NCBI GenBank assembly: GCA_963707505.1
Contig: CAVPQB010000006.1
Coordinates: forward strand, 512,001-576,000
DNA: 64,000 bases
Direction: 5' to 3'
Origin: an uncultured Gemmatimonadales bacterium
GTDB taxonomy: Bacteria > Gemmatimonadota > Gemmatimonadetes > Gemmatimonadales > Gemmatimonadaceae
Position numbers and translations under genes: made by a program. Below the pieces are notes generated by a model. That model worked only from the letters and a program-made list of their open reading frames with translations. It was not told where the DNA came from and did no database searches. Numbering within the stretch: the stretch's first letter is position 1; every line of letters starts with the position of its first letter. Shown piece by piece: positions 1 to 64,000 of the stretch.

Positions 1-2
1 AA

Positions 3-1277
3 ACCCAGGTATGGGTTTCGTTCGACGACGGTGATCACTGGCAGTCACTCAGGCTGGACATGCCGGCTGTGTCGGTGCGCGACATACAGATCAAGGATGA
101 CAGCATCTGCATGTGCTCCGACCTGATCGCTGGCACGCACGGACGCGGCTTCTACATTCTCGATGACGTGACGCCGTTGCGTCAGGCGGCGGAGGCACGC
201 AGTGCCAGCGGTGCGTATCTGTTCAAGCCGCAGACGGCATTGCGCATTCGTCTCGCGACGAACGACCCGACGCCGTGGCCACCGGAGCTTCCGGCTGGGG
301 AGAATCCGCCGAATGGTGCGATCATCGACTACTATCTGTCGGCGAACGTGTCGGGACCGGTGACGATCGACATACTCGATGCAGGCGGTAAGGTGGTTCG
401 CACGTACTCGAGCGAGCTCAAGCGCGATCCCGATCCGGGAGTGGATCGCGCTGCTTACGACAAGGTCTGCAAGGCGAATCCGGAGTCGCCGGATTGCGAT
501 GTGCCGTTGTACTGGCCATCGCGCATCAAGTCGATGCCGACGAGTGCCGGCATGCATCGGATCAGCTGGAACATGAGATATCAACCGCTCGCCGCAGAGC
601 GCGGCTCGGTCGATGCGACCGGTGCGGTGCCGAATCGCAGCTCGCCGTCGCCGAGCTCGCCCTGGGCGCCGCCAGGTCAGTACACTGTTCGCCTTACGGT
701 TGCGGGCAAGAGCTACACGCAGCCGCTTACGGTGCGTCTCGATCCGCGCGTCAAGATTTCACCGTCTGCGCTCGCGGAGAACACGAAGCTATCGCTCGAG
801 ATGTACGAGCTTGCGCGCACGACGCGCATGGCGTACGGGCAGGCGCATGATCTGGGAGAGAAGGTCGATCAGCTGGTGAAGGAGCAGCACGTCGATGGTG
901 GCGCGTTCAAGACGGCGATCGATTCGGTCGCGCCGGACGAGCCGCGCGGCGGTCGCCGATTCTTTGGGCGCGGTGGTGGTCGTCCGGCCGTCACACTCAA
1001 CGCGGCGAGCAGTGCGGCGCTGGCGGCATCGTTGTCGATGCAGGCGGCGGAGACGGCACCCACCGCGGCACAGATCGCAGCGTGTGCGCGGGCCAGAGCA
1101 CAGGCGCAGGCGGCGATGGCGCGCTGGAACACGGTCAAGACGACGGAACTGTCGTCGTTCAACGCAATGCTGAAGACGAAGGGTCAACCGGCGCTGACGT
1201 TGCCCGCACTCAGGTTGCCGGCAGCGTTGCCGAGTGATGAGAATGGAAACGTGAATGAGAAGGAGAACGAAGGGTAG
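3..1277 (+). CDS. VPS10/BNR-repeat glycosyl-hydrolase-like protein, C-terminal part (5'-truncated)
   Basis: Frame is open from position 3 (TQVWVSFDDGDHWQSL, an Asp-box), followed by LIAGTHGRGFYILDD, GENPPNGAIIDYYL and PGQYTVRLTV, typical of this family. Confidence 0.75.
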   Translation, partial: TQVWVSFDDGDHWQSLRLDMPAVSVRDIQIKDDSICMCSDLIAGTHGRGFYILDDVTPLRQAAEARSASGAYLFKPQTALRIRLATNDPTPWPPELPAGENPPNGAIIDYYLSANVSGPVTIDILDAGGKVVRTYSSELKRDPDPGVDRAAYDKVCKANPESPDCDVPLYWPSRIKSMPTSAGMHRISWNMRYQPLAAERGSVDATGAVPNRSSPSPSSPWAPPGQYTVRLTVAGKSYTQPLTVRLDPRVKISPSALAENTKLSLEMYELARTTRMAYGQAHDLGEKVDQLVKEQHVDGGAFKTAIDSVAPDEPRGGRRFFGRGGGRPAVTLNAASSAALAASLSMQAAETAPTAAQIAACARARAQAQAAMARWNTVKTTELSSFNAMLKTKGQPALTLPALRLPAALPSDENGNVNEKENEG

Positions 1278-1316
1278 GGATCAGTTATACCGACTGTGGT
1301 AAACGGAGGAATTCGC

Positions 1317-1691
1317 ATGGCTATTCGAGCACGGATACGTGAGCATCCGCACGTTACCGCAGCGGCTACGTTCGTTCTGGCATTCCTCATTTTTGGATGG
1401 CTGATGCCGTGGTTATGGCATCAGCCTCGCGATTGGGCCGAGACAATCTCGATGGCGGTTGTGCTTGGACTAGTCTCGTACTTCAACCGCGTTCCAGCGG
1501 GGCGAGTGAAGGCGCTTATCCTGACCGCGGTTTCACTTGGCGCACTCGTACTGTACGCCTGGTCAGTGCACACTCACGGAATTCCTCAGGACACGACAGA
1601 ACGGTTCTCTTTTGCGGGCGTGGTTGCGATTCCAGTATTTGGCGTGGCGTTGGCATTCCGGATGTTGCGAAAGCCGCGAATGCTTGCATGA
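1317..1691 (+). CDS. Small hypothetical membrane protein (about 4 TM)
   Basis: ATG at 1317 after GGAGG; four hydrophobic stretches. Confidence 0.6.
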   Translation: MAIRARIREHPHVTAAATFVLAFLIFGWLMPWLWHQPRDWAETISMAVVLGLVSYFNRVPAGRVKALILTAVSLGALVLYAWSVHTHGIPQDTTERFSFAGVVAIPVFGVALAFRMLRKPRMLA

Positions 1692-1893
1692 ACGAACGGT
1701 GACCGCAACCGAGCACTCGTGAGTCTGATGGCATAATGGTAGAAATGCATTGACGTCGCTCGTACTCTTTCGGTGGCTGTTGCTCGCACTCTCCGGCTTC
1801 GCAGTACTGACCGGTGTCGCGATGCACGGCCTTGTGCGCCGCGTGCTGCTACAACACGTCGTGAATGCCTCGCAGCATCACCAACTCCTTACA

Positions 1894-3144
1894 ATGAAAC
1901 TTGCGCGACTGCTAGCTGTCCTCACTGCTGTGATGGCGCCGAATATTGCTGCGAGCCAATCCTCGTATCTGTTCGTGTGGGCCGGCGGAACCGGCGCAAG
2001 TGACTTCATGGCGACGATCGACGCCAACCCTGCGTCGCGGAGTTACGGACACGTGGTCGCAAGCGTTCCGACCGGCACTGTCGGCATGCCGCATCACACC
2101 GAGCAGGAGCTCGGACCAAGCGGGCACCTGCTTGCGAACGATTTCGCGGCCGGACGCACCTGGCTGTTCGATCTGCACGATCCGCTCAAGCCGCGGATAA
2201 TCACGTCGTTCGGTGATGTAGCAGGATTCAGTCATCCCCACACATTCAGCCGGCTCGCGAACGGGCACGTGTTGACCACGTTTCAGTATCGCGCGGACGC
2301 GAATACTGCAAAGCAGATGCGAACGCACTCCGCGAGCATGGCGGGCATGACGAATTCGCAACCGAACGTGACCGGTGGACTCGTCGAGATGGATGAGCGA
2401 GGCCGGCCGCTCCTGTCGGCAAGTGCTGTCGATCCGTCGATCAAGGATCGCTTCATCTATCCGTACAGCGTCCTTCCGATTCCCAGCATCGATCGCGCCG
2501 TGTCGACGACGACCGACATGAACCTCGGCGACACGGTGGCGACATCGCAATGGGTGCAGATCTGGCGTCTTTCGGATCTCAAACTGCTGCGCAGCATTGC
2601 ACTGCCGTCCGGATCAGGCACCCATGCCAAGGCAAACGAATTTTCGGGCGAGTCGAGGCTTCTGGCCGATGGCCGGAGTGTTTACATCCACACCTTCAAC
2701 TGCGGATTGTATCTGCTCCGCAACGTGACGGGTTCGGCGCCAACTGCAACGCTCGTGCACACGTTCGACGGCACCGAGTGCGGGGTTCCAGTACTTACAT
2801 CGCACTACTGGATTCAGACCGTGCCGGCGGATCACGGACTCGTCACACTCGATGTAACTGATCCGGAGCATCCGCGTGAGGTATCACGTGTCGGCGTCGG
2901 TGCTGACGAGCAGCCGCACTGGATAGCAATCGATCATACTGGGAGGAGACTCGTGTTGAATTCAGGCGGCAAGGGGAACCGGCTGTTCATCATCAACTTC
3001 GATCCCGCGAATGGACACATGTCGGTCGATAGCGCGTTTCGCGATTCGGGAAGCACAGTGCCTGGAATCAGCCTTGCCGGCGCGAACTGGCCGCGTGGCT
3101 TCAAGGGGAACATCGTGCCACACGGGGCGGTGTTCTCGCGGTAG
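1894..3144 (+). CDS. Secreted selenium-binding-protein/methanethiol-oxidase-like beta-propeller
   Basis: Signal peptide MKLARLLAVL; YLFVWAG..SDFMATIDANPASRSYGHVV..PHH, HPH, PHWIA and terminal PHGAVF resemble the SBP56 family. Confidence 0.6.
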   Translation: MKLARLLAVLTAVMAPNIAASQSSYLFVWAGGTGASDFMATIDANPASRSYGHVVASVPTGTVGMPHHTEQELGPSGHLLANDFAAGRTWLFDLHDPLKPRIITSFGDVAGFSHPHTFSRLANGHVLTTFQYRADANTAKQMRTHSASMAGMTNSQPNVTGGLVEMDERGRPLLSASAVDPSIKDRFIYPYSVLPIPSIDRAVSTTTDMNLGDTVATSQWVQIWRLSDLKLLRSIALPSGSGTHAKANEFSGESRLLADGRSVYIHTFNCGLYLLRNVTGSAPTATLVHTFDGTECGVPVLTSHYWIQTVPADHGLVTLDVTDPEHPREVSRVGVGADEQPHWIAIDHTGRRLVLNSGGKGNRLFIINFDPANGHMSVDSAFRDSGSTVPGISLAGANWPRGFKGNIVPHGAVFSR

Positions 3145-3247
3145 TTCACCGTCGATGCCGCAGAGGAATTGTGGCGATACTTGATATGCTGGACGCCGCA
3201 CGCAACGCTGCACGGCGAACCTCACGAGAACGCTTACCACTGGAAAC

Positions 3248-5119
3248 GTGCTAAATCCTTCGCGGAAGCGGTCGATCCTTCGTCCCACGGAACTTGTCGC
3301 GGGTCTCACAATCCTGCTGGTATTTAGCGCGTGTGGTGGTGATGCCAGATCACCCACGGATCCACCGACTCAACAGTCCGGAAACTCATCGATCGTCATT
3401 GTGAGAATCAATACGACGCCAGACACGATGTCGGCTGGTGATTCGGTAAAGATGAGCGCAACCGCCTCATCCGCCACCGGTGGCGCGATCTCGGGTGTGC
3501 AGATGACGTGGACAAGCAGCGATACGACTGTCGCCAGTATCGATACAGCCGGCATGATACGGACGGTTGGCACCGGGCCGTTCACCATTACCGTAACCGC
3601 GTCGGCAAAGGGATCGACAACGACCGCGCAATCCACCAAGTCGATGTTCGCTCGCCGGACCATCTTCAACATCGCGCTCTCTCGCGTCGCTGGCAGCGAC
3701 ACGATCACCATGGGTGATACGGTTCGCGTCGGCGCCGTCGTGCACGATGGGTTGGGTGCAGTGTTCCCCGGTGTCCAACTCACCTGGGCGGTAAGCGATA
3801 CCGCGGCCGCAAGCGTCGACGCATCCGGTCTCGTTACGGCGCGTGCCATGGGACCTGTCACGGTGACCGCAACAGTTGTCGGTCCCGTCGATGCGCTGCT
3901 GAAACCTGTGTCTGGCACAACGGCGATTGCTGTGCGACTCGCGTTCACGCACATCGAAGCTGGTACCGTGCACACGTGCGGGCTCGCGCGTGGAGGATCG
4001 GTCTACTGCTGGGGCGAAGGTGCCTGGGGACGACTCGGTGACGGCTCGCCGTATCCCGCATGGACCGCCGTTTCGCACCCGGTTCGCGTGCTCAGCAAGG
4101 ACACATTTACGGCGATCTCACTCGATGAGCAGCAGGACAGCCGAAGCGGTCACACATGCGGTGTTACCGCGGATCACGGACTGGACTGCTGGGGATCCGG
4201 ATCATGGGGCATGCTTGGTGACGGTACCGACGGCCAGGGAACGCCTCCGCATTCGACTGCGATACCGATTCGCGTTGGATCGGGGGTGTTTGTGGACGTG
4301 GCGCTGGAAGCAGAGGATAGCTGCGCACTGACTGCATCCGGTGTGGCGTATTGCGCCGGCGGCAATTATTTCAAGCAGCTTGGCGTCGACACGGTGCCGA
4401 ACGTGTGCATCCAGCCGCAGCTTCCCAACAATTACGGCGAGAGTTGCTCGAACACATTCGTTCAGGTAAGTGGTTCCCAGACGTTCAGTCGGATTTACGC
4501 GTCGGGCTATACCACGTGCGGGCTGACCAGTGCAGGATCCGCATGGTGCTGGGGAGGGAATATCGCTGGTGAAGCAGGTATAGGCACATACTCGACGGTA
4601 CCGACACCGACGCAGGTTCAGGGAGGACTGACGTTCACGACCCTGGCTGGCGGATCATCGCACATGTGCGGCCTCACTCCGGCTGGAGCCGCGTACTGTT
4701 GGGGCCATGGCGGTTTCGGCGCACTCGGGACCGGGCTTCAAACGAACATGCAGACGCCGGTACAGGTCGCGACATTGCTATCCTTCACACAGATCGCAGC
4801 AGGCGGTGATCATGCCTGCGCTCTCACGTCGTCTGGTGATACGTACTGCTGGGGAACCAACACTGACGGAGAACTGGGCAGCGTGACGACCGAGAGCTGC
4901 AACGGCAATTCCACTTACAGTCTCCCGTGCTCGACGCGGCCAGTGCAGGTACGGGGCGTGCCGAAGTTCGTCGGTATCGCTGCTGGTGCGAATCACACTT
5001 GCGGTCTCGTAGCTGACGGCTCCGTGTACTGTTGGGGTGCAGGCGATCGCGGCCAGCTTGGCAACGGCTCGACTGTCGCATCGTCGATTGCGGCGGTGAA
5101 GGTAAAGGATACGAAATAG
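3248..5119 (+). CDS. Lipoprotein with two Ig-like (Big_2) domains and RCC1 repeats
   Basis: Lipobox-like FSAC; TWTSSDTTVASID and TWAVSDTAAASVD Ig motifs; repeated HTCGL..G..YCWG....G.LG. Confidence 0.85.
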   Translation: MLNPSRKRSILRPTELVAGLTILLVFSACGGDARSPTDPPTQQSGNSSIVIVRINTTPDTMSAGDSVKMSATASSATGGAISGVQMTWTSSDTTVASIDTAGMIRTVGTGPFTITVTASAKGSTTTAQSTKSMFARRTIFNIALSRVAGSDTITMGDTVRVGAVVHDGLGAVFPGVQLTWAVSDTAAASVDASGLVTARAMGPVTVTATVVGPVDALLKPVSGTTAIAVRLAFTHIEAGTVHTCGLARGGSVYCWGEGAWGRLGDGSPYPAWTAVSHPVRVLSKDTFTAISLDEQQDSRSGHTCGVTADHGLDCWGSGSWGMLGDGTDGQGTPPHSTAIPIRVGSGVFVDVALEAEDSCALTASGVAYCAGGNYFKQLGVDTVPNVCIQPQLPNNYGESCSNTFVQVSGSQTFSRIYASGYTTCGLTSAGSAWCWGGNIAGEAGIGTYSTVPTPTQVQGGLTFTTLAGGSSHMCGLTPAGAAYCWGHGGFGALGTGLQTNMQTPVQVATLLSFTQIAAGGDHACALTSSGDTYCWGTNTDGELGSVTTESCNGNSTYSLPCSTRPVQVRGVPKFVGIAAGANHTCGLVADGSVYCWGAGDRGQLGNGSTVASSIAAVKVKDTK

Positions 5120-5136
5120 CGATTCAAGCAACTACT

Positions 5137-6066
5137 TCACGGTGCTTTCACGCCGTTCCTCAACTCCTCCACTACAACGGGCAAGCCGTCTCTCACGCTC
5201 GCGTATTGCGGTTTCCAACCTGTCTTGGTACGTATCTTCCGGTTCGACACGCGCTGCGACCGGCTCAGACATTCAACAGTCGATCCCATACGACTGGTCA
5301 ACCATGTGGGAAAGAACCGCGGCGGTCTGACTCCAAGATACGATGCTAGTGAGTCACAGAAATCCTGGCGCGAGAGTGGCTCATCATCTACCACGTTGTA
5401 GACGCCCGCTGAAACTCCAAGCGACCCAACGATGGCCGACGCAGCGTCGCTCTGCGCGACGGATGGGAAGTACGCCGCCGGACTTCCCGGAAGTGGCGAC
5501 CATCCCTTTCTCACTGTCTCGATCATCTCACGCGTGAGCGCATCGGGGCCATACAGGCTCGCAAACCGCAACACAATTCCCGTTCCGCCGCCCGACGTGA
5601 AACGCTCCGCCGAGCGCTCGGCGTCGACGATCGTCCGATTGTAGGACGCCGGCGCGAGCGGAGTTGTCTCTTCAATCCAGCGGTCGCCGCAATCGGGGTA
5701 GACAGGTGCGAACGATTCCTGAATGAAGCGCGTAGCGCCGACTCGGAGCGCGATATCGACCAGGAGCTTCGATCCGTCGCGTCGAATGCGGTCGTTCTCC
5801 TTCCATGACCAGGGAAACATCATCCTGACCGCAGACGACGGCATGTGTGTCGCGAGATTCACGATCGTATCATGACCGTCGATTACACGTTCAACTGCTT
5901 GAGCGTCGAAGAGATCGACGGTGATGACAGATGCACCAATTCGCTCGAGTGCAGCGAGTTTTTCCCGGGAGCGACCGGCGGCGGTGACGTTGTGTCCAGC
6001 GGCAATCATTAACGGCACCGCGCGTCGTCCGACGACTCCGGTAGCTCCAGTAACAAAAATCTTCAT
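5137..6066 (-). CDS. NAD-dependent epimerase/dehydratase (extended SDR)
   Basis: MKIFVTGATGVVG Rossmann motif, VLRFASLYG, GVYNVVDDEP. Confidence 0.85.
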   Translation of the reverse strand: MKIFVTGATGVVGRRAVPLMIAAGHNVTAAGRSREKLAALERIGASVITVDLFDAQAVERVIDGHDTIVNLATHMPSSAVRMMFPWSWKENDRIRRDGSKLLVDIALRVGATRFIQESFAPVYPDCGDRWIEETTPLAPASYNRTIVDAERSAERFTSGGGTGIVLRFASLYGPDALTREMIETVRKGWSPLPGSPAAYFPSVAQSDAASAIVGSLGVSAGVYNVVDDEPLSRQDFCDSLASYLGVRPPRFFPTWLTSRMGSTVECLSRSQRVSNRKIRTKTGWKPQYASVRDGLPVVVEELRNGVKAP

Positions 6067-6224
6067 ATTCCGATTCGTCAGCGATAGGCGATCACACAAT
6101 CGGAATATCTACCAATCCATGATTGGGTGGTAGTGTCGACGGACGTACAACCTTCCGAGCCATTCCGCTGTCCAAGGAACAAGACACCGATTCATCATCG
6201 GTATGTCGTAACCTGGAAACAATC

Positions 6225-7080
6225 ATGGCCCGATTGAATATGAGACGTCTGCTTGCATCTTCCATAGTTGTCGCAGTTATCTGCGCGACTGGCCTTGGCG
6301 CTCAGGTCGCCGACCCCGTCGCTGTAATCAGTCTCGACCCGTATCAGGACAATCCCGACTTCCTGACGGTGCGCGCGAGTGTGAATGGTCATGACCGTAC
6401 CTTCGCATTCGACAGTGGCGAAGGCGTGTCGATGATCAGCCCCGAACTTGCGCAGGCCATCGGATGCAAACCATGGGGACAGGTCACCGGCTTCCGCATG
6501 AACGGCGAACGGATCGATGCTCCGCACTGTGACGACATCACATTCGATGCTGCCGGTCAGCACTTTGCAGCGCCGAGTGTGATCGTGTTCGACTTGATGA
6601 AATTCTTCAAGCCAGGGCAGCCGCGTCTGGATGGTTCGCTCGGCTTCGATCTATTCGCAGGGCGTGCAATTACTTTCGAATTCTCGGCGAGGTCGATTGT
6701 CGTGGAGAGTCCGGCAAGTCTTGCGGCACGTGTCGCGAATGGAACGGAAGTGCCGATTCGCATCGTGCGTGACGCCGAGGGTCTCGCGCTCACGGTTGAT
6801 ATCGGCGTGCCGACTCCGGAGGGGATGGCATGGATGGAGCTTGACTCGGGCGGCGGTAATTCGATCATAATCGGAAAGCACATCGCGTCGTTGTTCAAGA
6901 CTGGATCCGGAATCGAAAGCCATGCAGCAGGTGAGCTTCACACTTGCCGGAAAGATTCCCGGTGACGGCACCAGCTCGCGTTATGGATCACATGATCATG
7001 GACGGAAATGTCAACGTGCCATTTCTCAGAAATGGGACGTGACGCTCGATCTTGCGACTAAGGACGCGCGTGGGTCGCGC
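6225..7080 (+). CDS. Secreted double-retropepsin aspartyl protease-like protein (3' end frameshifted, end approximate)
   Basis: Signal peptide; FAFDSG and ELDSG catalytic-type motifs, DGSLG; coding sense continues in other frames after about 6900 (QQVSFTLAGKIP, IMDGNVNVPFL, WDVTLDLA). Confidence 0.6.
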
Positions 7081-7099
7081 CCGCCGATCGCGCGACTCG

Positions 7100-7756
7100 C
7101 TAGTCCCGGTCGGCCGCCAACAGCTCTGCTCGCATTATCGTCCCTGTGTGACGTCGCTGGACGCTCGTGGCGAAGCTGACTTCCCGGTCAGCAGATTGCG
7201 GATTGCGCGCCAGACCGTACGAACGAGCAACAAGACGAGTACGAGCAATACCAGCGCGGCCGACAAGGGCGATTATCGGATGTTGCCACAGCGTGTAACT
7301 CATCGTTGCGACGACCCCGAGCTCAGCTACGTTGACGATACCATTGCTGACTGGCTCCGGCGATGTGTCGACAGCGGCGCGCAGGCCGAGCTTCGCAAGA
7401 TTGGTTGTCAGCCCGAGGCCGCCGCCGAGTAATCCGGCGAGGACGATGATTGCCGGGTCGGCGTGCCAGGCAGTGGCAATGGCCAGTGCCGCTGCGGCCG
7501 GTGTGCGGATCAGTGTGTGAGTCGCTTCCCATGCGGACGCGACTCCGGGGATCAATGTCGCGAGAAACTCGACGATCGCCAGAAGCAGCGCTACTCCGAT
7601 GATTATCGGATTGGCGAGTGTGGACAGCAGGCCCGGGAGGGGCCCGATCCAGCCGAAGCGTTCCCCGATCCCCACGAGGACCACCGTAGCGTAAAGGCTG
7701 ATTCCGGATGCATACGCGATCCCGAGCGACTCGGCCAGCGTAATTAGAGAATCCAT
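7100..7756 (-). CDS. DUF4126-family membrane protein (C-terminus probably frameshifted)
   Basis: GIAYASGISLYATV, EFLATLIPGV, HTLIRTPAAA, SPEPVSN motifs. Confidence 0.75.
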   Translation of the reverse strand: MDSLITLAESLGIAYASGISLYATVVLVGIGERFGWIGPLPGLLSTLANPIIIGVALLLAIVEFLATLIPGVASAWEATHTLIRTPAAAALAIATAWHADPAIIVLAGLLGGGLGLTTNLAKLGLRAAVDTSPEPVSNGIVNVAELGVVATMSYTLWQHPIIALVGRAGIARTRLVARSYGLARNPQSADREVSFATSVQRRHTGTIMRAELLAADRD

Positions 7757-7879
7757 GCGCGAGTTTGGCAGTTAGGATTCGACGTTTCGACGAGCGCGCT
7801 TATCTGCCGGAATGTATCATACCTTTCGCGAGCACGCCTGGCGGCCGGGCCTATACTGCGGCTAAACCGACCTGAGCCA

Positions 7880-9754
7880 ATGACCGAGAGATGCCAAGTG
7901 GCGGATGAAAATGACGTCGCGGAGTTCTACACCAGGCGAATAGCGAGTCTGCGTGCATCGCACGGCGTCGCCGCGCAGCAATGGCGTCGTCTTGCCAATC
8001 TGCGGCTGGTCGTATTCATCCTTGCCGCGGCGTCGATATGGTGGCTGGTCGATGCAGGGCTCGGGGGGCGTGCGATACCAGCGGTCGTGACGATCGTCAC
8101 GATTGTTCTGTTCTCGTATCTGGTTGCGCGCAGTTCACGGGCCAGGACCCGGGTGACTCGCCTCGCCGATCTCGTGCTGATCAATGAAGAGGCGGTGCAT
8201 CGCGTTCGGAGAGAATGGTCTGCGCTCGAGCGGCGTCCATGGGCTGACGTCCCGGTCTCGCATCCATATGCGTACGATCTCGATGTGTTCGGATCGGCGT
8301 CGCTTGCTCAGCTATTCCCCGGAGTCAGCGCCGCGCCGGGGCGCACGACGCTCGCATCATGGCTTTTGGCACCGGCGTCAGTGGCCGATTTACGGAAGCG
8401 CCAGGAAGCCGTGGCTGAATTGAAGAACAGGATCGACTGGCGGGATGAGCTGGTACTTCATACACGACGCATCACAACCGGCGCCGAGCGGTTGCGTGCA
8501 TTTGTCGAGTGGGCAAATCGTGAAGATTGGCCTGCTGACAATGGCTGGATCTTCGTGGCGGCGATCGCACTCCCCGTCGCTCTGGTACTCCTGGCCGCGG
8601 CGCAAGCGGTGGGAGCGGTTTCCGGTGCATACTGGCTGATTCCGATCGCGCTCGGCGGCTCCCTGACCGCGCGGTTCAAAAATCCGCTAAGAGTTGCGCT
8701 CGGCCAGGTTCAGGGCCAGCGCAACATGTTGAAAGGATACGCGACCGTTACTCAGTTGGTGGCGACCGAGTCATTCGAGTCCGATGCACTGCGGGACATT
8801 CAACGTGATCTCACTGGTGATGCGAACGCGGCGGGCCAGATGCGCGTGCTCGAACGACTGGCGGATTGCGCAGATGTGAAATTGTCGCCGATGCTTCATT
8901 TTGTCGCGCAGGGGCTCACGCTGTGGGATTTTCACGTCGCGTATCTGCTGACGAGGTGGAAGCGTGATACCGGGAAGCACATCGGTGGATGGCTCGGGGC
9001 GATCGGCGTCGTCGAAAGTATCGCGGCGCTCGCCACGCTTGCGCATGACAACCCCGATTGGGTGTTTCCGAGTGTTGGAGCGCGCGATCCGGCGATGGTA
9101 TCAGCGACGGCGCTCGGCCATCCGCTGTTGCCTGCGTCGAGCAGGGTCGCCAATGACGTGACGGTCGGACCGGAGCGAACGTTGTTGTTCGTGACTGGCT
9201 CGAACATGGCGGGGAAGAGTACGCTCCTGCGTGCCATCGGGTTGAACGTCGTGCTCGCGCAGGCCGGATCGGTGGTATGCGCAGAAGCGATGACATGTCC
9301 ACCAGTGTTGCTCTATACCAGCATGCGCGTACAGGACTCGCTTGCGCGCGGCGTGTCGTACTTCATGGCGGAGCTGGAGCGGCTCAAGCTGATAGTGGAC
9401 GCGGCCGAGGCGGTGAAGGAATCGCATCAACGAAAGTTGATGTATCTGCTGGATGAGATTCTGCACGGGACGAATTCTGCGGAGCGTCTGATTGCGGCGC
9501 GGCACGTGCTGGTACGGCTCATGGATCTGGGTGCGATCGGCGCAGTGACGACGCACGATCTTCAACTTGCGGACGCCAGCGTGTTGGAGCGTGCAGCGCA
9601 GCACGTTCACTTTCAGGAAGTGTTCTCGCGCACCGCGGATGGTCGTGCGACGATGTATTTCGATTACAAGTTGAGGCCTGGGAAGGCGACATCGAGCAAC
9701 GCATTGAAGTTGCTGGAGCTGGTTGGGCTTACGACGGGTGGGGAGATTTCGTAG
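7880..9754 (+). CDS. Membrane-anchored MutS-related ATPase (MutS domain V)
   Basis: TGSNMAGKSTLLR Walker A, SYFMAEL, LLDEILHGTNS, VTTHDL; N-terminal TM segments. Confidence 0.85.
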   Translation: MTERCQVADENDVAEFYTRRIASLRASHGVAAQQWRRLANLRLVVFILAAASIWWLVDAGLGGRAIPAVVTIVTIVLFSYLVARSSRARTRVTRLADLVLINEEAVHRVRREWSALERRPWADVPVSHPYAYDLDVFGSASLAQLFPGVSAAPGRTTLASWLLAPASVADLRKRQEAVAELKNRIDWRDELVLHTRRITTGAERLRAFVEWANREDWPADNGWIFVAAIALPVALVLLAAAQAVGAVSGAYWLIPIALGGSLTARFKNPLRVALGQVQGQRNMLKGYATVTQLVATESFESDALRDIQRDLTGDANAAGQMRVLERLADCADVKLSPMLHFVAQGLTLWDFHVAYLLTRWKRDTGKHIGGWLGAIGVVESIAALATLAHDNPDWVFPSVGARDPAMVSATALGHPLLPASSRVANDVTVGPERTLLFVTGSNMAGKSTLLRAIGLNVVLAQAGSVVCAEAMTCPPVLLYTSMRVQDSLARGVSYFMAELERLKLIVDAAEAVKESHQRKLMYLLDEILHGTNSAERLIAARHVLVRLMDLGAIGAVTTHDLQLADASVLERAAQHVHFQEVFSRTADGRATMYFDYKLRPGKATSSNALKLLELVGLTTGGEIS

Positions 9755-9851
9755 GCGGTTGCGTTTGACACCCGGCCGCCAACGGTACACGTTTGGTCGG
9801 CGTAAATACGACGTAACCACCATACCCGCGCTGTCGCGCACAGGGGACCCA

Positions 9852-12449
9852 ATGTCGCTCATCGCCCGGATCACTACCTGTGCGGCCGTACTGGTAGCCG
9901 CCGTTCCAGTCGCAACTTCCGCTGGCGCGCAGGGAGTCGCGTCATCGCAAGGTTATCAGGAACCGCCTGAATCCATCCGTCGCATTCTGGATGCGCCACC
10001 CGCGGCAACGGGGAGTGTCAGTCCCGACGGAAAGTGGATCGTCATCGCGGCGCGAGAGCCGGCCGTCACGACCATTGCGGACATGGCGGAGCCGACGCTG
10101 TATCTCGCCGGTCGGCGTTTTCATCCGGTCGCGAGCTACAGAGTGGATACCGTGGGAATTCGCTCGATGCGGTTGAGGCCGGTTACAGGGAGTGCGGCAA
10201 AACCGGTTCCGGTGCCGCCCGGTGGACGGATCGCGCAGTACTCGTGGAGTCCCGATGGTCACATGATCGCCTACACGACCGTCGACAGGTCACTGGGGAT
10301 GGGCATCAAGCTGTTTCCGGTATCCAGCGCAACAGAGATATCGGTGTCGGCCACGGGTCTGCACGGGAAACTCGGCGCGCCGTCGTGGTCGCACGACGGA
10401 AAGTACGTCGCATTGACGGAAGCAACGCGCAATGGAACTGCGCTCTGGATGGTGAACGTTGCAACGCACACGGCCAAACGCATAACGCCTTACACCATCA
10501 ACACGGTAACTGGTGGATGCGACTGGCTCTCGAAGGCGCCGCAGCTCGTTTGCGTCATGAACGTAGCAGGACGTGGCGCACCACCGCCCGAAGGCCAGAC
10601 GCCAGCCGGGCCGATAGTGCAGGAGTCGTACGGGCGCGCCGCTCCAGTGCGCACTATCGAGTACCTACTCAAGAACCAGCATGACGAAGCGCTGTTCGAT
10701 TACTACTTCACCAATCAGGTCACTATAGTCACGCCGGACGGTGCGAGCAGAAATGTCGGCAACCCGGGAATCCATACCCGCGCCGACGCGTCGCCGGACG
10801 GCAAATGGCTGCTGGTTCGCACGGTGCACCGGCCGTATTCGTATCAGGTCGCGCTTAACGATTTTCCGGAGCGCATCGAGGTGTGGTCGCTGGATGGCAA
10901 GGTTGCACGCACCGTCACCGACCAGCCGCTCACCGACAATGTCTCCAGCGCGCGCGACGCGGTCGCAGCTGGAATACGCGTTGCGTCGTGGCGGCCGGAC
11001 GTGCCTGCTGCGGTGTTCACGGTCGAAGCGCTGGATGGCGGTGATCCGCGAAAGCAGATGGACAAGCACGACCGCGTGAGCCTCGTCCCCGCGCCGTTCA
11101 CGAGTGCGCCACAGCCATTCATGGATCTCGAGATGCGTTATCGCGGGATCACCTGGATGTATCCCGATCTGGCGCTTGTAAACGAAGGAACTTCGCGTAC
11201 GGCGAAGCTGCGCACGTGGGCGGTGAATCCGTCTTCGCCTGCTTCAGCACGCATACTGTTCGACCGGAGCTCGGAGGACCGTTACGGTGATCCGGGACGA
11301 TTTGTAACGGTGTACGACTTCGCGAGCGACCGGATGGTGCCGCTTCGCGCCGCGGATGGGCACACGATGTACCTCACGGGTGATGGTGCGTCGGCTGAGG
11401 GCGACCGCCCATTTCTGGATGCGATCGACATGCAGACTGGCAACAAGCGTCGCATCTGGCAGAACTCAGGCGACCATTACGAATTCGTTGCATCGCTCAC
11501 CGATCCGGCTGCCAGGAGCTTCGTCACAAGGCGCGAGTCACCGACCGAGCCGCCGAATTTCTTCCGGCGTGAGGTGGGAACTGATGCTGCCACGAAGCTC
11601 ACGGAGCTTGCCGATCCGGCACCGGCCTTCGCCGGTGTTACCGGAAAGCTGATCACGTACACACGAGCGGATGGCGTCAAGCTCTCGGCGACGATGTATC
11701 TGCCCGCCGGCTACACGCCATCGCAGGGCCGCCTCCCGTTCTTCTTCTGGGCCTATCCGCGCGAGTTCCTATCGGCGGCTGCTGCTTCGGAAGTGCGCGG
11801 ATCGCCGTACGAATTCAAACGGCCCTCTCTGCCGCGCGACCGCCAGTTGCTGCTGCTCGCCGCGGGTTACGGGGTTCTGGACGGACCCTCGATGCCGATC
11901 GTTGCGAAGAACGGCAAGGAGCCGAACGACAGTTATGTCGAGCAACTCGTGGCGAGTGCGAAGGCTGCGATCGACGCAATAGACTCGCTCGGCGTCGGCG
12001 ATCGCAACCGCGTTGCAGTAGGCGGACACTCGTATGGCGCATTCATGACGGCGAATCTGCTGGCACACTCGACGCTGTTCCGTGCCGGAGTTGCCGAGAG
12101 CGGTGCGTACAACAGAACACTCACTCCGTTCGGATTCCAGGCGGAGCCGCGTACGTTCTGGCAAGCAGAAGACATTTACAGTACGATGTCGCCATTCTAT
12201 TACGCCGACAAGATCAAGACGCCGATTCTGTTGATCCACGGCGTGAATGATGACAACGACGGAACATTCCCGATTCAATCGGAGAGAATGTTCGCCGCGA
12301 TCAAGGGAAATGGTGGCACCGTGCGATACGTGCAGCTGCCACTGGAGCCCCATGGATACACGTCGCGCGAAAGCCTGCGGCATGTGATGTGGGAGACAGT
12401 TACGTGGCTGGACAAGTACGTCAAGAACACGACGGAAAAGACCAACTAG
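9852..12449 (+). CDS. Secreted S9 (prolyl oligopeptidase family) peptidase
   Basis: Signal peptide; GGHSYGAFM nucleophile elbow, HGVNDDN, EPHGY triad residues. Confidence 0.9.
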   Translation: MSLIARITTCAAVLVAAVPVATSAGAQGVASSQGYQEPPESIRRILDAPPAATGSVSPDGKWIVIAAREPAVTTIADMAEPTLYLAGRRFHPVASYRVDTVGIRSMRLRPVTGSAAKPVPVPPGGRIAQYSWSPDGHMIAYTTVDRSLGMGIKLFPVSSATEISVSATGLHGKLGAPSWSHDGKYVALTEATRNGTALWMVNVATHTAKRITPYTINTVTGGCDWLSKAPQLVCVMNVAGRGAPPPEGQTPAGPIVQESYGRAAPVRTIEYLLKNQHDEALFDYYFTNQVTIVTPDGASRNVGNPGIHTRADASPDGKWLLVRTVHRPYSYQVALNDFPERIEVWSLDGKVARTVTDQPLTDNVSSARDAVAAGIRVASWRPDVPAAVFTVEALDGGDPRKQMDKHDRVSLVPAPFTSAPQPFMDLEMRYRGITWMYPDLALVNEGTSRTAKLRTWAVNPSSPASARILFDRSSEDRYGDPGRFVTVYDFASDRMVPLRAADGHTMYLTGDGASAEGDRPFLDAIDMQTGNKRRIWQNSGDHYEFVASLTDPAARSFVTRRESPTEPPNFFRREVGTDAATKLTELADPAPAFAGVTGKLITYTRADGVKLSATMYLPAGYTPSQGRLPFFFWAYPREFLSAAAASEVRGSPYEFKRPSLPRDRQLLLLAAGYGVLDGPSMPIVAKNGKEPNDSYVEQLVASAKAAIDAIDSLGVGDRNRVAVGGHSYGAFMTANLLAHSTLFRAGVAESGAYNRTLTPFGFQAEPRTFWQAEDIYSTMSPFYYADKIKTPILLIHGVNDDNDGTFPIQSERMFAAIKGNGGTVRYVQLPLEPHGYTSRESLRHVMWETVTWLDKYVKNTTEKTN

Positions 12450-12523
12450 CACCAACTCGAGAATGCGCCCGCTGCGATTTCGACTGATATCGCAGCGGGC
12501 GCATTCTTCGTTTCCGGCAGGTG

Positions 12524-12589
12524 TAGGGGTTTCCCCTAGCGCCTTTCCAGTTTCCCCCGACTGAACGGGCGGGCGCTCGCTGATAGGTT
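12524..12589 (+). promoter_or_regulatory. Phased regulator boxes and -10 upstream of the multicopper oxidase
   Basis: TAGGGGTTTCCCCTA (12524-12538), TCCAGTTTCCCCCGA (12546-12560, +22 bp), TAGGTT (12584-12589). Confidence 0.7.
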
Positions 12590-12624
12590 GCGGAAGATCC
12601 TCCACAACCTACGGGACGAATATC

Positions 12625-13734
12625 GTGAGCAGGTCGCCCATCAATATCGAAACCATGGAAAATGCAGTGAATGCCGTTGTATCGCGGCGTGAGTCGCGGC
12701 GTTCATTTCTTCGCAACAGCGCAGTTGCCGCGGTGGCAGGAACGCTGGTGAGCGCGTGCAAGCCCGCTGGTGCATCCGAGCGCTCGCCGGAAGTAGTCGC
12801 AAAAGCGGCAACGGTGGTATCGCCGCCTGTCGCGTTTGGCGCCGACGACGTGAGCGCTGCGTCGATCGCCGCTGCCGACGCGATGGACAAGATGCACGAG
12901 GCCGGCATCAAGGCATTCCCGGCCAGAAGCAAGGGACGCGGTAATCAACTTCTCGCACCACGTATCGAGCGTGGAGTGAAGGTATTCGACCTCACTGCAA
13001 AGAGAATGCAGTGGGAAACTGAGCCGGGGAAGGTTACAGAGGCGTGGGCGTACAACGGAATGGTTCCCGGTCCGATGATGCGCGTTCGCGCGGGAGACCG
13101 CGTTCGGGTCAACATCAAGAACGAATTGCCGGAGTCCACGTCCATCCACTTTCACGGTGTTGAGCTCGCAAATTCCCAGGATGGAGTGCCGTTCATAACG
13201 CAGCCTCCCATCAAGCCGGGCGAGAGTTATACGTATGAGTTCGTTCCGCCGAATCACGGCTCGCACATGTATCACTCGCACCACAACTCCACCAAGCAGG
13301 TCAGTCTCGGTCTGCTCGGCGCATTCATCGTCGAGCCAAAGGACAGTTCGGAAGAGCCGCACGCGGACGTCGATCACGTACTGATTCTGAACGACGGGCT
13401 GAACGGCTTTACCATCAACGGTAAGGGGTTTCCAGCTACCGAGCCGATCGTTGCCAAGCTCGGGCAGACGGTGCGGATCCGTTTCATGAATGAAGGGATG
13501 ATGATCCACCCGATGCACCTGCACGGCATGCACATGACGGTGTTCGCCAAGGACGGGTGGGCTCAGCCGCAGCCATGGAAATGTGATACCCTCAACGTGG
13601 CCCCTGGTGAGCGCTGGGACGTACTGGTGAAGTGCAACAACCCCGGCACCTGGGCGTTCCACTGTCACATTCTGCCGCACGCGGAGTCGGAGCATGGAAT
13701 GTTCGGAATGGTGACGGCGCTGATTGTGAAGTAG
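12625..13734 (+). CDS. Tat-exported two-domain multicopper oxidase (type-1 Cu in domain 2)
   Basis: SRRSFL Tat motif; HFH, YHSH, HPMHLH, HCHILPH..M Cu motifs. Start may be 12655. Confidence 0.85.
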   Translation: MSRSPINIETMENAVNAVVSRRESRRSFLRNSAVAAVAGTLVSACKPAGASERSPEVVAKAATVVSPPVAFGADDVSAASIAAADAMDKMHEAGIKAFPARSKGRGNQLLAPRIERGVKVFDLTAKRMQWETEPGKVTEAWAYNGMVPGPMMRVRAGDRVRVNIKNELPESTSIHFHGVELANSQDGVPFITQPPIKPGESYTYEFVPPNHGSHMYHSHHNSTKQVSLGLLGAFIVEPKDSSEEPHADVDHVLILNDGLNGFTINGKGFPATEPIVAKLGQTVRIRFMNEGMMIHPMHLHGMHMTVFAKDGWAQPQPWKCDTLNVAPGERWDVLVKCNNPGTWAFHCHILPHAESEHGMFGMVTALIVK

Positions 13735-13791
13735 CCAGGGGCAGGCGACGGGCAGGTAGTCATCTTCGTTGGTCATGGTAGCTTTATAGCC

Positions 13792-15390
13792 ATGACCAAC
13801 GAGAGTCAGGCCAGCGCCGACCATACCACCCCGGGCAGTCCGACCGAGTCACCATCGCGGCCGCCATCTGCCGGCATGTACGAAAGGATTCTGGAGGTCG
13901 CGGCGGATGCGATTATCACGATCAACGAGGCACAGGAGATAGTGCATTTCAATCGCGGCGCGGAGCAGATTTTCGGATACCGGAAGGACGAAGTACTGGG
14001 GACAAACCTGAACAATCTGTTGCCGCCGCAGTTCCGCGCGAGCCACGCCGCATATGTCGTCGCGTTTGGCGATTCCACTGAGACGGCCCGGCTCATGGGT
14101 CATCGGCGTGAAGTGTTCGGACTCAGGAAGGATGGAACGGAGTTTCCAGCCGAAGCCTCGATCCTGAAGCTGGATGCGCCGGATGGCCGCCGGCTGTATA
14201 CCGCTCTGGTACGCGATGTGACCGATCGCAAGCGAATGGAAGCGCACCAGCGGTTTCTCGCGGAGGTCGGAATCGCACTCAGTCGCTCACTCGACTACGA
14301 AGCGACGATTGCGTCGGTGGCGCGCCTTCCCGTGCCGACGCTTGCAGATGCCTGTGTTATCGAAGTGATCGACGAGTTGGGGGAGATTCATCGGGCGACG
14401 TACGGCAGCGCCGAACTGTTGAGCGGAGCTGCATCTTCCGATGCAAAGAGGCAGGAATTACCCCTTACCGCGCGCGGCCAGCCGGTGGGCGTGTTGACGC
14501 TACTACACGCCGGCTCGTCACGCGGCAACGACCGGGGCGATGCGATCATCGCAGGCAATTTTGCCGCGCGTGCAGCGCTCGCGATCGACAACGCACGCCT
14601 CTATCAGCACGCGCAACGCGCGACCGCCGCGAGAGACGAGATACTGGGAGTCGTATCACACGACCTCAGGAATCCACTGAGTGCGATAGCGATGTGTTCG
14701 CGGGTGCTCGTGGACACACCCCCTGCCGATGCTGGCGCGCGGCGCGACCTGGCGAAGACCATACACGAATCGACAACGTGGATGTCGCGCATGATTCAGG
14801 ATCTGCTCGACGTTTCTGCGATTGAAGCGGGAGTACTATCCGTAATCTGCGATAGCGAGGATATCGGCCAGATCGTGACACGGGCAGCTGGACTCTTCAC
14901 GCGGAGAGCGGCCGATAACGGTGTCGCCCTCGTAGTCGCAGTGGAGGAACCGCTGGCGCGCGTGTCCGCAGACGCCGAGCGAATGGCACAGGCCATAGCA
15001 AACCTCATAGGGAACGCGGTGAAGTTCACCCCTTCAGGCGGCCGCGTCTCGATCGATGCGCGCACGCGTGGCGGAGTCGTCGAGGTTTCCGTGGCGGACA
15101 CAGGACGCGGGATCGCCGAAGCGGATATTCCATTCATTTTCGATCGATTCTGGCATACACGCGTGTCTGCAGCCGGAACAGGCTTGGGACTGGCGATAGC
15201 GAAGGGAATCGTCGAAGCACATGGTGGAACCATTGCGGTTGGCAGCAAGATCGGAGAAGGAAGTCGTTTCACCATCAGCCTGCCGCGCGAGGGTGCGTCG
15301 GCTGACCGAAACGAAAGTCGGGGACGTTCAAAAGCAAACCCATTGACAGCAGGAGGCGGCGATGACGACCCAGTCAGACTCGGGGCATGA
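13792..15390 (+). CDS. PAS-GAF(short)-HisKA sensor histidine kinase
   Basis: PAS (FNRGAEQIFGY..GLRKDGTEFP), H-box VSHDLRNPL, NLIGNAVKFT, DTGRGI, GTGLGL. Confidence 0.9.
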   Translation: MTNESQASADHTTPGSPTESPSRPPSAGMYERILEVAADAIITINEAQEIVHFNRGAEQIFGYRKDEVLGTNLNNLLPPQFRASHAAYVVAFGDSTETARLMGHRREVFGLRKDGTEFPAEASILKLDAPDGRRLYTALVRDVTDRKRMEAHQRFLAEVGIALSRSLDYEATIASVARLPVPTLADACVIEVIDELGEIHRATYGSAELLSGAASSDAKRQELPLTARGQPVGVLTLLHAGSSRGNDRGDAIIAGNFAARAALAIDNARLYQHAQRATAARDEILGVVSHDLRNPLSAIAMCSRVLVDTPPADAGARRDLAKTIHESTTWMSRMIQDLLDVSAIEAGVLSVICDSEDIGQIVTRAAGLFTRRAADNGVALVVAVEEPLARVSADAERMAQAIANLIGNAVKFTPSGGRVSIDARTRGGVVEVSVADTGRGIAEADIPFIFDRFWHTRVSAAGTGLGLAIAKGIVEAHGGTIAVGSKIGEGSRFTISLPREGASADRNESRGRSKANPLTAGGGDDDPVRLGA

Positions 15391-15847
15391 TGCAGGAGAG
15401 CCGGATGGTGCGAACCCCGTATTCCGCAAGCTCGATCGCGAGGAGATGGAGCAGCTTCTCGCTCGTAACAACGTCGGGCGGATCGCATTCTCACTGCACG
15501 ATCGTGTGGACATAGAACCGATCAACTACGTGTTCGATTCGGGCTGGATATATGGCCGTACGAGTCACGGTACGAAACTCGCCACGATCGCGCACCATCG
15601 CTGGGTTGCGTTCGAGGTGGACGAGGTCCACGGCATGTTCCAGTGGTCAAGTGTGGTGGTCAAGGGTGCATTCTATCTGATAGATGCGGACACATCGATA
15701 CGGCAGGATCCTGCGTTCAATCGCGGCGTCGACCTGCTTCGGGCACTGATACCTCAAACGCTCACGGCCAACGATCCAACTCCGTTCCGCAATTCGGTGT
15801 TTCGCATTCACCTTGACGAGGTCACCGGCCGCGCGGCGAATGGATAA
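15362..15847 (+). CDS. Pyridoxamine 5'-phosphate oxidase-like (split-barrel flavin-binding) protein
   Basis: LLARNNVGRIAF, PINY, GTKL, VAFEVDE, WSSVVVKG. Confidence 0.8.
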   Translation: MTTQSDSGHDAGEPDGANPVFRKLDREEMEQLLARNNVGRIAFSLHDRVDIEPINYVFDSGWIYGRTSHGTKLATIAHHRWVAFEVDEVHGMFQWSSVVVKGAFYLIDADTSIRQDPAFNRGVDLLRALIPQTLTANDPTPFRNSVFRIHLDEVTGRAANG

Positions 15848-15883
15848 CGCTTTGGGATATTGCAGCGAAGTCAGAGTGTCCTA

Positions 15884-17590
15884 GTGCTGGTTCCAAAGCT
15901 CGTCACCACGCTCAAGACGTACGATCGCGATCAGTTCCTTGGTGATCTTACAGCTGGAGTGATCGTTGGGGTCGTTGCACTTCCACTTGCCATAGCATTC
16001 GCAATTGCGAGTGGTGTTCCACCAGGTCGCGGCCTGTGGACGGCGATCGTGGCTGGCTTCATCATCTCTGCACTGGGCGGATCACGCGTTCAGATCGGCG
16101 GGCCGACCGGTGCGTTCGTGGTCATCGTGTACGGCATCGTTCAGAAATACGGTATCGACGGCCTCACCGTGGCAACGCTAATGGCGGGAGCGATACTCGT
16201 CATCATGGGGCTGGCGAAGCTCGGCTCCGCGATCAAGTTCATTCCGCGGCCCGTTGTGACCGGTTTCACCAGCGGAATTGCGGTGATCATCTTCTCCGGA
16301 GAGATAAAGGACTTCTTCGGACTTTCGATGGGCACGGTTCCGTCCGCGTTCATCGCGAAATGGCAGGCGTTCGCTGCGCATGCCGGAGCTATCACGCCAG
16401 CTGCGCTCGGTGTGTCAGTTGCCTCGATGGCCATAATTCTGGTGTGGCCGCGAGTGAACCGGCGCATACCCGGGCCGTTCGTTGCCCTGATAGTGATGAC
16501 GGTGGTTGTGCAGCTGCTGCACCTTCCCGTCGAGACGATTGGCTCGAGATTTGGAACAATCGCCGCGTCTGTGCCGCATCCACAGGTGCCACACCTGTCA
16601 CTGGCTCAGATCTCGGCGCTGGTCGGTCCCGCGTTTACCATCGCATTTCTCGCTGCCGTAGAATCGTTGTTGTCCGCCGTAGTTGCGGACGGAATGATCG
16701 GCAGCAGACATCGGTCGAACATGGAGCTCGTCGCTCAGGGAGTTGCCAATCTTGCGGCGCCGTTGTTCGGAGGTATCCCGGCGACCGGTGCCATCGCGCG
16801 CACGGCGACGAACATCAAGAATGGCGGCCGCACTCCAGTCGCTGGAATGGTGCATGCGCTGACGCTGTTGGTCATCACCGTGTTTGCAGGACAGTGGGCG
16901 GCGCTCATTCCACTCTCGGTACTCGCTGCGATCCTCGTCGTGGTCGCGTACCACATGAGTGAGTGGCGGACGTTTCTCGCGGAGCTGCGGTCACCAAAGA
17001 GCGACGTGGCGGTGCTGTTGACGACCTTCCTGCTGACACTGCTCGTCGATCTGACCGTCGGAATTGGTGTCGGAATGGTACTGGCCGCCTTCCTGTTCAT
17101 TCGCCGGATGGCGGAGGTTACACAGATCAGTTCTGTGGCGGATGAGTCAGATGAAGATGCCCATGGCGGTGATCCATATGAGACGGATCCAAACGCCGCG
17201 CATCGCAGGTCGGTGCCGAAGGGTGTCGAAGTCTTCGAGATCAACGGACCCTTCTTCTTTGGCGCCGCAGAAGCATTCAGGGATACGATTGGACAGGTGG
17301 CTCGCAAGCCGCGCGTTCTCATAATTCGAATGCGCTACGTACCGGCGCTCGATTCCACGGGGATGTACACGCTGAGCGAACTGGCGCGTCGCTCCAGGAA
17401 GGATGGAACGACGGTTCTTCTCTCCGACGTGCACATGCAGCCGATGGTTGCACTCAGCGGATCGCCCGCGCTCGCGGAGATCGGGGCGGAGAATCTGTTC
17501 GATAATCTCGATGCTGCGCTGGTCCGGGCCCGCGAGCTGATCGGTGCTCCAGTGGTGGAGAGTGAGATACCGGTTCGCGGGGAGCGCTAG
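15884..17590 (+). CDS. sulP: SulP/SLC26 anion permease with STAS domain
   Basis: DLTAGVIVGVVALPLAIAFAIASG, GGPTGAF, ESLLSAVVADG, INGPFFFG, LDSTG. Confidence 0.9.
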   Translation: MLVPKLVTTLKTYDRDQFLGDLTAGVIVGVVALPLAIAFAIASGVPPGRGLWTAIVAGFIISALGGSRVQIGGPTGAFVVIVYGIVQKYGIDGLTVATLMAGAILVIMGLAKLGSAIKFIPRPVVTGFTSGIAVIIFSGEIKDFFGLSMGTVPSAFIAKWQAFAAHAGAITPAALGVSVASMAIILVWPRVNRRIPGPFVALIVMTVVVQLLHLPVETIGSRFGTIAASVPHPQVPHLSLAQISALVGPAFTIAFLAAVESLLSAVVADGMIGSRHRSNMELVAQGVANLAAPLFGGIPATGAIARTATNIKNGGRTPVAGMVHALTLLVITVFAGQWAALIPLSVLAAILVVVAYHMSEWRTFLAELRSPKSDVAVLLTTFLLTLLVDLTVGIGVGMVLAAFLFIRRMAEVTQISSVADESDEDAHGGDPYETDPNAAHRRSVPKGVEVFEINGPFFFGAAEAFRDTIGQVARKPRVLIIRMRYVPALDSTGMYTLSELARRSRKDGTTVLLSDVHMQPMVALSGSPALAEIGAENLFDNLDAALVRARELIGAPVVESEIPVRGER

Positions 17591-19542
17591 CCAAGTACCG
17601 TATCGCATGCATGCCGGAGCGCAGTGATGAATCCGGCGACGTGATCCGGTGCAGGTGGAGGCGCGGCGAGAAATGGATCCATCACCGTGGAGCGAAGGAT
17701 GACAAGTCCGTCGCTGCCGGCGCGCTTCCAGTCATCTTCGGTACAGACGCCGAGCTCGTGAAGTAATGCCACGATCGCACCATCGTACATCGGCGTCTGG
17801 AATCGTGTTCGAGATATGATGTATTCCGGTGTTGCACCCGGGGTCTCCAGACTCATCAGCGAGTAGATGCGCTCGTTGAAGGCATTTACCGAGGCGAGAG
17901 TGGTGAGTGACGGATGATGAACCGCGTAGCAGATGATATTGATGTCCGGCTGCGGCAGCAGTACCACTCGGAATGGCGCGAGATCCGCCGTGTACAATGC
18001 GTCGTACAGGCGGCGCGCGCCCGCGGCAGTCTGTTCGATGAGATGACCATAGCCAGTCTCATTCAGCGGAAGGACTTTGTGGCTCAACCACACCGCCGCC
18101 GCGGCTGCGCCGGGCTTCGATCCCTCGAAGATGAAGCGTCCGAGGTAGAGATCTTCGGCAGAGTCGAGGCCGGCCGTCGGCGCGAGATAGGGTGGGTCGG
18201 TGGCGACCAACTCGCGCGCGCGTCGTTCCTTGAGCAGGAATGCTCCTGCAGGGTAAGGTACATAGCCCAATTTGTGAGGATCGATCGTGACGGAGTCAGC
18301 ATCGCGCAGTGCGGTAATCGCGCGAACCCATTGCTCGCTGGGCCAGTCGCAGCCGGACGATGCGCGGATCTCGGCGGCCGAGCGCCGCTCGCCGTCTTTG
18401 CGCCACGTTACTGCTGCTGAATAACCGCCATAGCACGCGTCCGAGTGCACGTGGAATGTGACGCCGAGCTCGGCTTCGGCTCTGGACCGCACTGCGAGAA
18501 CCTCGTCGAGCTGGTCGACAGCGGATTCTTCAGTCGTGCCACAGACGGTTACGCACCCCATGATGGGAACGCGTCGGCTGGTGAGAGAACGGATCTGATC
18601 CCATAGCGCCACAGTATTCAGGCGAAAGTGACCGTCGACTGGAATACGGACGATCTGGTTGGAGCCGATGCCGAGTGCACGAACGATCTTTTCCCAGGAG
18701 TAGTGCGCTGTTGACGTTACGAGGATGACACTTGCAGGCAGAGGATCGCCGTAATCCAGGGCCAGCCGGCGCCCGTAATCCTGATAACCGACCGTGGCAA
18801 GCGAGTGATTTGCAAGTGCTACTGTCACGCGCTCCAGCGAGTCCGATTTCCAGAGTGCGCTCCACAGATCGAGCGCGTCCGGCGTGCGGATGTTCAACAA
18901 CTGTTGCAGAGAGAGTGACTCGAGCGGTACAGTCGCGCCCGTCGGTAACGTGACGGCGAGGTCGACCTGGAGATCGAGTGCGGCTCCAGCGGCTGCGAGC
19001 GGAAGGTAGAACACGTTTCGAGCGATCCAGAGTGCCTCGAAGTTTGCTACCGTTCCACCGGAAGTGAGATGTCCCCAGGAGTTGGTCGGATCGTAGCCGA
19101 TCATGCCGGCCAGCTGCGCCGCGACTTCCAGCTCCAGTCGCGAGGTGACCGGCGAGGCCTCGATCGAAACGTTGTTCGGATTGTACAGCATGGTCGCGAA
19201 GAAACCAACCTGCGCGGCGATCGTCTGCTCCGACAGCATGTGCGCGCGATATCGCCCGCTGAAAAACGGGACTCCTCGTTTAAGCTCTGCAAGGAGTCCC
19301 ATCAGCTCCTGCGTCAGCGTTGATACTGCTTCCTCGTACCCCCGCCTTCGCTTGTCCGTCTCGCGAATCGTGAAGCCATCTTCCGGATGATAATTGCGGC
19401 GCCAGAACACATGATCGCGCAACGCCTCGACGATCAGGCGCTCCAGCAGGTCGGCATTCTCGGCGCGAGGGCCCAGGAACCATGCGCGAAGAGCGTCATG
19501 GGATTCTGATGAATTCGGTGTAGGCGTGTCAGTCGCCGTCAT
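17587..19542 (-). CDS. Group II PLP-dependent decarboxylase, tyrosine-decarboxylase-like
   Basis: AWFLGPRAEN, GHLTSGGTVANFEALW, HSDACYGGY, SVTIDPHK (PLP lysine), EGSKPGA; ATGA overlap with the upstream gene. Confidence 0.85.
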   Translation of the reverse strand: MTATDTPTPNSSESHDALRAWFLGPRAENADLLERLIVEALRDHVFWRRNYHPEDGFTIRETDKRRRGYEEAVSTLTQELMGLLAELKRGVPFFSGRYRAHMLSEQTIAAQVGFFATMLYNPNNVSIEASPVTSRLELEVAAQLAGMIGYDPTNSWGHLTSGGTVANFEALWIARNVFYLPLAAAGAALDLQVDLAVTLPTGATVPLESLSLQQLLNIRTPDALDLWSALWKSDSLERVTVALANHSLATVGYQDYGRRLALDYGDPLPASVILVTSTAHYSWEKIVRALGIGSNQIVRIPVDGHFRLNTVALWDQIRSLTSRRVPIMGCVTVCGTTEESAVDQLDEVLAVRSRAEAELGVTFHVHSDACYGGYSAAVTWRKDGERRSAAEIRASSGCDWPSEQWVRAITALRDADSVTIDPHKLGYVPYPAGAFLLKERRARELVATDPPYLAPTAGLDSAEDLYLGRFIFEGSKPGAAAAAVWLSHKVLPLNETGYGHLIEQTAAGARRLYDALYTADLAPFRVVLLPQPDINIICYAVHHPSLTTLASVNAFNERIYSLMSLETPGATPEYIISRTRFQTPMYDGAIVALLHELGVCTEDDWKRAGSDGLVILRSTVMDPFLAAPPPAPDHVAGFITALRHACDTVLG

Positions 19543-20210
19543 ACGGCTGCAGTGTGAGATACGTACGCCAGCACCGCCCAGTAGTGACAGAAGCTTCCAG
19601 CCATCACGAACAGATGCCATATCTCGTGAAAGCCGAACGTCCGCGGCGCAGGATTGGGCCACTTTGTGGCGTATACGACCGCACCTACGCTGTAGAACAC
19701 GCCGCCCGCGATGATCCAGAGAAAGAACCCCAGCGGAGCAGCGCCAAGCAACGGCTTCGCGACTATCATCGCAGCCCAGCCCATGCCCAGGTACAGCACC
19801 GTCGAGAACCAGCGTGGTGCCTGCATCCACGACAGTTTCTGTACGATTCCCGCCAGAGCCATCATCCACACCGCAATCAGTAGACCGATGCCCAGCCGAC
19901 CTCGGAGCAGTACCAGACACACGGGCGTGTATGTGCCGGCGATCAGTACGTAGATCATCATGTGATCCAGGCGTCGCAGCACTGCCAGGCCGCGCTCCGA
20001 GCAATTGACCGAGTGATAGATCCCGCTGGCGCTGTACAGGAGCACGAGGCTGGTTCCAAATATCGCGAACGCTACTATCTGCCGAGCGCTGTCGTTGGCC
20101 ACGCCATTGAGGAGCAGCACCACCATGCCAACCGCAGCCAGCACTGCGCCAAACAGATGCGTCAACGCATTGACTGGTTCGCGGATCGAAAGCTGATATC
20201 TATTTCGCAC
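19539..20210 (-). CDS. Hemolysin III/PAQR family membrane protein (TrhA-like)
   Basis: EPVNALTH, SGIYH, RRLDHMMIYVLIAGTYTP, HEIWHLFV; GTG start at 20210 inferred. Confidence 0.9.
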   Translation of the reverse strand: MRNRYQLSIREPVNALTHLFGAVLAAVGMVVLLLNGVANDSARQIVAFAIFGTSLVLLYSASGIYHSVNCSERGLAVLRRLDHMMIYVLIAGTYTPVCLVLLRGRLGIGLLIAVWMMALAGIVQKLSWMQAPRWFSTVLYLGMGWAAMIVAKPLLGAAPLGFFLWIIAGGVFYSVGAVVYATKWPNPAPRTFGFHEIWHLFVMAGSFCHYWAVLAYVSHTAAV

Positions 20211-20236
20211 GGGGATGCTCCTGGTATCGATGATGC

Positions 20237-20353
20237 AAGGTAGAAGCCCGGCGTCGCTGGCGGTGTCGGTATTTCCCTGAGATGGCGACGGAAGTTCCCT
20301 TATGAAGAATCCGATGATGCCCGACGGTGGGGTGCCGACCGCGGTCGTAGATT
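20237..20353. promoter_or_regulatory. Divergent promoter with three phased boxes
   Basis: Boxes 20266-20280 TCGGTATTTCCCTGA, 20288-20302, 20310-20324 TCCGATGATGCCCGA; -10 TACCTT (minus, 20242-20237) and TAGATT (plus, 20348-20353). Confidence 0.75.
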
Positions 20354-20396
20354 TCATTCCGAGCCGGTTTCTCGCGATCACTTCACACATACCCAT

Positions 20397-20927
20397 ATGC
20401 CGCCGCTAACCTGGCCGTACACTCATCTCCTGATCAATCACTTTCCTATCGTCCTGGTGACCATGGCACTGGTTGCTGCGCTCGGCGGTCTGTTGCTGCG
20501 ACGTCGCGGCCTGTGGCTTTACGCGATGGGGACACTTACGGTCGCCGGGTTGTCCATATATCCGGTGCATTTCAGCGGGGATCAGGCGGACCACACGCTA
20601 CACGATCCGTGGTACATCGCTCGTGGCGCAATCGACGCGCACGACAACGCGGCCGGAATCGCCATGACTATCATTCTGATTGCGGGCGTGGTAGCTGCAT
20701 ACGGATGGTGGCGCGCTCTGCATCGGCGCGATGAAGTCATCCCTGTGTGGATCCGCACATTGGTACTTGCGGGTGCACTCGCAGGTTTCGCGTCGGTAGC
20801 GTACACGTCGTATCTCGGAGGCAAGATAATCCACGACGCTCCCATACTCACGTTACCGACAGCTCCCGCAAACCTTCCGCCAGGTATCGCCACTCCACCA
20901 CGCGCGCCCGGTCACGGAAGCAACTGA
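20397..20927 (+). CDS. DUF2231-like membrane protein
   Basis: HLLINHFPIV, SG..A, H in TM3, YLGGKIIH pattern. Confidence 0.6.
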   Translation: MPPLTWPYTHLLINHFPIVLVTMALVAALGGLLLRRRGLWLYAMGTLTVAGLSIYPVHFSGDQADHTLHDPWYIARGAIDAHDNAAGIAMTIILIAGVVAAYGWWRALHRRDEVIPVWIRTLVLAGALAGFASVAYTSYLGGKIIHDAPILTLPTAPANLPPGIATPPRAPGHGSN

Positions 20928-20959
20928 CACAGTCACCCTGATTTAGAAGTCTGGCGGCG

Positions 20960-21460
20960 TCAGACGCCGCGCGCGAGGCGCACGGCCGCGATTACGATGA
21001 TGATACCGAGCACGGCGTTCGCGCGTGCGAGATGCGAAGCGTGGCGCCGGAATACAATCGCGCGTGGCGAGCCTGGTTTCTGGCGGCCGGCCGCTGGCCC
21101 CAAGATGAAGTCATGGATGGCGCTCACCGCGACCATCGCGGTGACGGCGATGAGCTTGCATGCGAGCGAGTGCCCAACGCCACTGTGCCAGAACGCCGAT
21201 GAAGCCCACACGTCATCCCACTGGAGCCAGCCGCGGTAATACAGATTGATCACGCCGGTGACGATGAGAATTGCGATCGCAGTCCAGCCGGCGGTGCGGA
21301 ATCTCAGTCCCATTTCCCGAAACAGACGCTGTCGCAGCTCTGGAGGCTCGACAGATCGCAGGAGCGGAGCGCCAATAACGGCGAGGAAGAACATGCCACC
21401 GAGCCAGAAGAGAGCGGTAAGTACGTGGATCGTTACGACGGCGTAGTATGTTGCCGACAT
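20960..21460 (-). CDS. CopD/DUF4149-like membrane protein
   Basis: IHVLTALFWLGGMFF, LIVTGVINL, KL..V, HDF.LGP. Confidence 0.7.
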   Translation of the reverse strand: MSATYYAVVTIHVLTALFWLGGMFFLAVIGAPLLRSVEPPELRQRLFREMGLRFRTAGWTAIAILIVTGVINLYYRGWLQWDDVWASSAFWHSGVGHSLACKLIAVTAMVAVSAIHDFILGPAAGRQKPGSPRAIVFRRHASHLARANAVLGIIIVIAAVRLARGV

Positions 21461-21527
21461 GTTATGGATGCGTGTCGCGGGACGATTTTACGTTGCTCAG
21501 GTATGCCATGCAAGATCACACGACACC

Positions 21528-22319
21528 TTACCGAGGCGCAGTGACGTTTGTCACACTTCCGGCGTTGCACGAGGGTCCTGGCGCGACATACGAATCCATT
21601 GTCAGCACGAACGAACCCATGCCGGGAACGGAGCTCTCGATCCGGACAGGGAGGCGGCACCTGTCGTCACTCAGAAATACGCGAATGATTCCGTCACCGC
21701 GGTAGCGTCGCGGGTCATGCACGTGCATTTCCATCAGCGTCGTCACGAAAATACCGGATGATGTCTCGATCGCGCCGCCCGGTGATTCGTGGACTGTGAC
21801 CGGATTGCGGGTCGCGTCGAAGTGGCTGCTGAATTCGTAAAGCGTATCCTTGCCCGGTGGAAGCGTCCGGAGAAAGTAGATGAACGAGAGCTCATCCAGC
21901 GAAGTGCTGGTGATGCTCTCACCGGAACCGCCGTCGTCATCGGTCCAGCGGCGCTCGTCCGGGAGGATCTCCGTCCTGACGTTGCGAGAGCGAAAAAGGC
22001 GACGCTCCTGCTCATGGAAGCGAAGCGACCGGAACGTCGATGGATCCAGCCATGATTCCATTAGCTGAGTTCCCCTGAACGGGCCCATCCCAGCTCTCGT
22101 TTGAGACCGGAGCAGGTATGTCGATGTCCCGCGTACATCCACGGGTCCTTCGACCGACATGGTCGCACGACCGATCGTACCGACGCCACTGACGTTCACT
22201 CGGTAGGTGATTCTCTCACCGGGAGCAAACGGCAGTGGCGTCTGACCGCGAGCCGGCGCGCCGAGCGTAGAAACTATGAACGCTGCGGCGGCCGGTACGA
22301 TGGATTGCAGCCTGTTCAG
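21528..22319 (-). CDS. DUF3108-like secreted protein (probable CTG start)
   Basis: Frame open to CTG at 22319 gives a signal peptide plus PFAPGERITY; LDELSFIYFLR, LSDDRCRLPVRIES. Confidence 0.7.
   Translation of the reverse strand: MNRLQSIVPAAAAFIVSTLGAPARGQTPLPFAPGERITYRVNVSGVGTIGRATMSVEGPVDVRGTSTYLLRSQTRAGMGPFRGTQLMESWLDPSTFRSLRFHEQERRLFRSRNVRTEILPDERRWTDDDGGSGESITSTSLDELSFIYFLRTLPPGKDTLYEFSSHFDATRNPVTVHESPGGAIETSSGIFVTTLMEMHVHDPRRYRGDGIIRVFLSDDRCRLPVRIESSVPGMGSFVLTMDSYVAPGPSCNAGSVTNVTAPR
21541..21554. promoter_or_regulatory. Crp-type palindrome upstream of the CopD-like gene
   Basis: GTGACGTTTGTCAC; lies in the last codons of the upstream gene. Confidence 0.45.
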
Positions 22320-23662
22320 AACGATACCGTTCCTTCCACCATGAAACCCTTGATCTTTCCACCATTCCGGATGTCAGTAGTTGGGAAATCGTTGTAGTTC
22401 TGAACCATGTACTCGCCCTTTAGCAGAACTGTCGGAGTGACGAACCAGCCTCCACCAGCCTGTGTTCGGTTGACGTTCACGTCGGTAGGCATTCCGAGGA
22501 AGCTTCCCTTGACGTAGTTGTATCGGCCGCCGACGTACAGCTTGTCATCCATGAAGCGATACAGGCCCTCGCCGACATACTGGTGCCAGGTACGATCTAC
22601 AGACTCCGTGGCGCCTCGTCCTTTTGCCATCTCGGCGTTACCGAAGAATTCGAAGCCCTGATACTTGATGAACGGATTGACGACGACCGCGGTGACCTTG
22701 CTGCTCAGCTTGGGCTGAATCGCACCTGACCATGCGTTCGCGTCCTCGGTGGATGCGGTATTCTCCATCACGTCGTAGTAGCGCGATCCGGCACGATCGC
22801 CGCTGTACAGTGTGTTGTTCACCGAGCGCGATGTGCCGTAAACGGAGCCGGTCAATCTGAAGCGCAGATCGGGATTGACCTGGGTGTCGTAGCCGACCTT
22901 GCCAAGGAATGTTGGCGAGCGCTTCTGCGGTTGAGTAACCTGGCCGTGGACTTCGCCACCCGTAACACCTGCCATGGCCAGGAATCCGTTTGCGCGCACG
23001 TACGCCTCGCCACCGATCTCGGTGGTGAAGGCGTCCATTATGAAGTTGCCGACGAACGGGTTGTACATCGCAAGTCCATTGTCGGTTCTGCGATAGTGCT
23101 CATCGCCGTAGTCCACCTCGAAGTGCCCGACCTTCAACGTCAGGTATTTCATGATGGAATTGAGAACGTCCACATCGATGGGTGATGCGTCGACAAGCAG
23201 ATATCCGTCCTTTACCCAGGTGTCCTGGTGGTGGCGGGACGACAGGTAGGTGGTAACCTCCACACGCATTCCCTTTGCGAGCTGTGCGTTGAGATAGAGG
23301 TTTGCAACGGCGTTGTTGAAACCGTGTCCTATCTGAATGAGCTGGTTGGCGTTGACACCGTTCACCACATTGGGCGCTGCGGTGTTACTGTGCTCGAGCC
23401 CCTGAAATTGCTGCGTGAACGCCGCGCCGAGTCCAATCTTGAAATTGGTGAACGGAGTGGTGTCGTCCTTGGGTGGCTCGAAGACGTTGATGCCGCGCTG
23501 GTCACGCGGGCGCATGTGCTGGATCTCTATGAGTGGAAGCAGTGACGCGCTCGTGGTGCTATCAGCGGCGCGTGTGGCAGGCACGACGTCCTGGGCCGAG
23601 AGCGTTGGGGCAATCGCACCGATCATCGCTATGCCGATCGCGCTAAACAGGAACGGTTTCAT
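22316..23662 (-). CDS. Outer-membrane beta-barrel/porin-like protein
   Basis: Signal peptide, amphipathic beta-strand pattern, C-terminal GFMVEGTVSF ending in Phe. Confidence 0.7.
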   Translation of the reverse strand: MKPFLFSAIGIAMIGAIAPTLSAQDVVPATRAADSTTSASLLPLIEIQHMRPRDQRGINVFEPPKDDTTPFTNFKIGLGAAFTQQFQGLEHSNTAAPNVVNGVNANQLIQIGHGFNNAVANLYLNAQLAKGMRVEVTTYLSSRHHQDTWVKDGYLLVDASPIDVDVLNSIMKYLTLKVGHFEVDYGDEHYRRTDNGLAMYNPFVGNFIMDAFTTEIGGEAYVRANGFLAMAGVTGGEVHGQVTQPQKRSPTFLGKVGYDTQVNPDLRFRLTGSVYGTSRSVNNTLYSGDRAGSRYYDVMENTASTEDANAWSGAIQPKLSSKVTAVVVNPFIKYQGFEFFGNAEMAKGRGATESVDRTWHQYVGEGLYRFMDDKLYVGGRYNYVKGSFLGMPTDVNVNRTQAGGGWFVTPTVLLKGEYMVQNYNDFPTTDIRNGGKIKGFMVEGTVSF

Positions 23663-23707
23663 TTTCGATTTCCGTCAGGGAGTGAGATTGTATGTTTGAC
23701 GCGCGGG

Positions 23708-24403
23708 TTACTTGTGTGACTCCGGGAGCAACGGACGGACGCGCGATGTGTTCAGGGCAAGCTCTGATGAGAGCTCGGACATTGCGCCAGCAATCGCCGC
23801 TTGTGTTGCCTTCAACGTGAACTTCACCTTCAACTGGTCACCAACGCGAAGCGTCCCGAGCATGAACGTCGGCGGTTTGATACCGAAAGCGCTCATCTTG
23901 ATTCCCTGCTCGGAAGTCGCCGATACGACTCCATCGGATCCGCGCGCTGCGTCGATGGTCATTCGGATGGGATTTTCCTTACCGGCAATCGTGAGCTCTC
24001 CCTGTGTTGCAGCGCTGAATTTCGATGCCGCTGCACTCTCGGCGATCATGTCGTAACTCGTGAGCTTGTATATCACGTAAGGGAACTGAGTTGCATTCAG
24101 AGTCTTGTACATGTTGCCCTCGAGCTCGCCTCCGCACTTCAGGCTCTTCACTGGAATCACCACCTGCACATTCACAATAGGATGCGCGATGGTGTTCAGG
24201 TTTGCGGTTTGATATGATGGATCGACGTCTATGTATGCCTGCATGGTGCTTGTGGTGCAGGTGAACCCATGCAGCGTGGATGTGCCGTCGAAGCTGAGTT
24301 GACTGCCTGGAGCAAGCTGCAGACGTACTGCGCTTGCCTGTGCAGATAATGTGGTGCCAAGCAGCGCGATGGCCGCCGCTGTCAATACTGTCCGTGTGAT
24401 CAT
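23708..24403 (-). CDS. YceI-family lipid/isoprenoid-binding protein
   Basis: Signal peptide; FDGTSTLHGF, IPVKSLKCG, GELTIAG, MSAFGIKPP. Confidence 0.85.
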   Translation of the reverse strand: MITRTVLTAAAIALLGTTLSAQASAVRLQLAPGSQLSFDGTSTLHGFTCTTSTMQAYIDVDPSYQTANLNTIAHPIVNVQVVIPVKSLKCGGELEGNMYKTLNATQFPYVIYKLTSYDMIAESAAASKFSAATQGELTIAGKENPIRMTIDAARGSDGVVSATSEQGIKMSAFGIKPPTFMLGTLRVGDQLKVKFTLKATQAAIAGAMSELSSELALNTSRVRPLLPESHK

Positions 24404-24447
24404 GGCTCGTCCGTTCTGGTGTGAGTTTGTCCTGACTTCACGATCGA

Positions 24448-24603
24448 ACGATATGACCGAGAGCTATCCGTGTCTGTCAGTGCTTACCTGATTTGCGGTA
24501 GGGGTAATTCCGATACGCGGATCGTGGGCGTCCATGGTACTGGAATGCCCTACAATCATTCCGGGAACGGCCGACAGACGGTGGGTGCGCGCTGAAGCAG
24601 ATT
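24448..24603. promoter_or_regulatory. Divergent promoter with two pairs of phased boxes
   Basis: 24477-24491 TCAGTGCTTACCTGA, 24499-24513 TAGGGGTAATTCCGA, 24538-24552 TACTGGAATGCCCTA, 24560-24574 TCCGGGAACGGCCGA; -10 TATCGT (minus, 24453-24448) and CAGATT (plus, 24598-24603). Confidence 0.7.
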
Positions 24604-24630
24604 GCAGTATCACTCACTGGAGGTGCACAG

Positions 24631-25620
24631 ATGTCCAGCTCCGCTTTCTCCGCTGCCGCGACACCGGCGGAAGAATTCCACGGCATCACTCGTCGCGGGT
24701 TGCATCCGGCACTCGATGCTGTGTTTCCACTGTTGCTGGCAATCACCGATGACGAGCGCGCGGCGCCTGCCATCGGCATGACACGTGAGCTGGCGCGCAC
24801 TCACGGTGCGATTCCGACGGTGTTGCGCGCGCTTGGCAGAGATCACGAGACGGAAGTACTGATCCAGCCGTTCGCTGGTTACGTCGCAGAGGGCGCACTG
24901 AGCCCGGAGTATCGTGACGAATCCAGGGACATGTTGCAGAGACAGGTGACTGCCGTGGCTGGTGACGTGCGATGGCAGTTCGAAGTCGCCGATGAGCCGC
25001 CGGTGGAGGCGATCGTCAATCATGCGCGACAGTTGCGCGCCGGCCTGATCGTCATCGGACTGCGACGGCACGGCGTGATGCATCGCGTGGTCGTTGGGGA
25101 CTTGCTTCGATCCGTCGTCCGTCTGGCTGGCGTACCAGTACTTGCGGTTCGGCCGGATCTCGTTGCTCTGCCAAGGCGCGTCGTCGTCGCGATCGACTTC
25201 GGCGAGGCGAGCGTTCGCGCAGCGAGCATGGCACGACACATCCTTGCTGACGATGGCGAAATGCATCTCGTACACGTGGTAACCAACCCGACGCATCAGG
25301 ATTACTCGCCGACGGGCATGCCAGGAACCGGCACCTTCTCACGCGCGATGCGCGACCTGACATCCATGATCGATGATCTGAGGCCTGGGCCGGGGATGAC
25401 AATTGAGTCCCATGTGATCGAGGGCGAGAGAGAGGGGGCAATCGACGGCTTCGCCGAACGCGTTCGCGCCGATCTGCTCGCGGTCGGGAGTGATGAACAC
25501 CCGTTGCTCGACAGACTGGTAAACAGAAGCGTGTCGATGGGGCTTGCCAGAACGGCGCATCGGTCGATGCTCGTGGTTCCTGCCAAGTCCCACGATCACA
25601 ACCCGACGGGCGCTACGTAA
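24631..25620 (+). CDS. Tandem-domain universal stress protein
   Basis: AGLIVIG, VPVLAV, VVVAIDF, ADLLAVGS..SVS..MLVVP. Confidence 0.85.
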   Translation: MSSSAFSAAATPAEEFHGITRRGLHPALDAVFPLLLAITDDERAAPAIGMTRELARTHGAIPTVLRALGRDHETEVLIQPFAGYVAEGALSPEYRDESRDMLQRQVTAVAGDVRWQFEVADEPPVEAIVNHARQLRAGLIVIGLRRHGVMHRVVVGDLLRSVVRLAGVPVLAVRPDLVALPRRVVVAIDFGEASVRAASMARHILADDGEMHLVHVVTNPTHQDYSPTGMPGTGTFSRAMRDLTSMIDDLRPGPGMTIESHVIEGEREGAIDGFAERVRADLLAVGSDEHPLLDRLVNRSVSMGLARTAHRSMLVVPAKSHDHNPTGAT

Positions 25621-25636
25621 ACACGCTACGTAAACA
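25611..25636. repeat. 13-bp exact tandem duplication
   Basis: CGCTACGTAAACA twice, spanning the USP stop codon. Confidence 0.8.
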
Positions 25637-25654
25637 GCGTAAAAAGGAGGACCG

Positions 25655-26629
25655 ATGAGCACCACAGGAAAGGACTACATGGACGAGCTGGACGCGCTGG
25701 TCGAAGAGCCGTCAGCTGCACCGGAGGCTCTCACGGCATCCGGAGAGTTTGGCGTTCTCCTGGCGCTGACGGAGGACGAGCTTGCGGATTCAGCCGTCGC
25801 CGTCACGCGCGCGCTGAACGAGCGGCGTGGCGCCGGGCCTTCCGCGCTCTATGTCATCGAGGTCGGTACGTCGGTGCCGGAAGCGGCGATCGTCATCGTC
25901 TCGATCGAGGAGGATCTGCAGGATCCGCGAATACGTGAGCGGCAGACGTTGGAGATGCGAAAGACGCTGCACCTGGACCACGGTCCTGCAGCGGCGTGGC
26001 CGCTGACACTCGCAGTAGGCAATGTTGCGCGAGTCGTGGTCGAGCACGCCGAGCGGAGTGGTGCACGGATGGTTGTACTGGGATTGAATCGCCACGGCAC
26101 GGCCGGCCGTGTGATGGGCAAGGATACAGTCCGCGGCGTGATGGCGATCAGTAGTGTGCCGGTGCTGGCTGTACGTCCGGAACTGACGGACCTTCCAAAA
26201 CGGATCGTCGTGCCAGTCGACTTCAGCCGAGCCAGCATTCGCGCGGCGCACCTCGCGCGGCGCATCGTCGATGAACATGGAACGATTCATCTCGTGTTCG
26301 TAGAGCCCTCGACATCGCAGGCCAGGACGGAAAGCGACGAAGCGTTCGAGCTGATTCATGCGCGTGGAGTCGAGGCAGCGTTCAAGGAGCTAGCAGCGGA
26401 GCTCTGGCCATCGGTTGGCGTGACGATCGATACCGTGGTGCTTCGGGGAAGCCCCGTCGCAGAGATAACCCGCTTCGCCGCGGAATGCGATGCCGATCTC
26501 ATAGCCGTTGGAAGCCAGCGGCATCCATTTCTCGATCGATTACTACTCGGCAGCGTAGCCAAGGCTATCGCGGCAGATGCCAGATGGTCGGTTCTGGTGA
26601 CGCCGCCGGACCGGGCCGGCCGTCACTGA
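25655..26629 (+). CDS. Tandem-domain universal stress protein
   Basis: AGGAGG RBS; IVVPVDFS, ADLIAVGS, LLGSVA, SVLVTP. Confidence 0.85.
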   Translation: MSTTGKDYMDELDALVEEPSAAPEALTASGEFGVLLALTEDELADSAVAVTRALNERRGAGPSALYVIEVGTSVPEAAIVIVSIEEDLQDPRIRERQTLEMRKTLHLDHGPAAAWPLTLAVGNVARVVVEHAERSGARMVVLGLNRHGTAGRVMGKDTVRGVMAISSVPVLAVRPELTDLPKRIVVPVDFSRASIRAAHLARRIVDEHGTIHLVFVEPSTSQARTESDEAFELIHARGVEAAFKELAAELWPSVGVTIDTVVLRGSPVAEITRFAAECDADLIAVGSQRHPFLDRLLLGSVAKAIAADARWSVLVTPPDRAGRH

Positions 26630-26652
26630 TCGCAAAGCGCGGCGAGCAGATG

Positions 26653-27621
26653 CTATGGCTGCTCGCCGCGCTTTCGCCACCACCGCGCGATGCCGTCAAC
26701 ACTCATTCGATAGTTGCCGGCTTCCTCGTATCGGCGTAGCAGCGAAGGATCTCCGGTTCGGGTCAGGGTAGCGTCTTCCATTGCTCGCAGTGCGTCCGAC
26801 GCAGCGTCAGCCGCCTCGCCTGTGGCGAGCCGGCCGCCGACCCATCCGGCCCAGAACCACGTGCGCGAGAGCAGTTCGTCCAGATGCCACGCTACGTCGT
26901 CATAGCCGCCAAAGTGCGTGAGATACAGACGACGTGGCTCCAGAGCACGCAGAATGGCTACGCTCTTCTGCCACTTTTCGGGGGAAAATTCCGGTGGTGG
27001 TGTCGGAGGCCTCAAATGCATCGTGCCATCGAGTCGAACGCCGGCGACGTCACCCGTGAAGACAGAGCCAGTGTCAGGGTCGTGCAGCGCAAGATGGTGA
27101 TTCGCGTGTCCGGGAGTGTCGTATGCGCGCAGCGTACGCGCACCCGTGTGAAGATCGACGCGATCCTCGAGCACGCTGAGACGCTCCTCTGGTATCGGAA
27201 TCATCTCGCCCCAGAGCGGTCCCATCAGATCGCCGTAGATTCGCGTCGCACTCGCCATCAGTTTGGCTGGATCGATCATGTGCGGAGCGCCGACGGGATG
27301 TACGTACAGTCGTGCACGCGGCAACACGCGAAGCAGGGATCCGGCGCCGCCGGCGTGATCGAGGTGTATGTGTGTCACGACGACCCGTTCAATATTTTCT
27401 GGGTCGAAGCCAGCCTGGCGCACACCGGCAAGCAGAGTCTCGAGGGTGCTGGCGGGGCCGGTCTCGATCAGGGTTAGTGCATCGCCGTCAGCGACGAGAT
27501 ACGACGCGATGACGCCGGGCGAGCCGCGGAAGTGATGGTCTAGCAGGAATACACCAGGCTCGACCTCGCTCGCAAGACGGTTGGAGGATGGAGTGTGATC
27601 CACGGAATCTGTCATCTGCAT
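26653..27621 (-). CDS. MBL-fold metallo-hydrolase
   Basis: THIHLDHAGG, TPGHANHH, FTGD, THFG. Confidence 0.9.
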   Translation of the reverse strand: MQMTDSVDHTPSSNRLASEVEPGVFLLDHHFRGSPGVIASYLVADGDALTLIETGPASTLETLLAGVRQAGFDPENIERVVVTHIHLDHAGGAGSLLRVLPRARLYVHPVGAPHMIDPAKLMASATRIYGDLMGPLWGEMIPIPEERLSVLEDRVDLHTGARTLRAYDTPGHANHHLALHDPDTGSVFTGDVAGVRLDGTMHLRPPTPPPEFSPEKWQKSVAILRALEPRRLYLTHFGGYDDVAWHLDELLSRTWFWAGWVGGRLATGEAADAASDALRAMEDATLTRTGDPSLLRRYEEAGNYRMSVDGIARWWRKRGEQP

Positions 27622-27625
27622 GTGT

Positions 27626-28866
27626 TCAGTGCGGCTCCTTGCCAGTTACCACGCGCCAGGTATCGCGCGCTATGAGCAGCTCCTCGTCCGTCGGTATTAC
27701 CCAGAGCTGGATTCGTTCTCCCTCGCGGTCGAAGCGACCTTCCATACCGCGCTCGAGCGCCGAGTTGCGACTGGTATCGATCCGTATGCCGAGCCAGTCC
27801 ATTCCGGTACAGATACGCTCCCGGACAGCAGGGGAGTTCTCGCCGATGCCGCCTGCGAATACTATCGCGTCCGCACCGTTCATGGCGGCGAGATATGCAC
27901 CGATGTATTTCCGCGCCCTGTAACAGAAGACGTCTATCGCCAGTCGCGCGCGACGGTCACCATTCTCGTCGGCTTCTGCGAGAAGCTCGCGCATGTCGGC
28001 GGTGAGACCGGAAAGTCCAAGGAGACCCGACTGCTTGTTGAGCATTACGTCCATGTCGCGACTACTGAGTCCTTCCTTGGCGCCAACGTATTCGAGAATT
28101 GCCGGATCGATGTCTCCCGAGCGCGTTCCCATCACAAGTCCCTCGAGCGGGGTGAATCCCATCGACGTATCGATGGATTCTCCGTTCACGATCGCGCATG
28201 CAGACGCACCATTCCCAAGGTGCAGCGTGATGATGCGCGTCTGCTCGCGAGTCCTGCCGGTGAGCTGGCGATAGCGATATGCGACGTACCTGTGTGACGT
28301 CCCATGAAATCCATAACGTCGTACCCTGTATCGCCGGTAGAGCTGGTACGGAATGGCGTACAGGTGTGCGGTCTCCGGTATGGTCTGGTGAAACGCGGTG
28401 TCGAATACCGCAACCTGCGGCACGTTTTCACCGAGAACTTCGCGCGCGGCCGCAATACCGAGCAGATTGTGCGGATTGTGCAGCGGTGCGAGGTCGATGA
28501 GTCGCTCGAGGTCACTTCGGACGGCCGCGGTGACGAGAGTTGATCGTGTGAACTGCTCACCGCCGTGTACTACCCGGTGGCCGACGGCTTCGATGTCGGA
28601 TGGCGCAGTAATATCGACACCAGAATCAGCTCCAGCCATCCAGCCGATGACGCGCTCCACTGCCTCAGCATGATTGCGGATCTGGGCTGTGGTGTGCGAC
28701 GGCGGCGCTGATCCTACACCGAGAGTGAGGATTGCCTCGCCACCAATGCGCTCGATCTGACCCATGGCGAGCCGGCGGTCACGATTGCCGTCGATCGCGC
28801 CTGATCGGTATCGATGAGCTGAAACTTGAGCGACGACGATCCGACATTCAGGACCAGGATCTTCAT
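27626..28866 (-). CDS. ackA: Acetate kinase (apparent frameshift near 28800-28830)
   Basis: [14 protein letters not shown] from ATG 28866 in another frame; [35 protein letters not shown]. Confidence 0.92.
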
Positions 28867-31272
28867 GAGGCGGCGTGTCCGGTCCAACGCCAGTCGCGAA
28901 TCTCGGGCATGTCGTCGCCGTACTCATTGACATAGGCACGATGCTCGACAAGTCTGCGAGCGGAAGAGATCAGCTGCCACAGATGCAGCCGCGTGATTTC
29001 TGAGACGCGGTACACGTGCGATGACGTCCAGTGCCAGGTGGAATCGGTCCATCTCATTGAGTACTGTCATGTCGAACGGTGTCGTGGTCGTGCCCTCTTC
29101 CTTGTAACCGCGCACGTGCATGTTGTCGTGGTTTCTGCGGCGATACGTGAGACGGTGGATCAGCAGCGGATAGCCGTGAAATGCAAATACTACTGGCCTG
29201 TCTTTCGTGAACATCGCATCGAACTCATCATCCGGCAAGCCATGCGGATGCTCGCTGTCAGGCTGCAGAGCCATGAGGTCCACGACGTTGACCACACGCA
29301 TGCGGAGGTCGGGTATGTGAGTCCGCAGCAGATCCACGGCCGCAAGGATTTCGAGTGTCGGCACGTCGCCGCAGCATCCGAGCACCACGTCCGGGTCGGC
29401 GCCACCGTCATTGCACGCCCAGTGCCAGATGCCGAGCCCCTTGCTGCAGTGTGCCGCCGCTGCATCGATGTCCAGCCATTGCGGTTCAGGTTGTTTACCG
29501 GCAACAATCACGTTCACATAATTCCTGCTGCGCAGGCAGTGGTCCGCTACCGACAGCAGAGTATTCGCATCTGGCGGGAGATACACACGCACCACATCAG
29601 CCTTCTTGTTCACCACATGGTCCAGAAATCCGGGATCCTGGTGACTGTTGCCGTTGTGATCCTGTCGCCACACATGTGACGTAAGAAGGTAGTTGAGCGA
29701 TGCGATGGGCCGGCGCCACGGGATGTTGCGAGCAGTGGCGAGCCATTTCGCGTGCTGGTTGAACATCGAGTCCACGATATGAATGAACGCTTCGTAGCAG
29801 GAGAACAGGCCGTGCCTGCCGGTAAGCAGATATCCTTCCAGCCATCCCTCGCACATGTGCTCGCTCAGCACCTCCATCACCCTGCCATCGGGTGCGACGT
29901 GGTCATCACTCGGAAGTATTTCCGCCGTCGAGGTACGATCGGTGACCTCGAATAGTGCATCGAGTCTGTTGGAGCTTGTTTCATCCGGCCCCATGATTCG
30001 AAAATTGCTCGAGCTCATGTTGAGTCGCATCACATCCCGAAGGAAGTTGCCGAGTATGCGGGTGGATTCTGCGTCGACTGCGCCCGGCGCCGGTACGGCC
30101 ACCGCGTAGTCACGGAACGCCGGCATTGCGAGATCCTTGAGCAACAGCCCACCATTGGCATGAGGATTGGCACTCATGCGGCGTGTTTCTGTGGGCGCGA
30201 TGTTGGCGATCTCCGGAATGAGTGTGCCTTTCTCATCGAACAGTTCTTCAGGTCGGTAGCTCTTCATCCACTGCTCGAGCAATGCGACATGCCCGGGATT
30301 GTGTGCAAATCCGGTAATCGGTACCTGATGCGAGCGGAACGATCCCTCCGTCTGCTTTCCGTCGACGAACTTTGGACCGGTCCAGCCCTTGGGCGAACGG
30401 AGGACTATCATCGGCCATGGCACCCGATGCGTGAAGCCGTGCTCGCGCGCATCGTGCTGGATGCGCTTGATATCAGCCAGCACAGTATCCATGGTCGCCG
30501 CCATGAGCTGATGCATCACATGCGGGTCGTCGCCGGAGACGAAACGCGGATCGTAACCGTAGCCTTGCAACAGCGACGTAAGCTCGTCGTCGTCGATTCG
30601 CGCGAGAACCGTAGGGCCTGCGATCTTGTAACCGTTGAGGTGCAGAATCGGGATCACTGCGCCGTCGCGTGCGGGATCAAGAAACTTGTTGGAATGCCAG
30701 CTGGTCGCGAGCGCGCCCGTTTCCGCCTCACCGTCGCCGATTGCGCAGCAGACGAAGAGATCCGGATTGTCGAACACGGCTCCGTACGCATGGAGCAGTG
30801 AATATCCCAGCTCTCCGCCTTCGTGGATGGATCCAGGTGTTTCCGGAGCGACGTGACTGGGAATGCCTCCGGGGAAGGAGAACTGCTTGAACAACCGTTG
30901 GAGTCCGTCAGTATCGCGGCTTACCGCTGGATAGACCTCGCTGTACGTCCCCTCGAGATAGGTGTTGGCGACGACCCCAGGTCCGCCGTGGCCCGGACCA
31001 GCGACGAAGATCGCGTCGATGTCGTGCTTCCTGATCAGCCTGTTCATGTGCACGTACATGAAATTCAGTCCTGGAGTCGTACCCCAGTGGCCGAGCAGCC
31101 TGCGCTTGATGTGGTCGAGGCTCAGCGGTGCGCGCAGGAGAGGATTGGCGAGGAGATAGATCTGGCCTACCGAGAGGTAGTTCGCGGCGCGCCAGTATGC
31201 ATCGATCAACCCGAGTTCATCCGCGGAAAGTGGATTCCGGCTCGGCGTTTCATTCGCAATGACGGGCGTCAT
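28863..31272 (-). CDS. xfp: Xylulose-5-P/fructose-6-P phosphoketolase (apparent frameshift near 28960)
   Basis: [51 protein letters not shown]-terminus [12 protein letters not shown] in another frame. Confidence 0.95.
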
Positions 31273-31391
31273 GTCGATTGCTCCATGGAAATTGCAGGAT
31301 CAGGAGGATCCTGCCGGCCAGCCAGTAGCTGGCAGGGCGGAATACGCCGATGCAGCGAACGCGACATGCTGCGGGATTGGCGACATGCGCG

Positions 31392-31862
31392 TCAGAACCG
31401 CTCGCCCTTCGCCTCGCGTGCCTGACTGCCCACCGGCCGAATTCTTGTCCACATCGTGAAGAAGAACACCCCGATCGCGATTCCCTGCAGGAAGCCGGCC
31501 GCGACGATCGCGACGCGCAGCCACATTGCGGAGACGTTCATGTTGAACAGGCTCGATCGCATTACTTCGCCACCGACCCGCGCGACGGTTCCGATCGTGA
31601 TCAGCCAGTAAGCGGTTTCGGCCAGTCGCGGATTGTATTGCGCGTCGGTCTTTTCCGGACGCGGAAAAAGCCACAGCGCAACACCCATGATCATCATCAT
31701 CACGAAGCCGACGAACAGCGCGTGCGTGTGAGCGCTGACGAGATATTCGTCCGGTGCTGCACCCTGGAATTCCCGGCGCGCGATGAGGTACCCGCCTATC
31801 GACAGCCCGACTGCCAGAAAGGCGATTGCGGTCTTGAGGTAACGGCGGACGAGCGTGTACAC
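31392..31862 (-). CDS. Small 4-TM protein with heme-copper-oxidase-like HxH helix
   Basis: SAHTHALFVGFVMMMIMGVALWLFPR. Confidence 0.75.
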   Translation of the reverse strand: MYTLVRRYLKTAIAFLAVGLSIGGYLIARREFQGAAPDEYLVSAHTHALFVGFVMMMIMGVALWLFPRPEKTDAQYNPRLAETAYWLITIGTVARVGGEVMRSSLFNMNVSAMWLRVAIVAAGFLQGIAIGVFFFTMWTRIRPVGSQAREAKGERF

Positions 31863-31879
31863 GTCGCGCTACGCGCCCG

Positions 31880-31947
31880 CGCTCATGCAGCGACGCTCAT
31901 GCAGCGACGCTTTCACGCAGGTAAACTCATGCAACTGCATTCATGCA
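31880..31947. repeat. 14-bp tandem repeat, two exact plus degenerate copies
   Basis: CGCTCATGCAGCGA at 31880 and 31894; TCA(T/C)GCA cores at 31883, 31897, 31913, 31927, 31941. Confidence 0.7.
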
Positions 31948-32303
31948 GCAGCGCTCGTGCGGCCGCCTGGCCTGGGCGTGATCGCTGCCAGCACGACGAA
32001 CGGACCTCGAGGTGCTCGCATGCCGTGTAATTCGTTCGGCTCGTAGGTAACGACGGTACCTGCGCTCACGGTCACGTCCCGTATCTCGCCGTCGATCGGT
32101 CCGGAAATCACACCTGTGCCGCTGACCACGGAAAGAACGACAGTGGACGTGCTGGTGTGCATCGCCACGGTGTCATCAGGCTCCAGCCGGAAGACCACGA
32201 GGCGCACATCCGGCGAGTCGTGCACGATCGCGGTGGCTGCTCGGCCAGCGGATCCGGATACTGCCTTGCGGGCAATCTCGAGACAGTCGTGTGCATGCAT
32301 CAT
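31941..32303 (-). CDS. Cupin-domain protein
   Basis: VRLVVFRLEP..VAMH..VVSGTG..PNELHGMRA. Confidence 0.8.
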   Translation of the reverse strand: MMHAHDCLEIARKAVSGSAGRAATAIVHDSPDVRLVVFRLEPDDTVAMHTSTSTVVLSVVSGTGVISGPIDGEIRDVTVSAGTVVTYEPNELHGMRAPRGPFVVLAAITPRPGGRTSAAA

Positions 32304-32530
32304 GCGGCCGTTCCTGCGCTGGGGCGCCGGCCGGCAATGACCGCGTCCAGTGCGTTCAGCAACGCAGCTGGATCTGCGCCGTCTCGCAGCGCAGCGTCAT
32401 GAATGGAAACCGCGCCGCCGCAACATGCGTCGATTCCAAACTCGTTGAACACGTTTGTGGTCGCTGGGTGTGACTGAATGACGTCGTTGACGACCGATGC
32501 GAAAGTGATGACTTCGTCTTGCAATGACAT
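32300..32530 (-). CDS. Stand-alone DUF542 (ScdA/RIC N-terminal-like) protein
   Basis: VNDVIQSHP..VFNEFGIDACCGGAVSI. Confidence 0.8.
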   Translation of the reverse strand: MSLQDEVITFASVVNDVIQSHPATTNVFNEFGIDACCGGAVSIHDAALRDGADPAALLNALDAVIAGRRPSAGTAA

Positions 32531-32576
32531 GAGTGATGTCCGGATGGATGAATGTACGCAATTGGTGAGCTGATTC

Positions 32577-32693
32577 AAACTAGAGAACCAGGCATCCAGT
32601 CGGTGTCAGTGTTTCCCTGAGATCGCGCAACCCGTTACCTGACACAAAATCCGGGCTTGCCCGACTGTTTGCAGAAACCCGCGCCCGTACGTT
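32577..32693. promoter_or_regulatory. Divergent promoter (DUF542-xfp-ackA operon / nos operon) with three phased boxes
   Basis: 32606-32620 TCAGTGTTTCCCTGA, 32628-32642, 32650-32664 TCCGGGCTTGCCCGA; -10 TAGTTT (minus, 32582-32577) and TACGTT (plus, 32688-32693). Confidence 0.78.
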
Positions 32694-32748
32694 CATCTCA
32701 TTGCAGTTACTCACCCGCGCTCCACACGAGCCATAAGCGAGGTAGTGT

Positions 32749-34803
32749 ATGAAATCGTCGGTCAAGCTATATGCGGCTATCGGGTACGTAGGCATCACCC
32801 TGAGCGGCCTCGCGTATGCCTGCGCGCCGAGTGTCAAGACGAATGCGTCCGCAGGTCTGCTGGCCGGAGACGCTGCAACTCGAACCTACGTGCCGCCAGG
32901 CTCGTACGACGAGTATTACGCCTTCCTGTCCGGTGGCTTCAGCGGCCAGGTGACGGTGTATGGGCTCCCATCCGGTCGTCTCTTCAAGGAAATACCGGTC
33001 TTTTCGCAGTTTCCACAGACGGGCTACGGATACAACGAGGACACCAAGGCGATGCTGACGACGACTTTCGGCCAGGTGCCGTGGGACGATTCGCATCACA
33101 CGGAGATGTCGCTCACTGACGGTGTACCGGATGGCCGCTGGCTCTTCATCAACGGCAATAACACGCCACGTATCGCTCGCATCGACCTCAAGAAGTTCGA
33201 GACCGAGGAGATACTCCAGATTCCAAACGCTGCGGGTGGCCACGCGTCACCGTTCGCGACGCCGGATACCAAATACGTGGTATCAGCGACGCGCTTCAGC
33301 GTTCCGATTCCGCAGACCGATGTTCCCATCGATAGCTACAAGAAGAACTTCAAGGGAACTATCACGTTCGTCAGGGCCGATCAGCCTGGCAAGATGGACG
33401 TTGCCTTCCAGATCATGATGCCCGGATACGACTACGATCTCGGTCACGCCGGCAAGGGACCATCCGACGGCTGGTTCTTCTTCACGACGTACAACTCCGA
33501 GGAAGCGAATACGAAGCTCGAGGTGAACGCGTCACAGGCCGACAAGGACTACATCGCCGCGATCAACTACAAGCAGGCAGAGAGAGTGCATCGCTGACGG
33601 AAAGGCGAAGAAGTTCGGTGGCAGCTACGTCCACAACTATCGTGAATCCGACCACCGGAAGGTCGCGACGAGCGAGACAAAGACACGGTGTGACCATGCT
33701 GTATCCAGCGGATTGCGATGGGCTCGTGTATTACCTGCCGACGCCGAAATCACCGCATGGCGTCGATATCGATCCGTCGGGCGAGTACATAGTGGCCGGT
33801 GGCAAGCTGGCTACGGTCATTCCCGTGCACTCGTACACGAAGATGATCAAGGCGATCGCCGACAAGCAATTCGAGAAGACGATTGACGGTATTCCAGTAC
33901 TCCGTTACCAGGCAGTAATCGCAGGCGAAGTACAGAAGCCGGGCCTAGGTCCGCTACACACCGAGTTCGACGGCAAGGGCAACGCGTACACGTCGATGTT
34001 CATCTCCTCGGAAATCGTGAAGTGGAAACTGGGGACGTGGCAGGTGCTGGATCGTATTCCGGTGTACTACTCCGTGGGGCACCTGATGATTCCGGGCGGC
34101 GACAGCAAGAAGCCGTGCGGGCAAGTATCTTGTCGCGCTCGACAAGATCACGAAGGATCGTTACCTGCCCACCGGCCCGGAGGGTTCTCGCTCCGCGCAG
34201 CTGATCGACATCAGCGGCGACAAGATGAAGATGTTGCTCGACTTCCCGACGATGGGCGAGCCGCATTACGCACAGGCAGTTCCTGCGAGCCTGCTGCAAC
34301 CCGACTCGCTCAAGTTCGAGAAATTGAGGACAACCACAACCCGGATGTCACGACCGCGGAGGCCGACGGCGGAATCACACGCAACGGCAAGCGTGTCGAT
34401 GTAAAGATGATTGCGATTCGCAGTCACTTCGCGCCGGACATTCTGGAGGGTATCGAGCTTGGCGACACCGTGTACTTCCACGTCACCAACATCGAGCAGG
34501 ACTGGAACATCGCGCACGGCTTCGCAGTGTTCGGTGCAAACACCTCCGGCGTGACGCTCCCGCCGGGCGAGACGAGGACGCTAAGATGGGTTCCGCAGGC
34601 AACCGGCATCTATCCGTTCTACTGCACGGATTTCTGCTCCGCGCTGCACCAGGAGATGCAGGGATACGTTCGAGTGTCGCCGGCGGAGATGCACGTGCCA
34701 CTGATCGGCGAACATCAGCCAAGGTCGCAGGCAGACCGCAGAATGGTCGCATGCCTGCCGAGCATGGCGAGCGTGCCGAACATGGGAGCACAGGTGAGAA
34801 TGA
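32749..34803 (+). CDS. nosZ: Clade II (Sec-type) nitrous oxide reductase, several apparent frameshifts, end approximate
   Basis: YAFLSGGFSGQ, WDDSHH, NGNNTPRIARIDL, PKSPHG, GLGPLHTEFD, YSVGH, EPH, CuA motif HGF..FYCTDFCSALHQEM; no twin-arginine signal. Confidence 0.93.
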
Positions 34804-35390
34804 TGTCACGCCTCACCTCGCGAGCGTCACGGCGATTGCGTCGCTCGCTCTTGATCGGGCTCTTCTGTCCTCCCGCTGTGGCGCGTACAGCTCGTCGCGC
34901 CACAGTACCCCGAGGGACTCGGCATGCGGATCGGCATCAGCGATGTCGCGGCGGGACCATGCCGACGGATCTCGACAACATCAACGGTCTGAATCACTAC
35001 ATCGGCATGAAGCACATCACGCCGTCCGCCATTCCCGAGCTGCGGCTACATGCCGTGGATTGTTGGCGCGTCTGATACTACTCGGGCTGCATCGCCGCCA
35101 GGTGGGCAGCAGAAAGTTGCTGCTCGACCTGGATCGGCGGATTCGCCGTCCTTGCAGTGTCGCTGGACTCGTCGATTTCTGGCGCTGGGAATACGACTAC
35201 GGCCACAACATCGATTTCGAGCACGCGATAATCAAGATCCCTGGAATGACTTATCAGCCTCCACTCATGGGTGTGAAGCAGTTACTCAACTTCACGGCGG
35301 TGTCCTGGCCGGATGCCGGTGCGTGGCTGGCATTGGCTGCGTTCGGCGTGGCGCGCTGGCGGTCATCATGGCGTTCAGGCAGCCGCATCC
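34800..35390 (+). CDS. nosB: NosB-like membrane protein of clade II nos clusters (frameshifted, possibly fused to NosD)
   Basis: Fragments APQYPEGLGM, NINGLNHYIGMK, IPEL, DFWRWEYDYGHN..AIIKIPGMTYQPPL.G.KQLLNF. Confidence 0.75.
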
Positions 35391-35399
35391 CGGCTGCTC

Positions 35400-36697
35400 G
35401 GGAACATGCGCGACTCGTAGGTTGCTGCGCCACGGCGTGGCTGCGCTGCTGTTGAGCGTTGGTGTCGTCGCGACGCAGGCGCTGGCGTCGCCCGTGCGCC
35501 CGCCGCAGCAGGTCGTCAACGTGTCACCGACGGGACCGGTGCGTAGGATACGGCGGCGTTGACGCTCGTCGCGCGCGGTGGTACGATCATCGTGCATCCC
35601 GGGAGCTACGCGATAGCAACGATCGTGGTGTCGATGCCGGTACGCATCCTCGGAGAGCGGCGACGCCGTGCTCGATGGCGAGGGCAAGCGCCAGATCATG
35701 ACCGTCACCGGCGGATAGCGTGACGGTGCGCGGCATTGCATTTCGGAACGTCGGCGTCGCGTTCACGGAGGATCTCGCCGCGATCAAGGTTGTGCGGGCG
35801 CGCTATTGCTCGATAGCCGACAATCGGATCGACAACGGTTTCTTCGGCATCTACCTGCAGGAAGCCCAGTACTGCTTCGTGCATCGCAATGTCATACGCG
35901 GCGACACATTCGCGCGATGCGACATCCGGCAACGGTATTCATCTGTGGCACTCGCGCGACATAGTCATCCAGGGAAACCAGGTCTCAGGCCATCGCGACG
36001 GAATCTACTTCGAGTTCGTCCGCGCGAGGCTCACGTTCATGACAATATCAGCACCGGACAATCTGCGATACGGGCTGCACTTCATGTACTCCGACAGCTG
36101 CGATTATGAGGGCAATACATTCCGGCACAACGGCGCGGGTGTGGCAGTCATGTACACGCACCACGTACGGATGGTCGGCAATCGCTTCACGGATAACACG
36201 CGGCGCTGCCGCGTACGGATTGTTGCTCAAGGAGATCTCCGATAGCCGAGCTCCGGCGACAACATCTTCTCCGACAATACCGTCGGGACTGTACGCAGAC
36301 GGGGCCACGCGGCTGATCGCGCATCACAATCACCGTTCGTCAACAACGGTTGGGCGCTCAAGCTCCAGGCGAGCACCGAAGGACGCACAGTTCACGGCAA
36401 CGATTTCGCGGGCAACACGTTCGATGTCGCAACGAACAGTCGCTCGGCAGCTCGAGCACTTTTCGCGGTAACTACTGGTCCGCGTACGACGGCTACGATC
36501 TCAATCACGACGGCGTGGGCGATGTGCCGTACCGCCGGTGCGACTCACCTCCGTCGTCGTCGCGCAGACTGAGCCTGCGCTGATTCTGCTGCGCAGCAAC
36601 TTCCTCTGTCTGCTCGACGCGGCCGAGCGCGTGCTTTCCGGCGCTGACACCCGAAACGCTGGCCGACTCCGCGCCGGCAATGCGCTGGGTACAATGA
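35400..36697 (+). CDS. nosD: NosD beta-helix maturation protein (frameshifted, start approximate)
   Basis: GFFGIYLQ, SGNGIHLWHS, GHRDGIYFEF, NLRYGLHFMYS, NGAGVAVMY, GNYWSAYDGYDLNHDGVGDVPYR. Confidence 0.85.
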
Positions 36698-37434
36698 CCG
36701 AGCCACTGCTGCGTATCACGAACGTGTGCGAAGGCGATTCGGCTCACTGCCCGTGCTTCGCTCCGTAGATCTCGACGTCGCGACCGGTAGAGTCGTGGCA
36801 ATCGTCGGCCCGAACGGCGCCGGCAAGACGACGCTCATCAAGTCGCTGCTGGGTCTCACGCATCCGGATACGGACGACATAACACTTTGGGTAGCAGAGT
36901 GACGGGCGACGAACGCGTATCGTGCCCGCATCGGTTACATGCCGCAGATCGCGCGCTATCCCCGAGAATCTCACGGGCGCCGAGCTGCTCGCGATGCTCA
37001 AGGACCTGCGCGGACCGACAGCGCAGACTGGACACGGAGCTCATCGACTGTTTCGGGCTCGACGACGCTCTCGAGAAGCCCTTGCGCGTTCTATCCGGCG
37101 GCACTCGACAGAAGGTCAACGCGGTCATGGCCTTTCTGTTCTCGCCGGAGCTGCTCGTGCTGGACGAACCGACGGCTGGCCTCGATCCGCTCTCGAGCAG
37201 CGTGCTGAAGGACAAGATTCTGGCCGCGAGCGCGGCGCGGGCAGGACGTTCATGGTCACGTCACACATCATGAATGAGCTGGAAGAACTGGCGGACGACG
37301 TTGCGTTCATGGTCGATGGACGCATGGCGTTTTCGCGGAACGCTCGACGATCTCAAGCGCGTCACGTCGCAGACGACGACTGGAGCGCGCGGTGGCAGCG
37401 ATGATGATGCCGCGACTGTGCGGAGGCGGCATGA
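36694..37434 (+). CDS. nosF: NosF ABC ATPase (frameshifted)
   Basis: GPNGAGKTTLIK, LSGGTRQKV, LDEPTAGLDP, TSHIM. Confidence 0.85.
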
Positions 37435-38226
37435 ACACAATGATCAAGGTGCTCAAGTATCAGGCCAGAGATGCGATCCGCAGCCGGTGGTTGATCGCCT
37501 ATGCGCTCTTCTTCCTGCTGGTGACCGATGCGCTGCTACGCTTCACCGGCGATCCGGTAAAGGCTGCAGCTCAGCCTCGTGAGCGTCGTTCTCTTTCGTC
37601 GTACCATTCGTCTCGATCGTCTTCGGTACCGTATATCTCTACAACGCGCGCGAGTTCGTCGAGCTGATTCTCGCGCAACCAGTGAATCGGCGCCAGACGT
37701 ACTGCGGTCTCTATCTCGGCCTCACGCTTCCGCTCGATGCTCGCCTTCGTTCTTGGACTTTCCGTGCCATTCGTCCTTAACGGACACGACGCGTCGGCCT
37801 CGGCACGCTCGTCGCGCTCCTCGTTGCTGGAACAGTCCTGACGTGCGTCTTCACAGCAGTCGCAACGCTCGATCGCCGTGAAGTGCGAGGATCGGTTGCG
37901 CGGACTTGGAGCAGCGATCGGAGTGTGGCTGCTGGTGACCGTCGTGTACGACGGATTCGTATTGTTCGTGCTCGCGGCCTTCTATCGGAGCTATCCGCTG
38001 GAGCGTGCGACACTCGGGCTGATGATGGCCAATCCGATCGACATCGCTCGAGTGGCGCCTGCTGCTGCGATTCGACGGGGCCGCGATGATGGGTTACACA
38101 GGCGCCGTGTTCCTCGAGTTCTTCACCGGTTCCGCAGGGATGATCGTCGCCACGCTCGCGCTGGCGGCCTGGATCATCGCGCCGATCGCATTCGGCGTGC
38201 GTGTATTCCAGAGGAAGGACTTCTGA
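37431..38226 (+). CDS. nosY: NosY ABC permease (frameshifted)
   Basis: KYQARDAIRSRWLIAY, YNAREFVELILAQP, YPLE..NPIDIAR, MGYTGAVF, terminal FQRKDF. Confidence 0.85.
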
Positions 38227-38287
38227 TCAGTAGTCAGAAGCGCAGCAAGACACCAACAACGCTAAAACAATCTTACCGGGTAGAATC

Positions 38288-38740
38288 GTGAATCATTCAG
38301 GTCTCAGGTCGAGCTTTATTGCACTCTCGCTATTGGCGATCGGTGCGTGCGGCGGTGGAGAAAAGAAGGGCGAGAGCGAGCTGGGGGCGCCAGTGTCGTC
38401 GTCGCAGTCGGCTCCGGGCGGCGAGGCGGCTGCACCGACTGGAAAAGTGGTAGTCGTCGAGCTCAACAGCGACGCGCAAGGCAACTACTTCAAGCCTGCG
38501 AAGTTCGAGGTGCATCGCGGTGACGTGATCCGGTTCACACTCAAGAGCGGCGTGCATAATGTGCACTTCCTGCCGGATTCCAATCCCGGCAAGACGAACC
38601 TTCCTCCGGCAAGTGATTTCCTTCAGCTGCCGGATCAAACTCTCGATATGCCCGTCAACCTCGCACCAGGAAAGTACTATTTTCAGTGTGATCCACATGC
38701 AGCGCTGGGGATGCAGGGACACGTGGAGGTAGAACGCTGA
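38288..38740 (+). CDS. Plastocyanin/azurin-family blue copper lipoprotein
   Basis: Lipobox AIGAC; HNVHF and YYFQCDPHAALGM give His-Cys-His-Met type-1 Cu ligands. Confidence 0.88.
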   Translation: MNHSGLRSSFIALSLLAIGACGGGEKKGESELGAPVSSSQSAPGGEAAAPTGKVVVVELNSDAQGNYFKPAKFEVHRGDVIRFTLKSGVHNVHFLPDSNPGKTNLPPASDFLQLPDQTLDMPVNLAPGKYYFQCDPHAALGMQGHVEVER

Positions 38741-38760
38741 AGGCAAGTGCCGCGAATGGT

Positions 38761-40635
38761 GTGCGAGGCAACAAGGTCACCTACTGGTACAATTCTCCGG
38801 CTGTAATCCCCGGCCTGGCGACGGCCTTTGTCCTCGGGGGTCTCGCGGCATGGACCCTCGGGTCACCCGTATGGGCTCGTTACATATGGATGGCTGGCCT
38901 GGTTTCGGGTGGTGCAATCATCGTAACAGGCACCATCCGCGGTGCTCTGCATGGCCGGTGGGCCTCGGACATCGTAGCGGCCATGGCGATCATCACATCG
39001 GTCGTCATGAACGAGCCGTTGGCCGGCCTGATCGTCGTGGTAATGCAAACCGGCGGCGAAGCGCTCGAGCGATACGCGGAGGGCCGAGCATCGCGGGCCG
39101 TTCAGCAGCTGGAGGCGGATCGTCCCAAATCAGCCCACGTTCTGCGCGGCGGCGAGGTGTCCGATATCAGAGCAGACGAGATCGTCGTCGGCGATAGCGT
39201 AATTGTGCGCGCCGGCGAACTGGTCCCGTGCGATGGAATCGTCGAAGAGGGTAGATCCGAGCTCGACACATCCAGGCTCACCGGTGAATCGCTGCCGCAG
39301 TCGATCGAGCCGGGCGTACCGGTCAGTAGTGGAAGCATCAATGGCGACCGGTTGTTTACGATGCGTGCCACTGCGATCGCCGAGGCCAGTCAGTACGAGC
39401 GCATCGTGCAGCTCGTGCGGGCGGCACTGGAAACCAAGGCGCCGTTTCAACGGATCGCGGATCGCTACGCCGTCTGGTTCACGCCAATCACGCTTGTGAT
39501 TGCGGTTGCCGCAACCGCAGCCACAGGAGATTATCAGAGATTTCTGGCGGTGCTTGTCGTCGCAACGCCGTGCCCACTGATACTCGCCCCGCCGATCGCG
39601 ATAATTGGCGGAATAAATCGCGCGGCTCGACGTCAGATAATCGTGCGTAACGGCGCGGCAATCGAGCGACTCGCGACCGCCAACGTTGCAGTGCTCGACA
39701 AGACCGGCACGCTGACGATCGGGAAACCGGTAGTTCATACAGTCATTCCACACCCACCATTCACGCGCGCCGACGTATTGCGTCTGGCCGGCGCCGTGGA
39801 GCAGGGCGCCGCCCATCTGCTCGCACGTACACTCACGGACGCCGCGAAGGCGGAGAATGAGTCGCTACCGGCCGTTCGGGATGTCGTTGAATCGCCCGGC
39901 CGCGGCGTCACCGGGAGAATAGGCGATGACACCGTGATGGTCGGCTCACACGGTTTTATCGCTGAGCAGCTGACACGGGACGCTGGTAACTCGATTCCCT
40001 TGGATTCGTCCGTCGGGCTCAAGGCCTATGTCGCGATCAATGGAAGATTCGCTGGCGTGGTGGCATACGACGAACAGCTGCGGGATCACGTACCAGTAAT
40101 TCTCTCCGATCTCGAGTCGCTCGGCATTCACCGAACACTCCTGCTGTCAGGCGATCACGGGGACAACGCCCGGGCGATCGCGCAGTCACTCGGTATTACC
40201 GAGGTTCGCGGGGACATGAAACCGGAAGATAAAGTTGCCGTAGTAAAGGAGTTGACTGAGGCCGGTGATCGCGTTCTAATGGTGGGTGACGGAACCAACG
40301 ATGCGCCGGCGTTGAGCGCCGCAACGGTCGGGATAGCTCTAGCTGGTCACGGCGGCGGTGTCACCGCAGAGGCAGCCGATCTCGTGATTCTGGTCGACGA
40401 GCTGAACCGGGTTCCTGAAGCAATTCGTATCAGTCGTCGTAGCATGAAGATCGCACGAGAAAGCGTCTGGGCCGGACTTGGGCTCAGCGGGATCGCGATG
40501 TTGTTCGCAGCCGCCGGCAAAATCGCGCCGGTACCAGGCGCGCTGCTTCAGGAAGTAATCGATATTGCCGTGATACTCAACGCACTACGCGCCAGCGCTG
40601 GCTCGCGCCGGTCCGCTCAGCGTCCCAGCAAGTAA
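38761..40635 (+). CDS. Heavy-metal P1B-type ATPase (P1B-5-like)
   Basis: TGES, ATPCPLILA, DKTGTLT, GDGTNDAPAL, LLQEVID. Confidence 0.9.
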   Translation: MRGNKVTYWYNSPAVIPGLATAFVLGGLAAWTLGSPVWARYIWMAGLVSGGAIIVTGTIRGALHGRWASDIVAAMAIITSVVMNEPLAGLIVVVMQTGGEALERYAEGRASRAVQQLEADRPKSAHVLRGGEVSDIRADEIVVGDSVIVRAGELVPCDGIVEEGRSELDTSRLTGESLPQSIEPGVPVSSGSINGDRLFTMRATAIAEASQYERIVQLVRAALETKAPFQRIADRYAVWFTPITLVIAVAATAATGDYQRFLAVLVVATPCPLILAPPIAIIGGINRAARRQIIVRNGAAIERLATANVAVLDKTGTLTIGKPVVHTVIPHPPFTRADVLRLAGAVEQGAAHLLARTLTDAAKAENESLPAVRDVVESPGRGVTGRIGDDTVMVGSHGFIAEQLTRDAGNSIPLDSSVGLKAYVAINGRFAGVVAYDEQLRDHVPVILSDLESLGIHRTLLLSGDHGDNARAIAQSLGITEVRGDMKPEDKVAVVKELTEAGDRVLMVGDGTNDAPALSAATVGIALAGHGGGVTAEAADLVILVDELNRVPEAIRISRRSMKIARESVWAGLGLSGIAMLFAAAGKIAPVPGALLQEVIDIAVILNALRASAGSRRSAQRPSK

Positions 40636-42044
40636 TCGACAACGTCGGCCGCGGTGTACGTGGTGCGCGCGCCGAGAAAATTCTGAATACTCAGCAGGTC
40701 ATCACCGCTCGTCAGTAGCGGCGGCTCATCGATTCCGCCACTTCGCACCTGCGCCTGCCCGATGTTCGCTGTCAGTCCGTTGCAGAGACATTCGCGGCCC
40801 TCTGTGTCCTCCAGCGCGCCGCCCTTCCTGACATATGCGTCCACCGGCTCGGCGGGACACCGATATCCGATGCGGCCATCCGCACCGCGATAGGCGGTGC
40901 GCAGGTAGCCGAGATCGCATTTGCGTTCGCGACGCGGTCCGTCAGCATTGTCACCCACCCATCGCACAACCTTGAACGGATATCCTGTCGGCGACGCACG
41001 GGGATCTGTCACTACATCCAGCTCTCCCAGTGCTGCATGGCGAAGGACTTCTTTCTTGAGCGCCTCCGCAATGCCGGATTCCTCGCAGTAAGCGAACAAC
41101 GTCCCGACCTGAACACCCGCCGCACCTGCAATAAGAGCGTCAACGAGTCCTTTCGGGGAGCCAGCGCCACCCGCGATCCAGAACGGAAGTCCGAGCTCGC
41201 CGATGCGTGCGATGTCGACGACGTCGCGCTCTCCATAGATCGGCTCGCCGCGCACGTTGAGCTGCTGTTCACCCCGCGGTGGCGCGTTGTGTCCACCGGC
41301 GGTCGGACCCTCCACGACGAAACCATCCACGCGGCCATTTGCTTTTCTGGCAAGTGTCGCTGCGAGCGACGTCGCTGCCACTATGGCGATGAATCCCGGC
41401 CGTTTCATCGGCATCGACTGATCGACACCATGAGCTGCGGGATCGAAACTGAGAATTTCGGACTCGCCTGCCGGTAATCCTTCGACGTCGAATTTCATCG
41501 ACGCCATACGGTGCTCGGAGAGCGCATCCAGCACGCCGGGGATCTCACGCGGGATCCCGGCGCCCATCAGTACGTAATCAACGCCCGCGAGCATTGCGCC
41601 GCATAGCGACGCCAGGTTTGGCAACTGTACCTTGGTGAGAAGATTGATGCCAACCAGTCCATCGTGGCCTTCCCTGGCCAGATACACTTCGACGAAATTC
41701 GCAAGCATCGTGATCTGCTGGCGCGCAACGCTGACGTGTTGCTTGTACATGGGAAGCATCTTGTACGGCTGAGCTGCTGCGCGACCATCCGGAAGGAAGT
41801 AGCGCTTGAGTGCATCCTCACCAACGTGGGCGATAGGAAAATGCTCGATTGCCCTCCGCACGTGCCCACCCGGATCGCCGTCCTGGAGTCGGCGCACGAG
41901 AACCGTATCGAGCGCAGTTCCTGAAACGACGCCAAGATGGCCCGCGCGCGCAACAGCGCGCGCCAGGGTCCAGTTTGAAACACCGACTCCCATTCCACCC
42001 TGAATGATGGTCGGAAGCATGATGTTGCGCGGTACAGTAGTCAT
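40617..42044 (-). CDS. Nitronate monooxygenase-family flavoprotein
   Basis: IIQGGMGVGVS, VEGPTAGGHN, GVQVGTLF; Cys-containing C-terminus. Confidence 0.8.
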   Translation of the reverse strand: MTTVPRNIMLPTIIQGGMGVGVSNWTLARAVARAGHLGVVSGTALDTVLVRRLQDGDPGGHVRRAIEHFPIAHVGEDALKRYFLPDGRAAAQPYKMLPMYKQHVSVARQQITMLANFVEVYLAREGHDGLVGINLLTKVQLPNLASLCGAMLAGVDYVLMGAGIPREIPGVLDALSEHRMASMKFDVEGLPAGESEILSFDPAAHGVDQSMPMKRPGFIAIVAATSLAATLARKANGRVDGFVVEGPTAGGHNAPPRGEQQLNVRGEPIYGERDVVDIARIGELGLPFWIAGGAGSPKGLVDALIAGAAGVQVGTLFAYCEESGIAEALKKEVLRHAALGELDVVTDPRASPTGYPFKVVRWVGDNADGPRRERKCDLGYLRTAYRGADGRIGYRCPAEPVDAYVRKGGALEDTEGRECLCNGLTANIGQAQVRSGGIDEPPLLTSGDDLLSIQNFLGARTTYTAADVVDYLLGR

Positions 42045-42052
42045 GCGGTGGG

Positions 42053-42118
42053 AAGCTACGGCTGGCTACTGCTGCGTTCAGTCGGGGTAAGGTGGAAATA
42101 TCGTAAAGGAATCCCCGA
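42053..42118 (-). promoter_or_regulatory. Phased boxes and -10 upstream of the nitronate monooxygenase-family gene
   Basis: 42082-42096 TCGGGGTAAGGTGGA, 42104-42118 TAAAGGAATCCCCGA; TAGCTT (minus, 42058-42053). Confidence 0.65.
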
Positions 42119-42124
42119 CCGTCG

Positions 42125-43921
42125 TCACTTGCGCGATGGATCTGGTGCCGCCGTAAATACGAAAGTCTTGATTATTGCGAATGCAAACAGCACGAGCAAC
42201 AGCGACTGAAGGGCGACAGTCTCGACCGTGGGGAACAATCCGAGCCACGAGATATCGGGTACATGCGGCAACGGTGTCATGGGCAGCACGTTGCCCTCCT
42301 GCAATTCCCGTATTCCCCGGCCCGCGAATACGAACGCCATGTAGTACAACAGCAGGCTGGTTGCCGCGAAGAACATCCGCATCGGAATCTTCACGCCGAA
42401 CCGGTAGAACAGAACGAATACAACAGCCAGCGCAACGGAGCCCGTGACAATTCCCAGCGTGAGTGGCAGCGCCGCGCCGTGCGCCTGACTGAACAGAGCC
42501 TGATAGAAGAGAGCCGTCTCCGCGCCTTCCCGGTATACGGCAAGGAACGCGATCAACATCAACGCTCCGCCACTACCGTGCTCCAGCGCTACCGACACCT
42601 TTTCTCTGATGAACTTCTGCCATTTGTGCGCTTCAACCTTGGAGATAAGCCAGTAGCTGACGGAGAAGAGCACCACGACTGCAACCAGCAGCGATACCGC
42701 TTCGACGATTTCACTGCTCGCTGGAATCGCGGCGAGCGCAGTCTTGAGGATCACCGCAGTTATTGCACTCGCGACGACACCTAGCACGACGCCGATCCAG
42801 ATGGAGCGCAACCTATCGCGGTTTCCCGTCTTGATGAGAAGCGCGACTACCGCACCAACAACGAGTATCGCTTCGAATCCTTCTCTGAGGATTATGATGA
42901 ACGATTGCCAGAACATCGTTACCGCACCTTCGTCCGTTCCATTTACGAGCGCCACCGCGCGCGGCAGAGCGTCTGTGATCGCGTCGCGAGCACGAGTAGC
43001 CGCACGTGTATCACCGCCGCGCACGGCGACTCTGAACTCACCGAAGGAGCGCTCCAGCAATGAAACCAGTGCGGGATCCTTGGCGCGCACGACAGTTTCG
43101 AGTGGCTCGAACGCAAGGTAGGCGTCGAATGCGCCGTCGCTTGCCGAGGTAACGTCTCCGCGCCTTGCCGATGCAAGCGAGCTGTCCAGCAATGCCGCTA
43201 TCGACGACGCGGTGCTGCTGGCGTTGGTTCCCGTGCCGACAGCCTGCGATGGGAGCGACATCGGCTGTCCGCGCAGCTGATAGACATAGTTCAGTACCTC
43301 CCATCGCTGCTGAGGGGTAAGCGATTCTCCGAACGCCGGCATGGCGGTGCCATTGATGCCGACGGACGCCACATCGTACGCAAGAGCCGGAGTCAGATTG
43401 GGAGTTGCAGTCATGCTTCCAATTGCCGGAACAGGGGTCGAGAGAGTCCGCGCCATCGGACCGTCGCCGAGCCCGCGTGCGCCGTGGCACGACGCACAGC
43501 TTTCCGTGAAGACCTTTCGGCCAGCCACGGAATCGAGCGGCATCGACGGTAGCTCCAGCTCGGCTGCATTGCCCAGTGCCGCAAGCATGCGCATCCGGTA
43601 TTGCTCCAGAGCGGCGGGCGGTCGTTTTTGCGCCACGGCACCGATCAGCTCCCCGAGTGCCGACCTGGCGGCGGGCGCGTCATGTCCCTCCAGTCGGCCC
43701 GCGACCTCACGGGCGTTCTCCAGGAATCCGGCGACCTCGGCGTACTCCTCCGCCGAGATCAGCTGGCCTCGCTTATCTACCGCCAGTCCGTACTCGGCGA
43801 CCGCGACCGATACGATGCTCGCCAACCTTCTGGCTGCCGTATCCTGGGATCTCATGGTTGCTGGCGTGAGCCATAGTGAGGCGAGGGTGCACAGACACCC
43901 TATCCGTCGCTTGCAGTTCAT
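42125..43921 (-). CDS. FTR1/EfeU-family iron permease fused to cytochrome c
   Basis: CASCH haem motif, GTAMPAF; REGFE and REGAE permease motifs. Confidence 0.9.
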   Translation of the reverse strand: MNCKRRIGCLCTLASLWLTPATMRSQDTAARRLASIVSVAVAEYGLAVDKRGQLISAEEYAEVAGFLENAREVAGRLEGHDAPAARSALGELIGAVAQKRPPAALEQYRMRMLAALGNAAELELPSMPLDSVAGRKVFTESCASCHGARGLGDGPMARTLSTPVPAIGSMTATPNLTPALAYDVASVGINGTAMPAFGESLTPQQRWEVLNYVYQLRGQPMSLPSQAVGTGTNASSTASSIAALLDSSLASARRGDVTSASDGAFDAYLAFEPLETVVRAKDPALVSLLERSFGEFRVAVRGGDTRAATRARDAITDALPRAVALVNGTDEGAVTMFWQSFIIILREGFEAILVVGAVVALLIKTGNRDRLRSIWIGVVLGVVASAITAVILKTALAAIPASSEIVEAVSLLVAVVVLFSVSYWLISKVEAHKWQKFIREKVSVALEHGSGGALMLIAFLAVYREGAETALFYQALFSQAHGAALPLTLGIVTGSVALAVVFVLFYRFGVKIPMRMFFAATSLLLYYMAFVFAGRGIRELQEGNVLPMTPLPHVPDISWLGLFPTVETVALQSLLLVLFAFAIIKTFVFTAAPDPSRK

Positions 43922-43988
43922 ATCCGATAAAAACTATCGGATTACAACGGGCCCGCTACTGCGGGCTTTTCTGGCCGCGAAGCCCCGT

Positions 43989-44411
43989 TCAGCCAGGGGT
44001 AGCTCCGGTGCGTCGCCGGGCACCGTCTATAGTCCGCCAGATATTGTATACAAAACAGTATGCCGCGATGGCTGACAGGACGCCTCCCGTACCGAGCACG
44101 AACGGCGCCGCCGGCACTGCATTTGGTGCGAGGCAAAAGCCAACGACCATCAGTGCCAGCCCAGCATTGGCGAGCCACCATTGCAGCGCCGCAAGGCTGC
44201 GCATGTGCAACGGGTGCCCTGTGAAACGCGGAATTACGTGATACGCAACGCCGTAGATCATCATCGTCACAAAGCCCAGCAGATTCATGTGAACGTGCGC
44301 GGGCCGGTAGATGATGAGCTGCGGATGCACGGCCATGCCGACGCCGAGCGTTACACCGAGCGCGAGCCAGGTGATGCTTGCTTTGAGAAACGCCTTTACG
44401 AACCACTCCAT
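43989..44411 (-). CDS. Small 4-TM protein with heme-copper-oxidase-like HxH helix
   Basis: PAHVHMNLLGFVTMMIYGVAYHVIPRF. Confidence 0.78.
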   Translation of the reverse strand: MEWFVKAFLKASITWLALGVTLGVGMAVHPQLIIYRPAHVHMNLLGFVTMMIYGVAYHVIPRFTGHPLHMRSLAALQWWLANAGLALMVVGFCLAPNAVPAAPFVLGTGGVLSAIAAYCFVYNIWRTIDGARRRTGATPG

Positions 44412-44474
44412 GCTGTTCTTATCGATCCGGTGTTGCGTGATTGGGTGAGTAAATGCATCCGCTACTCATGACGC

Positions 44475-44540
44475 AACTTATGCGAACAGGCATTTGACGG
44501 GTGTCGGTGTTTCCCTGAAGTAAGTGCGGCGATCTCCTGA
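44475..44540 (-). promoter_or_regulatory. Phased boxes and -10 upstream of the 4-TM/FTR1 operon
   Basis: 44504-44518 TCGGTGTTTCCCTGA, 44526-44540 GCGGCGATCTCCTGA; TAAGTT (minus, 44480-44475). Confidence 0.75.
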
Positions 44541-44562
44541 CAGGGAATTCGACGGGGCTCCA

Positions 44563-44610
44563 TGCACCACTCCCACGCGCTGCCTGCACGGCGCGCGTGG
44601 GAGTGGTGCA
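44563..44610. repeat. Perfect 18-bp inverted repeat (hairpin)
   Basis: TGCACCACTCCCACGCGC-N12-GCGCGTGGGAGTGGTGCA. Confidence 0.85.
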
Positions 44611-44686
44611 CCATGATCTCTCCGCCACGGGCCGTGTAGCCGAGCCCGGTGGAATCAATCAGCATACGCGAGCGATCTTCGCGCCA

Positions 44687-44944
44687 TCACTTCCGGTCAA
44701 TCTGCACGCGCCAGATTTCCGGCCCCTGTGCCTTGTACGTCCACTCGAACGTGCCAGGATGTTCCGCGTCGAGCTGGTACCGCAGCGGACGCGGATCGTG
44801 GTCGTTGATCAGAATCATCGACTGACCTTTCTCGAGGCCGTCGAATGTACGAAAGATGGTGGGGTGCTTGTCCCGCGGTGGAATGACGCGAACGTCCAAC
44901 TCGACGGGACCGTTGCCGGACTGTGGTGCGTTTGACTCTGACAC
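44687..44944 (-). CDS. DUF2249-domain protein
   Basis: ELDVRVIPPRDKHPTIF..LINDHDPRPLRYQL..GPEIWRVQI; AGGAG RBS. Confidence 0.85.
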   Translation of the reverse strand: MSESNAPQSGNGPVELDVRVIPPRDKHPTIFRTFDGLEKGQSMILINDHDPRPLRYQLDAEHPGTFEWTYKAQGPEIWRVQIDRK

Positions 44945-45009
44945 GTCCTACTCCTGTGATTGAAATCATTCATGGTTCAAGGCGACGTATGGAATACCTG
45001 CTACGGTGA

Positions 45010-45873
45010 TTATTCCACGCGCCATATTCTGACATGCACTTCGTTTGGTTGCGGCTCGTCTATGGTAAAGTGAAAACCTCGCTCTCTGAGAATTGGTAGA
45101 AGGAACTGCGGAACACGCATGTTGAGCTGCACCAGCATGCTCTCCGCTGGTAGACTCTCCAACGCTTCCAGGGTGCGCACCAGCGGCTCCGGTGGCTCCA
45201 TGTCTCTCACATCCAGCCACACCTCGGTGCGCGCCGGCGCGTTCTCGGCGCCTGGTGCGGTGGGATGTGGAGTTGTTGCGGCGGCGGCTTGCGCAGGTGT
45301 CGTCGCTGTGGTCGGGAATTCAGCCGCCATCTCCTGACGAAAGAACCACACTGACCAATCGTCCTCCCCATGCTGTTCCGCCCTGTGCGCGAATCCACGC
45401 TTCTGCATCACCGCAAAGAGTGGAACCGGCTCGAACGGTGCGCGCAGATGCAGTACCTCACGCTCACCGAGTCCCCCGACCGCTCCCATGATCCTGGAGA
45501 ATGGCTCACCACCGTTGCTCAACTCCTCCCGCACATCCAGCTCGACAACCGACGCCGACGCCGGTATGGACCATTGCGTTGCAGCGGGTTCGTCTGTCCG
45601 ACCAATCGCATCGGCGCTTGCCGTGTCACCGGGTACAGTGTCGATGCCGATCGCGTGGTTGAGATCGCGCACGAGCGAATCCGGGGACATCCTGCAGAGC
45701 CGCGCTGCCTGCGCCACGGTCGTCACGCGCGCCATTACTCGGCGCATCGGCGAATGACGAAGCTTGGCCAGCTGCGGCGAGTGACTCGCTACCACGTCTA
45801 TCAGTCGCTCATCACGCTCGAACAGGCTCTGTAGCTTGTCGGACGCCTGAACCGGCGTTGCGCTCGTATTCAT
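45010..45873 (-). CDS. DUF1858-like plus two DUF2249 domains
   Basis: MRRVMARVTTVAQAA; LDVREELSNGGEPFSRIM..APFEPVPL; LDVRDMEPPEPL..RVPQFLLP. Confidence 0.8.
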   Translation of the reverse strand: MNTSATPVQASDKLQSLFERDERLIDVVASHSPQLAKLRHSPMRRVMARVTTVAQAARLCRMSPDSLVRDLNHAIGIDTVPGDTASADAIGRTDEPAATQWSIPASASVVELDVREELSNGGEPFSRIMGAVGGLGEREVLHLRAPFEPVPLFAVMQKRGFAHRAEQHGEDDWSVWFFRQEMAAEFPTTATTPAQAAAATTPHPTAPGAENAPARTEVWLDVRDMEPPEPLVRTLEALESLPAESMLVQLNMRVPQFLLPILRERGFHFTIDEPQPNEVHVRIWRVE

Positions 45874-47276
45874 CAGAATGCCTTCGCAGTTGTAGGTTGA
45901 CCAACTCCCGCCTCAACGTTCCGGAACGATGTGCCGAACGTCACGCGAGCGATCTGACTCACGAACAGTCCGGTACCGGCCACGAACAGGATTGCCGCGA
46001 GGCGGACCGTCAGTGCAATACCTGTTATAACACCTATTTCCATTCCCAGGACGGCAGTCGTGAACAGCACGAGGTCGATGTGTGCAACGAGTGGTGAATA
46101 CAGTTGCGCCACGGTGGGAACTCGCTTCTTCCCCATATCCTCACGGAACCGCGCCATCCATGTCAGGAACGGCACGATCTTGTAGAACTGTCCAATCACG
46201 TAAAGTGTCAGCCCGCCGAGCAGGCCCAGCAGCACGTAGGCCGTATCCAGTCGACGGTACTCGGCACCTGTCGCCAGCACAACCGGTGCGAGCGCGGCGC
46301 TCGCTGCGAGAAAGGTCAGTGCGGTCGCAGCGTGACGCAGCCCCGCATCGAGACGCGGGCGCTTGCGTGCTCTGAAAAAGAGCCACGCCTGTCTGAGGAA
46401 GCAGAATAACCCGCACTCAATCAACAGCAGTCCCATCCACGGGACGATGTTGGGTTTGATACTGTGGCCAGCCATGATACCAAGCGCAAGAACCACCACG
46501 CCCGACGCGAGCAAGGCGAGCGCGCGAAACGTCCAACTGGTGTCGGCGCCGTGTGCCAGAAGAAACATCGGCAGGAGGCGGTGTGAGATGCCGACGATCA
46601 TCACCAGGACCCAGCCGAGCAACGCGACGTGCAGGTGCGTCGCAAGTACGGTGACGCGCCAGTTGCCGAGGAATCCGGCGTGCAGATTCTGAGCGAGCAA
46701 CGCGCCGATCGCGAATGTCACAGTGAGAAACGAGAGTGCGATCACGATTGCACCCCATATCACGTCGCGATCGACCACCCTGCGCAGTGACAACGCGACA
46801 TTGACGATGAGACACGTGACACCGACCGCTATCAACGTGATTCCAAAGTTGCGAAGCATCACCGAGCTGAAGGCCACTCCGGATGCAAACAGTGCGACCC
46901 CCGGTGCGAACGCACAGAAGCTGACATGTCCGGCTCGCTCAGATCTGATCGATACGCCGAGTGCGACTGGCAGCAGCTGGTACATGGCGCCGAAGATCGT
47001 CATGCTGAGCCAGCCGAGCGTGAAGCAATGCGTTACGCCGGCAACGTGCGGTGAGAGATACAGACCAGCGGCGAGCTCCGGCGCGATCCAGATGAGTCCG
47101 ATCGATCCCGCGCACAGAAAGAACAGCGCGGCCGCAAAGTGTTCACCGGGAAGACGGAGCGACGGAGTTCCTTCCATTGCGAGCCCCGCCATCCCTATTC
47201 CGCGCGTCGGGGCCGATCGTGCGGACCACGCTGGCGGGTGCGCCGCAATGCTCGGCATCGGCGGTGCGGCACTCAC
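45873..47276 (-). CDS. About 12-TM membrane protein with three heme-copper-oxidase/NnrS-like repeats
   Basis: THCFTLGW..GAMYQLLP, THLHVALLGW..GISHRLLP, LLGG..GQFYKIVP. Confidence 0.75.
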   Translation of the reverse strand: MSAAPPMPSIAAHPPAWSARSAPTRGIGMAGLAMEGTPSLRLPGEHFAAALFFLCAGSIGLIWIAPELAAGLYLSPHVAGVTHCFTLGWLSMTIFGAMYQLLPVALGVSIRSERAGHVSFCAFAPGVALFASGVAFSSVMLRNFGITLIAVGVTCLIVNVALSLRRVVDRDVIWGAIVIALSFLTVTFAIGALLAQNLHAGFLGNWRVTVLATHLHVALLGWVLVMIVGISHRLLPMFLLAHGADTSWTFRALALLASGVVVLALGIMAGHSIKPNIVPWMGLLLIECGLFCFLRQAWLFFRARKRPRLDAGLRHAATALTFLAASAALAPVVLATGAEYRRLDTAYVLLGLLGGLTLYVIGQFYKIVPFLTWMARFREDMGKKRVPTVAQLYSPLVAHIDLVLFTTAVLGMEIGVITGIALTVRLAAILFVAGTGLFVSQIARVTFGTSFRNVEAGVGQPTTAKAF

Positions 47277-48385
47277 TTGGTGACCGCCTCACTGTCTGCG
47301 AGCTGCCAACCCAGTGCGTTGACCACCTTGTGCGCAATCGCGTCGAAGCTTCGGGCGAACTCGCTGTCGCTGCGTGTGAGGACAGTCGGAGTACCCGCGT
47401 CTCCCTCGCTCACCACCTCCGCGTCGAACGGCACTGCGCCAAGCAGCGGAACGCCGAGTGCGGCCGCGACAATGCCGCCGCCGCCACTGCCGAATGCGCC
47501 CGACATGTTCTCCACGACACCGAGTACAGGTACATCGAGCTGCGCGAACATGTCTCCCGCCTTTTGCGCTTCGACACCTGCGAGCCGCTGCGGTTGCGTG
47601 ACGACAATTGCACCGGATACTTCGACAGCCTGCACGAGGCTGAGTGGGATGTCGCCCGTGCCTGGTGGAAGATCGACAATGAGCACATCGAGTTGCGGCC
47701 ATTCCACTCCGCGCGCGAACTGCTTCACCGCTTTCGATACCATCGGGCCACGCCAGATCGCCGGAGATCCCTCGCCCAGGAAGAAGCCGAAGCTGATGAG
47801 TGTGAGGCCATGTACGTCGACTGGCACGATGTGCTTGTCCGGGGTCATGCGAACGTGCTTCGAGCCGTCTTCGATTCCGAGCAGGATGGGAACGCTCGGG
47901 CCGTAGATATCGGCGTCGAGGAGGCCGACAACGAATCCCGCGCGAACGAGTGCGAGAGCAAGGCTGACCGCGACCGTGCTCTTACCAACGCCGCCCTTTC
48001 CCGCACCGACGGCGATGATGTCACGGACGTTGCTCAACCTGACCCGGTCTGCCCACGGGTCCGGCACTCCGGGCCGTGCCTGTCCGGCGTTCGGAGAATG
48101 CGGAATCGGCTTGCTCGGCGGGTCGGGTTTTACGATCTCGACAGTGACGAGTGTTGCGCCCAGTGCGGAGAGGCGATCGCGCACCGCGACGCTGAGCCGC
48201 TCCGGAATGGACTCATCCGTGGTGCGGAGCGCCAGTTGAACCTTGACCTGGCTGCCGCACACGGATATGTGTTTCACCATCCCGAACGACACGACATCGC
48301 GCGTCAGCCCGGGGTAGTGAACATCCCCGAGTGCGCTGCGTACCCTATCAACGTCGAGCTCGATATCTGGCTCAGCTGTTGCCAT
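47273..48385 (-). CDS. mrp: Mrp/ApbC/NBP35-family ATPase with N-terminal DUF59-like domain
   Basis: GKGGVGKST, DADIYGPS, WRGPM, DLPPGTGD, ENMS. Confidence 0.9.
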   Translation of the reverse strand: MATAEPDIELDVDRVRSALGDVHYPGLTRDVVSFGMVKHISVCGSQVKVQLALRTTDESIPERLSVAVRDRLSALGATLVTVEIVKPDPPSKPIPHSPNAGQARPGVPDPWADRVRLSNVRDIIAVGAGKGGVGKSTVAVSLALALVRAGFVVGLLDADIYGPSVPILLGIEDGSKHVRMTPDKHIVPVDVHGLTLISFGFFLGEGSPAIWRGPMVSKAVKQFARGVEWPQLDVLIVDLPPGTGDIPLSLVQAVEVSGAIVVTQPQRLAGVEAQKAGDMFAQLDVPVLGVVENMSGAFGSGGGGIVAAALGVPLLGAVPFDAEVVSEGDAGTPTVLTRSDSEFARSFDAIAHKVVNALGWQLADSEAVTK

Positions 48386-48391
48386 GCCAGC

Positions 48392-48434
48392 ACGCTAGCT
48401 TGACTCCATGTGGTGAGGTGTGACGGATGTCTCA
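48392..48434 (-). promoter_or_regulatory. Crp-type box and -10 for a probably leaderless mrp transcript
   Basis: TGTGACGGATGTCTCA (48419-48434) centred 41.5 bp from the ATG; TAGCGT at 48397-48392. Confidence 0.6.
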
Positions 48435-48446
48435 CGGAGAAGAGTG

Positions 48447-49682
48447 ATGCCAGAGCATGTAGTTACAGCTGGCGCGCGCGCCAGAATCCTGCACGAAACG
48501 CTGGCGACACAGTTTCCAGCGTCTCTATTTCGGTTCGACGAACGCATGGCCGACGGATACTACTCCGACCGCTATTTCGTTCTGACGGCAAAGACCATAT
48601 CGCACGCTGGCCTCGATCCGATTGTCACCATGCAACTGTTTGCAAAACGACAGGGGATCCTGGCCGGCATATACGAAGCACTCCGAATGTTGCAGACTCA
48701 GCTCGCGATCAATCCGCGTACTGGATCTCGTTACGATTTCGACGAGCTCACGATCGATACACTCGTCGATGGCGACGTGGTCCTCCCGTGGGAACCGGTC
48801 ATGCACATCACCGGCCCCTATCTCGCGTTCGCGCACCTCGAAACCGATTACCTCGGCGTCATCGCACGTCGCACGCTTATCGCAACCAACGTGCGACGTG
48901 TCATCGACGCCGCTAACGGGAAGCCGGTCATCTTCATGGGTGCTCGGCACGATGACTGGCGCGTGCAGACCGCGGACGGGTTCGCCGCAAAGGTCGGCGG
49001 GATCGCCAGCGTCTCTACGGATGCGAACGGCGCATGGTGGGGCGGCGGTGGTGTTGGCACGATGCCGCACTCCATGATCGCATCCTTTGGTGGCGACGTT
49101 GTACGCGCGACGCTTCAATTCGCGCGATACTGCCGCGAAGCGGCATTGAATATCGACGTTGTGAGTCTTACGGACTATCACAACGATGTGATCGGTGATT
49201 CACTGGCAGTTGCGCGTGCCATGCGCGATGAATTTGGCGACGCCGCGCTATGGGGTGTGCGGATCGATACGAGTGAGAAGCTTGTCGACAAATCGCTCGA
49301 GGCCCAGGCGATGCGTTTTCCGGAACGGCGCCTCAATGGAGTGTGCGCCGAACTGGTCGTGCTACTGCGATCGGCACTCGACGCCGAAGGGTTTCACTAC
49401 GTACGGATCGGCGTGTCCGGCGGATTCCACGTGCGGAAGATCGAGCGTTTCGAGGCAGAGCATGTTCCGGTGGACTTTTACGGAGTGGGGAGCTCGCTCC
49501 TGGGCCACAATAACGGCGATGCTGACGGGCTCACGAACAACTTCGACTTCACGGCCGATGTCGTTCGGTTGAACGGCAGCGCCGAGAGCAAGGTGGGTAG
49601 GGAAGAGCGCAGCAACGCGAGCTTCATACGGCTGGATCACGAGCTACTGAAGCGTCTCGAAATCAGGGCCGTCGCGCGATGA
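48447..49682 (+). CDS. Nicotinate/quinolinate phosphoribosyltransferase-family protein
   Basis: GYYSDRYF, FAHLET.YLG, FMGARHD, GTMPH, GVRIDTS, VSGGF, YGVGS. Confidence 0.8.
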   Translation: MPEHVVTAGARARILHETLATQFPASLFRFDERMADGYYSDRYFVLTAKTISHAGLDPIVTMQLFAKRQGILAGIYEALRMLQTQLAINPRTGSRYDFDELTIDTLVDGDVVLPWEPVMHITGPYLAFAHLETDYLGVIARRTLIATNVRRVIDAANGKPVIFMGARHDDWRVQTADGFAAKVGGIASVSTDANGAWWGGGGVGTMPHSMIASFGGDVVRATLQFARYCREAALNIDVVSLTDYHNDVIGDSLAVARAMRDEFGDAALWGVRIDTSEKLVDKSLEAQAMRFPERRLNGVCAELVVLLRSALDAEGFHYVRIGVSGGFHVRKIERFEAEHVPVDFYGVGSSLLGHNNGDADGLTNNFDFTADVVRLNGSAESKVGREERSNASFIRLDHELLKRLEIRAVAR

Positions 49683-49754
49683 AGGTCGATTCAGCTTGCA
49701 TGTAGTCACCCCGCGCCGCAGATTGCGCGCGATGATATCCATCGAGGTTGGATA

Positions 49755-50351
49755 GTGGCAGTCTGTCTGTGGCTCACAGCGCACGGTTCCAGTTGCCTGG
49801 AGGCGGTCGCCGTCATCTTCGGAATCATCAGCGTTTACCTGAGCACGCGCGAGAATATCTGGAGCTGGCCGACTGCTCTCGTCAACGTGGCGCTCTTCTC
49901 CGCGCTCTTCCTGGAGTCCGGTCTGTACTCCGATACCGGATTGCAGGTAGTCTACTTCGTTCTGTCGTTGTACGGATGGTACGAATGGCTGTACGGCGGT
50001 GCTGGTCGTACCGCCATCACGGTAACGCGCACATCGAAGAGGACGTGGATCGTGCTGGGTGGGATCGGCGTCGTGGTATGGGCGTTGCTCGGAACGATCA
50101 CGTCGCGCCTTCCCGGAACCGCTCTGCCGTACGTAGATGCCGCGACAACGACCATAAGCCTGCTGGCTCAATGGATGATGACCCGCAAGCTCATCGAGAA
50201 CTGGCTGATCTGGATTGCCGTCGACGTGGTGTACGTCGGCATGTTCATCTATAAGGGCCTGTATCTCACCGCATTCAATTATGGGATATATCTCGTCCTG
50301 GCAGTGATGGGTTACATCGCATGGAAACGATCGCTCGCGGCGACGGCTTGA
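49755..50351 (+). CDS. pnuC: PnuC-family vitamin transporter
   Basis: ENIWSWP, LQVVYF..YGWYEW, DAATT..AQWMMTRKLIENWLIWIAVD. Confidence 0.9.
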   Translation: MAVCLWLTAHGSSCLEAVAVIFGIISVYLSTRENIWSWPTALVNVALFSALFLESGLYSDTGLQVVYFVLSLYGWYEWLYGGAGRTAITVTRTSKRTWIVLGGIGVVVWALLGTITSRLPGTALPYVDAATTTISLLAQWMMTRKLIENWLIWIAVDVVYVGMFIYKGLYLTAFNYGIYLVLAVMGYIAWKRSLAATA

Positions 50352-50860
50352 TCCGCGTGGTTCTGATCGGCTCAGAATCTACTGGCAAGACGGTGCTTGC
50401 CCGGGAGCTGGCCGATCACTACCGCGCTGAGCTGGTACCGGAGTTCGTGCGCGATTTCGCCGTGCGGAAAGTATCTCCGATCGACCTCGCTGATACTGAT
50501 GCAATCGCACGTGGACAGATGGCGCTCGAGGATGAACACGCGACGCGGGCGACGCGACTGCTGATACAGGATACAGATCTGCTGAGTACCGTCGTATACA
50601 GCGGGCACTATTACGGAACATGTCCGGCGTGGATTGCCGCCGCCGCACGCCAGCGCAGGCCGGACCTGTATCTTCTACTCGAGATCGACGTACCGTGGGT
50701 GCCGGATGATGTGCGGGATCGGGAAACACGTCGCGAAGAGATGCAGCAGCTCTTTAGAGACGCAGTCGCGAAATCCGATGTGAAATACGCAGTGATCGAG
50801 GGAACATGGGAGCAACGGTCGCTGCTCGCGCGCGCTGCGATCGACCGGTTGCTCGCGTAG
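50348..50860 (+). CDS. NadR-type nucleoside kinase domain (AAA_28)
   Basis: GSESTGKT, PEFVR, IARGQ, QDTD, VPWVPDDVR; TTGA overlap with pnuC. Confidence 0.85.
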   Translation: MIRVVLIGSESTGKTVLARELADHYRAELVPEFVRDFAVRKVSPIDLADTDAIARGQMALEDEHATRATRLLIQDTDLLSTVVYSGHYYGTCPAWIAAAARQRRPDLYLLLEIDVPWVPDDVRDRETRREEMQQLFRDAVAKSDVKYAVIEGTWEQRSLLARAAIDRLLA

Positions 50861-50899
50861 CATTCGGTTACGAGTGCACCACGCGAGCAACCAGCATGG

Positions 50900-53010
50900 T
50901 CAGATCCCGACTTTCAGCGTGACGAACACATTGCGTGGCGGAAGCACGAAGTAGTACGACACGCCATCGCTCGCGTAGCCACTTCCGTATTTCTTGCTGT
51001 TCGTGAGGTTGTTACCGCGCACGAGCAGCTCCGCCTCACCGATTCGCCAGCCGATCGACGCATCCAGGTCAGCAGACTCTGGCAGGACATATCTGCGATC
51101 GCTCGTGTTCTCCAGGAACGATACGCTCTGGTATCGCCCCTGCACGGCGAGATCTATCGATGGCGTGAGCGCGAACTGCGCGCGCGCGAAGGTCAGAAAG
51201 CGCGGCGTGAGCAGCGGCTCGACGTTGTGGTACGTCACCGGCGCGTCGCCGGTCGAATCGGTGTATTCGCGGATCCGGTTCATGCTCGCGGTCGCGTTTG
51301 CCGGTGAGCATCCAGCGCGGGATTCCGCGATACGTGACGTCGGCCTCGATGCCGCGGCGGTAGCTCGACGCGACGTTCTTGCGCAGCGGGCTGCCGATGT
51401 AGCTGAGCGCGCCGATCGGCGCGATCTCGTTGCGGAAGTCCATCGAGTAGAGATTGGCCTGCACGTCGAGCGTCGCGCCGCGGTAGTTCGTGCCGATCTC
51501 GAGGTCGTGCACCGTCTCCGGTTTCACGCGACTCAGGCCGCCGACGAACGCGACGTTCGACGTGTCGAGATTGTCGAAGCCGGCGAACATGTCGTTGCGC
51601 GCCGGCTCGCGCGTGTTCTTGCCGTACGACGCGTATACCGACAGCGGGCGCGTGAGCTGATACGTGACACCCACTTTCGGATTCAGGAACGACCACGAGA
51701 TCGAGCTGCTCGGCGATGTCGGCGTGCACGTCCGGGCGTGTAGCGGAACTCGGCGTGCCGCGCCTGCAGGTCGCCGAACAGCGTTGCGCGCCCGCCGTGT
51801 AGCCGAGCTTGGCGAAACCGCTCACGTCCTGCTTGTGCCCTGTGTTGAAGTACAGCGGATTGTCGAGATCCGGATGCTGAACGCGGAGTGGTCGCGCGCG
51901 TAGCGTGTTCGCGTTCACGCCGACGTCGAGCCTGAAGCCCGTCGCGATGATAGCTCCAGTCGCTCGTCACGCCGTACCAGACGAAGTCGAGGTTGAAGTT
52001 TCGAGCGAGTCGAGCAGCACGTCGTAGTCGCCGCTCGCCGAGATGCGGTACGCGTCGTCGAGAACGACGACGATGGAGCCGAGCAGACGCGTGTACGACA
52101 GCGCCGCGAAGCGTTCGCCGAATCCGTCGCGCTCCTGCGGCGTGAGCGGATTGATGCGCCGATTGGTGTCGAGGTCCGGCTACTGGAACGGCGAGATACG
52201 CCATCGTGTCGCGCATCGTGCCGGTCGTCGCCGTGAACTTCACGATGTCGCGGTCGCCGAAATAGCCGCCGCTCAGAAAGCCGATGCGCCCTTCGACGCC
52301 GGAGTGATAGCGGTATCCGTCCGTCTGCAGACTCCGAGACGCGTCCGTAGAACGCGAGACGGTTCGGCAGCAGTCCGGTGTTGATACTCGCGCTCGCGCG
52401 CCGCGAGCCGAACGAGCCGCCCTCGAGCTGGAGTCTGCCGGCCGCGCGGCGCAGCGGCGAGCGGCATCGTCTCCATGTTGATCGAGCCGGCGTACGCCGC
52501 GGTGCCGTTGCTGCTCGTGCCGACGCCGCGCTGCACCTGCACGGACTGCAGGCTGTTCGCGAGATCCGGAAAGTCGGCGAAGTAGAGCACCTGATCTTCC
52601 GGATCGTTCAGCGGAATGCCGTCGAGCGTGAGGTTGATGCGCGACTGATCGATGCCGCGCAGCCGGATGTAGCTGTAGCCCCAGTAGTTGCCGGTTTCGG
52701 CGTACGACGTGAGCGACGGCGCCGCGCCCTGCAGCAGCGAGCGGCACGTCCTGCCCGAAGTAGCGCGGCTGCGATGTCGGCTGCGCGAAGCGTCTTCTGC
52801 GAGATCGGCGCGGCGCCGGAGCCGCGGACCGCCGAGATCATCACGCGCTCGAGCGTTGCGCGCGGCCGAATCGGCGCGCGGAAGTCGTGTCTCGGCTGCG
52901 TTCTGCGCTGCGAGCGATGCAGTGGCTGCGAGCGTGAGCAAGATGACGTCGCGCAGTGCGAACGCTCGGACGCGGCGCTGTAGCGCGCGGGGTATAGCAA
53001 CTCCACTCAT
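50900..53010 (-). CDS. TonB-dependent receptor, probably for thiamine (heavily frameshifted)
   Basis: GYSYIRLRGIDQSRINLTLDGIPLNDPED, QVQRGVGTSSNG, REPARND, KPETVHDLE, PRNVFVTLKVGI; TPP riboswitch upstream. Confidence 0.85.
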
Positions 53011-53015
53011 TTCAC

Positions 53016-53098
53016 TGACTCCCTACGCCGGTACGAACCGGATCAGGTTCTACGGGACTCTCTCAGCCTGCGCCCTTCGTGGGCAGGCACCCCGGTCA
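53016..53098 (-). ncRNA. TPP riboswitch
   Basis: Minus strand reads TGACCGGGGTGCC..GGCTGAGAGAGTCCCGTAGAACCTGATCCGGTTCGTACCGGCGTAGGGAGTCA, with the CTGAGA and ACCTGAT..GCGTAGGGA cores. Confidence 0.95.
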
Positions 53099-53148
53099 AT
53101 GGATCAATTTACAAAGTGATGCGTGATGGCGCCACGTTCATGCGCGGA

Positions 53149-55038
53149 TCACTTGGGGGCTGTTTCGACTTCCTCGTCGAGGGGAGAGCAGAGCCACGCA
53201 TACAGTCCGACCGTGAAGATTGCGCCGCCCAGCAGCATGAGCCACAGCTGCTCGTGCCAGATGAGGCCGATGAATGCGATGGTAATTCCGGCAGCGGTAA
53301 TCAACGGCTTGACTGTTCCCGCTGGCACGTCGATCCCGAGCTCCGCCGCTGTCGATTCAGTCTCGCGCTGGTACAGCGCGGAGTCGTCGGCGATCGGGCG
53401 GCCATTATTGTCCCACAATGGATATCGTGACTCTATGGTCGGCACCACCGCGTAGTTATAGACCGGCGGCGGCGATAGTGTGGACCACTCGATCGTCGGT
53501 GCGTCCCATGGATTGTTGCCTGCGATCGCACCATGCCGGCGGCTTCGCAGAACGTTGATCACAAAAATCAGCGTCGCTACGGCGATGATGTACGCGCCGA
53601 TGGTCGATAGCTGGTTGTCCAGAGTGATACCCTGTGCGGCATCGTACGTATACACTCGTCTCGGCATTCCATTCAGACCGGCGAAGTGCATGGGGAAGAA
53701 GGCGAGGTTCGCGCCGATCAGCGTCAACCAGAAATGCCATTTGCCGAGTGATTCATCGAGCAGATGGCCGGTCACCTTGGGGAAGTAGTAGTAGAAGCCG
53801 GCAAACAATCCCATCATTGTTCCGCCAAACAGCACATAGTGAATGTGCGCGACGACGAAATACGTGTCCGTCTGCTGCAGGTCGGTAGGCGCTGATGCGT
53901 GCATGACACCGGAAATTCCACCGATGGTGAACATGCCGACCAGCCCCAGCGCGAAGAGACAGGCGGTAGCGAAACGGATCGAACCTCCCCACACGGTCGC
54001 AAGCCAGTTGAAAATCTTGATCCCTGTCGGGATCGCGATGAGCATCGACGTAACGCTGAAAGTAGCGTCGGCGACCGGCCCCATGCCCACGGCGAACATG
54101 TGGTGAGCCCAGACACCGAATGCGAGAAATCCAATCAGTATCAGCGAATACACCATTGCCGGATATCCAAACAACGGCTTGCGCGCGAAGGTTGGCAACA
54201 CTTCGGAAACCAGACCGAACGCCGGGAGAATCAGGATGTACACTTCCGGATGACCGAACAGCCAGAACAGGTGCTGCCACAACAACGGATCGCCACCGGC
54301 CGCAGGTTCGTAAAACTGCGTGCCGAAGAATCGGTCGAACAACAGAAATGTCAGCGCGATCGTCAGGACCGGGAACGAAACCAGGATCAGGAACTGAGTG
54401 ACGAATGCCGACCATGTGAATACCGGCATCCGCATCATGCGCATGCCAGGCGCGCGCAGGTTGATGATGGTCGTGATGAAGTTGAACGACGAGGCGAGCG
54501 TGGACAGTCCCAGGATCTGCAATCCGATCACATAGAAGTCCATGTTGAGACCGGGATTGTACAACCGCGTGCTCAACGGCGCATATCCGAACCATCCACC
54601 GTTCGGTGCCGCGTTCCACAGCCAGCTCGCGTTGATGAAGAGTCCACCGAGCAGATAGACCCAGTAGCTGAACGCGTTGAGTCGGGGGAAGGCGACGTCG
54701 CGCGCGCCGATCTGGAGAGGGACGAGGATGTTGAAGAAGGCCGCGCTCAACGGCATCAGAGCCATGAATATCATGGTCGTGCCGTGCATCGTGAATATCT
54801 GATTGTACAGCTCGGCGGACACCAGTCGGCCGTTTGGCCCAAAGAGCTGAGCGCGAATTACCAGCGCTTCGATCCCACCGAGCAGGAAGAATGTGAGCGA
54901 AGTGTAGAGGTAAAGCTGGCCAATTCGCTTGTGGTCGGTAGTGGAGATCCAGCTCCAGATACCACTTCTTCCTTTCCTTGCTTCCTGCGGCGCACCTTCC
55001 ACGGACGTCCGTGGAGGAGCGATCACCGTCGTTGCCAT
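53149..55038 (-). CDS. ctaD: Cytochrome c oxidase subunit I, A1 type
   Basis: TDHKRIG, TMHGTTM, DVAFPRLN, WLFGHPEVY, WAHHMF, PTGIK, VAHIHY, GMPRR. Confidence 0.95.
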   Translation of the reverse strand: MATTVIAPPRTSVEGAPQEARKGRSGIWSWISTTDHKRIGQLYLYTSLTFFLLGGIEALVIRAQLFGPNGRLVSAELYNQIFTMHGTTMIFMALMPLSAAFFNILVPLQIGARDVAFPRLNAFSYWVYLLGGLFINASWLWNAAPNGGWFGYAPLSTRLYNPGLNMDFYVIGLQILGLSTLASSFNFITTIINLRAPGMRMMRMPVFTWSAFVTQFLILVSFPVLTIALTFLLFDRFFGTQFYEPAAGGDPLLWQHLFWLFGHPEVYILILPAFGLVSEVLPTFARKPLFGYPAMVYSLILIGFLAFGVWAHHMFAVGMGPVADATFSVTSMLIAIPTGIKIFNWLATVWGGSIRFATACLFALGLVGMFTIGGISGVMHASAPTDLQQTDTYFVVAHIHYVLFGGTMMGLFAGFYYYFPKVTGHLLDESLGKWHFWLTLIGANLAFFPMHFAGLNGMPRRVYTYDAAQGITLDNQLSTIGAYIIAVATLIFVINVLRSRRHGAIAGNNPWDAPTIEWSTLSPPPVYNYAVVPTIESRYPLWDNNGRPIADDSALYQRETESTAAELGIDVPAGTVKPLITAAGITIAFIGLIWHEQLWLMLLGGAIFTVGLYAWLCSPLDEEVETAPK

Positions 55039-55114
55039 GCGTCCATCCCGTGTGCGAAATGGGCAGAGCTCGAAGTGGCGATGCACGGACCATTTCGACA
55101 GTGCCTTCCGACCC

Positions 55115-55156
55115 AGTCTATGGCGATGAACGGTTGGCTGGAGTGACTTATGTCAC
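55115..55156 (-). promoter_or_regulatory. Crp-type box at about -41.5 of the ctaD promoter
   Basis: GTGACTTATGTCAC (55143-55156); TAGACT on the minus strand at 55120-55115. Confidence 0.7.
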
Positions 55157-55169
55157 GTTTGCAGAGCGT

Positions 55170-55892
55170 TTATCTCCCCTGAGCGCGTGCTCGCAGCTTG
55201 GCAACATCAGGAATCCGCATGCGCCCGCGCGGGAGTGATTCCACAAGGCCCGTGCGCTTGAGCTGTCGCATCGCCCGTGAAACGGATTCTCTGGCGCTGC
55301 CTATCTCCATCGATAGCTCTTCCTGTGTACGGTCGAGCTTGATCTCGATGCCGAACTGGGTGTTGGTTCCCGATCTTTCCGCGTATCCCACGAGCAGCAT
55401 TGCCAGCCGCGCAGCGACATCGTGGAACGCGAGAGTCTCCGTCACGTGAACGAGATGGCGGAGGCGCTTGCCGAGTGCACGAATTATGGCGTGGGCGATG
55501 TCCGGATGCTCGCGGTACATCGTCTCGAAGTCATCGCGCGCGAGAAACATCAGGCGTGACGGTTCCACTGTGATTGCGGACGCCGGATACGAGCCGCCGT
55601 CAAACAGCGGCAACTCGGCGACCGGGCGCCCGGGACCTTCGATGTGCAATACCTGCTCCTTGCCGTCAGGACTCGTACGATAGATGCGAACTCGTCCGGA
55701 CTGGATCACGTAGAGGCCACGGCACGCGTCGCCAGCGGCAAACAACACCCGTCCGGCGCCGAAGTCGCGCGCAACACACCGGGCCGCGAGCTGGTGAATC
55801 GCCGTGTCTTCCAGCTCCGAGAAGATCGCCATCTGCCTGAGCAGTTCGGCAATCCCGGCTGACGAATCTTCAGTCGATCTTTCCCGTATCAT
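55170..55892 (-). CDS. Crp/Fnr-family transcriptional regulator (no FNR Cys cluster)
   Basis: LYVIQSGRVRI, ELPLFDG..YPASA, TQEELS..GSARESVSR HTH. Confidence 0.92.
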   Translation of the reverse strand: MIRERSTEDSSAGIAELLRQMAIFSELEDTAIHQLAARCVARDFGAGRVLFAAGDACRGLYVIQSGRVRIYRTSPDGKEQVLHIEGPGRPVAELPLFDGGSYPASAITVEPSRLMFLARDDFETMYREHPDIAHAIIRALGKRLRHLVHVTETLAFHDVAARLAMLLVGYAERSGTNTQFGIEIKLDRTQEELSMEIGSARESVSRAMRQLKRTGLVESLPRGRMRIPDVAKLRARAQGR

Positions 55893-56668
55893 GGAGAGCC
55901 GATCCGGAGCGGCGACCACGAGGGGGGATCGCTGGCCGGAAAGCTGTCGACAGTACTGTCGCGGAATATCTCACGGTTGTCGCGCGCGCGACGTTGCTCG
56001 ATCGCGCTGTCGAACAGCGCACGCGTGGAGTCCACGCAGCTCTCGCCGACACATGTGAGCGGCGGTACGGAGACGATCCTGCGATTCCGGATCTTCGCCA
56101 TCGCGATCGGCGTACGCATACGCGTGCCGTCAGCCAGCATCATGGTCGGCGTTCCACGGACGTGATATTGCTCACGACCGATCCTGCCTTCCTCCTCGAT
56201 GGCGGCACGCGCGGCCGGACTCGCGAAGTCGCGCTCGAATCGTGCGAAGTCAAGGTCGGTTGAGCGTGCGATCTCCAGCAACACGCTGCGATCTCCGATG
56301 TTGCGGCTCTCGCCAAAGAACGCGCGTCGCACTGCGAGATCGAGCTCCATGGCGATATTCATTCCTTGCTGCCGTGCCGCCCATACTGCTTCGAATGCCG
56401 GAAGCGTGGTAGTTGGCCAGTCGGCCGCGGTGTACGGGACGAACGATGCGTCTGGCTCCTGAATCGCTGCGAGCCACCATTCCTGCTCCAGTACATCACG
56501 TGGCGGCGCCTCTCCATTGAGAAGCTCCAGCGGGAAGAAACGCGTGTATGCCAGCACGCGGCCGGCGTATTCGGGCTGAACACGATGCACGCGGACAGCC
56601 ATCACGTAGCACCAGGGACAATAATATTCGGCCCATTCCCACAATTCCGCGATCGATCGATCACTCAT
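55889..56668 (-). CDS. DsbA/FrnE-family thioredoxin-fold protein
   Basis: YCPWCY, VRRAFF, VRGTPT; ATGA overlap with the Crp gene. Confidence 0.8.
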   Translation of the reverse strand: MSDRSIAELWEWAEYYCPWCYVMAVRVHRVQPEYAGRVLAYTRFFPLELLNGEAPPRDVLEQEWWLAAIQEPDASFVPYTAADWPTTTLPAFEAVWAARQQGMNIAMELDLAVRRAFFGESRNIGDRSVLLEIARSTDLDFARFERDFASPAARAAIEEEGRIGREQYHVRGTPTMMLADGTRMRTPIAMAKIRNRRIVSVPPLTCVGESCVDSTRALFDSAIEQRRARDNREIFRDSTVDSFPASDPPSWSPLRIGSP

Positions 56669-56732
56669 TGTTAGCGACCTCCCGTCACTGCGCGAGCAAG
56701 AATGTACTCGCTCGCCTCCGCATCTGCGTGAC

Positions 56733-56748
56733 TGTGACAATCGTCACG
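56733..56748. promoter_or_regulatory. Crp-type palindrome in the divergent dsbA-crp / DUF59 region
   Basis: TGTGACAATCGTCACG. Confidence 0.65.
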
Positions 56749-56786
56749 TTCACAGACTTGGCTGAGTACGATTATTCAATCTATCG

Positions 56787-57098
56787 ATGGAAACACACGA
56801 CACAAATGCGGCGGACATCTGGAACGCGCTACGTACCGTCATCGACCCTGAAATTGGCCTCGATATCGTTACGCTGGGTCTCGTATATGATGTCACCTTC
56901 GGTTCCGATTCTGCGGTACCTGGCGAGAGCGTCCGTGTCACGCATACACTCACAACGCCCGGATGTCCGATGGAGCGTGTGATAACGTCCGGCATTCGCG
57001 CGGCTGTGGGTCGTGTCCCCGGCGTCGTGACAGTGGAAACGAACCTTGTGTGGGATCCCATGTGGCACTCCGGGATGATCGCACCGGGCGCATGGTGA
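56787..57098 (+). CDS. DUF59/SufT-like metal-sulfur cluster assembly factor
   Basis: [32 protein letters not shown]. Confidence 0.9.
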
Positions 57099-57104
57099 TC
57101 CTTA

Positions 57105-57335
57105 TTACTTAGTCTCGCGTGGGTCGCAGCACTTCACGCATTCGAGCGTCTTGCCAAGAAAGGTCGCGCGACCCGATTCAGTCGTCACCCAGGTTCTGAC
57201 CTGCCACGGCGGGTCGTGCCGTACGTGTTGCGTGTGTCCGCACTCGAGATCGGCGACCCAGTGGTTCTCTTCATCCTGATGGAATCCGATTATCCGTCTT
57301 GGAATCGCCGACCCAGCGCATGCATCCCGCTGCAT
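57105..57335 (-). CDS. DUF3565-family protein
   Basis: IIGFHQDEENHWVADLECGHTQHVRHDPPW..LECVKC. Confidence 0.8.
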   Translation of the reverse strand: MQRDACAGSAIPRRIIGFHQDEENHWVADLECGHTQHVRHDPPWQVRTWVTTESGRATFLGKTLECVKCCDPRETK

Positions 57336-57366
57336 TACAAACTCCTTCGATGTCCGTCGATGTCGC

Positions 57367-58386
57367 CTAGTGCGACATTGTGGTGAACTGCTTTGGTGTT
57401 CCAACCTGCACCATCCCGACCGCGCCCTTCTCGGCGTCGGCGAATGAGTGGGTCACGAAGGGATACAGGCCTTCGCCACTCGCGTCCTTGTTGAATACCG
57501 CCTCGAACACGACTCCGCCACCAGCTGGCACCGGATAGGTCTGAACACCTTCCAGAGCATGACTCGGATTTCCGTCAGGATAGACACGATCGAATATCGC
57601 GCCGACGAGATGGAAGTCACTGTCGAAGTTCGGTCCGGCGTTCACTACATAGAAACGTACTCTGTCGCCAACCGCAACCTTGAGCGGGTGTTCCTTGTAC
57701 TGGCCCGCGCGACCGTTGAAGACAACGTAACTGGCCTGCTTTGCGCGCTCGGCGTCCCAGTCAGCCTGTACCACGCTGCTGTCGGCAGTCGGCTTGGTGT
57801 AGAACTCGCTCTGCACGATGACGAATTCCTTGTCGGCCTTTGTGCCCCAGCCATCGCGCGGATCCACGATGATCGGGAGATACATCCCCTGCATGATGTG
57901 CATGGTGACCGGCGGAGTTCCGCAGTGGACCATGAACGCGCCTGCATCGCGTGCGATGAACTCGAATGCTACCGAATCCCTGGGAAGTATCATCCGATAC
58001 GCGACGTTCGCCGCGATCTGCGCGGCGTGAAAGTCGATCGAGTGCGGCATGTTGGATTCGTTGACGACGTTCACACGAACCCGATCACCCTGCCGCACGT
58101 GTATTACCGGACCAGGCACTGTGCCGCCGAATGTCCATCCATCGTACTTCACGCCGTCCGCGATCTCTATCACGGCATTCTTGATCGGGATGCGGTATTC
58201 CTTGATGCCAGCGTCGGACGCGTCGGTCAGACGCGCGTCGTACACTGGTGTCGTGGCAGTTACGACCTTGTCGAAATCAATATGTTGCACCTTGTTCGCG
58301 CGGATCGCGTTGTCGGTGAACCCCAGTACACCAGCTGTGAGGACACCTGTTACGGCCAGCGCTGCAAGAATCTGTGTACGTGTCAT
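57367..58386 (-). CDS. nirK: Copper-containing nitrite reductase (NirK/AniA-like)
   Basis: PHSIDFH, VHC..MHIMQGM, FHLVG and VTHSF supply the type-1 and type-2 Cu ligands plus the catalytic Asp and His. Confidence 0.78.
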   Translation of the reverse strand: MTRTQILAALAVTGVLTAGVLGFTDNAIRANKVQHIDFDKVVTATTPVYDARLTDASDAGIKEYRIPIKNAVIEIADGVKYDGWTFGGTVPGPVIHVRQGDRVRVNVVNESNMPHSIDFHAAQIAANVAYRMILPRDSVAFEFIARDAGAFMVHCGTPPVTMHIMQGMYLPIIVDPRDGWGTKADKEFVIVQSEFYTKPTADSSVVQADWDAERAKQASYVVFNGRAGQYKEHPLKVAVGDRVRFYVVNAGPNFDSDFHLVGAIFDRVYPDGNPSHALEGVQTYPVPAGGGVVFEAVFNKDASGEGLYPFVTHSFADAEKGAVGMVQVGTPKQFTTMSH

Positions 58387-58452
58387 GATCTTCTCCGGAT
58401 GATGCGAGATGTTTTGTTTCTCGCGTGCGGTTGTTCCGCATGTTGCATCGGG

Positions 58453-58624
58453 AAGCTAGGAGGAATATGGCATCCGATCTGTCGGGCGAAGCTGGAAATT
58501 CGCTGCGGGAATCGCCCCCCTACGGGTAAAGGAAAACCCTACCCGGAGTGGCTCGTGTAAGGGATTCCCGTACATATTTCGTTGTGGCTCCCCGACTTTG
58601 GAGAGCCTTCGTCAGGGGTAGCTT
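58453..58624. promoter_or_regulatory. Divergent nirK / two-component promoter with multiple boxes
   Basis: 58482-58496 TCGGGCGAAGCTGGA, 58527-58541 TAAAGGAAAACCCTA, 58558-58572 TAAGGGATTCCCGTA, 58580-58594; -10 TAGCTT (minus, 58458-58453) and TAGCTT (plus, 58619-58624). Confidence 0.7.
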
Positions 58625-58630
58625 TGATTC

Positions 58631-59908
58631 ATGAGTGCGGCCGCCAAGCAGACTGTGTCTCAGCCAGATCAGGGAGAGCACCCGGAGGGAGAGATCCGTC
58701 CGGCGCCACACGGCGCGCTGCTGACGAGGCTGGAGCGCGCCGACCAGTCAATGCGAGGATTCCAGGATCGCGACACGGCCTTCGAAGCCGGCCTGACGGC
58801 GCGTCAGGCGGGCCTGCAGGGGGTCCGCAGCGTTCCTCGCTGGATCGAGCGCTTGCTGCGCATTCCATTGCCAGTCAAGCTGGTCGGCGCAAACGTCCTT
58901 CTGCTCATCGTCGCCGCAGTTACCGCGCTCGTGGTACGTCATCGCGAGCTGAGCACCGGTCCGGTCCTCACGGTCGTGATCGTCGCATATCTCGTCGCAC
59001 TGCTGCTGAACACGGGCCTGGTGATGCTCGCGGTTCGACCGCTTCGGGTCCTCGAGAAGACCGTCGACACGATATGGCAGGGCGATCTCGACGCACGGGT
59101 CCCAACTTCACTGCTCGCCGACAGGCACGTCACGCGTGTTGCGCGCATGTTCAACATTCTGCTCGACGGCCTCGTGGCTGATCGCGCGCGCACGCGCCGC
59201 CTCGCTGCGGAGATCATCGACGCCGGCGACAGGGAGCGCGCCGCAATATCACGCGAGCTGCACGATTCCGCCGCTCAGTCTCTCGCAGCGCTGGCGATGC
59301 AGCTCGGCGTGGCGATTCGAAGCATCGACGACGCACCGCCCGCCATGCTTCGCGAGCGGATCGAAGGCGCCCGGACGCTTGCAAACGGCACCCTGGAAGA
59401 AATACGGATGCTGGCGCATACGATGCACCCGCGCGTGCTCGACGATCTGGGCCTCATCGCAGCGCTCAAGCGCCTCGCGCGCGAGACGACGGATCATTCC
59501 GCCCGCTACGCAACAGCTGCGAAGGACGGCGCCATCGTCGTCGAAGTACTGGCGATGGAAGGCAGCGACGAGGCGCTATCGGCACCTGTCAAGTCGGTGT
59601 TGTACCGTGTTGCGCAGGAAGCGGTGCAGAACGCGCGCCGGCACGCGGCGCCCAGACACATCGAGATCCGTCTCGAGGCCGACGCGAAGTCCGTGACTCT
59701 GGAGATCGCAGACGACGGCCGCGGCTTCGATCTCGCCGCTAAACAGCGCGAACAGACGGGCATTGGACTGTTCACGATGCGGGAGCGCGTCGCCCTCGTC
59801 GACGGTGAGTTGCGTGTCACCACAAGACCGGGCGGCGGCACGTCCGTAGTTGCGTCCATGCCCCTGCACGATTCATCTTCAGCACATCCACGCGGAGCAA
59901 GTACATGA
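58631..59908 (+). CDS. NarX/NreB-class (HisKA_3) sensor kinase with 2 TM and HAMP
   Basis: ERAAISRELHDSAAQSL, LDDLGL, YRVAQEAVQNARRHA, DDGRGF, GLFTMRER. Confidence 0.92.
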   Translation: MSAAAKQTVSQPDQGEHPEGEIRPAPHGALLTRLERADQSMRGFQDRDTAFEAGLTARQAGLQGVRSVPRWIERLLRIPLPVKLVGANVLLLIVAAVTALVVRHRELSTGPVLTVVIVAYLVALLLNTGLVMLAVRPLRVLEKTVDTIWQGDLDARVPTSLLADRHVTRVARMFNILLDGLVADRARTRRLAAEIIDAGDRERAAISRELHDSAAQSLAALAMQLGVAIRSIDDAPPAMLRERIEGARTLANGTLEEIRMLAHTMHPRVLDDLGLIAALKRLARETTDHSARYATAAKDGAIVVEVLAMEGSDEALSAPVKSVLYRVAQEAVQNARRHAAPRHIEIRLEADAKSVTLEIADDGRGFDLAAKQREQTGIGLFTMRERVALVDGELRVTTRPGGGTSVVASMPLHDSSSAHPRGAST

Positions 59909-60564
59909 GCGCAGCCACCATTCGCGTAATTCTCGCCGACGATCACGCCGTCGTCCGTGCAGGACTCAGGGCGGTGCTCGGCGCTGCACCTGACATCGAT
60001 GTGATTGGCGAAGCCTCCAACGGAGCCGAAGCCGTGCAGCTCGCCGGTACTCTCGATCCTGACGTCGTGGTCATGGATCTGACGATGGATGGCATGGACG
60101 GTACCGCCGCAACGCGCGAGATCGTCGCGAAGCACCTGCGCGCGCGCGTGCTCGTGCTTACGATGCACGCCGAGGAAGACTATCTCATTCCCGTGCTCGA
60201 AGCGGGCGCGGCCGGCTATCTGATGAAGAATGCCGCCGATCGTGAACTGGTCGATGCCGTCCGCACCGTTGCACGCGGCGACATGTTCATACGCCCGAGC
60301 GCCGCCAAGATTCTCGCGCAGGGTATAACTAAGAAGGATCCACTGAACGCCGACCGCACTCGCTTCGAGCGCCTGACAGATCGCGAGCAGAACGTCCTGC
60401 GCCTGACGGCGCAGGGATATTCTGCACCGGAGATAGGTGAGCGGTTATTCATCAGTCCCAAGACAGTCGATACATACAAGCAACGCATAGGCGACAAGCT
60501 TGGGCTCACTCACCGCGCCGAATACATCGCGTTCGCGCTGAAATTGGGATTGTTGACGGAGTAG
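59905..60564 (+). CDS. NarL/LuxR-family response regulator
   Basis: LADDHAVVRAG, VVMDL, GYLMK, LTDRE..ISPKTVDTY HTH. Confidence 0.95.
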   Translation: MSAATIRVILADDHAVVRAGLRAVLGAAPDIDVIGEASNGAEAVQLAGTLDPDVVVMDLTMDGMDGTAATREIVAKHLRARVLVLTMHAEEDYLIPVLEAGAAGYLMKNAADRELVDAVRTVARGDMFIRPSAAKILAQGITKKDPLNADRTRFERLTDREQNVLRLTAQGYSAPEIGERLFISPKTVDTYKQRIGDKLGLTHRAEYIAFALKLGLLTE

Positions 60565-60594
60565 CGACCGCACTCTCTCGCTCTGTCTCTCCCT

Positions 60595-63500
60595 CTACCG
60601 CTTCGCATCCAGCTGCGCCAACAGTGTTGCGACCGCGGCATCCAGCTGTGAGTCCTTACCAGAATAACTCTCGCCCATCGGACGCGTAACTTCCACGTCG
60701 ACCGGACGTGGATGCATCTCCATGTCCATTCCGTCGAGACTCGTAATTCGCGTCGATGGAAGTCGCTCAGTCGTGCCATCGATCAGCGTCGCCGCGGAGG
60801 TGAAGATGATCCAACCGCCAGTCGGCTCGCCAACCACCTTCCCGAGCTTGAGCGTGCGATAGCCCTGCGTAAAATCCTCGCCGTCACTCAGCGTGTGCTG
60901 ATTCGTCACGAGTATCGTCGGACGCTCAAGCGAGCGCTGGCCAAGCTGCGTGCGCGCCGACACCACGGGCCGGTCCCGACTCTCCATGTTAAGATACGGT
61001 TGCCGGGATAGTACATCCATCGCGTAGACATTGACGAACCCGCCATTGTTGTTCCGCACGTCTATCACGACTCCGTCGCGTTTCATGTTCTCCGCGTCGA
61101 GGTCGACGTACAACTGGTCCAGCGCGTTCTGCGACATGTCGTACATGTGTACGTAGCCAAGCCGGCCGTGACTCGCCTTCTCGACGTACGCTCGTCGTTG
61201 TTCCACCCACGCACGATACAGCAATCCCTTCTCCGTAGTCGTGTTCACCGGGAGCACCGCAACGTCGCGCGGGGCTCCGGACGCCGTAGCTGAAACGCCG
61301 AGCACTGTTCTCCGGCCTATCGTATAGGCGAGCAGCTGCTGAAGACTGGAGTGAGCGGAGAGCGGTGTGCCGTCCACGCTGCGCAGGTATTCGCCGACCT
61401 TTACGCCGGAAACCTCCGCCGGCGAAAGTGGAACCACCTGCGTGATGTGGAACACGCCATTTCGCTCGTACTCATCGCGATCGAAGTCGAGCCCAACTCG
61501 CCCTGCGTATGGAAGATGCGGAGCCTGTGCGCCGATTCCGGAATGGGACGAGTTCAGCTCGCCGACCATGAGCGACAGAATCCTGCGCATCTGCTCCGGT
61601 GTCTCCGCTCCCTCGATTCGCTGCGCGTATTCCGTACGCATCGCGTCCCAGTTTACACCGTTCATTTTGGGATTGAAGAAATTGTCGCGGAGATAACTCC
61701 ATGCTTCTGCGAAAACTTCCCGTTTCTCCTGCGAGAAGTCGACGTCCATCTCCGCCGACACTGCGAGTGGATGCGCCACGCGTGATTCGACCGTGATGGC
61801 GTTCATACGGCCGGATTCCAGGTAGAACACTTCCTTGCCGTCAGGTGACCATTGCGCGTCCGACTTGCGGCCCGGGCTCGACGTCAGTTGGCGAGCCACC
61901 GCGGGAGTCTTCGCGAGATCGTCCAGCGAATACGTGTACAGGTTTGTCTGACCCGCTGAGCCCGCCGTGAGCAACGCGGTTTTTCCATCGGGGCTCATCG
62001 ATACGTCGAAGACATCCACTTCCACTGGCAGTAGCGACAGACGATCGCGAATCTTCTCGAAGACGATATTCGTTGGCCTGAGCGGCGCCTTCGCACCATT
62101 GCGTCGCACGGGTTGCGAATCCGAGCTGGTGACACCGATCCTGCTCGTGTCGCTCGAATCCCGTGGCGTCGCTGGTTGCTGGCGCCGAGGCAGCGGCTGT
62201 ATTTGCGGAGTCGGAACGCGTGGGGATTCCTCGCGAAAGAGATCGTGGAACTGATCTTCGCGAAAGTGCGGCGTACGGGGAATGAGATCGATGCGCGCAA
62301 GCTGGCGCATCTCCGTTCTCTGTCCTGTCGAGAGCAGGATGTACGTGCCATCCCTGCTCCATGCGATCGCGTTGCTCGACGTATTCGCCAGAAAACTCAC
62401 TGGTTTGCTATCCCCGCCGGCAACACTCACGACCTGCACGTTGGAGAAATTTCTGGGACCTGCGTCCGGCGTGTATGCGATCCAGCGGCTGTCTGGCGAG
62501 AACGCCATATCGGATCTGCCCAGGAACGGCGGCCGATTCAACTCAGCGGTTGCGACCAGCCGATCGGTCATGCTCGGCATGTCGAGTACTCGCAGCTCGC
62601 GTGCATCACGCGTGTACGCGATGTGCGCGCCATCCGGTGACCATTCCGGGGATACGTCGCTTGAACCACCGTGCGTGAGCTGAGTTTCCCTGTTCGTGGT
62701 GAAGTCGTAACTGAAAAGATGTCTTGGACCGTCGCGATCGCTGGTGTACACGAGTCGCCTGCTGTCGGGAGCCCACTCCAGTTGATCTTCCGCAGCTGGC
62801 GTGTTGGTCACTCGAATCGCATCGCCTCCGTCCTTCGATGATGCGGCGAACATCTCGCCGTGCACGATGAACGCTACCTTTCTGCCATCCGGCGATAGCG
62901 CGAATCTCTGAATGCCGTTCGTAAATGTGCGATGCTCGGTGCCTGCAGCAGCAGGAGAACCGCGCAGCGTGATCGAAACCGCAGCGGCCTTGTGTGTGCC
63001 GACGTCGTAACGCCATATCCCAAAATTGCGCTCGAACACGATCGACTTTCCGTTGGCCGATATCGCGGGCCAGATCACGCGGCCGTCGGTGAACGTCGTC
63101 AGTTGCCGTGCAGTCGCATTCGCGGATGCGGATTGCTCCCACAGATTCGCGGTACCGCTCCGGTCCGACACGAAATAGATGGTCGCGCCGTCAGCACTCC
63201 ACATCGGCCAGCCACTCTTCGCGCCCATCGGAACGATGGGTGTGTAGGTCGGTGTCCCATGTACATCGCGAACGAGATCGATCTCGCTTTCATCCAGGTG
63301 GCTGTGACCCTTCCGCCACCACTGCCCACGAGAAACACCGCGCGCTGTGATCGCGAGTGCGCTGCCGTCAGGCGACGGCGCACCCCAGAATTCCGCTGCG
63401 TAGCGATCGCCTGCCACCGCCATCGGCGTGCCACCGTCGGAGTGCACGCGAAACTCGTCGCTCATTCCGGATATGTCGCTGCGGCCGGACGAGAAATACA

Positions 63501-63915
63501 GCCACGCGCCATCGTGCGACCACGCATCCAGCTGTTCTGCCTGATCATCGTATGTGATACGCTGCAGCTGCCCAGTCGCCAGCGTCAGCACGTATATGTC
63601 GCCGTTTCCCGTGCGCGTGGATACGAACGCGATGCGCGTACCATCCGGCGAATACAGCGGGCGCGATTCGTCCGCATCGTTCGACACCAGCAACCTCGCG
63701 TCGCCACCCTGCGCCGGCACCGTCCATATGTCGCCGGCCGAGACGAACGCAATCTCACTCCCATCCGGCGACAGACTCGGCTCCGCAAACGACGGGAGCG
63801 CAGTTGGAATGGGCGCAACGGGAGCGGTGGAACTGCGTTGCATCGGCATCTGTCCGCTCGGTAACGCAGCGATGGCGGCTGATGCGACGAGGATGACACG
63901 CGAGGGAAACAGCAT
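60595..63915 (-). CDS. Tricorn-like S41 peptidase (PD40 propellers, PDZ, protease domain)
   Basis: Repeated SPDG motifs, GELNSSH, LGYVHM, IDVRNNNGG, SDGEDF. Confidence 0.9.
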   Translation of the reverse strand: MLFPSRVILVASAAIAALPSGQMPMQRSSTAPVAPIPTALPSFAEPSLSPDGSEIAFVSAGDIWTVPAQGGDARLLVSNDADESRPLYSPDGTRIAFVSTRTGNGDIYVLTLATGQLQRITYDDQAEQLDAWSHDGAWLYFSSGRSDISGMSDEFRVHSDGGTPMAVAGDRYAAEFWGAPSPDGSALAITARGVSRGQWWRKGHSHLDESEIDLVRDVHGTPTYTPIVPMGAKSGWPMWSADGATIYFVSDRSGTANLWEQSASANATARQLTTFTDGRVIWPAISANGKSIVFERNFGIWRYDVGTHKAAAVSITLRGSPAAAGTEHRTFTNGIQRFALSPDGRKVAFIVHGEMFAASSKDGGDAIRVTNTPAAEDQLEWAPDSRRLVYTSDRDGPRHLFSYDFTTNRETQLTHGGSSDVSPEWSPDGAHIAYTRDARELRVLDMPSMTDRLVATAELNRPPFLGRSDMAFSPDSRWIAYTPDAGPRNFSNVQVVSVAGGDSKPVSFLANTSSNAIAWSRDGTYILLSTGQRTEMRQLARIDLIPRTPHFREDQFHDLFREESPRVPTPQIQPLPRRQQPATPRDSSDTSRIGVTSSDSQPVRRNGAKAPLRPTNIVFEKIRDRLSLLPVEVDVFDVSMSPDGKTALLTAGSAGQTNLYTYSLDDLAKTPAVARQLTSSPGRKSDAQWSPDGKEVFYLESGRMNAITVESRVAHPLAVSAEMDVDFSQEKREVFAEAWSYLRDNFFNPKMNGVNWDAMRTEYAQRIEGAETPEQMRRILSLMVGELNSSHSGIGAQAPHLPYAGRVGLDFDRDEYERNGVFHITQVVPLSPAEVSGVKVGEYLRSVDGTPLSAHSSLQQLLAYTIGRRTVLGVSATASGAPRDVAVLPVNTTTEKGLLYRAWVEQRRAYVEKASHGRLGYVHMYDMSQNALDQLYVDLDAENMKRDGVVIDVRNNNGGFVNVYAMDVLSRQPYLNMESRDRPVVSARTQLGQRSLERPTILVTNQHTLSDGEDFTQGYRTLKLGKVVGEPTGGWIIFTSAATLIDGTTERLPSTRITSLDGMDMEMHPRPVDVEVTRPMGESYSGKDSQLDAAVATLLAQLDAKR

Positions 63916-64000
63916 GGCGGGTTTGATTACCGAGTAAAAAAACGAAATGCCATCCGATCACCGAACGGGATCTTGGTACCGACTCCGTTGAACGGTATCC

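Follow-up and report, generated by a model that had tools for sequence, protein, structure and literature searches.

Phased 15-bp boxes precede nosZ and other low-oxygen genes in the Gemmatimonadaceae and are probable operators of a two-component regulon

The window, the 64-kb stretch of a Gemmatimonadaceae genome analysed here, contains 11 promoters of like build, in which a 15-bp odd dyad (consensus TCGGGGAATCCCCGA) is repeated in tandem at a pitch of 22 bp and the centre of the proximal box lies 31 nt ahead of a -10-like hexamer (five on the + strand, six on the - strand). These boxes are, virtually beyond doubt, conserved cis-regulatory sites of fixed geometry. They most likely mark where a two-component regulator switches low-oxygen genes on, and the best overall explanation, to which we give a probability of about 0.7, is that they are the operators of a family-wide low-oxygen regulon. 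The signal precedes nosZ, whose product destroys the greenhouse gas nitrous oxide, and other low-oxygen genes in a common family of soil bacteria. No prior description of this regulon was found in the literature searched, the coverage of which was incomplete.

Box architecture in the window

The promoters, with their putative -10 elements and the same-genus or related genomes that keep them, are as follows.

12524..12560, +, box pair 12524/12546 (spacing 22 bp; 15.9 and 13.0 bits), -10 TAGGTT 12584-12589, driving multicopper oxidase, heme-PAS kinase, Pyridox_ox_2 and SulP genes; kept in G003, G006, G014, G015, G019, G020
20237..20353, divergent, triplet 20266/20288/20310; -10 TACCTT 20242 (-) for a HlyIII-family and then a tyrosine-decarboxylase-like gene, -10 TAGATT 20348 (+) for membrane protein 20397; kept in G013, G014, G015, G016, G018, G019
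24448..24603, divergent; pair 24477/24499 with -10 TATCGT 24453 (-) for yceI and genes downstream, pair 24538/24560 with -10 CAGATT 24598 (+) for two USP genes; kept in G002, G003, G006, G014, G018, G019
32577..32693, divergent, triplet 32606/32628/32650; -10 TAGTTT 32582 (-) for DUF542, cupin-like, COX1-like, xfp and ackA genes, -10 TACGTT 32688 (+) for the nosZ operon; strict pattern at the nosZ promoter in G002, G003, G005, G008, G009, G014, G015, G016, G018, G019
42053..42118, -, pair 42082/42104, -10 TAGCTT 42058, for nitronate monooxygenase (ATG 42044, near-leaderless relative to this -10); kept in G002, G003, G005, G009, G018, with the hexamer there at 32
44475..44540, -, pair 44504/44526, -10 TAAGTT 44480, probably driving COX1-like 43989-44411 and then FTR1-cytochrome c 42125-43921 as an operon; present in G015, G016
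58453..58518, -, nirK promoter, box 58482-58496 (13.2 bits), distal box 58504 (1.9 bits), -10 TAGCTT 58458; kept in G009, G012, G013, G018, G019, G020
58527..58624, +, autoregulatory promoter, boxes 58527 and 58558 (19.8 bits) and half-box 58581; -10 TAGCTT 58619 precedes the kinase ATG by 6 nt, and the transcript would be leaderless

The genes on which the argument turns are these.

12625..13734, +, multicopper oxidase, first gene of the heme-PAS sensor operon
13792..15390, +, FixL/DosP-like heme-PAS histidine kinase P0004 (HisKA class)
15362..15847, +, Pyridox_ox_2 protein
24631..26629, +, two universal stress proteins (USPs)
27626..31272, -, phosphoketolase and acetate kinase
32749..35075, +, nosZ, clade II (Sec-dependent), in two frames in this assembly
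55170..55919, -, Crp/Fnr-family regulator P0003
57367..58386, -, NirK-like copper nitrite reductase (TIGR02376 195 bits, below the 296 cut-off)
58631..59908, +, membrane histidine kinase P0001
59905..60564, +, NarL/LuxR response regulator P0002, proposed binder

The four sites quoted in the first-pass annotation of this DNA all lay at the coordinates it gave, and its 19 boxes and 11 hexamers were present. Nine of the 11 hexamers lay exactly 31 nt from the centre of a box that it listed, including CAGATT 24598, which it had called a near match. For TAGCTT 58458 the box that it gave, 58527, is 76 nt away, and the rule holds through an unlisted proximal box at 58482-58496. Its box 58580 was off by one; the conserved element is the half-box 58581, 23 bp from 58558, and TAGCTT 58619, previously placed at 32 bp, is exactly 31 from it.

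When training withheld one intergenic region at a time, 10 promoters were each equalled by 0-3 of the 7.19 million strand-positions that lie beyond the window. A strict pattern (box, N21, TAnnnT) had eight matches genome-wide, all within the window, a location that is circular because the pattern was derived there. Changing the gap to any other value from 12 to 31 gave 0-1 matches per gap, and five Markov-simulated genomes likewise gave 0-1. The single box without spacing was not enriched genome-wide (47 matches versus 39-52 simulated); the signal is the spaced architecture, not the lone box. The 64-kb window contains no intact FNR box (TTGAT-N4-ATCAA) and one one-mismatch match versus 1.2 expected.

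Conservation of the boxes across the family

Applied to relatives, a scoring matrix trained on the window alone recovered the 22/44-bp and 31-bp spacings. Across 555 kb of same-genus loci, some overlapping and with the three closest genomes left out, box partners lay 22 bp (47) or 44 bp (29) apart, every other spacing occurring at most three times, and TAnnnT lay at 31 (38), 32 (6), 51 (5) or 53/54 nt (11/16), the rest occurring at most three times. Elsewhere in the window's own genome the spacing profile was flat. The strict pattern was found in 14/21 same-genus genomes, 1/15 of other genera and 1/24 of other families, these relatives being non-independent; outside G000 there were 56 matches versus 5 for the reversed pattern and 7 for a wrong gap. 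It occurred in 13 of the 15 same-genus genomes with the regulator (at least 80% identity) and in one of the remaining six. An unlinked divergent site of identical geometry lies at C4:30927/31011 in G000. Family-wide, the strict pair pattern was weak (28/150 genomes versus 15/150 for the reversed control).

The nosZ upstream region carried the signal further. Among 58 genomes from other genera, a strong box preceded clade II nosZ in 45 and was absent in 13, versus 0/58 in a coding control, an expectation of 2.5 from shuffles and 102 of 2259 generic upstream windows (4.5%); nAnnnT lay 23 nt past the proximal box in 20 of the 45. The nosZ frame, split in this assembly, is intact (712-718 aa) in 98%-identical relatives, and the N-terminal piece, which falls below the whole-protein cut-off because of the split, scores as clade II (TIGR04246 385 bits versus TIGR04244 139 bits). 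Both the spacings and the nosZ boxes were recovered outside the training window, and they support a regulon that appears to be family-wide rather than specific to the island, the scope first proposed.

Two of the proposed targets need restating. No box precedes the gene for cytochrome oxidase subunit I (53149-55086), a separate Crp-type site standing there instead; the oxidase that does have boxes is the multicopper enzyme encoded at 12625. Transcription from the 44480 promoter would extend to FTR1, and the pair 42082/42104 at the 3' end of FTR1 serves nitronate monooxygenase.

A NarL-type regulator as the candidate binder

As judged from sequence, the best candidate binder of the boxes is P0002; its recognition helix is near-invariant, its own promoter carries boxes and it is present in 67/69 nosZ genomes. 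Its receiver (PF00072) and GerE HTH (PF00196) domains both scored above cut-off, and the acidic-pocket, phospho-Asp, Thr and Lys residues of the receiver (D12, D13, D58, T86 and K108) were invariant in 42/42 rows. The helix reads KTVDTYKQRI/V in 34 of 35 rows and KTVETYKQRV in one, at overall identities down to 62%. P0002-type regulators occur in 126/150 family genomes (84%), a prevalence that leaves the co-occurrence test low-powered, and in 3/68 genomes outside the family. G021 has the regulator and lacks a strict match. In many genera boxes stand immediately before the operon that encodes the regulator, as the first-pass annotation had noted for the window, and the autoregulatory layout, half-box 58581 included, is the same in 6/6 relatives' loci shown. 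Conservation, co-occurrence, the recognition helix and the absence of any intact FNR box from the window together support the earlier suggestion of a non-FNR hypoxia and denitrification regulon under this protein.

By curated NCBIfam cut-offs P0002 is not an equivalog of UvrY/GacA (161 vs 280), NarL (155 vs 250) or NarP (117 vs 343). Some close relatives carry the JGI label 'NreC', and DevR was a PDB match at 5.8e-32, fifth of nine.

Two kinases and the input signal

The heme-PAS kinase at 13792, P0004, had been overlooked in the first-pass annotation. A box-controlled FixL/DosP-like kinase of this kind accompanies the regulator, also in genomes that lack the adjacent membrane kinase. In FixL a proximal His and a distal Arg have ligand roles. 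The best PDB matches of the P0004 PAS domain were DosP and FixL; His85 aligns with their heme-ligand His and was present in 28/28 covering rows, while R106, aligned to the FixL distal Arg, was variable and its neighbour R105 invariant. P0004 is a likely O2 sensor. It was found in 25/29 regulator-positive and 0/7 regulator-negative family genomes, and adjoins the regulator, with no HAMP kinase alongside, in G004, G031, G078, G087, G185 and G190; in G086, G160 and G184 neither kinase lies within 10 kb of the regulator. The Pyridox_ox_2 gene adjoins regulator and heme-PAS kinase repeatedly across many genera.

HisKA-class kinases and NarL-type receivers make an atypical pairing, the usual partner class being HisKA_3. 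When the kinase core and receiver were folded together the score was 0.41 versus 0.01 for the best control, the runs sharing 79% of contacts with a partner pLDDT of at least 82. That mark was reached by 116/157 solved and 2/215 mismatched pairs, but 18 of the solved pairs and both mismatches fell at 0.60 or under. The score, which may reflect likeness to solved HK-RR complexes, lends weak support at most to the pairing.

P0001, with two TM helices joined by a short loop, HAMP, HisKA_3 and HATPase domains, invites a different reading, unlikely but deserving of weight, in which it is the sole direct partner of the same regulator, the heme-PAS kinase is a mere member of the regulon or acts indirectly, and the signal is a membrane cue (quinone redox state, proton motive force or copper). 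Its gene is co-transcribed with, and overlaps, that of the regulator; it belongs to the usual partner class, has apparently intact H-box and ATP-binding motifs and conserved TM motifs, and lies at the regulator locus in 12/20 genomes, and many targets are copper or membrane proteins. Yet no recognisable sensor domain was found in it (it has neither PAS nor GAF, and no Cys or His is conserved across its sensor part). Moreover, no orthologue was found in G031 (100% complete) or G087, and matches in G086, G160, G184 and G185 were of 32-38% only; G031, G086, G087 and G185 nevertheless keep nosZ boxes, and all these genomes keep the heme-PAS kinase.

Other binders and other roles for the boxes

It is improbable that a paralogous NarL regulator or an unlinked factor binds the boxes in place of P0002. 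A 17.8-bit box precedes nosZ in G126 (95% complete), and G010 (86% complete) has a strict match, with no P0002 orthologue found in either; a paralogue whose helix is similar, and whose locus has boxes nearby, occurs in G005, G014-16 and G019, and this assembly, at 83% completeness, may lack it. Against this, 3-5 strict matches coexist with one regulator in G002 and G003 (96-98% complete), the genome's other three GerE proteins differ in helix and lie in unrelated gene contexts, and the boxes upstream of the P0002 operon speak for P0002 itself.

The boxes 20288, 32628 and 58504, in middle or distal positions, are weak. Within the proximal box the 3' half is best kept; at 58581, which scores -7.8 bits as a full dyad, it is all that is kept. 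Such retention of one half could be expected if the proximal half-site were the -35 of an alternative sigma factor, or the boxes repressor operators, but this is very improbable, since the half-site-to-hexamer gap of 21-23 nt exceeds a -35/-10 spacer, the boxes are tandem dyads serving both strands, and the rigid -10 distance fits activator-polymerase contact.

P0003, encoded in the island and co-occurring in 13/21 same-genus genomes, was rejected as the binder, an FNR/DNR-type regulon with an odd site being the least credible reading: the dyad is odd-centred and dissimilar to Crp/Fnr sites; GTGA-N6-TCAC sites upstream of the gene for oxidase subunit I and/or of the DUF59/dsbA divergence, of which 55142-55157 and 56733-56748 are likely P0003's own, are separately conserved in 5/5 relatives checked; and the motif does not track the protein, no orthologue being found in G031 and 30-33% matches in G082, G086, G087 and G185, all with nosZ boxes.

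Proposed mechanism

Operators of a low-oxygen regulon remain our preferred reading of the boxes, with binding, activation and signal all deduced from sequence. Phosphorylated P0002 would very probably occupy each dyad of 15 bp in dimeric form, with two or three such dimers spaced 22 bp, or two turns, apart; as these would share one helix face, a strong site would help to fill weaker ones. With equal confidence, the proximal dimer, centred at about -43 with its edge at the point where a -35 hexamer would begin, would substitute for the missing -35 and recruit RNA polymerase, and a single triplet could fire two divergent promoters. Less surely, though more likely than not, low O2 would be read by the heme-PAS kinase, which would phosphorylate the regulator. 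The adjacent membrane kinase, kept in most lineages but not all, could be a second input or a phosphatase. Since both kinase operons carry boxes, positive feedback would follow. The output would comprise N2O reductase, nitrite reductase, phosphoketolase/acetate kinase, USPs and metal or cofactor genes, and would let an aerobe survive passing anoxia.

More tentatively, and at slightly less than even odds for the whole taken together, the Gemmatimonadaceae may own a two-kinase O2 switch for clade II nosZ that does without FNR/DNR. A FixL-type HisKA kinase would signal to a NarL-type regulator across the kinase-class boundary, with the sensorless membrane kinase as second input; activation would be direct, from dyads phased by two turns, and an NsrR-like repressor would add NO control at the same promoter in several genera.

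Comparison with known systems

Transcription of clade I nosZ and nirK is oxygen-dependent under Paracoccus FnrP and Pseudomonas ANR/DNR, as stated in an excerpt of 10.1101/2022.10.27.514152, and we propose the same dependence for nosZ and nirK here. FNR, DNR and NNR, however, are Crp/Fnr proteins acting on TTGAT-N4-ATCAA, of which the window has no intact copy. Excerpts of PMC8139620 describe Staphylococcus NreC as an activator of the NarL family that switches on anaerobic N-oxide respiration and recognises a GC-rich palindrome, a role like that proposed for P0002. NreB, in excerpts of PMC8774646, is a cytoplasmic [4Fe-4S] kinase that works with the GAF protein NreA; compared with that account, neither window kinase is of NreB build, no NreA-like gene was found in the P0001-P0002 operon, and the targets are nosZ/nirK, not nar/nir/narT.

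Rhizobial FixL-FixJ, like the present system, combines a HisKA kinase with a LuxR-HTH regulator, and FixL and DosP share the PAS likeness and aligned heme-ligand His. Unlike FixJ, the regulator is NarL-type; kinase and regulator fall under the equivalog cut-offs (FixL 132 vs 850; FixJ 63 vs 255 bits), and P0002 seems to regulate many promoters itself, without a FixK/Crp step interposed for nosZ.

The mycobacterial DosR regulon includes USP, SulP, pyridoxamine-oxidase-like and P-type ATPase genes; its Dev box is an even dyad of about 18-20 bp, and DevS and DosT are GAF-heme kinases. Set against this general description of the Dev box, the present unit is an odd dyad of 15 bp, repeated every 22 bp; the kinases are heme-PAS HisKA and 2-TM HAMP proteins, with no GAF-heme kinase, and the targets include clade II nosZ, nirK-like and xfp-ackA genes in a different phylum. 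According to excerpts of PMC3029386, DosR/DevR, a hypoxia regulator served by two kinases (DevS/DosT), binds cooperatively to at least two closely packed sites, the proximal one at the -35 region, with site-sharing divergent promoters and autoregulation. To that extent the likeness includes a NarL-subfamily regulator, sites packed in tandem, of which the proximal falls at the -35 region (22-bp pitch, 31-nt rule), divergent promoters with common sites, two kinases and autoregulation. Target genes and promoter layout resemble those of the DosR regulon, from which the kinases, the nosZ/nirK targets and probably the site set this system apart.

Phased boxes in the low-oxygen island

The window belongs to a genome of 3.66 Mb that is 83% complete (G000), and contains a low-oxygen island with a clade II nosZ, a nirK-like gene, cytochrome oxidase subunit I, two USPs, xfp-ackA, SulP and FTR1, together with a P-type ATPase, nicotinate salvage genes, a Crp/Fnr protein and two histidine kinases. 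The features used here are:

13792-15390 (+), FixL/DosP-like heme-PAS histidine kinase (P0004), proposed O2 sensor
32749-38290, nos operon, broken into many short frames, probably by assembly indels
50900-53010, TonB-dependent receptor gene, broken into many short frames, probably by assembly indels
55170-55919 (-), Crp/Fnr-family protein (P0003)
58631-59908 (+), membrane HAMP-HisKA_3 histidine kinase (P0001)
59905-60564 (+), NarL/LuxR response regulator (P0002), proposed binder of the boxes

Because 98%-identical relatives have open nosZ frames of 712-718 aa, the split of nosZ in this assembly is likely a sequencing error. Genes for several small COX1-like membrane proteins, DUF2249/DUF1858 proteins and an unannotated 467-aa membrane protein (43989-47276, 31392-31862, 44687-44969) are grouped in the island and co-occur in relatives. 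Loci encoding relatives of the window kinase all came from Gemmatimonadota records (16/16), mostly Gemmatimonadaceae.

The first-pass annotation had described 15-bp dyads repeated at 22 bp, centred 31 nt before a TAnnnT hexamer, in nine promoters, with two near matches; the four sites that it quoted and all 11 hexamers are where it placed them. Alignment of ten promoters on the hexamer gave the order distal box, 7 nt, proximal box, 23 nt, hexamer, with the symmetric box consensus TGTCGGGGAATCCCCGACA and a 15-bp core of 11.4 bits. Two promoters needed correction. At nirK the hexamer stands, but the box used is one at 58482 that had gone unlisted; at the P0001 promoter, where a distance of 32 bp had been given, a half-box at 58581, 23 bp from 58558, puts the hexamer at 31 as well. 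The kinase ATG lies 6 nt past this hexamer (58619-58633), as in 6/6 relatives shown, and the kinase mRNA is therefore probably leaderless. The nitronate monooxygenase gene is probably nearly leaderless (ATG to hexamer, 42044-42058).

When the box matrix was trained with one intergenic region left out at a time, for each of the ten promoters only 0-3 of 7.19 million positions in the rest of the genome scored as well, while a single box alone had no genome-wide enrichment (47 versus 39-52 in simulated sequence). The best site outside the window was a divergent pair of the same geometry at C4:30927/31011, before a gene that reads as azurin-like from its sequence. This unlinked promoter (C4:30431-33486) also serves a 518-aa ORF, which adjoins a paralogue of the membrane protein at 20397. 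A lone 18-bit box at C4:396799, 80 nt upstream of a gyrA-like ORF and with no partner at 22 bp, is either chance or a lone site. Within the island, no box pair was detected at the nicotinate phosphoribosyltransferase-like, PnuC and NadR-like genes (48420-50860).

Conservation of the boxes in relatives

Across the family, the same gene set is preceded by conserved, phased sites whose distance from a -10-like hexamer is fixed. The strict pattern of spaced box and hexamer derived in the window occurred in 14/21 same-genus genomes, 1/15 from other genera and 1/24 from other families. Outside G000 it matched 56 times, against 5 matches when the pattern was reversed and 7 when its gap was set wrongly. 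A same-genus sample of 555 kb consisted of partly overlapping loci selected for a hit, for nosZ or for the kinase, the three closest genomes being excluded; in it, strong boxes had partners at 22 bp (47 times) and 44 bp (29), every other distance occurring at most three times; TAnnnT was found at 31 (38 times), plus 53/54. Since many of these loci were picked by the pattern itself, the region upstream of nosZ is the cleaner test.

For that test we fetched 58 of the 69 nosZ-positive genomes among 150 in the family, omitting two from the same genus, five seen earlier, three of a distant nosZ type and one partial match. A box above 10 bits was present within 450 nt upstream of nosZ in 45/58, versus 0/58 coding controls and 2.5 in shuffles; the figure for generic upstream windows was 102/2259. 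Box partners were most frequent 22 and 44 bp to either side, and nAnnnT lay 23 nt past the proximal box in 20 of the 45 regions (22 nt: 4; 24 nt: 6; 25 nt: 7), the first T of the hexamer being frequently lost outside the genus. Five of seven further other-genus nosZ regions carried boxes of 15-17 bits, and none was found in G036 or G022. Upstream of nosZ in five other-family genomes there was no strong box (best 7.6 bits), an unfair test in that four of the five regions appear to be another gene. Over the 150 family genomes the strict pair pattern gave a weak signal (28 genomes versus 15 for the control, about twofold) and is not relied on. Genome tallies include G017 and G028, which are flagged unpublished, and no claim depends on either alone. 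Judged from sequence, the boxes mark a real regulon.

Candidate regulator

P0002, a NarL/LuxR regulator, scored below the cut-off of every named equivalog. Its phosphorylation residues were intact in 42/42 aligned rows, and its recognition helix (KTVDTYKQRI/V) was kept in 34/35 locus rows, duplicates included, with overall identity down to 62%. An orthologue was present in 126/150 family genomes, 67/69 with nosZ and 3/68 outside the family; as kin are not independent, no p-value is claimed. Within the genus, the strict pattern was found in 13/15 genomes with the orthologue versus 1/6 others; of the two regulator genomes without it, G012 has a matrix match and none was found in G021. Boxes lay directly upstream of the P0002 operon in many of 20 regulator loci.

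Two genomes, G126 and G010, have boxes but no P0002 orthologue. The G126 locus (L143; genome 95% complete) has a strong nosZ box and a heme-PAS-like kinase. A paralogous regulator with a similar helix occurs in five same-genus genomes. At L095-L097 (G016, G005, G019) the paralogous module comprises the regulator (57-59%), a heme-PAS kinase and USPs, with Pyridox_ox_2 in two loci; no such module was found in the 83% complete G000.

Candidate sensors

P0004 is encoded in the box-controlled operon at 12584, and the best solved-structure matches of its PAS domain were DosP and FixL. His85 aligns to the heme-ligand histidine of those proteins, and is present in 28/28 rows covering it; R105 is present in 29/29 rows, and R106, which aligns with the distal Arg of FixL, is variable.

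Alternatively, P0001 could be the sole direct partner of P0002, with P0004 merely a regulon member or an indirect contributor. P0001 is co-transcribed with P0002 and has two TM helices, a short loop, HAMP and HisKA_3; its sensor part showed no PAS/GAF domain and no conserved Cys or His, and an Atlas search with it returned HAMP clusters only. Among the 20 regulator loci, 13 held a heme-PAS kinase, 12 a HAMP kinase and four neither. No HAMP-kinase match was found in G031 or G087, and matches of only 32-38% in G086, G160, G184 and G185; all six keep the heme-PAS kinase. P0004 occurred in 25/29 regulator-positive versus 0/7 regulator-negative family genomes, and the paralogous regulators likewise adjoin a heme-PAS kinase and USPs. 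A predicted fold of the P0004 kinase-core dimer with the P0002 receiver scored 0.41 versus 0.01 for the best control (79% contact agreement; pLDDT at least 82). In calibration 0.41 was reached by 116/157 solved and 2/215 mismatched pairs, with 18 of the 157 and both mismatches at 0.60 or under. Because kinase-receiver complexes are solved, the score may reflect likeness only, and the model weakly supports the pairing.

At L115-L117 (G086, G160, G184; one genus) the regulator stands alone, and no gene for either kinase lies within 10 kb. The G086 receiver has Ala-Asp where most have Asp-Asp.

Rejected binders

P0003 was rejected as the binder: five genomes that carry nosZ boxes either lack it or have a match of about 30% identity, and it has its own likely sites elsewhere. 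No intact FNR box was found in the window, which holds two predicted Crp-type sites:

55142-55157, GTGA-N6-TCAC, before the cytochrome oxidase subunit I gene
56733-56748, GTGA-N6-TCAC, between dsbA-crp and a DUF59 gene

At least one was kept in 5/5 relatives checked, and they likely form a small second regulon of P0003. The other three GerE regulators of G000, with different helices and gene contexts, were also rejected.

Proposed mechanism and a second layer

We propose that phosphorylated P0002 dimers bind cooperatively, two helical turns apart, and activate from a position near -43, substituting for a -35 element. P0004 would read low O2 and P0001 would supply a second input; with both kinase operons boxed, positive feedback would be expected. 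Operon extents are predicted from gene order. G. aurantiaca can reportedly express nosZ with O2 present (10.1101/2022.10.27.514152). A pure low-O2 switch does not explain this behaviour, which might reflect a second kinase or a threshold set at high O2. The same species is described as needing partly oxic conditions to begin N2O reduction (PMC9530729), and no mechanism was found in the literature consulted on this requirement.

An AT-rich 11-1-11 palindrome was found in 18/58 nosZ upstream regions versus 1/58 coding control. Some of the 18 are box overlaps, and about ten are one class over the -10, such as AAGATGCAAGTAATATGCATCTT in G087 (L186); others are L151 (G185), L184 (G082), L181 (G086) and about six more loci. 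In 4/4 palindrome genomes checked, nosZ has a divergent Rrf2 gene beside it, and two Rrf2 proteins scanned were nearest to RirA/NsrR, below both cut-offs. The NsrR consensus is described as an 11-1-11 repeat of AAxATGCATTT (PMC8175989). The Rrf2 (NsrR/RirA-like) protein is likely a NO-responsive repressor layered on the activator. The window nosZ promoter has no 11-1-11 palindrome.

Significance and comparison with known systems

Gemmatimonadota nosZ is reported among the most abundant in soils (PMC10581226), and its mRNA tracked N2O reduction in four soils (R2 0.91; PMC9530729). The searched literature yielded no regulator or promoter element for Gemmatimonadota nosZ, the consulted part of PMC9530729 had no match for 'promoter' or 'upstream', and we found no published account of the motif or regulon; Gemmatimonas transcriptome or regulon tables in supplements could bear on this novelty. 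These results put forward a site, together with candidates for the regulator and the sensor, through which a major N2O sink could be switched on, and the matrix can be used to predict the regulon in MAGs.

NreC is the label borne by some close relatives of the regulator, and the candidate sensor P0004 resembles FixL. Membership in DosRST, FixLJ or NreABC failed on the features tested. The predicted architecture resembles the DosR regulon, for which cooperative tandem sites, the proximal one at -35, two kinases and autoregulation are described (PMC3029386), and it suggests that an unrelated soil phylum has a dormancy programme of the DosR type.
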